Position numbers and translations under genes: made by a program | Part shown: piece by piece, positions 1-58,000 of the stretch | Layout of the letters: every line of letters begins with the position of its first letter | Numbering within the stretch: position 1 is the stretch's first letter | Notes under the pieces: model-generated | The model's database searches: none | What the model was told of the DNA's origin: nothing | Seen by the model: only the letters and a program-made list of their open reading frames with translations | Origin: Nemertoderma westbladi | Lineage: Eukaryota; Animalia; Xenacoelomorpha | Length of the DNA stretch: 58,000 nucleotides | Assembly (NCBI GenBank): GCA_032718475.1 | Contig: JAUCBJ010002235.1 | Span: 1 to 58,000, forward strand | Direction: 5' to 3'

Positions 1-1902
1 ACTCGAGCCAGCGTCACTCTCTGACAGCCCCATCTGGGCCATTTTCAGTCTGCGCTTCTGTTTGGTTTGGTACTGAATAAGCCCCCCTAGGTGGGCATGT
101 AAACCATCCCGCACACGCTTCCCCTCCGCTGCTCTCTCCCGACTCTCCCGCGCGCTCTGCTCGGCCAAATCCCTCTCTCTCTCAACTATCTCCATTCGTT
201 TCGCCTCCCTTGCCACCTCACGCTCTTTACGTTCTGCCTCGCGCTCTTTTCGTTCTGCCTCGCACTCTTTACATTCACACTCCTCTCTCGCCTCACGCTC
301 TTCTTGTTCCTTCCTCCCTATTTCCTCACACTCCCTAAAGCTTCTTGCGGCTCTCTCGGCCCTCTCTCCGGTCTCTCTAGCCAGTTCCATTTCTTTCTCT
401 AATAGCACTCTCCCCTCCTCTAACTGTCTCTCTACTTCTCTCTGGTCTTGCGCTATCAGATCGAGATAACACGCCGCATTTATTTCCCTCACCCGTCTTT
501 CTTTTACGGAGGATGTAGCAGACTTATCGGTCTGTGACGGATTCCCTCCGCCTTCCCGTCCTACTAACCCCCCCCCCCTTTTTCCGGAACTTTTTCCGAC
601 CGACGAGACCGAATCCTCGGGGTTAACCTCGGATTCGCCCTCCTGCGGTGTCCTCCAACCCACTAATTTTATTCCCCGGGCATCGACTAAGTATGGCCCT
701 ACGTACACTACGCTAGGTTCCATACCCCTACATTCCCATAGTTCAAACAGTTCGGTGGCAACCCCTCTCGCTCTCTCGCTGGCTAGTTCTCCCTGCCCAA
801 AACGTTTTAGATAGTCAAAATGTTCGTTCGACTCACCTAGTCTTTTATTTAGGTTTACCTCGTCTATCTGGGCCCCCTCTTTGGCCTCCTTAAGTAGTTT
901 CCGGGTCGCGTTGTAGGCCCGCCGAAGTCGATCGCTGACCCCGACGTCCTCGTCGCCGACATCTCCTCCATCTCTCCGGGTCCGGCGTCGTGCCGGCGGC
1001 CCCACCGTCGCCGTTCCGGTGGGCCGTCCGTCGCCCTCGGCCTGTGGCTGGCCGGCGACACTGGCACGTCGACCGCCGTCGTGTGTCGACTCGTCTCTCT
1101 CTCCAACTCTCCAACTCTCCAACTCGTCCTCCAGTTGTAGACGGCTCCCCTCGCGTTGGATCACCGGGTCACCCGTTGGCGATGGGTCCGGTGTCGTGGG
1201 CCTATACCGTCGTGTCGCGGCCTCGCGGATCGTTAGATCGCCGTCCGGGGTCCGCGTCGGTGTCGTCTCTCCTAATCGGCTCATCGTAGCGTAGTCAGGC
1301 AGTAGTCGCTTCTAGTTACTGTGACGGGATCTACGGAAGATCCCGATTTATCCGGTTTGGTTTCTAGTTACGCGTCCCCACCGTGTGTGAAAGATATAAA
1401 GAGTTCTGGGTTGTTGATCGGTTGATGTATATATAGTTCGGGATATATATATAATAGAGATAATAGCACAAAATCGGTTGATGTATGATGTAATGTACCG
1501 GTATGTGATATGTACTGATGACGGTAGGCGGAGACGGTAACTAGAGTTCCGCTACTGTCCTAACTAGCTGACTTACTACAAGTGAATGAAATATTGCATG
1601 GACCGGTAATATATTGCACAGTTGGCCATATTGCTCTACCCAGTCGATGCTTCCCCCCTATTGGCTAATATCCTAATTGTCGCCCCTTTACCTTCCCTGG
1701 AGTGTTTCCCGTTACTCCTGTTATTCCCTCTCTCTCTCAGGGGTGTAACCCTCTGACCCCTTTGTGCGTATGTCCTCTGGGGTTTCCTTGTCCCCACTTT
1801 ATTGGGGTGGTACGAGGTTGATATTGGGTATCAACCTCGTGTTCCCAATATTGGTTAAAGCTCACTTTATGGGGCTGGTTAGCGGAATTGAATACGCTAA
1901 CA
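1..1902 (-). mobile_element. 5' part of a Gypsy-like LTR retrotransposon (5' LTR, leader, degenerate coiled-coil gag) nested in another Gypsy pol; runs off the left edge
   Basis: Minus strand starts TGTTAG at 1902, exactly where host RT homology begins. Putative LTR ~1384-1902 is followed by CGGTGGGGACGCG, possibly a decayed tRNA-Ala-type PBS. Minus strand 1-700 encodes gag-like peptides (EVNPEDSVSSVG; EAERKEREAERKERE) with frameshifts. Confidence 0.6.
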
Positions 1903-4034
1903 ACCTCGACGATATCCTCATCGCAAGTGCAACTCCCGAGGAACACCTCACCCATCTGAGTCAACTCTTCCAGTGGCTCCAAGACTACGGCCTTGTTGTC
2001 AACCTTGCGAAGTGCGTGTTCGGGGTGGCGGAAATCCAGTTCCTGGGCCACGTCATCAATGCACCAATCCACTCCCCGATAAGGTAGAAGCCATCCGCTC
2101 CTTCCCGCGTCCAACCACCACCAAAGGGTTGCGGGAGTTTATCGGTATGGTAACGTTTTACCACCGATTTATACCCGCAACTGCTGCCACACTGCAGCCA
2201 CTTTACGCCGCCGTCGCCACCAAGGCTAAGGATGTCGACGGGACTTCCCGAACTAGCCGCGTCCTTCGAGTCCTCCAAGCGGGCCCTCGCAAACGCCGCC
2301 ATGCTTGTCCACCCTCGCCACAATGCGCCGTCCTCCGTCACCACCGACGCATCAGACTCAGCTGTCGGCGCGGCACTAGAACAGTGGACCGATGGCAAGT
2401 GGCGGCCGCTTGCATTCTTCAGCCGACAACTTCGCCCTCCCGAACGGAAGTACAGCGCCTACGACCACGAACTCCTCGGCTTATACCTCGCGGTCCACCA
2501 CTTCCGTTATTTTCTCAAAGGCCGAACGTTTGTGGCCTACACGGACCATAAACACCTAACTCAGGCCTTCTCAAAGGTCACTGACCCCTGGTCCCCCCAT
2601 CAACAGCGCCACCTGGCGTACATCTCGGAATTCACCACTAATGTACGCCACGTAGACAGAAAGGACAACCAGGTCACAGACACCCTCTCTCGCAGCTTCG
2701 TGGGCCATCTGTCGACCCAACTCGGGGTCGACTATAAGGCCATGTCGGCCACGCAACGGGAGGTCGACGAACTCCAGGCCTTCCGGGCAAACCCTGGTAG
2801 CCTCGATCTACGTGATGTCACACTCGCGGATGATGACATCACGCTCCTCTGTGATGTCTCTACGGGCAAACCTCGGCCGATAGTCCCCAGCACGTGGCAC
2901 CGCCACATGTTCGATGTGGTCCATTCGCTGTCCCACCCATCAATCCGCTCCACTACGAAACTCCCCTCCGAGCGTTTCGTCTGGCACGGCCTGTCCAAAG
3001 AAGTGATGAGCTGGGCCATGGCTTGCATCGCCTGCCAGACCTTTAAAGTTCAACGCCATATAAAGGCCCCCCTCGAGACATTCCCTGTTCCTCGATGCTG
3101 GTTCGACCATGTCAACGTCGACCTGGTAGGACCCCTCCCTCCATCCAGAGGCTCCACCTACCTGTTTACGATCGTTGACCGGACTACTCATTGGCCCGAG
3201 GCCATCCTGCTCGCCGACTCCACAACCGAGAGCTGCGCCCGAGCTCTCGTCGCCCACTGGATCACCCGGTTCGGCATACCGGTTGAACTATCTTCCGACC
3301 GCAGCAGTCAGTTCACCTCGGAGTTGTGGGCCGACTTCAACAGACTCTTCGGCACCAAACTCCACCAGACGACGGCCTACCATCCGCAGGCAAATGGCCT
3401 GGTGGAATGGTTCCACCATTCCCTCAAGGCCTCCCTTAGAGCCCGACTAACTGGACCATACTGGGTCGACGAACTGCCATGGGCCCTTCTGGGCTACCGG
3501 ACCGCCCCCAAAGAGGACCTCCACTGCTCGTCGGCCGAGCTGGTCTACGGCGAGCCACTCACGGTGCATGGCGACTTCGTTGCCTCGCCAACTTTCCACA
3601 GCTTTCCTCCCGGGCCACCACAACCACGCAGGCAGTTCATTCCCACACCAACCTCCCGACATGGCCAACCCAACTCGTCAGTGTCGTCACAACTAACAAC
3701 CGGTGACTATGTCTTTTTACGCACTGACGCTCACCGCGCCCCCTTACAGAGGCCCTACACCGGGCCGTACAAGGTCGTACAGCGCGGCTCAAAGACATTC
3801 GTCATCGAGGTGGGCGGGCGTCAGGAGAACGTCTCCATCGACAGACTCAAACCGGCCCACCTCGCTATCGATGAACCCATCATTGTGGCCATCCCAGCGC
3901 GCCGTGGTCGACCACCTACAGTGACACCCCCGGACCTCCCTCCCCCCAGTCCTTGCAATTCACCCGAACCACCGCAAACTACCATAGCAACTCGAAGTGG
4001 GCGGGCCATCCGGCAGCCGGACTATTTTTATTAA
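1903..4034 (+). pseudogene. Ty3/Gypsy pol remnant (RT C-terminus, RNase H, integrase), frameshifted
   Basis: RT motifs (Y)LDDILIAS, KCVF and FLGH; RNase H motifs TDASD, YSAYDHELL and TDHK; integrase HSLSH..CIAC, VDLVGP, SDR and QANGLVE; GPY motif. Coding is split over three frames. Confidence 0.95.
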
Positions 4035-4055
4035 TTCAAGTTCTGGGGGGAGCCA

Positions 4056-4266
4056 TGTAGTGGCCATATATATATATTAGGGGTCATCGAACCGGAATTG
4101 AACTCAAGCTAACCAATAGGACTTACAATCGATCTGACAATCTGAGTACTGCAGTATGCACCTATCACTGTGCACTGTATCAGCTTTCTGCATGTCTTAT
4201 TATGTTTTACTTACTGCTGTACCGACTTATGTAAATATTAAACGTTGAGAGACTGCGCTCTCTACA
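4056..4266 (+). repeat. 3' LTR of the Gypsy element (211 bp), preceded by a polypurine tract
   Basis: TGTAG...CTACA termini; PPT GGGGGGAG at 4045-4052; ATTAAA near 4237. Confidence 0.85.
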
Positions 4267-5736
4267 GGCTCGAAATTAATTACCCTCATGTGCGAATTAC
4301 ATCTGTCTAAGTTAAAATTATCTTACTTCACACACAATGGATCTGTATTCGTTTGCACCGTGGAGAAATCGATACCAAAGAAGATATGTGCGGATTCTGA
4401 TGTTATTGTTGGAAGAGACGTACCTAATACCTGCAATATCCTACTGTAAAGTCTGTGAATCAAATCATAAATCCGACCTTCTCACCAAAACAGTAAACTC
4501 TAAGTAAGCAAAACTATTGCAGTATTAGTCTCTTATAACCGGTGAGGCAGAAAACAGTCTACGAATGGACAAACTTCGATAAAACAAAATCCCGCGCAGC
4601 GAATCCTAAAATCAGGCTGACTCACTGATGGACTAAAGGCGCTCGTATACTTTGCCGCGGTGTGATTTATATGGGTGTGGGTGAGAGATACGCTAGCTAA
4701 ATATTTAACTAGCGAGGACAAAGCGCAGTGCGGACTAAATTATTTTATATATTTTGAGGTGTAAATAATTTCTAACGCGTGTGTGTCTTGATTCTAACGG
4801 TCAAAATCAGTTTTAGATCCTTCATATATATAATTACTGGGTCCGGTGTACATTTTACAAATATTCTAATTTTGTAACTTGTAGGTCTAATACTCACGAA
4901 TGATAAGGCTCTTTCCCCTTTTGTGTATTTCCAGGACTAAAATTCAGGCATAAGGTTAATACTACGCCCAGAATTCGGCAATTTAATTTACCAGGTCCCT
5001 AATACTAAGAAGAAATGTGTTAGTTTACTACAGTAAGCGTACAGTTACAAATATCTGGCCTGGCTTCCTATCTAGAATTTTGGTTGCCTAGGTAGGCACG
5101 GCAACTTCCTATCAGAATGTCGGCGGGGACACGGTAGATGTTAGTATCCCTAATAGCCTCAATTTATATGCGCCTAGTGGTAAACTGCCCTACCGCCTGA
5201 ACGGTACAATCCTAATTCAGGTAAAAACACAGTAACCTTCTAGCCTACAAGTTCAATGCAAATAATGGACACCGTTGTACTACAAACAAGCCACCGACGC
5301 ACCTATACCTAGCAAGAGTTAGGCGTACAGCTTGCTGCACCCTACCAATGTGTATGCCTTGTACTGGTGTGCCTGTGTCTTATCTGTGTACTAGTATCGT
5401 TCTGCCTGCTCTCCCCCCGTAGGAATATGAAGGTCTACTGCGGGTTTTCCTGAATTAAAATAGTACAGTCGCTAAATGTAATTTTTAGCGCACAGCGTGT
5501 CAATACCTCTACCTTCGATCTTAGGTCTTACACTTAGGTAGCAAGGCATCGAACGCTGTCTAACCTTTCAGGCGATGGGCGAACAACCAAGAATAGAAAT
5601 TGCGGGTTGTCTCCTTCCTACATTCCTCCGATGTTCTCGTCTATTGCTGCGGCCCGCTGTCTAGCCTGCCATCTGTCCCTCAGTTGGGTTCACCGTGGTG
5701 AAGCATAGTAAAACAGATGTAACAAATACTTCTAAC

Positions 5737-5991
5737 TTTATTACAAAATTAAACGATAACTATTATACAATAAATGTAACAAGACGTAGTAAGAAGTGAA
5801 GTGAAATTTAAGAAGATTAAGATAACTAATGAACAAAATCGCACCTTTTATAGCAAATTTGTGCTGCTAACAATCTAGATAAATCTAGATTGTTCTATGA
5901 GTTCTACTAGGTTTTTAAAGATAATCATTGGTCCAGCAAACACGTATCTTGCACGACATTGGTTACTATCAAATAACTGCAATCACATTGG
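5737..5991 (-). promoter_or_regulatory. LTR Pol II promoter and poly(A) signal: three CCAAT boxes, TATAAAA (5846-5852), AATAAA (5737-5742)
   Basis: Motifs read on the minus strand. The same CCAAT x3 plus TATAAAA layout occurs in the E2 LTR (TATA 42760-42766). Confidence 0.6.
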
Positions 5992-6057
5992 TTAATCTAC
6001 CTTGAGCAAATGCAATTAAATCGTAGCGGTCAATTCAAATAAGTTGAAATTCAGCAC

Positions 6058-6140
6058 AAAAATAATTCGAACCTGCTAGGATTTGAACTCAATACCTACT
6101 AAACGAATTTCTAACGCTTAACCGACTGAGCTACTGAACC
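6058..6140 (-). ncRNA. tRNA-like Pol III cassette in LTR U3 (not a functional tRNA)
   Basis: A box TAGCTCAGTCGG (6122-6133), B box GTTCAAATCC (6079-6088), T5 terminator (6058-6062). Acceptor and anticodon stems are degenerate. Confidence 0.65.
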
Positions 6141-6719
6141 ACTTAAACAATGTTATACAAATAGATATAGTAAATACAAATGAGGACTTAATGTAATCTT
6201 TATAGCAAATTAATTCGAACAAAATAAAATTTTGAAAATCCACGGCATTTATGAGAATATAATTCTATACCGCTCCATGAAAACAGGATATTATCGTGCA
6301 TAAAATATACGGTTTTCACCAATACTAAATCAAATTATGGAATACTTGGGACGTACTTACATATTTACAAATTAAATCTTAACAATAATACCTTTACATA
6401 ATAATTCGATACAAAATAATTACAAATTCAAACTTTACGTATTTAAGGCTTTATTAAGTAAGTACAATATAAATCTAAATTAAATTCACCAATATAAATC
6501 TATTGAATGTACAAATGTACAAATGCTACTTAAATATAAAACAAATTACATAAGTTCGGAATAATTTCAAATAAATCACAAGAAAGGCTCACAAGTCTTC
6601 CGTCTGCTCTTGCCTTCTATTTAATGCGAATACAAGTACTGCTTCTTTATAAAATATAAATTGCATAATATTCGAAACAATAAATTGCGTAAGTTTGGAA
6701 TGACTACAAATATAACACT

Positions 6720-6925
6720 TTCTAAATATAAATTCCTTCTAAATATAAATTCCTTCGAAATATAAAACTTTCTAAAATTGGAACAATACAAAATACATAA
6801 AATTGGAACAATATAAATTGCATAAATTTAGAACAATATAAATTGCATAAATTTAGAACAATATAAATTGCATTTAGAACAATATAAATTGCATAAATTT
6901 AGAACAATATAAATTGCATAAAAAT
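6720..6925. repeat. AT-rich ~18-25-bp tandem repeats in the E1 3' UTR
   Basis: Repeated aatataaattgcataaatttagaac and variants. Confidence 0.8.
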
Positions 6926-7144
6926 TTAAACTTTAAATTTAATCATAAGAAAGGCTCACGAGTCTTCCGTCCACTCCTTCCTTCCCGCCTTACATAAGTT
7001 CTTACGAGTTCGGAATAATTAGTCCTTTTAAGTATAACACTTTATTCATCGTTTTGTGGATTGAGCATGGCCGCGTCCTCGAAAACTGCGTACAGGCGAC
7101 TTGGCTCGTACTACAGGACTTATGGGGCGAGTCACTGGTTTACC

Positions 7145-8388
7145 TTAGATGTTGGGAGATGGTGTGACCATTTCCTCACAAGCTCGCCTTCTAGTAATCC
7201 CAAATCCTCGTCCGACTCCTCGTGACCGACTGGTTGTATCCACGGTTGGCAAAACGTCTGGGAACGTGCGGGAAGCGGACGACGCAGACCCAAGAGAAAC
7301 TTGCGCCCCCCTTTGATCGACTGGTATGTGTCCTAATCCTCCTTGCGGTTCTCTGGGAAGTGACACCGTATCTCGAGTAACTCGAATAGTCGGTTCATAT
7401 CCCTTTCGTTCTTCAACATTTATAGTTTTCTTTAGTTGTTGGCTCACTTTCTGAACCCTTATGATCCTGTTCTGTCCGTCCTCCCGAGGGTGACGTGCAG
7501 ACGGCGCAACCGGAGTAGCTGGTATGTTGGTCGCCTCTAGGATCTCCTCTTCCTCGAATACGCTCGCTCGTATACGTTTGTGATAGAATGCGGCTCGGTA
7601 CGCCCATGCGACAGTTAACCAAGCTCCCTTATTTCGCTTTTCCGTTCGGAAACGATCAAATTCACCATATGTGATACGATTAAACATTTTGGGCAAAGTT
7701 TATACTTTCGAAAATTTCCGGTGTCATCTCCTTAGCTGAAGTTTGATCGTGTGACGTCCAATGGTAAGGTAGGCTCGCGAGTCTTCCGCCCCATTCTTCC
7801 ATCTCACCTTCCTCGAAAGCCTTATAGACTCTGTATAGGCTAAGAGCTTCTTTCTTTTCGCGGGTTGACTGAGTCACCTCGTCCAGCGTAAGTTCAAATG
7901 CATCGGGTTCAACAATTTTAGGTGGACAAACGACAATTTCTCCCGCCTTTGGTCCACACATAGCGAATGAATGATATGGATTCGATAAAGGATACCCTCC
8001 TTCCTGGTAGCGTAGTTGTTGATGGTTCGAACACCTCGCTAATATCGGTTCGGGATTTTCCTTATTCAAACGCATCGGAATCGCCTTTTTGTTGTTCGCG
8101 CATACAAGCACCACATTGATAATAAAGTTTATAAACTGAAAAGGCTTCCTTCGTTTCTCTATCATCTCCTCGAGTTCGTCTGTAAAGATGCATTCCATCG
8201 AATTCATCGCGTACCGCGGGCATAGGTTCATGTGCCTTCAGGTATTGCATGGTATGATACAAACGACTAATTTCGGTATCAGGGTCTTCACTGATATCTC
8301 CCGTATCACATAAAGCATCGTACGGATAAAGTTCATTGAAGGTTTTCGCTTTTATCCTTTGGGCTCCTCCCGATATCCCCTTTTCCAT
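7145..8388 (-). CDS. Accessory ORF of E1 downstream of pol (~413 aa after correcting two +1 frameshifts); unknown function, putative zinc-binding
   Basis: Three overlapping ORFs join by removing one base at the 8086-8090 homopolymer and one near 7695. The result has CGAC...CSNH, an internal repeat RETKEAFSVYKLY / REKKEALSLYRVY and an RG-rich tail. An upstream 3' splice site has ACTAAC (8446-8451), a pyrimidine tract and AG at 8420. Confidence 0.65.
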
Positions 8389-9044
8389 TATTGGAAGTAT
8401 GGTTACATAATCATTACTACTAGAGGGAATACAACAGAGTTTATTGTTAGTTGTGAGGAGATGTGAGAGTTTCCGTCTGCCCTTTGGGCTCGACAACGCT
8501 CTAACCTCCTACCCATAGCCTAAGATCTAGGGTTTCTTTAATGACACACTGTTTCTTATCTAAATTTTTTGCCGAAATAAAAACGATTTTGGGCTAAACT
8601 GGCTGTGAGTCTAAAATACTCACTTTTTGACGACTATTATCAGAAAATAAACAATCAAGAATTAGTAATAAATATAGGGAAGTCTATTTGTTGACATAAC
8701 TTTGAAACAAGACCGTGTAAAATTTTAATTTTAAAAAAGAAAGGCTCGCGAGTCTTCCATTCTCTTGTTTCTTTAATTTAAGTTCCACCCGACTGTACCC
8801 TGAAATCTATTCACTGGAGAAAATTTTAAAAAAATTTTCAAATCCAAATGGATTGTCTAAAATTTCGAAAATGTATCAATATTGTGAGTTTCAAGTAGAA
8901 TTCCATTTCTTATACCTACAAATCCCGCTCCTATGTGACACATAAGGGTACTACCCTCAATGTTCACATATAAAGACAATGGAATTCTACCGCTGTCTTT
9001 ACTACAGTGTACAGATACGTGGAAATCTATTTGTAAACTCCTTA

Positions 9045-12000
9045 CTATTTACTAACATTAGTTGGAGACTTGTAATCTCCAGACTTGTTTCGAGTCTCTT
9101 CAAGAAGTATGAGACGTTGAGTCGGTCTGTCTACTGTACGACCGTCAATTGTCCGTACCGTCACGGTTCTTGTCACTCCATCCATAGATGGATGTGTGTC
9201 TAAAATAACACCAGTTATCCAGAAGCGTCTTTTTAAATTCACTTCTGCTAACAGTACATGATCTCCCGGCTTTAAAGCGCGAGTATTGTTGTACCAAGTA
9301 GTTCTGGCAGAAATAGAGGGCAAATAATGATTTTGCCATATTTCCCAGAATTTGTTAGCCAGTAGTTGCGTGATTTTCCACGCTTTTCTACCATAGCTAT
9401 CGCCTTCTATTGGAATAGAAATAGGCATTAATGTAGTCGGTGCCTGCATTAGCAGGTGTGCAGGTGTTAAAGCAAACTGGGATTGTTTGTCATCGGGTAC
9501 TAATACTATTGGTCTAGTATTTAGTATTGCCTCGATTTCAACAAACAATGTTGTCAGTTGGTCGTCTGTCAAGATGTGGTTTACTGGAATTACTTTCGCC
9601 ATGGCTGTTTTTATAGATCTAATCAATCTCTCCCAGACTCCGCCTCTCCATGGACTATCTGGAGGATTAAACTTCCAAACAATTTTGTAAGGACGTAGTT
9701 CGTTTGAGATTTGATCATGATCTAATTTCTTAAAGGCTCTAGCAATTTCATTTCGAGCACCAACAAAGTTTGTACCTTGGTCTGAGTACAAGCATTTTAC
9801 TAGTCCGCGTCTAGCGATAAATCGCCGCAATGCTAGTATAAAGGCGTTGGTGGAAAGATCCATCACATGTTCAATATGAACTGCCCTACTGGACATGCAT
9901 GTGAAAATCAGTCCCCAGCGTTTTACTAGTATACGTCCACGTTTCGTATGTATGGGACCAAAGCAGTCAATTCCAGTCTCTGTGAAAGGTGGTCTGAATG
10001 CCTGTAGTCGTGCTTGTGGATGTTCACTCATTTCTTGGGTACTTATTCTAGAATGTACCTTTTTACAAATAATACACATGCGCGTCACCGAACTTAGCGC
10101 TTTACTGGGTCTAATTAATACAAATCTTGTACGTAAATAGGAAAGACAGTGGTGTCTTCCAGCGTGTTTCAGATGTAAATGTGCGTCCAGTATCATTGCA
10201 CGTTGTAATTCGTGATGTTGCGGTATTATTATTGGGTACCTAAAATCAGTATTAAAGTCGATGTTTTGAAGCCGAGATTTATAACAAATTAAGCCATTAT
10301 AAATTATCGGACTCCAACTCAATATTGGTGACGACTTGATTGGTTGACCTTGACTTATGGATGTGAATTCGCGTTCGAAATATCGCAATTGGTAATGGCG
10401 AATTAATTTAACTTCACATCTGTCAATTTCAGTCAATGTGAGTCGACGTGTAAAGTCGCGTTTGCCTTTAACGTATTGTACAAAACGTACAATCCACGCT
10501 AATTTTCGGCACGCATTTGTCCAAGAATCTGTCAGATTTACAATACGGTCGACGTAAGTATTTATGACGTCATCAGGTAAGTCAATGATGAATTTTGAAG
10601 GTTTTGTTTTACTAGATTGGCCCACGGGTCCGCCGGTAGGTATTCCCTTGTTGACTTTTGATCCGTCCGGGTCTACAAGTAATTTGTCCTTCTTTGTCTT
10701 CTTACCTTGATTGTCAGTATCTTGTGAGTCGATCCCAGGTTTCACCGTAGGTTGTAAGGTTGGTATGTCTCTTGAGCGTAAAGTAACACCTGTATTTACA
10801 TTTGCGTAGGTACTACCCACATCTGTAATACATGAGGTTTCACTGTACTTATGGTTACTCAAGGGTGTCAAGTTTGGTGGTTTGTCAATAGAAGGCCGCT
10901 CCAATAGGGAAACTGCGGCTTTACTATGTGTCACTACGTTACTAATGTCTGGTAGAACATCTTGTGAAATGTCTGGTAAAAAGTTTCGTGGAACATCCGG
11001 CGAAACGTCTAGTGACATGTCTGGCAAAATGTCTGGTTGACCGTCTGGTAACGTGTCTGGTTGACCGTCTGGCGATACGTCTGGTTGAGAAAGGCTCGCA
11101 AGTTTTCCTGTCTTAACTTTGTGAGTTATATTTTTCCATTTCGCCTTTGGTTTCTTCTTAAGTTTCGCCGTTGTCTTTTTCTTTGCTTTACCTTTCTTTG
11201 GTTTTTTAATTTCGGCGTCCTTAGGGATAGTGTTAGACTTGTTATCGTATAGTGGCGGCCAATGTTGTGTTGCTCTTTGTAAGAATTGTGGTCTGTGTTG
11301 CCAAAATTCCTTGTTTTCCGGTTTACAGAATTCCTCAGGCATCATTCCTCGCGACGCAATATCAGCTGGATTTTGTGGTCCGGGACAATGTCGCCAATCT
11401 TCCTTTATTGAACGGTCTAGAATTTCTGCACGATGGTTAGCTACAAATGTCTTAAATTCAAGTGTGTCATTGTTTATATAAAATAAAACTAACGTCGCGT
11501 CAGTCCAATAAAATATCTGTAAACTTGACTGTAGTTCAGTCTGTATAAGGTTTACAATTGTCGTTGACAGAGTTGCGGCTTGTAGCTCAGCGCGTGGTGT
11601 CGTCATGTACTTAGTAGGCATGGTCTTAGCCTTGGAAGTAATGAGCGAAACATCAAACTCATCTGAGTCTACTTGTCTGCGCAAATACGCTGTCACTCCA
11701 AAGCCGTTGTCACTGGCGTCGGAAAAACAATGTAATTCTAAGTTGTCAGGAAATGTCGTCTGTAATGGAAAATATACCCGGGGTATGGAATAATCTTCTA
11801 GTGAAGACAATTGCGCCTCCCAAGTTTTCCATAAGTCTACTTGTTCTGATGAGATCGGTTCGTCCCATGTCAGTCCATCTTTCCAGATACTGCGTATGTA
11901 TATTCTTGCTTGCAATATTATTGGGCTGATGAAACCTAATGGATTGAACAGTCTACTTAGTTTTGACAAGCAAGACCTCTTTGTCAGAGAATCTCCTTGA

Positions 12001-15000
12001 GCGTCCAGTCTTACTTTCACTCGAATAGTTGTCTGTGTTCGGGTCCCAAAATAGTCCCAACACCTTGGTCGTTGGTAGTGGTTCGAATTCCAAGTCAATG
12101 TCACCACCCCCACGTTCAGTCGTTTCGAATGAATTTACTAATTCGGTACTGTTCGAAGCAAACTTGGTAAGGTTAAAAACTCCGCCTGCTAAACAGTCCC
12201 GTAATTGATGTGCTACTGTAATGGCACGTTCTACTGTGTCGCAACTTTGTAATCCATCGTCAACGTAAAAGTCTCGTTCTACTACTTGGATTACCTCTGG
12301 GTCATACTTATGTTTCTGATCCCTAGCGGTTTGCTTTAGGGCGTACATAGTACAATTTGGGCTGTCTCTGGCCCCGAATACGCGAACTTGCATTTGGTAA
12401 GTCGCCGGTGGTTGACTTAAGTCTCCAACCAGGTACCAGAGGAACCTCAAACTGTCTCTGTCTCGCTCTAACGCTCGCACCTGGTGAAACATGGCTTCGA
12501 CGTCGCAAGTAAATGCTACTTGGCGTTGACGGAAGCGCATAATCACCCCCATGAGATAATTATTCATGTTTGGTCCATCCATCAGCTCACTATTGAGAGA
12601 CATTCCCTCAAACAGAGCCGCGCAGTCATTTACTACACGTACCTTGTCTGGTTTGTCGGGGTGTCTCACGTAGTGATGTGGCAAATAGTATGTCTGGTCT
12701 GTCACACGCTTTTGTCCTTCTGGGCTCCTCCCCGAGGCGCACCCACGAGGCGGACGTGTTTCCACCACCCTGGGGGCCGGTGACAAACCAAACCAGGCCG
12801 CAGGGTGGCCCGATGCTTCCCGGGTTCTGTTTTAGGTCCCCCGATCACACCAGCACAGCTCGTCGAACGTGTAGCCAGATGGGCGGCTACTGTCAACTTA
12901 CTGTGGCCTGACTGTACATTGAGCCAACTCAAAGTATAACAAAGAGTCAACCGGCAGGTGGACCAGTCGATAGCGATCGAGCACCAAGGTCGCCCTTGGG
13001 CCTAACCGACGGTCTTGTCCCAAGCGGGCTTGCGCTACCCAACATGGAATTTTGACTCGTTTTCACCTGCCTCGCCGGCAGTATTGAGGGGAAATAAGTT
13101 CTGCAAACAATACTGACTAGCTCGAAAGCTAGAAACAAGTAACCACTTACCAGTCACTGTACACGTGTACTCAACAGATGTTCACAATATCAAGTACACT
13201 ACGGTAAACACAAAATCTGACACATACCATGCACACACAGAGGACATAATCGGGTAAGACAAAATCGGTGTCAAAATCGGGAAAGACAAAATCGGAGGGG
13301 ACAAAATTGTATCGACCGGAATTGGCAAAGAGTCGAGAGTACTTTATTTTACCGACAGGGTAAAATAACTTTGTGTGCACAAAGTATGCTGGGGCGCAGT
13401 AAAGTATGGTCCTACTAATACCAGCGGCGTCTGGACCAACTGGCAAGGGTTCCCATACCCACTCGCAGTGGCCACACATACAATCACGTGTACTCACGTA
13501 CCCACAGCAACAGAAAACTCAAGACCCGAACAAATCCCAAAGACCAATCAGCTGACATGGAGACAATAACATATAGTATCAAAAAAACGGAACAGCTGAT
13601 GGCCAAAAGAACCCATCCAAGCCCCAAGCAAACTGCCACTGATCGCCCACATACAAACATAGTTCACGCCACATGAGCCACAAATCACACCATGCCACCA
13701 CCCCTACTGTGTACAGGACTGGCAGTACGGCAACAGGCCGACTAGACGGTACCACGGCACCATGGCAATTCATGGTTCGTTAGACACGAGAGCCTTCAGT
13801 GACTCCCTAGCACTATATTACCAGATTTAACGTGCCCCCAGACCCTCACGAGTCCGCCGCCGCCTGTTAGAGACACCCCTATAGAGACCTCACCTCTTTA
13901 GGTATCTCTGGGTTTGTCATTCTGATAGCGTACCCTTTTGTCAAATACGTCTCCATCTGTGTATTATACTGCAGATGGGCTTTCTCGTCCTTTAATAAAC
14001 GTTGTCGTATTGAGTTTAAACGTCTTAAAGCTAGTGGATAGTTGTTTATAAGTTTAGGACGTTGGTTACGCCATAGCATCCCTACCTCATAATGTCCGTC
14101 TTTCGTCTGGCGGATAGTATCTTCCATGATCTTTAAGGATTGTTTTTCTTGTTCCGACATGCATGGTTCGTAACTACCAGGCTCGGCTGTATCTTGTTCC
14201 AACCACTTGATAGTTTTTTCTGTTAAGTCTTTGTCCAGCGCAGCTTGTTCCACTTGACAATTCCTTAATTCGTCGGCATCGACAGGTGTTGATAAGGTTA
14301 TTGGTTGAGGTAGACTCGCAAGCCTTCCAGCGTTATCATCGGTCGTTGATGGAACCTCTGCCTGACGCGTCTCCTTCTTAATCTCTGGGCTTACCCTTTT
14401 GTAAAGTGGTTTCTGCTCCCTTTGACTTATTGTACTTGCTACACATGTCGTACTTGTCACTTTGCCGTGTATTGTCGAATTTCGGCGTGTAGTATAGTCT
14501 TTGTCGTGTGAAAAGGAATGAGTCGAAGTTGTAGTTAATAAACTACATGTACTTTGCACATCGTCTTCCTCATCACTTATATCTAGTGTGCGCACAGGCG
14601 CTCGAGTATACCAACCTATCGGAGTTCGACAGGCGTAAGCGTTTCCTGCTACGACTACCGATGGTCTGGTTTCCCACACTTGATGTAAGTTGAATTGATC
14701 TGTCCCGATCAGCATTGCTACTGATCTATAGTTAACAGGACATTCAGGTACACCAAGGTGTCTGAAATACTTACGGTCCTCTAAGGATTGTTCTGGCACT
14801 GGACCCAGTAGATTACTAAAGTCCTTAGTGGCCGCAAAAGTTAAATCCTTAAAGGGTAACAAAGACCTCTCCCTTTCGCTATGTTGCGATTTTGGAAGAA
14901 GAGTATCTAAGTTCAACTTAACTCGTGTCACTGGTATTCCACGTTGTCCATGCATACTACTTACAGTATATCTGACGTGCTTACCTTGTCGAAGATCCGT

Positions 15001-18000
15001 CACGACATCAGCTACCTTCTCGTCCACATAGCTGTGAGATGAGGCTGAATCTAAAATAGCATAGATCCGTTTGCTCCCTTTGGTGCCCGTAATCTTAACA
15101 GGAATTACGCTAAATCCCTTCAGTTGATCAGGCGTCAGAAGCGCAATCGATGGTTGTTCGTCCCCAGTGTTGAAATAAGCGTCGTCGTCTTCCGATTCTT
15201 CATCCGACGACCCGGATTGTTCTGGGAAACAATCCCGTATATGCGTCACGAAAGTTGGTGTTGTTCTCGATTCTCGATTCTTGTATGCAGTATTGCATTT
15301 CGCTGCTGCTTCTGGGTGTTCCCTAGTGAAGCGTTTTGTCTGCGTATGACTATCCGTGTGGAGCAAACCGTCATGGTTGCGTCCACAGGAAGGACAGGTG
15401 TCCGTATTTGGGCAATCCTTGCGAACATGTCCGTGTTGTGTACACCGCCAACAAGAATCCAATGGCCGTATCTGTAGCCGTCGTTCTTCCGAGTTTAACT
15501 CACGAAATAGCCGACAACCTCTTAACTTGTGACTAGTATGCCGGTTACCTAACTGCTCGCAGTATTGGCAACCGCTAAAGTCGGCACTCAGTTGCTGCCT
15601 GGTCTGTTTGATCCCAATAGGTGCAGATACTTTTCTACCATCGGAAAATTGTCGGGTTTCTATCGGTGTGGCGTAGGTGGCCGTCCTTGTGGATGGCGTC
15701 GGTGGTTTTTGTCGGTTAGATGATGGTAAGGTGATTCCTTCTGCTACAATGTGTTGGTCTGTGTAGTTAGAACGAGTCTCCACCACTGCTTCCCTAGATA
15801 TTAATAGGTACACATCCTCCAATTTCAAAAATCCACCCCTTTCTTCTCGCTGATATTCGATCTTCCTCCACTCCCTACGAAGTCGATGGTGTAGTCTCCC
15901 TATGATTTTTAATAGGACTGTAGGAGTGTTTCCGTAATCAAGTTGTCCAATTGATCGTAATGTCGTAATGGCGTTCTTGATTTCGTCAGCTAATTTCAGT
16001 AAGTCGACGGGTTTCGTAATAGCCCCCCCCCCTCTTACAGAGTTCCTCTATTACTGACTTGGCCATACTTACTGTACCTCCGTAGATTGAAGTTAAGCGA
16101 TCGTATGCCAATTCGAAGGCATCTGGTACACCAACAAAAGTATCTGCTAAACGTTTGGGTTCTCCCATCAGCGTTTGAAGCAGGTAGTTAAACTTTTCCC
16201 TCGATGTAAAAGCGCATGCCGCAATTTGAGATTCGATGTAATCCACGAAGGTATGCCAATGTTTTGAGTTTCCGGAGAACTTTGGTGGTTGCTGCGCCGG
16301 TAATCCTTGTCTGGCTGCGAATTTAGCTATCTCTTCTGCAACATTCAAAGTTTCGCGTCCCTGGGTAGCAATAGAGTTCGTTTTTCCCTGTCCAGGATGT
16401 CTTTTCTCATACCCTACATTTCCTGAATGTATATCCTTTTGCGGATGCTTCGGGTGTCTAGTATGTTCGAATTCCGTGTTTCTCGAACTATCAGTTTGAA
16501 CTTCCTCTAAGCGTTCCTCGATCTGGGCCAACTTGTTAACAACTGGTCGCAGAATGTCGGCGAATTGTTGTGTACTGATCGCGTCCGTTGGTTGTAACGC
16601 TTTCTGTGTTGGTGTATTTTGTGGAGGATTGTCTATAAAGGAATTAGTTGAACGCTCGCGTTTGCATTCATCGGCCGCTCCTGTTCTAAACACCTCGCAT
16701 TCCGGGTAATCCGATTCGCTCGAAGTACTACTATCACCTGGATACGGTGGCCGACGTGCTCGCGTCCGTTGGGTTGTCAGAATTCTAACATTCCGTTTAG
16801 AAACATCGTCTACTGGTTTCCGTTGTTCGGTAGGCTCACAAGTCTTCCTCGAAGTTGTAGATTGCGATGTAAACTGGTTAAACGGTCGCGTGTCTACTGG
16901 TCTCCGTTGCTCGGTAGGCTCACAAGTCTTCCTCGAAGTTGTAGATTGCGATGTAAACTGGTTAAATGGTCGCGTGTCTACTGGTCTCCGTTGCTCGGTA
17001 GGCTCACAAGTCTTCCTCGAAGTCGTAGATTGCGATGTAAACTGGATTTGTGGTCGTGTGTTGGCGTTTGAGTCTAACGGCCTTGAAGGCCTGAATACGA
17101 TTTGGTTTGCGTAGTGTGTCACAGGTTTAGGTGTCGAAGGTTGACTCACCTGTTTAGTCGTCATTAATGTAGGTCCGACTAATAAACTACTACGATCCAT
17201 TATTGGCGGATTACTTACCTTGACCTTTGGAATAGGCGATGACGTTGCTCTTGGCGGTATAAACTTATCCGGAATAATGAACCTGTGTTCCGTCGCATCA
17301 TGGATAGGAGATATATTACTACTACCCACAATCGAAACAGGTTCTTTTGTCGTAATTGGTGCAAACATATGAGTTACTTGAGGAAATCGTTGACATAATT
17401 CACCAACCAACTCTCGTCCTCGCTCAGGTGCTCCTACACTTCCTTCCTTTATTCGTTCCTGAATTTGGCGGTGCCTTACCTCTATCCAGTCTAGATCGTG
17501 TCCGTCTCGAGATCTCATCGATGGATCGCGGGCTTTAAGATCCAGATCCTCCTTGGCGTTAGCTAATTCTCTCGCCTTCCTTTCGAGTTCGAAATGAAGT
17601 TTAACCTCTTTCTCGCGTTGTTCCATTTGTTGTTGTTGCGCTTCTAACTCTGCTAATCGTATAGCTGATTGAGCCTTTATTTGCCGTTTTTTCATTTCGG
17701 CTCTCGCTTCTGAAACTAACCTTTGTCGCTCTAACTCGGCCGCTGCCGCTGCCCTTTGTCGCTCTAACTCAGCCGCTGCCGCTGCCGTTTGTCGCTCTAA
17801 CTCAGCCGCTGCCGCCGCTTGTCGCTCTAACTCAGCCGCTGCCGCTGCCGCCGTTTGTTGTGCAATGTCCAACTCTAACCTTTCCATCTCGGCTGCTTCA
17901 AACTCGGCTTGTTCTTGCAGATGAGAGATTCTTGCAACATTCGCAACGCGTAGTTTCTCTTCCTCTACTGCTGCTTGTACCATTAGCAGTTGAGTTTGTT

Positions 18001-18862
18001 CCTCCATCTCCTGTTGTTGTCTGTAGAACTGCTGCTGTTGTCGAGCAATTTCTGACGTTACCATACTTACCTCGCCAATTTCGCTGCGAATACTCACCAA
18101 TGATTGATCCATTATTCCCGGTGCCAGTTCGATTTGTGCGGGTGAAGTTTCCCTCGTAGCCTCCGGCACGGTTTCCCAATCTCCGACGTCTTCGCCGAAC
18201 ATACGTAAGTGATCCGTCAGATGTTTCAATTGTCCATCCAGCCTATACAATTCCTGTTCTTCCTCGGGCTGTAATAACTCGTCAGAAACTGACTCACCTA
18301 GCAACTGATCCGCTTGTTCTTGTTGTATCTGACTAACGGTCGTCTTAAATTGAATTAGTTTCTCCCTAGCGATCATTAATTTCTCGAGGATTCTGAACTG
18401 AGTGTCCGCGTCCTGTCTTTGTCTAGCTAGATCTTGTAGACTGATTAGGTTATCTACGGACTTATGTACTTTACTCTGTACTCTAACCTGTAAGGTGTAG
18501 AACTCAAACCGAGACATCGGAGCGGTCAACTCGTCTAATATGCGTTGGCCTTCTCCAATACTCCTGGTAATATGCGCCATGTATCCTCCGACGCTTCTAA
18601 CTACGCTCTCTTGGCTTCCTACTGAACTTACCATGTCCGTTTCCCTGTGTCTAGGTTGCGGGACCGTTAGAAAATCATCAGTCCTGCCGTCGCCTCGTAC
18701 TACGGCATCCGGTACTCCCGTTGGATGTACTGGTGACGCGCACGGTGTAGGTTCGGTAGGCTCACGAGTCTTCCCCTGTGGTTCTTCCGCTACTGACTTA
18801 TCCGCGTCACATGAGTCATAGTTGGTAGGTGTATTCTTCGTATAGTCTTGTTTGTCACTCAT
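9045..18862 (-). CDS. E1 gag-pol polyprotein (BEL/Pao), disrupted by two +1 frameshifts (~16030, ~12030) and a 1184-bp insertion
   Basis: Gag PPKFSG; three Cys/His knuckles (CQYC, CWRC..H..C, CPSC..H); protease ILDSAS; RT YLPHH, VFGA and FYVDD; RNase H FSDAS, PRAEL and WTDA; integrase HLHLKH..CIIC, GIDCFGP, SDQG and GVWERL. Confidence 0.95.
12706..13889. mobile_element. Unclassified 1184-bp non-coding insertion in E1 pol
   Basis: TCAC is duplicated at 12702-12705 and 13890-13893. Removing the insert restores in-frame IPKEVTDQTYYLPHH. No TG..CA ends, TIRs or poly(A). Confidence 0.85.
16806..17046 (-). repeat. 84-bp (28-aa) tandem repeat x3 in E1 gag
   Basis: QFTSQSTTSRKTCEPTEQRRPVDTRPFN x3; E2 has a single copy. 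Confidence 0.95.
17722..17860 (-). repeat. ~33-bp in-frame repeats (AAAAAELERQ) in the E1 gag coiled coil
   Basis: Four copies visible in both DNA and protein. Confidence 0.9.
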
Positions 18863-21800
18863 TTCGGTAGTTGTAAGTCAAGTAAAGTGAGTGTCAAAGT
18901 ATCAAACTTACCGTATTTATATCTAAACGGTATTAATTACAGTCATATAAAATTAGCCTACCGGCCGATTTTATAGCAAATGGATAAAATTAGCCTAGCG
19001 GCCAATTTTACAACAAATAAATGTCACGGAGTAAGTATATAATAAAATTAGCCTGGCGGCCAATTTTATAACAAATAAATCGGATAACGATATACGTTAT
19101 CAAAAGGTAAATTAAACAAATAATTAATGGACTAGTTCAGCAATAAACAAAGAAATCGTACGGAATGCATAAATACTTGAGACAGTGGGACCCACAATAA
19201 TTTTAACTAATACGGTAATGCCTAACTGATTTATGCAACTTTTCGAACTCACCCCCTCCAATAATTCTCCAGAAAAACAGATTCCCAGATACAAACCAGA
19301 CGTGAACCTTTCCGTTTTCAGCGTTGCGGACGAAGTGCGATTTTCCCAACCAAAGTTGTTGAGTTATCTATCTCCCAAACTTGCTAAACACGGTCTTGCT
19401 CTCGTTACAGTCTAGAAATGAGCTCTGAATCCTGAAAAACAAAAGAGTTTGGTTTTACTTTTACGAAAATTTTGTACCGGTACAATATGGTATTTAAACC
19501 CTTTTTTAAACACCGGTATTCAATTCCAAATATTTTACACGCGGTTCAAATCAAAATTTTATTTCAAAAATTAGCACTTAGCTAATCAAATACAAATTTT
19601 TACCTCAAAATACAAAATTTTCAAATAACTTTAGTCCTACTGAACCGTAGTTCAGTAAAACATATTCCTACTGTTCTAGGAAATATGTTAAATAATACCA
19701 TATTCCTACTGTTGGAAGAGACGTACCTAATACCTGCAATATCCTACTGTAAAGTCTGTGAATCAAATCATAAATCCGACCTTCTCACCAAAACAATAAA
19801 CTCTAAGTAAGCAAAACTATTGCAGTATTAGTCTCTTATAACTGGTGAGGCAGAAAACAGTCTACGAACGGACAAACTTCGATAAAACAAAATCCCGCGC
19901 AGCGAATCCTAAAATCAGGCTGACTCACTGACGGACTAAAGGCGCTCGTATACTTTGCCGCGGTGTGATTTATATGGGTGTGGGTGAGAGATACGCTAGC
20001 TAAATATTTAACTAGCGAGGACAAAGCGCAGTGCGGACTAAATTATTTTATATATTTTGAGGTGTAAATAATTTCTAACGCGTGTGTGTCTTGATTCTAA
20101 CGGTCAAAATCAGTTTTAGATCCTTCATATATATAATTACTGGGTCCGGTGTACATTTTACAAATATTCTAATTTTGTAACTTGTAGGTCTAATACTCAC
20201 GAATGATAAGGCTCTTTCCCCTTTTGTGTATTTCCAGGACTCAAATTCAGGCATAAGGTTAATACTACGCCCAGAATTCGGCAATTTAATTTACCAGGTC
20301 CCTAATACTAAGAAGAAATGTGTTAGTTTACTACAGTAAGCGTACAGTTACAAATATCTGGCCTGGCTTCCTATCTAGAATTTTGGTTGCCTAGGTAGGC
20401 ACGGCAACTTCCTATCAGAATGTCGGCGGGGACACGGTAGATGTTAGTATCCCTAATAGCCTCAATTTATATGCGCCTAGTGGTAAACTGCCCTACCGCC
20501 TGAACGGTACAATCCTAATTCAGGTAAAAACACAGTAACCCTCTAGCCTACAAGTTCAATGCAAATAATGGACACCGTTGTACTACAAAGGAGCCACCGA
20601 CTCACCTATACCTAGCAAGAGTCAGGCGTACAGCTTGCTGCACCCTACCAATGTGTATGCCTTGTACTGGTGTGCCTGTGTCTTATCTGTGTACTAGTAT
20701 CGTTCTGCCTGCTCTCCCCCCGTAAGAATATGAAGGTCTACTGCAGGTTTTCCTGAATTAAAACAGTACAGTCCCTAAATGTAATTTTTAGCGCACAGCG
20801 TGTCATTACCTCTACCTTCGATCTTAGTCTTACACTTAGGTAGCAAGGCATCGAACGCTGTCTAACCTTTCAGGCGATGGGCGAACAACCAAGAATAGAT
20901 ATTGCGGGTTGTCTCCTTCCTACATTCCTCCGATGTTCTCGTCTATTGCTGCGGCCCGCTGTCTAGCCTGCCATCTGTCCCTCAGTTGGGTTCACCGTGG
21001 TGAAGCATAGTAAAACAGATGTAACAAATACTTCTAACTTTATTACAAAATTAAACGATAACTATTATACAATAAATGTAACAAGACGTAGTAAGAAGTG
21101 AAGTGAAATTTAACAAGATTAAGATAACTAATGAACAAAATCGCACCTTTTATAGCAAATTTGTGCTGCTAACAATCTAGATAAATCTAGATTGTTCTAT
21201 GAGTTCTACTAGGTTTTTAAAGATAATCATTGGTCCAGCAAACACGTATCTTGCACGACATTGGTTACTATCAAATAACTGCAATCACATAGGTTAATCT
21301 ACCTTGAGCAAATGCAATTAAATCGTAGCGGTCAATTCAAATAAGTTGAAATTCAGCACAAAAATAATTCGAACCTGCTAGGATTTGAACTCGATACCTA
21401 CTAAACGAATTTCTAACGCTTAACCGACTGAGCTAGGCTTGGGGTGAAACAGACTGCTGGGAGGGGGGAAAAAAAATAAGAAAACCAGCAGGAAAACAAG
21501 GAAAAACAGAAAGGGGAAAAGAGGGAAAAGGGAAGAAAAAAAGAAAAAAATGTGAAAACATTAGACATATTGATGAAATGATTTATTTTATAAGTAGATA
21601 AAAAAAGTACGGTTTTCATTTTTAAATAGGACATTATTTTAACTACTTCCATTGAAACCCCAGTCAAAAATGTTCATGCGTATCGCATGTGGGTCACGCA
21701 TCTAATTCGCATGCGAATCGCATGGGAAAGTGTCGGGACCTTTAGAAGCGATACGCATGCGGATATCATGCGAAGTACCCATGCGTATCGCACGTGTCTA

Positions 21801-22363
21801 GCATGCGATTATCTTCAGTGTAGAATAAACCAATGGCCATATATGACCAAATAAATTAACCCTATCTGGTCCGGTCTATTTTTCTGCCCAGGGGGGGGGG
21901 GGGGCAGAGGGGGGTCATTCAATGGTTTAAAGGCTTTTGAGGTCGCTGTTTACACTCAAACACTGTCGGACAATATAACACAGGTGGTTCGAGTAAATTA
22001 CGGCGAATAAAGATACAAAAAAACAAAGAAAGAAAAGATACAAGAAACGTTAAAGATATATTCTTTGATGTAATAACTTCAACGATAAACTATTACTATA
22101 CATAATGTAATTTTTCTAGAATAAAAAGAACATTTCCAGTAAACAGAAAACATTGCCGATAAAGTTTTTACATTTATTAAAAATTCAATTTCGTAGATAA
22201 AAATAATGAATCTATAAACAATGCAGGAGTGGGAAATAATCTGCGATATAATAACTTTTAAGAAACGAGAATAAAGACACAGATATAAAAAAAAACAATA
22301 ATACCTCGTAATGGACATTGTAAGAACGTAGGCCATATTTTTTATAATTTATTTACTCCAACA

Positions 22364-22558
22364 TTAATAACCGCGAAATTTATAACATGGAAACGTAGAC
22401 ATAATCGCCTCAACCATTAAGCAATGGAATGTCAGTGATTTAGAATCCCATCCCTCGGTGCCAGCGCCCCCACATAGCGCCGCCAACCCATCCATCCATT
22501 GGTTGAGATCGGTATCCTCCTTAGCAACGAACAACCACTCGGGCCGCCTTTTTAACAT
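22364..22558 (-). pseudogene. Short fragment resembling the C-terminal strand and helix of a PH domain
   Basis: WLFVAKEDTDLNQWMDGL fits the PH pattern F-x-A-x(7)-W-x(3)-L; GC-rich island in AT-rich DNA. Confidence 0.4.
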
Positions 22559-23194
22559 TTAAAGTTTATTTAACATATTAACAATCTTAATGATATTATT
22601 TCATACAATAAGCAGGACAAAATAATCTCCACTCCAGTTAAAGTTTAACGGTATATACTATATATCCATCCATCTTACTCATCGCTGTCGCTATCAAGTA
22701 TTATTAGTTGCATGGCCAATGGAATTTGGTCCTGGAAATGGCAGAGGTAAAGATAACGTTGATTTACCACGTCTGGGTTGATGGTTCTCTTCACACGATA
22801 ACAGCAAGGGTGGACCAATCAACTGATAGCTCCTGAAATGAGGTCGTCGATTACTCCGGATATCCTGGGTTTGAATTTCCTTCCTTAGTTGTTTTAATGA
22901 ATAACCATTAGCTTTCATGTCCCGACATAATAATTTAGTAAGGAAATTTAGTAAGGAAGGTATAGAAGTTATTGTCAATCATATTATTACTATGTATTAT
23001 AATTTCAGCTCTATAATATTCACCACCACCATATTTAACTTCATATGTATTAACTTTGCCAATTAAATCCCGTTGAAAATTCCTAACTTCTCTCTCTAAG
23101 GCAACCGCCCATGCCATATTGCTTTGTCATGCCGACAATATACAATTGCGTGTGTAATATCCATATCAATTGTTTAGAACATTTAGAACACGAA

Positions 23195-23714
23195 GTGGGG
23201 ACTTCGCGCAGCACGAAGTTGGCAGAGCCTTAGCGAATTGACACTGTTAGGGGGTAGGTCAATTTATGCAAATAGTCACGTTGGCCCTCTAGCGGCAGAC
23301 TGGAGAACTGCAGATGGATTCGCCTCCTTTGAAAGTCACAGCTAATGGTCTAATACATATCTGCCAAGTTTCAGCTTAAACGGATTAAAAGCAAAGAAAT
23401 GGGAGGGCATTTAATGTTTAGACATGTGGCCCTCTAGCGGGAGACCATTGCACTGATGGTGTCTGAAAGTCTCTCAAAAATCTCAACTTTTGCTCATATT
23501 GATACCTACAAATTTTCAACTTGGCAGCTTTAAATCCGACAAAGTTATTAGCATGTCAAAATCGTAACGACGACGACAACGACGACGACGACGACGACAA
23601 CGACGACGACGACAACGACGACGACGACGACGACGACAACTATTTGCATAAATTGACCCACCCCCTAACAGTGTCAATTCGCTAAGGCTCCGCCAACTTC
23701 GTGGCTCGCCCCAC
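23195..23714. mobile_element. MITE-like element with ~65-bp subterminal inverted repeats and an internal (CGA)n microsatellite
   Basis: 23212-23276 is the reverse complement of 23638-23703; GTGGGG...CCCCAC ends; (CGA/CAA)n at 23567-23639. Confidence 0.75.
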
Positions 23715-24114
23715 ATCTATCTATTTGAGATATTGCTGTTTTAATCCGTGAATAATAATCGGGTATAATAATAATCGCATAATAATGCAGTGATAATACA
23801 GAAATACAGTAATAATAAAGAATAGGGACTAGTCTACATCAGATGTCATGATATATGATGCCTTGGGCTGAATTTGGAATAATAGAGAAACCATTGAACC
23901 CCTAACCCTACAGTACCGGTAGGTATATTAAACAGCCTCTGCCTTTAAACATCCTCTGCCTATTGCTTTAATAATAGGCTGATAATAGACCCCTAACAGC
24001 CTAAGGCAGGTATAGTGTATAGATAGGCAGCGTCACTGAAAGTACAATTTATAGAATTTAAATTTCCCTCTACTACCAGAGAACTCAATATTCTCACTGG
24101 ATTTTACACTTACC

Positions 24115-24280
24115 TTAGAAGCTCCCTACCACGCACCTTAACAAGCTACCACCGACCTTAGCACGCTACCACCGACCTTAGCACGCTACCACCGACCTTA
24201 GCACGCTACCACCGACCTTAGCACGCTACCACCGACCTTAGCACGCTACCACCGACCTTAGCTTTTACCACGCACCTTAG
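24115..24280. repeat. 20-bp tandem repeat (CTTAGCACGCTACCACCGAC) near the end of the insertion
   Basis: About 8 copies, 5 of them near perfect. Confidence 0.9.
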
Positions 24281-25088
24281 GCATTCCTACTCATGACAGC
24301 ATGAGCTACTGAACCACTTAAACAATGTTATACAAATAGATATAGTAAATACAAATGAGGACTTAATGTAATCTTTATAGCAAATTAATTCGAACAAAAT
24401 AAAATTTTGAAAATCCACGGCATTTATGAGAATATAATTCTATAGTTATGGCCTTCATTTTCTAATGTTCAATGTATCGTATATTACAATATTACTTTTA
24501 GTTTTATATTATATTGATTTGCACTATTAATGCTTCAGCTAAATGTAATAATGTAATGTAATAATAATATTAAAAAAATAAAAATTTTCTAAGAGAACAT
24601 TATTTGATTTTCATTAATTGCTCCATTGCCGTATCGCTTAGTTGCATTCCTACTCAATTGTGCATGTGCATCAGCTATCACTAACTCAATTTATTTACTT
24701 CAATATTTTGTATAATATTTTTGTTTGATCATTTTTCATTATTGCTTTACGGCCTCTGAATGCCATCACTTGCCTCCATGAGAATGTGCTGTTTCTTACC
24801 CATAAATCATAAATGTTAATTTGTGTAAATTTAATGCCCCACTTCGTGTTGTCTGAGACTGTGTCACCAGTACATTTCATTGACTGACTTCCGACGCCCT
24901 GGAGTGATCATTTATGTGATGCTAATTAACTGACCATGGGTTAATATTGAATTCAATCGATTAACTAATATATCGACAATTCAATCACAACTTCTTTTGT
25001 ACGATTGACTGATATATTTAGATTAGTCTTATAATAGATATATATATTTTTGTTTTGATCATTCCAAAGTATGTCCCAGGGTAGACAA

Positions 25089-25323
25089 CAATGTTGTTCC
25101 TGCGCTCCTGGTGGAACATGCAAAAACTGTCGTTGTTGAAGAATGGGACATTATGCACCAATTTTAACCCATATTCAATCGGGAGGTGCAAGGGACAAGG
25201 ACAGTCTACAAGGAAGATCGGTATCCAACCCGAATGTTAGCTGCTGTGGTTGTAAAGGAAAGACTGGCTGTTGTTCATGGTGCGTTTGTGTCCAATCTGG
25301 GTGAGAATGTTACAATTGTTTCC
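25089..25323 (+). pseudogene. Decayed double CXC (Cys-rich) domain fragment
   Basis: QCCSCAPGGTCKNCRC*RMG and CCGCKGKTGCCSWCVCVQSG*ECYNCF; both stops are TGA. Confidence 0.45.
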
Positions 25324-25479
25324 ATAGTTTCAATTTTACATTATTTATTGATTTCAAATTTTTAATTTGCACCTCCTTTACATGGGGCCCCAAAAAGTCG
25401 GGGGCCCCTAGGCTATAGCCTAGCTAGACTAGGCCATAATCCAGCCCTGGGCTGCTGGCAACATCTTTAGTGATATTAA

Positions 25480-26380
25480 TCCTGATGATAACTTGAATTG
25501 CAATTTGATTCTAGGGGATTACTTTAATGAAACAACATTTGATAACCAATTCTACGGAAATAACAGCAGATCGAATTTGTCATTAATGCGTTTAAATTGC
25601 AGGAGCTTAAACGCAAATATATGTGCAATAACAAATTTTTTGTAATCTATGAATGCCAAATTCGACATTCTGTCTTTTTCGGAAACGTTTTTAACTAAAG
25701 ATAGTGTATTAAATGAAGTTGCCATTCGTATATTTAAGGAACCTTATTGTGATTTTCGAAAATGGTGTACAAGAGACTAGCCAGAGGAGGCACGGCTATT
25801 TATGTGCGCTCCCACCTTAGAAACATCAATACGATCTGACCTCCGTTTCAACGGCCCTAAAAATTGCTGGATAGAAGTGGTGAGGCCTCACACTAATAAG
25901 CCATTATTAATTGGCCGTATTTATCGCTCATTCGATCTCATTACTCCTCATGAGAACACATTTACTTGTGAGAAAGGTGGAAGCTTGATAGACTTTCTAA
26001 TAGCCTCAGAAAAAATATCGAGTAATTGTGTTGAAATTTTCATTGATAAAAACTTTGAACTATTTGCTGGAACTCCAAATAGAGGACATTACCCCGTATA
26101 TTCAGTGTATAAAGACTTAAAGTCACGGGAGAATGACAATGATAAAAAAGTTATATACTGTATGAATTAATTGTCTCTCTGTCCGAGTTCGCTCGACTTA
26201 CGAGTATATGAATTAAAAGATACAGATTGTGCTTTCTGGTCACATTCATTAGAAAATACATTGAAAGAAACAAATGATACATGGACACTCCTTGAGGACC
26301 CTGCAGAACTATGGGAGTTTTTAAACGATAAAACAAAGGAAGGACTGTCAGCCACAGGTATGAAAAAATAGGAAAAAATC
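25480..26380 (+). pseudogene. Old LINE endonuclease fragment(s), mirrored at ~31400-32250
   Basis: DINPDDN, LNCRSL, SET, RGGTAIY, TFT..GGSLIDF and GHYPV motifs with stops. Confidence 0.7.
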
Positions 26381-28201
26381 ACCTATTATTTCATACCTGT
26401 GGCTGACAGTCCTTCCTTTGTTTTATCGTTTAATATTTTTACTCGCCACATTCCCCAACATGAATTTTAATATGGGAGTTTTTGTTGGGAGCTACTGTAT
26501 AAATCTATTATTATTATTATTATTATCTTTATTCCAGGCTTAATATAGCAGCCCATAAAAGTACCGGTAAATTTATATATCGAGTAAAGAAAGCACAGTG
26601 TCAAATAAAGTTAGCAATAAATAAGGATCGGTTATTAAAAGATTAAAGATTTACGTTAGAAAAAAGGGGCCCTGAGCAGGACAAAGAACAATAATATATA
26701 AAAATAGTACAATAAATAAATAATTATGTAAAATAGAATATAAGAGTTATAAACATTAAACAAAAAGAAAAGAAGAACAAAAGGACGTACGGCATTACAA
26801 TATTACGTTTGTGGCACAACATTAGCAATAAGCAACAAGTGACACACCAATGATACGACTCGTGGTACATACTAAGCCAACTGTTTGTAAAATTCGGTTT
26901 TCAGATGATCTCATGCGATGCAACTGGGACTCCAACGCACTGTGGCGGATATGAACCAGTTTTGGAAGATTTAGAGCTCCACACATGTAGGACACACTAC
27001 TGTCGTCCGAGAATCCAAATAACTTTCTAATTATATTGTTGTAACCCGTAATCGATTATACCTTGTAAGAGAATAATTTTGCCTTGCCCATAAAGAATTA
27101 CAGTATATCTGGGTGCAGAAAGAACGGAACAGTTTTATTTTAACAGTTTTCGAACAGAAACTAAACTCTCTTATATAAACTGGACAGCTGATTGAGTATG
27201 TCGTAACTATCGTCCGTGGTACAGTGAAATATGTGGCCTAAATATTTATACTTACTTACAGTTTCAATAGGTTTACCGTTAATGCTGAACATACTTACCA
27301 AGCTTGATTTACATGATTTAGGTGCGAAGTACATGTATTTGGATTTTTTGATATTGACTTCACTGGAATGTCTATTAGCGTAATATACAAATGTATCTGT
27401 AAGTTTATGGAGACCTGCTATGGAGTTAGACATTAAAGAAAGATCATCCTCGTATAAAAGATGGTTAATCCTATGATTATTTAATTGATATCCTACGTTT
27501 GTCAGTAAGTTTCTTGCTTAAGTCGTCAATATATACTGCATAGAAATAGTAACCCGATAATATTCCGCCTTGCTTTGTTCCATTGAAAGCAAACGTATAC
27601 AGGGCTGTCATTTTCTAAGTAAAACTGTAATATTTCCTTTAAAGCATAAATACATAACTCAGTGCCTAATTTTCCTTTGAAGCCGAATTGTGAGTCAGTA
27701 GTGTTGAGTTTACCACCAAAACGTTCAAGGTATATTAGTTCTAGAATTTTACCACTTATAGTTGCCAGTGCAATACCTCTGTAATTATCAAATATGGTGA
27801 TATCTTCGTTATTATCCTTCACAATGGGTAGAACGTTAAACGCATGAGATCGTCACACATATAACCATGGACATTAAAAGAACTAAAGGTTAATGCCAAA
27901 TGCGAGAATAAACAGGCCGTACCATTGGTGTAATGTTCGGTGGAAATACCGTCAGGACCAATTTTACCAGCAGACAATCTGGCAACTGCTACACCTATTT
28001 CTGTTTCAGTTACTATCATATCAGATCTATATACAATATTAGTAAACTGTGATTCTACGTTATTCTTGTGAGAATCGTCGTTTACTCGGTTATATGAATT
28101 GGAAAATTTTTCCATAAAGGTATTACAAATTTCGTTTTCACCAACAGCACCTCCCACCTTACTAGAGAGCGGTACATTGGAACCACAGTGTTTCCTAACA
28201 T

Positions 28202-31200
28202 GTGAGATGTTTCTATTTTGTCAATAAAGCGCTGTTTTGCATCATTATATTTTGACAGGTTGCAGGGATAAGATCGTAGACGATAGCTCTTCGGGCTGCC
28301 CTCAGCTCATTCGACAATTTTGATAGACCCTAATTCCAGAACGGTTTTGTGTGCTTCGATATTACCTTGGTATTCAAAACATTTTCATGACATAGATGCG
28401 TAGATAATGCAGATTTATATTTAGAATGCATTGGAAAACTAGGTGCAATTTTTGATGAAGCTAATACTTCCTTTTGTAAATAACTCGTTTATAACTTGTA
28501 ATAACGTTTGTAACTAATTAATAAAATTAATAGAATAGAATAATAATTATAATTAAATCTATAAAGTAAGATAAAATAAACATAAACCTAAATTAATTAA
28601 AACATCATCCGCCTGATCTGGCGTTGCTCTCAATCCCCCCCCCCCCCCCCCCCCCCCCCCCTACCCCTTAGGCGTAAGCCCCCCCCCCCCCCCCCCTCTC
28701 CAACATCAAGTTACTACAACAGTTATTGTCAAAACTAGCATCTGCTACTGACAATCTCTGTTGCTTCCATAAAAATTCTAGAACATAATTTCAAATTTTT
28801 GATATTCATCTGCAAGACTTATTTTTTCACACATTAAACTGTTATGTGCAAAATTTGATGTTTGGAAAATAAATATTATATATTGATTGATATATTGATT
28901 GATTTGTTTAGCTCTGGGAGATTTTAATGCTGACATTAATACTTATTTTTTTGATTACCTTAACAATTGGTGTATTATCTCTAATTGTGCAATACACGAT
29001 GTAGAATTACTACCCAATGATACCTTCACCTTTGTTAGTGCCTCACATGGGTCACACTCTTGGTTGGACCATTTGGTATGCACAAAGGTATCCATTTCAT
29101 TGGTATCTAATATTTCGGTAAATTTCGATTTAACTTTTTATGACCATATGCCAATTTGTGCTAATTTATTTATTCATGGTTTTAGTAAATCCGTCTACCA
29201 GCCAAAAGGCCATATAAATCATTCTAGTTCGGACACCAAAATATTAAACAGACCCAATTGGAGTAAAGCTTCCAACTCAAATATTTTAGAGTACCAAGCG
29301 GCACTTAATAGTTTATTATGTAAGATAAATGTCCCTAAGGATACATGTAGCTGTACAAATACGCAATGTGACAATAGTTTGCACAGGGATGCTTTAGACG
29401 CCTATTACAGTGACATTATTGGTGCTGTAAATCTGGCTGCTGCTAGGACTATCCCTAAACAAAGAAGTCCACATATACAGAATAATTTAAAAATAGTTCC
29501 CGGTTGGAATGATCTCATTAAGCACTTATACGGCCAGTCTAGGTTATTTTTTCGAATATGGCGTACCAATGGGTGTCCCCGAGCAGGTCCTATTTTTCGT
29601 GAATATATGTCTGCTAAACTAGAATTTAAACAGGCACTACGCCAATGTAAACGTAGTGAAAACGTAATCCGTTCAGATAAACTTGCAGAGTCACTGTATT
29701 CTCGCAATCAAAACGATTTCTGGGACAATGTTAGGAAACACTGTGGTTCCAATGTACCGCTCTCTAGTAAGGTGGGAGGTGCTGTTGGTGAAAACGAAAT
29801 TTGTAATACCTTTATGGAAAAATTTCCCAATTCATATAACCGAGTAAACGACGACTCTGACAAGAATAACGTAGAATCACAGTTTACTAATATTGTATAT
29901 AGATCTGACATGATAGTAATTGAAACAGAAATAGCTGTAGCAGTTGCCAGATTGTCTGCTTGTAAAATTGGTCCTGACGGTATTTCCACCGAACATTATA
30001 CCAATGGTACGGCCTGTTTATTCTCGCATTTGGCATTAACCTTTAGTTCTTTTAATGTCCATGGTTATATGTGTGACGATCTCATGCGTTGTAACATTCT
30101 ACCCATTGTGAAGGATAATAACGAAGATATCACCATATTTGATAATTACAGAGGTATTGCGCTGGCAACTAATAGAAGCCAACAATTCGGCTTCAAAGGA
30201 AAATTAGGCACTGAGTTATGTATTTATGCTTTAAAGGAAATATTACAGTTTTACTTAGAAAATGACAGCCCTGTATACGTTTGCTTTCAATGGAACAAAG
30301 CAAGGCGGAATATTATCGGGTTACTATTTCTATGCAGTATATATTGACGACTTAAGCAAGAAACTTACTGACAAACGTAGGATGTCAATTAAATAATCAT
30401 AGGATTAACCATCTTTTATACGAGGATGATCTTTCTTTAATGTCTAACTCCATAGCAGGTCTCCATAAACTTACAGATACATTTGTATATTACGCTAATA
30501 GACATTCCAGTGAAGTCAATATCAAAAAATCCAAATACATGTACTTCGCACCTAAATCATGTAAATCAAGCTTGGTAAGTATGTTCAGCATTAACGGTAA
30601 ACCTATTGAAACTGTAAGTAAGTATAAATATTTAGGCCACATATTTCACTGTACCACGGACGATAGTTACGACATACTCAATCAGCTGTCCAGTTTATAT
30701 AAGAGAGTTTAGTTTCTGTTCGAAAACTGTTAAAATAAAACTGTTCCGTTCTTTCTGCACCCAGATATACTGTAATTCTTTATGGGCAAGGCAAAATTAT
30801 TCTCTTACAAGGTATAATCGATTACGGGTTACAACAATATAATTAGAAAGTTATTTGGATTCTCGGACGACAGTAGTGTGTCCTATATGTGTGGAGCTCT
30901 AAATCTTACAAAACTGGTTCATATCCGCCACAGTGCGTTGGAGTCCCAGTTGCATCGCATGAGATCATCTGAAAACCGAATTTTACAAACAGTTGGCTTA
31001 GTATGTACCACGAGTCGTATCATTTGTGTGTCACTTGTTGCTTATTGCTAATGTTGTGCCACAAACGTAATATTGTAATGCCGTACGTCCTTATGTTCTT
31101 CTTTTCTTTTTGTTTAATGTTTATAACTCTTATATTCTATTTTACATAATTATTTATTTATTGTACTATTTTTATATATTATTGTTCTTTGTCCTGCTCA

Positions 31201-31367
31201 GGGCCCCTTTTTTCTAACGTAAATCTTTAATCTTTTAATAACCGATCCTTATTTATTGCTAACTTTATTTGACACTGTGCTTTCTTTACTCGATATATAA
31301 ATTTACCGGTACTTTTATGGGCTGCTATATTAAGCCTGGAATAAAGATAATAATAATAATAATAATA
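28202..31367 (+). mobile_element. Degenerate APE-type non-LTR retrotransposon (clade not assigned); its 3' part is mirrored at ~26507-28201
   Basis: EN motifs GDFNA, SWLDH and DHMPI; VPGWN; RT motifs GPDGI, NYRGIAL, QFGF, LLYEDD and YKYLG; AATAAA plus (TAA)n tail. The EN region is interrupted by a ~430-bp poly-C-containing insert (~28474-28900). Confidence 0.9.
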
Positions 31368-32688
31368 GATTTATACAGTAGCTCCCAACAAAAACTCCCA
31401 TAGTTCCGCAAGGTCCTCAAGGAGTGTCCATGTATCATTTGTTTCTTTCAATATATTTTCTAATGAATGTGACCAGAAAGCCCAATCTGTATCTTTTAAT
31501 TCATATACTCGTAAGTCGAGCGAACTCGGACAGAGAGACAATTAATTCATACAGTATATAACTTTTATATCATTGTCATTCTCCCGTCACTTTAAGTCTT
31601 TATACACTGAATATACGGGGTAATGTCTTCTATTTGGAGTTCCAGCAAATAGTTCAAAGTTTTTATCAATGGAAATGTCAACACAATTACTCGATATTTT
31701 TTCTGAGGCTATTAGAAAGTCTATCAAGCTTCCACCTTTCTCACAAGTAAATGTGTTCTCATGAGGAGTAATGAGATCGAATGAGCGATAAATACAGCCA
31801 ATTAATAATGGCTTATTAGTGTGACCTCACCACTTCTATCCAGCAATTTTTAGGGCCGTTGAAACGGAGGTCAGATCGTATTGATGTTTCTAAGTGGGAG
31901 CGCACATAAATAGCCGTGCCTCCTCTGGCTAGTCTCTTTTACACCATTTTCGAAAATCACAATAAAGTTCCTTAAATACACGAATTGCAACTTCATTTAA
32001 TACACTATCTTTAGTTAAAAACGTTTCCGAAAAAGACAGAATGTCGAATTTGGCATTCATAGATTACAAAAAATTTGTTATTGCACATATATTTGCGATT
32101 AAGCTCCTGCAATTTAAACGCATTAATGACAAATTCGATCTGCTGTTATTTCCGTAGAATTGGTTATCAAATGTTGTTTCATTAAAGTAATCCCCTAGAA
32201 TCAAATTGCAATTCAAGTTATCATCAGAATTAATATCACTAAAGATGTTGCCAGCAGCCCAGGGCTGGATTATGGCCTAGTGTAGCTAGGCTATAGCCTA
32301 GGGGCCCCCGACTTTTTGGGGCCCCAAAGCAAATTTAAAATTAGAAATCAATAAATAATGTAAAATTGAAACTATGGAAACAATTCTTTGACTGGAAAAC
32401 CATGAATTTTACCGGTTTAGGCCTTGTTCACACTCCTGAGTCAAAGTCAAAGTCAAAAAAAAAATAAATAAATATAGCTAGCAAGCAATAATAAATAATA
32501 ATACATTATATATGCCTAATATAATACATAGGGGCATTCTATGAAAAATTAAATTTCATGTGATGTGTTTTACATTTTGTCTTTTGACTTCGTCTTTGAC
32601 TCGGTAATGTGAAATGCGGCCTTACATGTAATTTGACAGAGGGGTCATCAATAATATTACTAAATTCACTGCCATTGAACTTCCGTTA

Positions 32689-33235
32689 TTGGTTATTGGT
32701 TATTCCAGGATTTGGAAGTCACCGAGAATTAATCGGAAACTTAAGGTCCGATTATTTAGAGCAGCAGTAGTTCCAGTACTCCTCTATGGGAGTCCATGCT
32801 GGGCTCTAACTGCTGAGGACACCAAATCTCTGGATGGCACATTCACAAGAATGCTACGCCTGGTTCATTGTGTCAAGTACAATGCACACATCTCCAACCA
32901 GACTCTATATAACATTGGAGGTGTCCCATTGGTTCCCCCAAGCTTGACACTAGAACAAAATCGCCTCCGCTTTGCAGGACATTGCTTTCGCCGTGAGGAC
33001 CAGCCAGTGCATAATCTTGTACTTTGGCAGCCTCATGGAGTGAATAAGCATGGTGGACAGCCCATGACTTTCTTGAGACGCATCTTAAAGAACACTGGCC
33101 TTGAAGATGCGGATGATCTAGCAAATGTCATGGGTGATAGGGAGTTGTGGCGGTGCAATTTTGTCGATAAGCCGGCACAGCATTCTTAAAAATGCAGCTG
33201 CAATGCAGCATGCCGATCCTAGTAGTATATAGTAG
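32689..33235 (+). mobile_element. RTE-clade LINE 3' fragment
   Basis: KLKVRLFRAAVVPVLLYGS..W, RMLR, LRFAGH..R and DRELWR; short TAG-repeat tail. Confidence 0.8.
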
Positions 33236-33632
33236 GGCCTATATTTCGATGCTAGTTTTAGCAGGTCTGGATAACTTTGCTCCCTTCCATATTTTGCCAG
33301 TGTGCCTTTAGGTTGATATTTATTATGATATCGAAAACATTTATTACATTTCTCAAATTTTAAGGCTATTATTACAGTTTTTCTGCAAACCCGCGGATGT
33401 GCATAAAATTCGGGGACTTATTGTATTTGGTTCAATGCATTCACCATAGCAGCAGTACGCCTTTTTGAGTGCTGGAGCATATTAGTGCATATTAGTATAA
33501 TATATCGTACCCTGAATATATATATAATTATTATATAGTCTAGTGTAGAACGAAAATAATAGACAGACCAAAATCAAGCAATAAAAATAATAATAATTAT
33601 TATTATTATTATTATATACAGTATATATTATA

Positions 33633-34545
33633 CACCATGACCCGTAATATAGTGTCATTTTCTGATGACACGGACCCCCCCTCCCCCCCCCCAGATTTTT
33701 CTATAAATCTGTATCAAATTGTTTGAAATTTGAAACACAATTAGTTCAACTCACCGTGGTTGTTACCATGAAGCCGGAATTTTCGATTTCGCCTTTAAAT
33801 TTTATTTATAAGCGTTTTAAAAAAGTGTCTTTTGCGAAATCGCACCCTCTGTATCATTGCCATTCTTCACTTTAGTCGTAATTGTTCACATCAATAGAAA
33901 GCTTGCGTTGCAAGGATTCCAAATATGTAACAATGTCTGAATTTCGTTGAGAAACAGCTGAGAAATAGGCATTCAAAGATTGCAAGAATTATTGTTCGCT
34001 GAAGGCCATTTATTCTATTTAATAAATACATAATATTCTTGAACGTGTTATTTATTTTATGAGTTGGTAGGCAACAGCGGAATGCCTATACAATATCTAT
34101 ATTGCCTAGCTAATCATACATAAACAAATTGTTCCAGAATATTGTGTATTTATTAAATAGAATAAATGGCCTGCAGTGAACAATAATTCTTGCAATCTTT
34201 GAACGCCTATTTCTCAGCTGTTTCTCAACGAAATTCAGACATTGTTACATATTTGGAATCCTTGCAATGCAAGCTTTCTATTGATGTGAAAAAAATTACG
34301 ACTAATCTGAAGAATGGCAATGATACAGAGGGTGCGATTTCGCAAAAGACAATTTTTTAAAACGCTTATAAATAAAATTTACAGGCGAAATCGAAAATTC
34401 CGGCTTCATGGTAACAACCTCGGTGAGTTGAACTAGTTGTGTTTCAAATTTCAAACAATATGATAAAGATTTGTAGACAAATTTGGGGGGGGGGGGGGGG
34501 GGGTCCGTGTCATCCGAAAATGACACTATATTACGGGTCATGGTG
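33633..34545. mobile_element. Foldback MITE with ~410-bp inverted arms and TA TSD (Tc1/mariner-like)
   Basis: TA|CACCATGACCCGTAATATAGTG ... CACTATATTACGGGTCATGGTG|TA; arms ~33633-34045 and ~34134-34545. Confidence 0.9.
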
Positions 34546-35147
34546 TATATAATAAGAATAAAATAATAGGAAGGCATATTTTATACAACCATGTTCAGCA
34601 TGATCCGGTCTCTTAAATATAATTTTGAGTTGAACGAATTATGTTTTTGGCAGACCAATATCAAGCAAGTAAAATAATTATTTGGAAACAGAGAAACAAC
34701 ATGTTCCTATCTGTTCAACCGTAAGTAGTCATCGTTTTATTTAAGCAGGGACACAAAGCGCAACCCTGTTTAAATACTGTAAGTAAAATTATCACATTGG
34801 TTACATTTTTGCATGTGTTTCGCCGGGACTTTTTTTTTTTGCTTTGCTTCGCCGGGATTTGGATCATCAGCTACACTAACCCGTGCAGGACACATGTTAA
34901 TCAAACTAACTACACCAAAAACCAGCTAAAAACACACACGTGTAATTTAAGTTAAGTCAGTGCTCACATTTTGAACAATATCTCGAGAAGTAATAACTCT
35001 AGCGTTGTGGGGCGAGACACGTATGGCGAGCCATCAGCGAACTGATATAATTATACTATGGCCGTTTTTCAAAAGTCTGTGTGTGTGTGTGTGACGTGTG
35101 TGTGTGTGTAGGTGAACTGGTTCAAACAGGGGACAATTGCATGAATA

Positions 35148-36082
35148 CACTCACTCCTTTAAACTCCCACAACCCTGCCCCACCCACTCCTTTAAACTCA
35201 GACGACCCTGCCCCACTCACTCCTTTAAACTCCGAAAACCCTGCCCCACCCACTCCTTACAACTCCGACAACCCTCCCCCACCCACTCCTTTAAACTCCG
35301 ACAACCCTGCCTCACTCACTCCTTTAAACTCAGACGACCCTGCCCCACTCACTCCTTTAAACTCCTATGACTCTGCCCCACCCACTCCTTCAACATCCGA
35401 CAACCCTGCCCCACTCACTCCTTTAAACTCCAATGACCCTGCCCCACCCACTCCTTCGACATCCGACAACCCTGTCCCACCCACTCCTTTGACCTCCGAC
35501 AACCCTGCCCCACTCACTCCTTTAAACTCCAATGACCCTGCCCCACCCACTCCTTCGACATCCGACAACCCTGTCCCACCCACTCCTTTGACCTCCGACA
35601 ACCCTGCCCCACTCACTCCTTTAAACTCCAATGACCATGCCCCACCCACTCCTTCAACATCCGACAACCCTGCCCCAATCACTTCTTAAAACTCCGACAA
35701 CCCTGCCCCACCCACTCCTTTAAACTCCGACAACCCTGCCTCATTCACTCCTTTAAATTCAGACGACCCTGCCCCACTCACTCCTTCAACATCCGACAAC
35801 CCTGCCCCAATCACTCCTTTAAACTCCAATGACCCTGCCCCACCCACTCCTTCAACATCCGACAACCCTGCCCCAATCACTTCTTAAAACTCCGACAACC
35901 CTGCCCCACCCACTCCTTTAACCTCCGACAACCCTGCCCCACCCACTCCTTCAACCTCGGACAACCCTGCCCCACTCACTCCTTTAAACTCCAATGACCC
36001 TGCCCCACCCACTCCTTCGACATCCGACAACACTGTCCCACTCACTACTTAAAACTCCGACAACCCTGCCCCACTCACTCCT
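35148..36082. repeat. 33-bp minisatellite (~28 units, ACTCCTTTAAACTCCGACAACCCTGCCCCACCC)
   Basis: Clear 33-bp periodicity; G-rich on the minus strand. Confidence 0.95.
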
Positions 36083-39000
36083 TTATAAGTTAAACTGGTC
36101 TGTCCCAATTAACATCGCAATGGAACGATAATTAACAGGACATTCCGGTATTCCAAGGTGTCGGAAATACTTACGATCTTCCGGTGATTGCTCTGGCACA
36201 GGGCCGAGCAAGTTACTAAAGTCCTTCGTAGCTGCAAAGGTCAAATTTCTTACCGGAAGTAATGAGCGCTCCTCCTTGCTGTGTTCCGCTTTGGAAAGAA
36301 GAGTGTCTAAGGTTAGTTTTACTCTTGTCACAGGGATCGCTCTCTTACCATGCATGCTGCTTACAGTATACTGAGCAGTCTTACCTTGACTCATGTCCGT
36401 AACCACGTCGGCTACTTGTTCGTCGACATAACTATGCGATGACGCAGAGTCTAAGATAGCGTATATACGCTTGCTCCCTCGGGTTCCGGTAATCTTTATA
36501 GGGATCACACTAAACCCTTTCAATTGGTTCTGTGTGAGGAGCGTTATCAATGGTTGTTCCTCACCTGCATGCACGTAGAAAGTGTCGTCTTCCTCCTCGT
36601 CCTCATCCGATGATCCTGACTGATCCATACAGTCTGCATAAAAGGTACGGATCTCGCGCGGCGCACGCTCCTTATAAAGCGCGTCGCATCTAGCCGCTTT
36701 ATCTGGATACTCTCGTCGAAAGCGTCTGGTCGGAGTATGACTGGTTGTGTGGAGCAACGCGTCATGGTTACGTCCACACTGAGGACATGTATCGTCGCTC
36801 GGGCAATCCTTCCGGACGTGTCCTGGCTTCATACATCTCCAGCAGGAATCTAACGATCGAATTTGGAGTCTCCTTTCTTCAATCCCTAACTCCTTAAAAG
36901 CGCGACATCCACGAAGTTTATGTCCGCTATGGTTTCTGCCGTTCCGCTCGCAGTATGAGCATCCCGCAAAGTCCGCCGGCAACTGTTGTCGTGGCTGCGT
37001 GGTGCCGATAGGCGTCAGAACTTTAGAAGTCTCAGTAGGGGTGGCGTAGGTAACGGCTTTCGCGTTCGTCGGAAATGGTTTGGTCCGAGTCGGCGCAGAA
37101 ATAGCTATCCCTTCCGCCGCGATATGGTGATCGGTATAGTTCGATCGAGTCTCGATCACGGCCTCCCGTGAAATCAGTTGGTAGACGTCGGTGAGTTTTA
37201 AAAGCCCGCCGGCCTCTTCACGCTGGTACTCGATGCGTCGCCATTCTCGTCGGAGTCGATGATGATGTCGACCGATTATCCTGATGAGAACCGTCGGTGC
37301 GTTAGTGTATTCGAGTTGTCCAATGGACCGTAAAGTCCCTATAGCATTTTTGATTTCGTCCGCGAGTCGTAGAAGGTCGATCGGTTTCGAAATGCTGCCT
37401 CCTCTACAGAGGTCTTCGATAATGGATTTAGCCATGGCGACGTTACCTCCGTAAATCGAATATAAACGGTCGTACACCAACTCAAAGGCATCGGGAACAC
37501 CAATGAAGGTTTCCGCTAATCGTTTCGGCTCACCAGACAGGACTTGGAGCAAGTAATTAAACTTATCCGGCGAGGTGAAAGCACACTTAGCGATCTGGGA
37601 CTCTACGTAGTCTACCAGTGTGCGCCAGTGTTTCGCGTTGCCAGAGAACTTCGGTGGTTGCTGTGCCGGTAATCCGTGTCTAGCCGCGAATTTCGCAATC
37701 TCGCTAACCAAATCCAACTGTCCGCGTCCCTGTTCGGCGGCGTCGTCCAGTCGCTCCCTTCCGCGCGTTGGTGGTCGGTAGGAATTATTAACGGGATCTT
37801 CTTCTCGATGGGTCGGAGTCTGTCTAGTCTCCTGTTCTCTCCTTGGTGGTCGATGTTGTCTAGGTTGTTCCAACTCCATGCTGGTTCGTGATCGATCTGA
37901 CGGTTGCACTTCGAGTCGTTCTTCGAGTTGAGCTATTCGGTCTGTCATCTCGGTGAACTGTTTGGCGCTGATCGTTTCCGCTGGTTTCAACGTGGGTTTC
38001 TGTTGGGGTGTTTCTCGTGGAGGATTATAGATATAGGTGTTCATCGATCGTTCCTCTCGTTTGTAATCATCCGCTGCTCCAGTATGGAATATTTCCCGTT
38101 CCGTCGACTCCGAGTCGCTAGATGAATCGCTGTCGTCTGGATAAGGTGGTTGGCGGGTTCGCGTACGGCGTATTATTCTTGGTCTCGTCCATTGTGGTCT
38201 GGAATCTACGGCTCTCCGTTGTTCGGTAGGCTCGCAAGCCTTCCACGAAGTCGTAGGTCTCGTTATATGTTGTCCGATCCAGTGGGTACTACCCACATCC
38301 ATCCTCCTCCGTTGTTCGGTAGTTATGTTACTTGCTAAAATTGGCGATGAAGTCGCCCTAGGTTGCGGTATTTCCGTCACAACAAACCTGTTGCCTTGCG
38401 TCGAACGCACAGGCGTTATTTCCTTAGGTTTCGTAACAAAGACCGGTTTTATCGAAGTCGCGGGTTTGAGCATAGGAATAACTTGGGGAAAACGTCTACA
38501 GTAATCCTCGACGAACTCCTCTCCTCGATCTATAGCTCCCACACTTCCTTCCTCGATTCGCTTTTGAATTCCGCGATATCGAGCTTCCATACGATCCAGG
38601 GCAGACAAGTCGTGTCCAGCTTGCGATCTGATAGATCTATCTCTCGCGTCGAGTTCAAGGTCCGCTTGCGCGTTCGCTGCCTCGCGCGATCTACGATTCA
38701 ACTCGAACTGTAATTGCATCTCCCTTTCGCGTCGATCCGCTGCTTATTGTTGTGCCGCTAACTCCACTTCCTGTATAGCTAAACGAGTGGCTATTTGTCG
38801 TGCCTCCAACTTGGCGCGAGCGTCGGATGCTGCTTTCTTCCGTGCTAATTCTTCGGCTGCCGCCGATGCGGCTGCTTCTTGCGCTAAGTCTTCTTCTAGT
38901 CTCCTCATCTCTGAGGATTCTAATTCGGCTTGCGCCTTGAGTTGCGCAATTCTCGTCTCATCCTCTCTATGTTGTTTCTCTCCCTCGATGGCGATCTGTG

Positions 39001-39889
39001 CCATCCTCTGTTGCGCTTCTTCCTCGACGACTTGTTGTCGGCGTGCAACCTCCTGTTGTTGTCGAGTAATTACAGACGCTGTCCTACTAACGTCGCCAAC
39101 GTCGCTCCGCATGCTAACGAACGATCTATCCAGTGGTGGATGCTGGTAGGCTCGCGAGCCTTCCGTAGTGAGAACTTCCGTCGTCCCTCGCGGTTCGACT
39201 TCCGGTTCTTCGATCGGTACGCCGCATCTATGAAGAAAATTGGTGAGTGTCTCTAACCTCCCGTCCAGGCAGTAGAGTTCTTCTTCCTCTTCGGGTTGTA
39301 ACAACGCGTCCGAAACTGACTCACCTAGCAGTTGGTCGAACTGCTCCTGTTGAGCCAATCTTATCACCGACTTAAACTGGATAAGGCTTTCTCTCGCACT
39401 TACCAACTTGTCTATTATCTTTACCTGAGTAAAGTTATCGCCACGCAACTCTGCAAGTTCGTGTAAACCTTTAAGTTTATCTACGGAGGCATGTACCCTA
39501 CTTTCTATCCTTACCTGTAAGGTGTAGAACTCGTATCTCGACATCGGGGCGGTTAACGCGCGTAAAACGCGAAAACCTTCTCCGAGGTTCCGAGTAATCT
39601 GGGCCATGTGTCCTCCTATACTCCTAATAACGTTCTCCTGGCTTCCAGTCGAACTTACCATGTCCGGTTCCCGCGATCTAGTCTGCGGGACGGTAAGGAA
39701 ATCTTCGATTCTGCCGTCGCCACGCGTTGCGGCTTCCGGTATTTCCGTTCGGGGTACCGGCGACGCAAGTGGTGTGACATCGGTGGAATCTCGGGTTCTC
39801 CTTCTCGTTTCGTCTACTGTCGATCTGTCCGGGTCGCACGAGTCATAGTCGGTAGGTGGGTATCTCATCGAATGGGGTGTGTCACTCAT
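36083..39889 (-). pseudogene. E2 gag-protease with one in-frame nonsense codon (TAA 38744-38746), truncated at the minisatellite
   Basis: The 381-aa and 878-aa ORFs are in the same frame, separated by one TAA in a CAA run. Homology ends at DQFNL. Confidence 0.92.
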
Positions 39890-40798
39890 GTCTTATTATA
39901 TACGTCAAGTACGGGTAATAAAATGTCAAAGTTCTGAAGTGTTGAAGTGTCAAACTTACCTTGGTATATATAATAGATATATATATACCCTAACCGGTAC
40001 AAATAAATCAACAAAGTCAGAATGTCGAAATGTCAAAATGGCGAAATGTCGAAATGTCAAACTTACCTTGATATATATATATATCATATATATACCCTAA
40101 CCGGTACAAATAAAACTAACAAAGTATATAATAAAATAAGTAATAATCTAGCCTACCGGCTAAATTTGTACGAATAAATGAGATAACGGTATAAGTTACC
40201 AAAATGTAGATCAACAAGTACAAATAATAGGCAAAACAGCAACGTCTAACGGGAAAATAAGTACCAACAACACTACTAATAGACAGTGAAACCCACAAAT
40301 TTTGAGTACTACTGTGCTTTCTTAAGTTTGAACGACACGAGTCGTAAAACTTACGTTCCTTTGATCTTCCAGTCGTGCAAATTCCCAAATACAAACCGGA
40401 CGTGGGTCTTTCCGTTTTTCGGCGGCGCGGACGAATTTGTTGTCTCCCAAACATTGCGAAAAGCGGTCTAATCCTCGAAGCGGTCCAGAAATGAGTCCTT
40501 GAGTCCTGAAAGGTCGAAGGTGAGAGTTTTACTTCTACGCTACGAAAAATCTTCCTAGGTACTGATACAACTTGGTCTTTAAACCCTATGTACCTTTTCA
40601 AGTACCGAAAAGTAACACCGCACACACACGGCGTAAAACAAAATGCTACAAACTAACTATTAGCTAGTCAAATATTAAATACAAAAGTACTAGCTACCCT
40701 AAAAGCCTACTGAAGCAGGGGACGTTCTACAAATTACTAAATTTACTAACCTTAAATTTTAAATATCTCCTACTTTCAATAGCTAACAGATCTAAACA

Positions 40799-41104
40799 AT
40801 ACTATACACTACGGTAGAAATATTATACACTAATTTATATAAATATTTTTCACTTACAATAGCTAACTATATTTATATATATATCTCACCCTAAAATGCG
40901 CACGCACCTTCGGTCGAGATATTTAATAAAATATTTCTCACTGTAAGGTGAGAATACTATACACTACGGTAGAAATACTATACACTAATTTATATAAAAT
41001 ATTTCTTACTTACAATAGCTAACTATATTTATATATATATATCACCCTAAAATGCGCACGCACCTTCGGTCGAGATATTTAATAAAATATTTCTCACTGT
41101 AAGG
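40799..41104. repeat. 156-bp tandem duplication spanning the E2 LTR end and PBS position
   Basis: ATATTTCTCACTGTAAGG occurs at 40931 and 41087. Confidence 0.9.
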
Positions 41105-43107
41105 TCCAGTAGTATACCGCTTACCAGATCCTAGTAACGATGTATCTTACCGTAAGATCTAGTAATGTATACGGGCTCGTACAGTATCTGACAACAAATC
41201 CCAGTCCAGGATATCTAAACAAACAGATACAATACACAAACTACTACTGGCGAGGAACAGAGCCTAGTGTCTATTCTACGTACGTGAGCGGGTCTAATGC
41301 CTATGAACTAGACAGAAGGAAACCTGTCCTCTAACCGGTGAGGCAGATGTACAGTTACAGTAACAGACCAAACTCACGGGAAAACAATCCCCGCGCAGCG
41401 AATCCTAACTATCGCTGACAGTCCTAAATACCGTAACTTGCCGCCGTGTGATTTATATGGTTTATATACGAGCTAGTTGGTTAACAGACCTAGCGTAACA
41501 ACACTGATTCAGTCCTAAATCAGTCGAAAAGGGGTCGTGCCTAATGTAAAAATACTGCTGAGCAGAAAACAACAGTTTAATAACGAAAATGAAATACTCC
41601 TTATTGCCGTAGTAACTAAATATCAGATCCTAATTTACAAATACAGATAAATTCTACCTAAAGTAATATATAGTACGCTATAACTAGTAGAATTCTAAGG
41701 GTAAATATGTTTTAGGGCGTGTGTGTGTGGGTGTGTTACAATAAAACAATTTTGGTGTATATCTTTTCACTAGGTTTTAGTGATTTTCTGACCGAAATGA
41801 TACCGTGCGCTAGCTACTAAAATGAACTAGTCGCGTTTTGTAGAACTTTATACTCACAAATGACGTCAAAGCTCTCTCCTTCCTATCCACAACTCAATGG
41901 GCAACCACAGTGTTAGTAACTACACCCGTGATCGGCACTAATACCAGATTCTGGTTGTAAGATAAGAAATAGGGGTTAATCGCTACCGTACGTTAGCTGA
42001 TCTGGTATACAAATTTAATTCTAGAACTTTGTTGCCGCGGTAGTTAGCAGCAAATACCTATCAGTACGTGGCAAGGCGCGGTAGGATATTAATAAAACCT
42101 CCCTAGGCCAAGCGGTGTGCCGGTAGCAGAAATCCTCCTTGCCTGATCAAATAACTAACTTCAGACAGGGGGGGGGGGGGGTGCTAATGTATGTTCTACA
42201 AAGCGAACCGGTACCAAACAGTCAGTACTACGAATCACTAAATTATGGAACATATGCTGTCCGTACCTATGTACTCGCGTACTGACGAATGGCAATAGCT
42301 CGCACCTATGAGAAATACAGGTTAACCCAGGGGTTCGCAGGACTGACAAAATAACTAAGCAGGACTGCCTAAATATAATTATTTGATCCTAAATTTTGCG
42401 GCGTCCAGGACGGCATCACGCTTACCCTGATCTATAGGTCTTACGGCGGGCAAGGGCGTCGAACAAAGTCTTACCTTCCTCATAAAGCGGGCGCTGCATG
42501 GCAAGTGGAGTATTTCGAAGGGCGAAGGGGGTGCGCAGTCAAATCCAATGTGGGCGCTAGCGTGTTGTGGACATCTTTCCCCTGCGTTGCTGACGGCCTA
42601 ACGGTCTAGGCTGCCATCTTCCCGATGTTTGGCTGTCCCAAGGTTGGACCAAAAGAAAACATGTTCAGGAGTTTGCAGTGTATTTACAGTTTAGCAAAAG
42701 GTTAAGCAAGTAGAAGTACAATGTGTGTGATAAGTGATAACCGAAGGCAAACCAGCCCTTTTTATACTAAATCTGGGACATAGAATTCACTAGAACCTTC
42801 GAGAGTATTCGATGGCCTCACATTGGAGCAATAAGATATTCCATGCCCTATGATTGGCCCAACTCATCGTTCGATACATTGTACGCACCTCATTGGCTTA
42901 CCAATCTGTACCAAATGAAAATAAATGGCCCCAAAATACAAATTTCCCGACCGGGATTCGAACTCGTAACCTATCTGTAATGTAACCAACTAGGGGTTTT
43001 ATGTATACAAATATGAATAGGCATATTACATTACTGTAACTTACTCAAAATGCGTCGGATTTTCGAAAGTTTTTACGTTAAAGTTAAACTACAAATGCTA
43101 TCTTATA
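41098..43107 (-). repeat. 5' LTR of E2 (~2.0 kb; boundaries inferred by analogy with E1)
   Basis: Plus-strand ends TGTAAG...CTTATA form an imperfect inverted repeat. Colinear conserved blocks, TATA, CCAAT and B box match the E1 LTR. Confidence 0.7.
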
Positions 43108-43262
43108 GTGAAATAATTCATCACACTGTATGAAAGTAAATAAAGTGAAAAGTTATCGATAAACGTGCAGCCGCAACAAACGCCGGAATCAACAATGGTT
43201 GTTACCAGTGCGGCAGCAACTAACTATCACGGTTTGAAAACTGCACTATTATTCAACCATTT

Positions 43263-44799
43263 TTAATGGCGATTATATTAGTGCATTGTATTAATGTAAT
43301 ATGTGAAGCCAGGAGTGTTACTGTATAATACTCTAAGGTCATAGTCGGTCGTAAGAATATGAGTCTATATTTGAACTGAGAATCATTCCTCAGTCAAGAA
43401 ATCTTTGGGTTTATGCATGTAAAGTCCCATACTTTACCAAAAAATAGTGCAATTTTTAATTTATACACAGAGAAGTAGTCTAACTAAGCCCACTCACCCA
43501 GTGGAATGCAAAGCACGTTTGTGTTGCGTCATCTTAAGAAACAATTACCTGTAGTTTCATAATCCACTCCCTCAGAAACATCATGATCACGGCCAAATGA
43601 AAATTGTCCCATACTTTACCATAATGGCGATTACATTTTACTGCACTGTATTAATGTAATATATGAAACCTGGAGGGCAGGAGTGTGATAGTAGTGGGAT
43701 AGTAGTGGGAAGCATAGAAGTATGTATTTGAACTAAGAATCATTCCTCAGTTAACTAATCATTGAGTTTATGCATGTAAAGTCCCGTACTTTACAACAAA
43801 TTTCGAAAAATTTAGTTTTTTAGCAGATAAGAAGATCGGTAAGTACAGTACAGTAATTGATACATTTTTAGAAAAATGGAAAGAATTTCTAAACTTTTCA
43901 CAGAATACATGTGTACCAAGTTTGGTTATACAGTATTTCATCAATGATTGGCGGACTTATTTCGGTTTTTATCAAAATTTTGAAAGTATCGGTACCAACA
44001 GACAGAATGTCTGATTTGATTCCTTAAACTTCAGATTATTTCCAAACTTTTGACACACTTCATACGTACCAAGTATGGAGTTATACAGTATTAGCGATCA
44101 AAAATTAGACAGATGACAGACAACTCCTCAACGGCATCCATATGCTAAGACTTCGGGTCAATTTGTGGGTCGCCCCACATTTTGCATCCATATCTTGGTT
44201 GGAAATACTTAGTTCCACTTTATTATCACTAATTATCCAGAAATTACTGTTATGTTAAGTGTAAGAGACCATTTTGACCATAAAATTCGTACAGGTCCCG
44301 TACTTTACCTAGCAATGTCCCATACTTTACCACACACACCACACTGTAAAAAATTAGCAATGTAGCAATTCGTCTAATATTTATATTTTTATTTAAGATA
44401 ATACAGCTTTATCCTAAACATCAACTCAACACGGTACCTGCGCACAATTCGCTAAATTTTAGAATTGAAATCATAAAATAAAAAAAAACATTTTTTACGA
44501 ATCCGTACTTTACCTTAATTGGACAAGCTGGTGTTTTCTCAAAAGTGACTAAGTCCCGCCATAAGCTTCGCGAAATCAAAGCTGATATTCGAAAGTTCAA
44601 TCCAAGCACAATTTTATGGACATATGTGCTGTGGATAACATTGTACAGGCAATCAAAGTTCAAAATTGTGTACGAATGTCCCGTACTTTACTTTGGAATG
44701 AGCCTAAACCGTGGAAGTTTTATAGCTGGCCCTTCCACCCACAATCAAGGAATTGAAAGACTTTGGAGAGATGCGTTGTATGCCACACGTAATATGTAA
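43263..44799. mobile_element. DNA-transposon remnant: ~360-bp direct duplication, repeated GTCCCRTACTTTAC motif and an integrase-core fragment
   Basis: Motif near 43424, 43606, 43781, 44296, 44317, 44502 and 44678. RGSFIAGPSTHNQGIERLWRD at ~44710-44772 resembles the NQRIERLW motif of IS3EU-like DDE transposases. Confidence 0.5.
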
Positions 44800-44887
44800 T
44801 TAACATAATAACTCATTAATTACAGGTTTTTTTTAAATTTCCTGATAACCCCCCCCCCCCCCCCCCCCCCCTTGCGAAATTGTTTAA

Positions 44888-46518
44888 GGGGGGGGGGTAC
44901 ACCCCCCTATGGACCTTTTTTGCAAATGGCTATAATTTCTGCTTGTGTGTAATTTTGTATATTTTATACCTTTCGGGGGATTAACATATGGCCAAAGATT
45001 GGGTTCAAAAAAAAAATTTTCAAATTTGCGTCGCCCTCTAGCGGCCACCAGCGAAATTGTTAATTTCACTAAAAACACTACTAGTCTCACAATTTTGGGC
45101 GAAAATTTTCGAAACTTGGTTTTTCTGAATCAGCATCCTCGGCTCCACAAAACTTATCGGTTACATTTTTTATTTAGGTCTTAAATATTTTTTAAATATT
45201 ATTAACTAATATTAATTATTACTTAATAGATATTAACTAATTTCAAGAAATTAATATGGCACAATTCAAAATTCTAACCGATAACTTTTGATCAAAACCC
45301 GAAAAGAAATCAAACAAAAAAAAAATTTCGAAAATTGGTTAAGAAATGGCTGAGTAGTAGTATTTTGAATGTGAAAAATACAATTCCGAGATAAACGCAT
45401 TTAAAGTTTAAGAACAATATATTTCAAATGTTCCCGCTATTTTCAGTACTGGTATCTCCTTTTCTTTTCCCATTGGTTATCCCCTATCCATATTTTGTGA
45501 TTTCTCAATGGATTTCATGAAATTTGGTTCAAAAAAACCCCTACCCACTTTTAACAACCTGTTAAAATAATTTTAGAGTGCTTGCCAAAAAACACTTCGC
45601 GCAGCACGTAAACAAATTACATTTTGGCGTATTGATTTGATCGCATACTATTTCGTCATTTAGTTATAAATAGTCATGGAATAATGAGATAACCTTAAGA
45701 AACATTCAAAATTATATACAAATTTCCACATAATTTTATAATAAGCCTTTACACAGAACATTAAGCTTTGCGCAGCACGTGAAACCTTCGCGCAGCACGT
45801 GAGACATTTGCGCAGCAGGTGAGACATTCGCGCAGCACGTGAAGGTTTCACGTAGCACTTAAATTCTTCATGAAGCACGTTAATTAATCGAGCACCTCGG
45901 AAAGCTTTTTGATCAGAATAAGAAGCCTTCACGCGGCACATGAAAAGTTCATGCTGCACATGAAGACTTCGCGCAGCACGTGAATTATTCTCAGAGCCTG
46001 CGGAATTTAAAAAAAATATGTTTATGGTTGTTTCCCAGAATAATTATTACTAGCTATTGTTATATGATGGTTCACATTTGTTATTACTAGTAGACAACTA
46101 GTCCATTAGACAACTGTTCAATATGTAATACAAAACTCTCAAATGTCTATTACATATATATTAATTAAATTTTGACAGACATGTTGACAGACAGACAGAC
46201 ATACAAACAGACAGACAAACTGAGAGACAGACTGAGATACAGAAATAGTGATTAGATAATTCCAAATATTAAAACAGACATCGACATTAAGAAAAATCCT
46301 AACAGTAAACAATTCAGATTGCTTATTTTATGCCCTTTTTAATATTTCGATGGACAGACAGACAGACATACAGACGGAAAACCAGCCATTACTCGAGAAG
46401 TAAAAGAGATCTCGCTAAGCCGTTTCCAGATTTGAAATCCGCATTAAATTCTACTCTAGATGAAATAAAAAAACAAAAAATGAAAATTTTGACCTGAGGG
46501 GGGGTGTACCCCCCCCCC
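44888..46518. mobile_element. Non-autonomous Kolobok-like DNA transposon
   Basis: TTAA TSD (44884-44887, 46519-46522); TIR GGGGGGGGGGTACACCCCCC with purine termini (piggyBac would have CC); internal CTTCGCGCAGCACGTGA repeats and CAGA microsatellites. Confidence 0.8.
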
Positions 46519-48998
46519 TTAAATGTTTGAACAAAAACATTGAATTGATTCAGTTAATTCAATTAATATTCTTCCCTAATTCAAAAATCTTAAATACATC
46601 ATGTATTACTAGTTTTGTTCGTCAGTCTAGATAGTGTTATTCAAACCAAAACAATAAACGAGACTCGATAGCACATGTTACAGATTAATTTTATACTAGT
46701 AATCAGCTGTAACTAAGGAACTATTGTCGCAGGACATTATGTCAAAGGACCTAACGACTATAGGACCTACAGTATGACGCATTACCTGATATAAATTATA
46801 GACGTAATTAGCGATGGTCATAAAGATGTCCTGCGTTGTTTTGATCTCGGTAGAGTAGCCCCCCGCACTTCTCCAATATAGTTTTTTGGCTTCGTCACAG
46901 ATAGATTTTTTTTCTTTTTACAGCAGCCATTATGTTTCTCCAGTAGAACTACAAAATATTTCGATAAGTGCTGCGACGCAGTGACCTAACGATGCAGTAC
47001 TTCTGAGACAGGACCTAACGCCATTTAGACATAATAACTGGGGGGGGGGGGGGGAATGTGAACTGAAAAATCGACGCCAATAACTGCTGATTCCTCCCAA
47101 AAATAAAACTGTAACCTGTTCTATTGAATATAGTTTATTGTTTTGATTAGAATAGCATGCGACTGTAAACTGCTCATTTCCCTTAATTGATAATTTAACA
47201 TTGAGGCGAGATATTTATACGCCGCGTAAGAATTTGCATCAAATCCCTCCCCCCCCCCCCCCCCCCCCCCTGTCTCATGAACACATATCTGTCTATGTCT
47301 ACTATAATAATACACTGGAATTATCAATCACCAAACCTCCGGCTCCGGGTGGAATTTTAGCTCTGCCGCATCCCTACCGTATACCGTATTATAAATGAAA
47401 TTATATTTAAACACAATGAAGATAAAACTTATTTTATGTGTCTCAATAAACACGATATTGCAACAAAATACATAAAAGTTTATAGAAAGTAAACAATGTG
47501 CAACTATGGTAACCGAATATATTCATAAACCGAAACCCATAATAAATAAAAAGGAGGCTAATGTGTAATGTTGTGGTGATGTGGGATCGAACCTGTGACT
47601 GTGACCACGCCGCGGACTGGTTATTGTAGAAGACGACTGAGGTTCGCCCCGTTTAAACTACACGAACAAAAATATATAATATATATTATTTAGTTTTTAT
47701 TCGTATATTAAATACGTATTGAATCAATTTAAGGCAGCAAATAGTCATTATAATCACTTAATTAAAAGTTATACTGAAAGTAATTAGAAGGGAACACTCC
47801 TAGCCTCCTCTTTATTTAAAAATAAATCATCTTACCATAAAGAAATAAACACAAAAAAAAATCATAAAAATATATTCCGGAGAGAATTGATACCGATTTC
47901 AAACGATGTCTGATAGGCCTAGACATAGACAGACAGACAATACTGCTGATTGTGGAAGATATTTAGTTACATAATTTTTAGATTTTACAAAGGTAACAGA
48001 TAGTACACACTGGATACCCGGAATCCATCAGGATATTTTTCCGTTAAAATTTTTCATGATATAAATTTACAAGGAGGCGAAATAATTCATATTCTATAAT
48101 TTATTTTTTATATTTTATTACTGATATGGAAGAAAAGTAGAAAATAAATTAGTGAAAATTATTAATCAATAAATAATTAATATAATAGTAATTAAAATTT
48201 AAACTCAAAATAATCATAAATGATACTCGAAACGCCGAACACCGCCTCTGTAACCTGCTCCTTTCCCTTACTGTTTTAAATTAAATTAATTTATCAAACC
48301 CACTAAACTAAACCACATTCGGTGTTTCCGGTCATTTTGCGCCATAGTCTTCCGGTTGGATATCCGGAAGAACCTACCGGATATCCGGCGCCCCTAACTC
48401 TATATGCCGCACGATTGGGAAGAATAAAATCCCGAATGTTCCGAATTTACGAAATAAAATGAGATCCAGAACGCCCTCTAGTTTCTTTAGTGTTTAAACG
48501 TAATCAGACTTTAATTCAGGGATTTCCGGGACCGGGATTATCGCTCTCGGGATCCCGTTTTTAGGGATCGGGATTGCAATTATGAATAAATTTCCTTTAA
48601 GTTAATAGTATAGAGGCGGGTTTTGTGTAACACTCACTTTATCGTGCAGTTCTGAAATATTAATATTAGTAAAATAAAGTTATGTTACAATTATTTAGCA
48701 ATTGTTTACCGGGTGGTTTACTGAAATACAAACTATATAGAATCAGAACAATTACGAACTGCTGGAACTATTTATCAGATGTTCAACATAATTCACTTAA
48801 CTATATTTACTTCGGGATCCCGTTCCAAAAGAAGTCGGGATTGGGACCGGGATTGCTTATTTCACCGGGATCCCGGTTTTCTCGGGATCCTGTTTATACA
48901 CTTTAGCTCCAATATACTCAACTCAAATAGCTAATGTAGTGAAAATAAATCTTGCAATATACCGATTATTAAAATAATTAAATATTATAATATATCAG

Positions 48999-49933
48999 TA
49001 GGGATGTTGCGAATGTCATATTTTTAACATCCGCGGATGCGGATGCGGATGCGGATGTGTATTAAAACAAATATTTTTGCCTGGCCTCCTTTTTACATCA
49101 AGGTTATACCAGCATTTTAATATTATATTCTAATCTTATATTAATAAACTAACAAGAGTCTAAGGTTATAGAACAGAATGGGACATAATATAACAAAACA
49201 ATAAATATAACAAACATTTTTTATATTGTTCCCGTCGAGTGTTAGTGTATTTTTAGTATTAGTGTAATTTTAAGATAAAATAAAAAAAATTTCATAAGGG
49301 CCTTCAGACAGGATGCTTGAATGGTGCATGTAACATCCGCATGTAACATCCGCATGTAACATCCGCATGTAACATCCGCATGTCACATCAACATGTCACA
49401 TCCGCATGTCACATCTGCATGTAACATCCGCATGTAACATCCGCATGTAACATCCGCATGTCACATCAACATGTCACATCCGCATGTAACATCCGCATGT
49501 AACATCCGCATGTCACATCCGCATGTCACATCCGCATGTAACATCCGCATGTAACATCCGCATGTCACATCCGCATGTCACATCCGCATGTCACATCCGC
49601 ATGTCACATCCGCATGTCACATCCGCATGTCACATCCGCATGTCACATCCGCATGTAACATCCGCATGTAACATCCGCATGTCACATCCGCATGTCACAT
49701 CCGCATGTCACATCCGCATGTCACATCCGCATGTAACATCCGCATGTAACATCCGCATGTAACATCCGCATGTCACATCCGCATGTAACATCCGCATGTC
49801 ACATCCGCATGTCACATCCCCATGTCACATCCGCATGTCACATCCGCATGTCACATCCGCATGCTATGGGTGCGGATGCGGATGCGAAAAATCATGCGGA
49901 TATCCGCGGATGCGGACATTCGCCACATACTTA
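48999..49933. mobile_element. hAT-like MITE with an internal 13-bp tandem array
   Basis: TAGGGATGTTGCGAATG ... CATTCGCCACATACTTA imperfect TIRs; GCGGAT subterminal repeats. No clear 8-bp TSD. Confidence 0.7.
49326..49863. repeat. 13-bp tandem repeat (ACATCCGCATGTM), ~41 units
   Basis: Direct inspection. Confidence 0.97.
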
Positions 49934-50399
49934 ATTAGTTTAGTTTAGAATCAAAATATCAATTCTACCCGGAACACATAAACTGGTTCAGTCGAATCAA
50001 TAGAGTAAAGCCCAAATCGCTAGAGTAATTCGCTTTCAAACGAAATCTAATTACATTCTTCATTTACTTTATTTAATATCCCAAAAAGGCTATAAATTTC
50101 CGCGAACGTTTTTATTATTTTTATATTTTTCTGTAACAGTTTTTATTATTTTTTATATTTTTCTGTAACAGTTTTTATTATTTACAATATAATAATAATT
50201 CTAGACAATTTTGGGGTATTTAAATAGAAAGTTAATGTAGAATCAAATATATTTGGTTAACAAATTACACCAACTTCTTGTCTATATTGACTAGAGAAAT
50301 AATGTGACTTTATCTGTAAATTAGTAATTCAATAATAAACTGTAACGCCAAACAAAAACAGTTAATGAATCTCTAATGAGTAGTTTAACTTAATATAAT

Positions 50400-52258
<1,859 letters not shown>

Positions 52259-53018
52259 TTACGTTAATAAATAATAAAAACCTACAATCACTAAATCAGT
52301 ATATATAAAGTTAAGATATATTTACTAAATAGAATCTTCAATGAATTCTTCAATCAATAGACTCTCGTTTGGCTGTTTGTCTGTCGGTTAGTTGTCTGTC
52401 TTCTCCACTCAGGATGTCCGTTTGCGTTTAACCGACTCGTAGAATCTTCTACTGTTCTATGTCACCTGAAACCCTGCAACCTGTATCTGGGGGGGAGAAT
52501 GGGGGGACAATGGCTAGGATTGAGGGCCAAATATACCGCTAAATACGTAAATGATAGAACCAAATTACCGTAATTAAAAGCAAATAAATTTAATTTTTTT
52601 AACAATTTTTGTCGATAAATCTAATTTTGATTAATCAGAGTTTTATATCAATGACTGAATGAGTACCACACGCACTATATACTCATTTCAGCTTTTAACT
52701 TAGGGTATAAATTGTAACGGATTTAGATAGGCCTAGGGCCTACTAAATGTGGATTAAGCACACAAATTTAAATAGACATGATTCAGTTGTGAGTCTAGGA
52801 TGTTACCCGGGTGTCCAGACAACCCGTCGCCATGGCAGCAGCATTGCTCGCTACCACTGCGCCGCTGAAACATAAATAAAAACATATCAAAATAAACAGA
52901 TAGTGAATTTTAAATATAGGTCAGTTAGGTACCGGTATATCTAATGTAGCTGTGTAGAGAGCTTTAAAGCTGTATGAAAACGATCAATATTTACTGATTT
53001 ATAATATTAATACAATAC

Positions 53019-53459
53019 ATACAGCTAATAAGGGTCCACAGAGCGAGAGCCCCACTAGATACAGCTAATTTGGGTCCACTGAGCCCCACTAGATACAGCT
53101 AATATGGGACCACAGAGCCCCACCAGATACAGCTAATATGGGTCCACAATAGTGCCCCACTACACACTAGATAAGGCTAATATGTGTCCACTCCACAGTG
53201 CCCCACTAGATACAGCTAATATGTGTCCACAGTAGTGCCCCAGTAGATACAGCTAATATGTGTCCAGCTGTCCACAGTGCCCCACTAGATACAGCTAATA
53301 TGTGTCCACAGTAGTGCCCCACTAGCAACTAGATACAGCTAATAGGCCTACTGTAATATAGGTCCACAGTAGTGTCCCACTACTGCACTAGATCAAGCTA
53401 ATATGGGACCACAGAGCCCCACTAGATACAGCTAATATGTGTCCACTCCACAGTGCCCT
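53019..53459. repeat. Degenerate ~30-35-bp minisatellite (CCCCACTAGATACAGCTAATATGTGTCCACAG)
   Basis: About 12 diverged copies. Confidence 0.9.
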
Positions 53460-53705
53460 ATCTTAACCTATTTCAGTTTTATGTAAGACATTGCTACCGG
53501 TAAATCTCTAAATTGATAGGTAAATAAATACAGAAATAGGGTACAGAAATAGGCCTAAATAATATAAATAATAGCAATCGATGTGATAATTAGGCCTAAT
53601 AAAAAAATAGTGCATACCGCAGACCGGTACTGCCTGACCGCTGTACTGACATAGTGACATAGCCCTACCTGCCTACCGGTATTTGATCGGTAGGCCTACC
53701 GACAT

Positions 53706-54878
53706 CCCAGGTTGGAATTTTTGTAGAGTTTGCTCAACATGTGTGGCGCGGATTAAGGATCCTGGCGCGTAGTGACGGGGGCGTGTGGCGCGGATTAAGG
53801 ATCCTGGCGCGTAGTGACAGGGGCGTGTGGCGCGCATTGAGGATCCTGGCCGTCCTGGCGCGAATATGGATGTAGGGTTTAGTGTAGGATGTAGCGTAGC
53901 AGTGCACTGGCAACACATCCCACTCTACAGCTCTATTTGAAATTATTCCATAGGTTTAAAAAGATTGAAAAATGTCCGCTCGCTTCGCTCGCGTTTGTAC
54001 TGTAAGCCTACTCTTAGCATTGTCTGGCTGTGGACAAATGGAAACGGACAGATTGAGCATGACCATTAAAAACATGACTTGTTTCAAAAGTTTTTCAATT
54101 GTCAGATTCTTCAAACCAATAAAACCATGACAGCCTGCCTGCCTGCATGATTCAGCAAAATTTCCGTGCTCGCTACGCTCGCCAGCTCGCAATTTAATGA
54201 CATCTGCATTTCTGCATTTGAAAACAGTCGGTTTGCCTACTTTAAATGCTGAAATGTTAAAATTTTCGTGCTCGCTACGCTCGCTTTTGATCACACTGTC
54301 ACATCTGCATTTAAAAACAGTCAGTTGACGTTGACCTACTACTACTACTACTACAACTACAGCACTATCTGACTATTACTGTCAGACTGTATTTATGTTA
54401 ACATAATTGGAAAATTTCGTTGCTCGCTACGCTCGCATGTTGATGATAAAATAGTGTAGGGCTACAGCATTATAAACTGATCAATTATTACAATTAAGCA
54501 ATTACTGCAAAATTTCGTAGTCAATTGTTGGCTTGGCGCGCATTAGATATCATGGCTGGCGCGATTTTCGTTTAACCAGGACGCGTGTGGCCCAGGTTGG
54601 AATTTATGTAGAGTTTGCTCAACATGTGTGGCGCGGATTAAGGATCCTGGCGCGTAGTGACAGGGGCGTGTGGCGCGGATTAAGGATCCTGGCGCATAGT
54701 GACAGGGGCGTGTGGCGCGCATTGAGGATCCTGGCGGTCCTGGCGCGAATATGGATGTAGGGTTAGGTTAGGACAGTAGGAGGTAGCAGGGTAGTGTAGC
54801 AGAGCAGTGCACTGGCAGACTGGCAACACATCCCACTCTACAGCTCTATTTGAAATTATTCTATAGGTTTAAAAAGAT
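53706..54878. repeat. ~260-bp direct duplication (53706-53965 and 54591-54878) with 40-bp internal repeats, flanking GCTCGCTWCGCTCGC motifs; probable non-autonomous DNA-transposon remnant
   Basis: CCCAGGTTGGAATTT...GGTTTAAAAAGATT is present twice. The motif occurs near 53978, 54168, 54270 and 54423. Confidence 0.7.
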
Positions 54879-57800
54879 TTGAAGTTTGAAGTTTGAAGTT
54901 TTTTATTACACCAAAACACTATAGAAACAATAATAGAGACGCAAATGGAAACAAATTATATCTTCTTAAACTAAACAGACATGACTCGACTATGTAGGAG
55001 GTCACAAGTATATTATATTCACTAAGTATACAATTATTACAATTCACAGTAATATAATGGAATAATGAATGGGAGGATATGATGCTTTACTGATACAAGA
55101 CAACACAACGTACAATACGAACACAAATGCATTAAAAGCAAAGGTAAAACATACTGTATAAGATTACATTCTAATTAAAACTTTGATATGTTCAATAAAA
55201 CATGGCAGTGGTTGATTACATTAAGTGCTGGATCAACTAATAATAATGATAATTAACTAAAATTGAAATTAAAATTCGCCTCCCGCATGCTTTAAAATAA
55301 AATTGTTATTATTTTAAAAAGTGTAGTAAGAACAAATTACTGTACATATACAACGGAGAAGCAGGACATATATTAAAAAGAAATAGAAAATATAGTTTGT
55401 CTGATACAGTTTGCAACGTAAGTTTGAGTGAGGTGGCGCTTGAGGATTGCCTCATGAGGTAAAACCTCGTTTCCATGAGGGTCCTCGAGGAATAATACAA
55501 AAGTAGACAATGTTTAAAATTTTAACTGAAATAAACAATATTTAAAATTATAACTAAAATGGTCAATATTTAAAATCATAACTAAGACAGAGAATATTTA
55601 AAACTATAAATAAAATTGACAATATTGAAAATTATAAAGAAAATCTTTGAACTTATTACTAAACTACTGTAGACAATTAATTAAAATAAAAACCGAAATT
55701 AATAAAAATGAATAATAAAAAGAAAATAGACAAATAGATCATAAACAACTATTAAGATATAATATTTACAATCAATCATGATAAAAAACCTCGATCTTTT
55801 AAGTTTAATGTGGCATGTCGGTTGGGGGGGGGGGGGGGGGGGGGTGCGGATGTCAGCGTCAGGTAACAGACGTTTCGGCTGGTGGGGTCTGGGATGCAGT
55901 TATATGATTCACATTCAATCATTGATATTCAATATTCCCATATTGTATTTTCGTTGGAAGTTAGTTTACTCAGGAAATGTGTTTTGATATTATGTTTAAA
56001 AGCTTCCACGGATACTGCATTGCGCACGTCTAAGGGTATCGCATTCCATATAGTTGGCCCCATAAACGAGAAACATTCGCATCCCGTAACCGTGTGCCTC
56101 GATGGGACTATCGCGCGACTGTTACCACCCCGGAGATCAATAGACACAGAGTTGAATCGAACAAGGGAACTAAGGTATGGCGGTGAAAGTGAGCGCGTTA
56201 TCCGGTACATGTGCGTCGCTAATAACTGGTTTATACGCCATTCAATTGGTAACCAAGACAATTCGTTGTAGTGCCATTGAGTGATATGCGTGCGGCTTGG
56301 TAATCTGAGGCAGAAACGTATGCATTTTCTTTGTAAAGCATGAAGTTGGTTTATTAGTCTTTTGGATGTACTTGGGTACCAACTTGAAGCTACAAAATCC
56401 ATATGTGGTTGGATCAGGGTGTTACAAAGTTGTCTTCTCAAGTGGAAATCTAGGAAGGCCCCTTGTCTGTATAAAAATCTTAAGTTTTTATTTCCCTTTT
56501 TTATGACCTGAGCGGCCATGGTGTTACCTGATAGATCCATGTCGAGATGACAACCAAGATACTTAATGCTTGTCCTTTGTTCAATATCAATTCCATTACA
56601 TACGACCTTTAAGTTATTATTTCGCGCAAGTTTATGGTGTGTTCCAAAGATGATCGCTGTTGTTTTCTTAAAATTTAAGCTCAGTTTATTATCTGTTGCC
56701 CAGTTGTAGATGTTGGTTAGTGTCGCTGACAATGAAATAGATAGTTGGTCTATGTTATCATGAGCTGCTAAAATGTTTGAATCATCAGCTAATTTCAGTG
56801 ATAAACAAGTAGGTGCGGGATTATTTAGTGTTGGATCTGTGATTGTGTTGGCTGATGACTTGTTGGTTATGGCTATATCACTGTCGTTGATATATAGTAA
56901 GAATATTAGTACAGATAGTAAACCACCCTGAGGGACTCCCCGCTTTATCAATTCCCGAACAGAAGATTGTACACCACGAACATATACAACTTGTCGTCTT
57001 TCACTCAAATACGATTTAAACCAAGCAACAGTGGCTCCTGAGAATCCAATAAAGCTCAGTTTTCGCAACAGTATATCATGGTCCACGGTGTCAAAGGCCT
57101 TACGTAAGTCTATAAATACTACACCAGTTAACTTACCATCGTCGACTGCTTCCTTTATGTAGTTATTTAGGTACATTAAGCAGGTCTCAACAGAGAAACC
57201 TTTCCTGTATCCCGATTGAAAAGGGTCTAATATCTTGTTGGCTTCAATGTACTCATATACTTGATCATATATTGGTTGATCTATAACTTTTGAAAGAATG
57301 GATAGGATTGATAAAGGCCTATAATTTCCTTTGTCTAATCTTGCTTCCGCTTTATAGCTTGGCACCACTTTTGCCAGTTTAAATACAGATGGGTATAGTG
57401 AGGTTTCAATTGACTCATTAAGTAGATGCGTCATGGGTCCAGCTATTACTTCGGCTATGTCTTTCAAGTATGATGGTGATAGGTCATCAATCCCTGCACT
57501 TTTATCAGTTTTTAAGTTGTTTAGTACATTTAACATGTAAGATATATCGATTTTTTTCAGGTTGAATTCGTTACAGTTTATGCCTTTCCATTTGTAATAA
57601 TTTTCAACGGCCATAAGGTTGTAATCACCTTTACTTGGTGGGAGTTTATTAACAAGTTCTTCAGCAATGGTGGTAAAGAATTTGTTGAATTCTTCTGCAA
57701 TTTCCATAGGGTCTGTCACCAGATTATTTTCTATTCGCAAGCATTTGACTGGCATTGACTGGGTATTTTTTGTAGGACATCCAAGTGATTTTAATTCCTT

Positions 57801-58000
57801 CCACAGTTTTTTTGGGTTGTTTCTATAAGAATTCAGCTTCGTTTTTATATAGTTCGTTTTTGTCTCTTTGATTGTAACTTTGGTAGTGTTGCGGAGGTGT
57901 TTATAATGCTGCTCGTTGACACGGGTCGGATTTTTGTGAAAACTTGTCAGGGCATTGTTTTTTGCTGCTATAGTGTGTAATATATCACTATTTATCCATG
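54879..58000 (-). mobile_element. CR1/L2-group LINE (ORF2, long 3' UTR, (CTTCAAA)n tail); continues past the right edge
   Basis: AATAAA followed by a tandem heptamer tail at ~54879-54906; RT ORF upstream. Confidence 0.9.
55929..57998 (-). CDS. LINE ORF2 reverse transcriptase, open to the window edge
   Basis: KSAGID, NYRPLSIL, QSGYR, FIDLRKAFDTVDH, GVPQG, LADD and KYLG. The frame stays open upstream of 57755 (WINSDIL...KKLWKELK). Confidence 0.93.
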   Translation of the reverse strand, partial: WINSDILHTIAAKNNALTSFHKNPTRVNEQHYKHLRNTTKVTIKETKTNYIKTKLNSYRNNPKKLWKELKSLGCPTKNTQSMPVKCLRIENNLVTDPMEIAEEFNKFFTTIAEELVNKLPPSKGDYNLMAVENYYKWKGINCNEFNLKKIDISYMLNVLNNLKTDKSAGIDDLSPSYLKDIAEVIAGPMTHLLNESIETSLYPSVFKLAKVVPSYKAEARLDKGNYRPLSILSILSKVIDQPIYDQVYEYIEANKILDPFQSGYRKGFSVETCLMYLNNYIKEAVDDGKLTGVVFIDLRKAFDTVDHDILLRKLSFIGFSGATVAWFKSYLSERRQVVYVRGVQSSVRELIKRGVPQGGLLSVLIFLLYINDSDIAITNKSSANTITDPTLNNPAPTCLSLKLADDSNILAAHDNIDQLSISLSATLTNIYNWATDNKLSLNFKKTTAIIFGTHHKLARNNNLKVVCNGIDIEQRTSIKYLGCHLDMDLSGNTMAAQVIKKGNKNLRFLYRQGAFLDFHLRRQLCNTLIQPHMDFVASSWYPSTSKRLINQLHALQRKCIRFCLRLPSRTHITQWHYNELSWLPIEWRINQLLATHMYRITRSLSPPYLSSLVRFNSVSIDLRGGNSRAIVPSRHTVTGCECFSFMGPTIWNAIPLDVRNAVSVEAFKHNIKTHFLSKLTSNENTIWEY

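Follow-up and report, generated by a model that had tools for sequence, protein, structure and literature searches.

The ICTV profile of the Belpaoviridae describes elements of 4.2-10 kb with LTRs of 0.2-1.2 kb, an 18-nt tRNA-Arg/tRNA-Gly site and an optional env; the family is delimited by Pol, the tRNA site is descriptive, tRNA priming is the BEL/Pao rule and replication is poorly understood (PMC8742986). In the available part of a genome survey, LTRs of up to 2,427 bp are listed (PMC3118150). Self-priming elements, as named in the accessible portions of the literature, are Tf1/Tf2, Tj1, Tf1/sushi and Tcn1 (Ty3/gypsy) and TAR/Houba/Osr-1 (Ty1/copia), and the available text on Tf1 places eleven nucleotides directly behind the LTR (PMC7175516). 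A literature search returned no description of Tf1-type self-priming for BEL/Pao. The Cer BEL elements of C. elegans have extra ORFs and are env-bearing; for Cer7 an element-encoded primer has reportedly been proposed, its tRNA-like segment lying in the internal 3' region and not in the LTR. Complex retroviruses carry the Rev/RRE and Rex/RexRE systems.

Two diverged BEL/Pao elements and their long LTRs

The window (the whole 58,000-nt stretch of DNA analyzed) carries two diverged BEL/Pao members, E1 and E2, on the minus strand, as the original prediction held and as matches to Pfam Peptidase_A17, DUF5641 and DUF1759 confirm.

4407..24444, minus strand: E1, full-length BEL/Pao insertion, 5-bp target duplication on both sides
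24302..24444, minus strand: first 143 nt of the E1 5' LTR, severed by an insert
21436..24301, no strand assigned: composite insert of 2,866 bp interrupting the A box of the tRNA-like cassette, with 7 nt (TAGCTCA) duplicated and a Dada-like target site
19710..21435, minus strand: main part of the E1 5' LTR
13879..18862, minus strand: E1 gag-protease, broken near 16.0 kb
9045..12723, minus strand: E1 RT (YVDD), RNase H and integrase, broken near 12.0 kb
6270..6278, minus strand: E1 polypurine tract, short and imperfect
4407..6269, minus strand: E1 3' LTR, 1,863 bp, starting TA and ending CA
41098..43107, minus strand: E2 5' LTR, 2,010 bp, ends inferred by homology
36083..39889, minus strand: E2 gag-protease, with 17-mers at 39164 and 38244

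E1 encodes Gag, protease, RT, RNase H and integrase in Ty3/gypsy order with BEL/Pao-type domains, and has two LTRs, a short, imperfect polypurine tract and a short target duplication (24449-24445 and 4406-4402). Without two later inserts its length is ~16 kb. Its 5' end was corrected to 24444, the 5' LTR being split by the 2,866-bp insert; the 3' LTR agrees with the main part at 1,707 of 1,727 columns and with the first 143 nt throughout. The predicted LTR size of ~1.9-2.0 kb and the TA..CA ends hold for E1, where the target duplication fixes the termini. For E2, only the 5' half lies within the window, stopping at 36083 at a 33-bp tandem array, so its LTR length and ends (43107 and 41098) rest on homology.

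The Gag-protease of E1 is 73% identical to that of E2, and four-fold sites are identical at 39 of 131 positions, indicating that synonymous sites are saturated. Yet non-coding blocks in the LTR and leader are still 70-83% alike between E1 and E2, bearing out their predicted conservation. The nearest proteins are 32-41% identical to those of this family, and E1 is the longest tip (1.14) in an integrase-region comparison (55 of 119 usable sequences; references without labels for the BEL, Pao, Tas, Suzu, Sinbad, Sparrow, Surcouf, Dan and Flow clades). Other copies are present in the host, and searches retrieved no relative from beyond it; E1 and E2 belong to a multi-copy, deeply diverged BEL/Pao family.

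Within the LTR the following were located:

6060..6142, minus strand: tRNA-like cassette, with A box 6133, B box 6088 and a T-run; E2 counterpart 42992/42963
5737..5991, minus strand: CCAAT boxes 5991, 5962 and 5931, TATA 5852 and AATAAA 5742, predicted function
5517..5531, minus strand: conserved GTAAGA block, lying between TATA and the LTR 11-mer; putative donor; E2 42444
4536..4674, minus strand: LTR block with the highest conservation, 73% identical to E2 41460-41332 over 145 columns

The E2 signals stand in the same order (CCAAT at 42896, 42857 and 42826, TATA at 42766, AATACA at 42684). The giant U5 of the original prediction would depend on where transcription starts. The U3 cassette described as tRNA-like has its A and B boxes but is not a tRNA gene: ARAGORN returned 0 tRNA genes, Rfam gave no tRNA match, and no cloverleaf was detected by either. 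It is an A/B-box remnant. The 2,866-bp insert lies at a position that matches the Dada target site (PMC3706591), and the ORF list shows no transposase ORF in it.

A probable spliced junction, 3' ORFs and a dispersed 17-mer

19253..19432, minus strand: leader exon, with conserved, putative acceptor 19432 (E2 40506) and conserved donor 19252 (E2 40354)
18903..18912, minus strand: GGTAAGTTT, putative donor directly upstream of gag
8420..8455, minus strand: accessory-exon acceptor, with branch-point-like CTAAC, pyrimidine tract and AG
7680..8388, minus strand: ORF-X1, ~235 codons, broken near 8.09 kb in E1
7046..7687, minus strand: ORF-X2, beginning within the X1 end, 180 codons to stop
6582..18774, minus strand: 17-mer GGAAGRCTYGYGAGCCT, at 18774, 17016, 16932, 16848, 14328, 11108, 8758, 7787, 6968 and 6601

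The original prediction placed a donor just upstream of gag and a single extra non-env ORF behind a strong acceptor. The donor is present at 18911 in E1 and at 40066/39959 in E2, but the observed junction uses donor 19252. That junction comes, among the joints listed, from one contig of run X4, with a short side of 27 letters; the run is of unrecorded type (listed 'DNA?'). In the contig, two letters separate 19256 from 8420, which reads, with one substitution, as exon end 19253 joined to 8419 across a 10,833-nt GT..AG intron. The 15,164 nt scanned contain just 10 consensus donors, donor 19252 among them, and 5 strong acceptors, including acceptor 8420. Among the joints listed, none used donor 5531 or acceptor 19432. 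The predicted spliced accessory message is represented by one exact GT-AG joint in that single contig.

Behind acceptor 8420 there is a coding region in E1, but it consists of two overlapping ORFs and not one. ORF-X1 has a CxxC and a CxxH motif, one on each side of its break, which are possible Zn ligands. The end of ORF-X2 is basic and rich in Arg, Ser and Pro; its stop after 180 codons is not common to other copies, and 32 further open codons lie behind it. No homologue, domain or usable fold was found for X1 or X2. The 3' ORFs have no Pfam match, and no stretch of 19 residues in them contains more than 11 hydrophobic ones, which does not fit env. Contigs from all 4 of the runs compared cover the X1/X2 region. 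An X4 contig aligns to 7683-8345, needing one gap to cross the X1 break and ending at the X1 stop, and an X5 contig spans the X1/X2 overlap with no gap. Length variants are concentrated immediately past the final X2 stop (7045-7070), and the ORF breaks of E1 are not present in other copies. It is likely that two orphan non-envelope proteins are expressed by the family from a spliced message.

The repeated 17-mer reported earlier is real: 10 copies lie in E1, 2 in E2 and none elsewhere in the window (12 sites vs. 0.01 expected), and de novo its top count was 7, vs. 3-4 in 12 shuffles. It is a near-palindrome with a CpG core. All 12 copies are on the sense strand, all three reading phases are used, and core variation over 10 sites amounts to 9 C-to-T and 0 G-to-A changes. 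The motif was amplified in an 84-bp tandem array and acquired at different places in E1 and E2. We consider it likely that the 17-mer is a strand-specific site for an element-encoded protein. Binding by Gag for packaging is our tentative preference, binding by an accessory protein on RNA a lesser possibility, and an accessory protein on DNA, like any other role, improbable.

An integrated Rev/RRE-like system, in which the spliced accessory protein binds the 17-mer RNA and exports or stabilizes unspliced genome RNA, is compatible with the best explanation but is a stronger claim, and we judge it unlikely. The spliced junction does lead to a small basic ORF pair, and the 17-mer is strictly sense and found in all frames. 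Consensus donors are also in excess in 5' gag (6 vs. 0.77 expected in E1; 3 vs. 0.20 in E2; equalled in 0 of 2,000 codon shuffles for each), and by analogy with retroviruses a donor surplus is expected where RNA is retained pending release by a factor. Against this system, 7 of the 10 E1 copies are intronic but 3 are in the spliced 3' exon, so the 17-mer is not confined to the intron in the Rev manner and does not mark unspliced RNA; 8 of the 12 copies fold weakly, at 0 to -2 kcal/mol, and no RNA-binding domain was detected in X1 or X2.

The 17-mer might instead be recognized as DNA by a sequence-specific accessory protein that counteracts silencing or activates the element, by analogy with VANC; this, too, has a low probability. 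The near-palindrome with its CpG core, the spread through the element body, the 84-bp tandem amplification with separate gains in E1 and E2, and the possible Zn ligands of X1 would suit such a protein. A precedent, in the available part of the source, is given by VANC proteins acting on motifs of their own transposons (PMC5735166). The LTR promoter, however, is without the 17-mer, and the single orientation of all 12 copies, with variation solely C-to-T on the sense strand, fits G.U pairing in RNA better than a symmetric DNA site.

A candidate primer site complementary to the element's own LTR

Priming by the 3' end of a mature tRNA requires TGG in the site. As predicted, a TGG tRNA site is missing at the LTR edge (the first TGG is at +10 in E1; none lies within 100 nt in E2), so that neither E1 nor E2 has the 18-nt tRNA-Arg/tRNA-Gly site of the BEL/Pao profile.

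19699..19709, minus strand: E1 candidate primer-binding site, 11 nt, without TGG; repeated at 19671
5419..5429, minus strand: E1 11-mer, candidate self-primer, exact complement of the post-LTR site
40931..41097, minus strand: E2 candidate primer-binding site, at 41097-41087, with a second copy at 40941 via a 156-bp tandem duplication
42308..42318, minus strand: E2 candidate self-primer, pairing 11/11 (two G.U) with the E2 post-LTR site

The primer site had been described as self-complementary. A local hairpin does cover the post-LTR site in both elements, but the better partner is an 11-mer in the LTR, ~1 kb upstream. In E1, a 12-bp UACG hairpin (~19661-19634) then follows the primer site. The E1 site pairs with the 11-mer at 5429 by 11/11 Watson-Crick pairs, equalled by 1 of 3,000 dinucleotide shuffles, and with the 5' LTR copy (20732-20722) with one G.U. 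The E2 site pairs with the 11-mer at 42318, two G.U included, to an extent equalled by 73 of 3,000 shuffles. The primer sites of E1 and E2 differ at 6 of 11 letters, and both 11-mers share columns 902-913 of an LTR alignment built without regard to pairing. This covariation, compared over two family members of which E2 has inferred ends, supports the predicted tRNA-independent priming. The extended duplex reaches -29.3 kcal/mol in E1, where it beats every other LTR window by at least 10.8, and -18.2/-20.1 kcal/mol in E2, vs. -9.3 to -11.5 kcal/mol for cross-family (E1 x E2) combinations; for the first E2 site copy, the homologous LTR window ranks second among LTR windows.

In E1 the duplex is within the lowest-energy fold when the RNA starts ≤50 nt from the 11-mer. 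In global folds from the TATA-predicted start it does not form and local hairpins win; forcing it costs 15.6 (E1) and 11.8 (E2) kcal/mol, and in E2 it costs 6.0-14.6 kcal/mol at every start tried. The 11-mer sits ~390 nt behind the TATA-predicted start, has no TATA box ahead of it, and folds favor a start near it in E1 alone. Separately, a second long-range helix, seemingly supportive, failed its control.

Since the primer site pairs with an 11-mer in the element's own LTR, as in self-priming elements, the family likely primes reverse transcription with its own RNA, judging from sequence. A host RNA fragment (a tRNA half or anticodon loop) as primer, with the LTR 11-mer just masking or regulating the site, appears distinctly unlikely. 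Priming by half-tRNAs and anticodon loops is known in other LTR elements, according to the accessible parts of two sources (PMC6317226, PMC10886601), and the self-primer duplex is not the favored fold of a long RNA. A fixed host primer, however, would keep the site constant, whereas E1 and E2 have different letters at 6 of the 11 site positions and the LTR partner follows.

For self-priming, we envisage that the LTR 11-mer would anneal to the site directly behind the LTR, that the next purine-rich bases would pair with the LTR end, and that, as in Tf1, the RNase H of RT would release a 3' end by cleaving behind the 11-mer. Because the 11-mer lies behind the TATA-predicted start, we lean, with some hesitation, toward two starts: messages would arise from the TATA promoter, and genome RNA from a second start located at the 11-mer or close to it. 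The messages would be spliced from donor 5531 to acceptor 19432, removing primer and primer site, and genome RNA would end beyond the 11-mer in the 3' LTR. Trans priming between two co-packaged RNAs with a single start is the main alternative, and a weaker candidate.

Interpretation and comparison with known systems

The explanation that we regard as reasonably probable is a multi-copy, diverged BEL/Pao family with (i) likely self-priming via an LTR 11-mer and (ii) a likely spliced message for two orphan non-env proteins. Very unlikely is the reading of the 3' ORFs as passengers (captured or decayed) and of the X4 joint as a DNA deletion: X1 and X2 are both broken in E1 and without homologues, and the joint comes from one contig of a run guessed as DNA, but both sides of the joint match consensus sites, one a donor and the other an acceptor, the ORF breaks are not in other copies, the similarity of an X4 contig ends at the X1 stop and length variants start behind the X2 stop. 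The fuller picture drawn from these parts remains improbable: a complex retrovirus-like BEL/Pao lineage that would use no host tRNA, cut its primer from deep in a giant LTR, splice out the primer system to separate message from genome RNA, and switch between the two through a spliced orphan protein acting on the dispersed 17-nt motif in RNA, Rev/RRE-type control having been invented independently and coupled to self-priming.

A covarying primer-site pair in BEL/Pao would bring self-priming to a third LTR superfamily, with a geometry new relative to Tf1, the primer lying far inside a 1.9-kb LTR, and might free the element from tRNA-fragment silencing. If two orphan non-env proteins are made from a spliced message, the element would have retrovirus-like complexity without an envelope. 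Exact coordinates are given for the predicted cut behind the 11-mer, for one junction and for one motif. E1-sized elements exceed the limits of at least one survey (LTR ≤1,500 bp and spacing ≤11 kb in its available part; PMC6238403), so relatives may have gone unseen.

Separate precedents exist for long LTRs, for TA..CA ends and for tRNA-like inserts in LTRs. Helenus and Cassandra TRIMs likewise have small-RNA-derived pol III promoter sequence in the LTR, but are, in the accessible text, short and non-autonomous, whereas E1 is an element of autonomous type and has its cassette upstream of a pol II promoter (PMC10886601). TARE1 of tomato shares the 5'-TA..CA-3' ends but is a plant element, and non-canonical ends in the same partly available survey were 89% Copia and 11% Gypsy (bioRxiv 10.1101/137141). 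VANC/VANDAL, as far as the available text describes it, also combines an element-borne protein with short motifs that are scattered along the element and frequently repeated in tandem, but is a plant DNA transposon with demonstrated DNA targets, whereas a target role of the E1 17-mer is a candidate one (PMC5735166).

E1 resembles the Belpaoviridae in its Gag-PR-RT-RH-IN order, Pao-type RNase H region (PF05380), DUF1759, DUF5641, YVDD RT, 5-bp target duplication and metazoan-type relatives, and differs from their profile in its size of ~16 kb, its 1.86-kb LTR, the missing tRNA site and the two non-env ORFs. Like the Cer elements it is a BEL element with extra ORFs, but it is without env and its primer match is in the LTR. 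With complex retroviruses, to which no sequence similarity was found, it shares a leader exon, probably spliced to small 3' ORFs, a basic Arg-rich stretch and surplus gag donors; unlike them, E1 has no env, and its candidate response element, the 17-mer, is dispersed and also occurs in the spliced exon. Membership in Tf1/sushi was rejected, as it needs a Ty3/gypsy chromovirus Pol and the E1 Pol is of BEL/Pao type. As in Tf1-type elements, so far as the accessible descriptions go, an 11-nt site adjoins the LTR, is complementary to the element's own LTR and would involve no tRNA; in Tf1 the first 11 nt of the transcript serve as primer, whereas the primer of E1 would lie ~390 nt behind the TATA-predicted start and ~1 kb from its site.

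Anatomy of E1 and E2 and extent of the family

E1 and its diverged relative E2 both lie on the minus strand. E1 encodes BEL/Pao-type domains (Peptidase_A17, DUF5641 and DUF1759), a reverse transcriptase (RT) with a YVDD motif and an integrase with HHCC. Self-comparison revealed E1 LTR copies at 4404-6133 and 19707-21435, plus a 143-bp match at 24302-24444. The same 5 bp are present beside 24444 and beside 4407, so that E1 extends from 24444 to 4407. These flanking 5 bp set the ends of the 1,863-bp LTR, and the TA..CA ends of the original prediction were borne out for E1. E2 comprises only a 5' LTR, leader and gag-protease, ending at 36083.

The E1 LTR pair shows 19 differences in 1,727 columns, plus one gap. 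The copy is damaged in gag (near 16.0 kb), near 12.0 kb, in the accessory region and by a pol insert of ∼1.2 kb, which is missing in other copies (joint 12706/13904 in runs X1-X3, sequencing runs that represent two samples). Its 5' LTR is interrupted by a 2,866-bp insert in the tRNA-like cassette (an A/B-box remnant), whose A box has 7 nt duplicated.

Inserts and spacer of E1
21436-24301: composite insert within the cassette A box; its interior holds an inverted repeat (23212-23703) plus a 20-bp array
about 12730-13893: pol insert, itself matched by many contigs
10550-11250: long spacer of low complexity that separates RNase H from integrase and contains 12/24-bp repeats and one copy of the dispersed 17-mer

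The composite insert contains no transposase ORF. Passages of PMC3706591 describe tRNA-targeting Dada transposons with an A-box target like that in the E1 cassette; assigned by target alone, the insert would be Dada-like, and its position suggests that a targeting element took the cassette for a tRNA gene. A search of both LTRs against Rfam returned no ribozyme and no other family.

Contigs matching E1 numbered 15,745 in run X1, 11,552 in X2 and 7,781 in X3, and they covered 30 of 30 bins, including the accessory region; the family is therefore multi-copy. Run X6 yielded 0 contigs. Gag-protease is 73% identical between E1 and E2, and only 39 of 131 four-fold sites are identical, hence synonymous sites are saturated. 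Blocks of the LTR and leader are still 70-83% identical (E 1e-9 for the best LTR block, 73% across 145 columns) and are hence under selection. Among the 120 matches listed, the closest RNase H-integrase proteins are 32-41% identical to E1, their named hosts being fish, amphioxus, echinoderms, molluscs, a coral and a fluke. In a tree built from 55 of 119 usable integrase-region sequences, E1 forms the longest tip. No relatives with flanking DNA were found in viral or metagenome contigs.

Other features of the window
2154-4034, plus strand: ORF for a Ty3/gypsy-type RNase H-integrase that stops about 370 bp ahead of the E1 3' end
25314-32385: inverted repeat of about 7 kb, arms 97-100% complementary, around a 482-codon ORF and an RT fragment
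33624-34554, 35148-36085 and 49326-51021: MITE-like inverted repeat and satellite arrays of 33, 13 and 29 bp
51005-52258, minus strand: intronless 417-codon ORF with RRM domains, flanked by tandem arrays, possibly a retrocopy

The 482-codon ORF has no Pfam match, and the inverted repeat around it is either a foldback structure or an assembly artefact.

Primer site and its partner in the LTR

As predicted, no TGG is present at the LTR edge of E1 or E2. A TGG at +10 in E1 was dropped as a tRNA site, because it is missing in E2 and deleted in a run-X2 variant (joint 19673/19733). Comparison of both primer sites (the first 11 nt after the LTR) with the tRNA-site table of PMC13524379 gave 0 matches, an uninformative result for lack of a positive control.

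The E1 primer site is the exact reverse complement of 5429-5419, an 11-mer within the element's own LTR (reached by 1 of 3,000 shuffles), and it pairs with the 5' LTR copy of this 11-mer with one G.U. The E2 site pairs in full, with two G.U, with 42318-42308 (73 of 3,000 shuffles). An exact LTR complement was found for 15 of 13,430 internal E1 11-mers, and the primer site and its repeat are two of these 15. The primer sites of E1 and E2 differ at 6 of 11 letters, yet their partners occupy the same columns of an LTR alignment that was built independently of the pairing. The duplex extends past an internal loop onto the LTR end, with -29.3 kcal/mol in E1, -18.2 and -20.1 kcal/mol for the two copies of the site in E2, and -9.3 to -11.5 kcal/mol across families.

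The original prediction proposed a self-complementary primer site. A local hairpin is indeed present in both elements, but it is bulged in both and missing in the run-X2 variant, and as a snap-back primer it was placed below the LTR 11-mer. Another long-range helix, located 3' to the 11-mer, was discarded, because cross-family controls reached the same strength and other candidates outranked it in E2.

The unit of LTR end and primer site tends to duplicate (19634-19750, 40798-41105), with a 156-bp tandem copy in E2 and one unit fewer in the run-X2 variant. In E1, CAGTAGGA occurs four times around the LTR end, and further on lies a 12-bp hairpin that has UACG as its loop.

In both LTRs, three CCAAT boxes are followed by a TATA box and then by a poly(A)-type hexamer. 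With these signals, R would be 100 nt and U5 1.3 kb, in line with the giant U5 proposed earlier. The 11-mer would lie ∼390 nt inside an RNA from the TATA-predicted start, and a cut there would leave strong-stop DNA without overlap with the RNA 3' end. Folds of this RNA favour local hairpins over the primer duplex, and forcing the duplex costs 15.6 kcal/mol in E1 and 11.8 kcal/mol in E2. The cost in E1 falls to 0 for RNA starts no more than 50 nt from the 11-mer and is 6-9 kcal/mol for starts 100-200 nt away; for E2 it was 6.0-14.6 kcal/mol at every start tried.

We favour a model with two RNA starts. The TATA promoter would yield messages spliced from a conserved donor (5531) to a conserved acceptor (19432), which would take out both primer and primer site and would spare the messages a 2.2-kb leader with 14 ATGs. 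The genome RNA would begin at or near the 11-mer and terminate past it. Priming in trans, in which one RNA would prime a co-packaged partner RNA, is a less favoured alternative.

Probable splicing, accessory ORFs and the 17-mer

Among the joints listed for run X4, whose type is unrecorded, one contig of depth 211, whose shorter side has 27 letters, joined 19256 and 8420, two letters lying between them. On the minus strand, and allowing for one substitution, this puts the exon end at 19253 next to 8419, across a 10,833-nt intron that has its GT at 19252 and its AG at 8420. The same stretch, with 873 GT and 1,066 AG, has only 10 consensus donors and 5 strong acceptors, and donor 19252 has a counterpart in E2 at 40354. 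A joint that probably reflects a spliced message was seen in one X4 contig, at 19252; the donor next to gag that had been predicted was not seen in use. Alternatively, the joint may come from a DNA form or from a spliced copy that was retroposed; the latter would also imply splicing. The LTR contig depth of X4, which differs from that of X1-X3, was not counted as marking an RNA run, because contig depth cannot rank gene parts.

Coding region behind acceptor 8420 and surplus donors
8388-7680, minus strand: ORF-X1, about 235 codons
from 7687, minus strand: ORF-X2, overlapping the end of ORF-X1
17149-18631 (E1) and 39324-39658 (E2): surplus consensus donors in 5' gag

The extra non-env coding region expected behind a strong acceptor is present, as two ORFs rather than one. 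An X4 contig spans the ORF-X1 break with a single gap and terminates at the ORF-X1 stop, and an X5 contig spans the overlap ungapped. At the first ORF-X2 stop, contigs from each of the four runs deviate from E1, and a cluster of length variants lies directly after the next stop. From such comparisons, the breaks look private to the E1 copy. ORF-X1 has one CxxC and one CxxH, from which Zn binding would be a guess; the end of ORF-X2 is basic and Arg/Ser/Pro-rich. Neither ORF has membrane-protein features or a match in Pfam or PDB. Homologues were absent among 120 candidates (longer proteins only) for the ORF-X1 3' piece, among 22 candidates for ORF-X1 with the break read as X, and among 1.84 billion representatives for ORF-X2. 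Single-sequence AlphaFold models of ORF-X1 and ORF-X2 had pLDDT values too low to use (35.7 and 47.5).

Consensus donors are in surplus in 5' gag (6 vs. 0.77 expected in E1 and 3 vs. 0.20 in E2; 0 of 2,000 codon shuffles each) and not in the other three coding stretches. They are possibly U1 loading sites.

The repeated 17-mer of the original prediction held up: 12 sites match GGAAGRCTYGYGAGCCT with at most one mismatch, when 0.01 are expected by chance (five further rows are palindromic overlap, not additional sites). Since this pattern was drawn from the data itself, a de novo motif count was also run on E1, excluding the tandem arrays and pol insert, and gave a top count of 7 vs. 3-4 in 12 shuffles. 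All sites are on the sense strand and within E1 or E2, none in an LTR. Every reading phase is represented among the copies, some of which are in non-coding DNA, and E1 and E2 each have one site absent from the other; the motif thus works at the nucleic-acid level and is subject to turnover. Core variation in 10 sites (three array copies counted once) comprises 9 C-to-T and 0 G-to-A changes, a pattern that would suit RNA pairing with G.U. Folding reached only 0 to -2 kcal/mol for 8 of 12 copies, and 7 of the 10 E1 copies are intronic and three exonic.

The 17-mers may be dispersed packaging signals, an RNA element for an accessory protein or, by analogy, a VANC-like DNA target; PMC5735166 gives VANC as an element-borne protein precedent for DNA target motifs. 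That all these parts form one integrated Rev/RRE-like system, the RNA control of complex retroviruses, is unlikely.

Comparison with known systems

The ICTV profile puts BEL/Pao elements at 4.2-10 kb, with 0.2-1.2 kb LTRs and a primer site for tRNA-Arg or tRNA-Gly (PMC8742986). Several traits have individual precedents: BEL/Pao LTRs as long as 2,427 bp (PMC3118150), TA..CA ends in tomato TARE1 (bioRxiv 10.1101/137141) and tRNA-like sequence within LTRs in TRIM elements (PMC10886601). Conserved terminal repeats are the rule according to PMC3601003, and the passages on BEL/Pao in PMC13524379 mention env-like genes and no others as extra genes.

The titles and abstracts covered, mostly outside the subscription literature, contained no report of BEL/Pao self-priming, a spliced non-env gene or such LTRs. 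Cer elements of C. elegans reportedly have extra ORFs and a proposed element-encoded primer.

The best explanation, which we hold to be probable, is that the E1/E2 family (i) is a genuine BEL/Pao member by its Pol; (ii) resembles Tf1 in its way of priming; and (iii) is partly like complex retroviruses in its expression.
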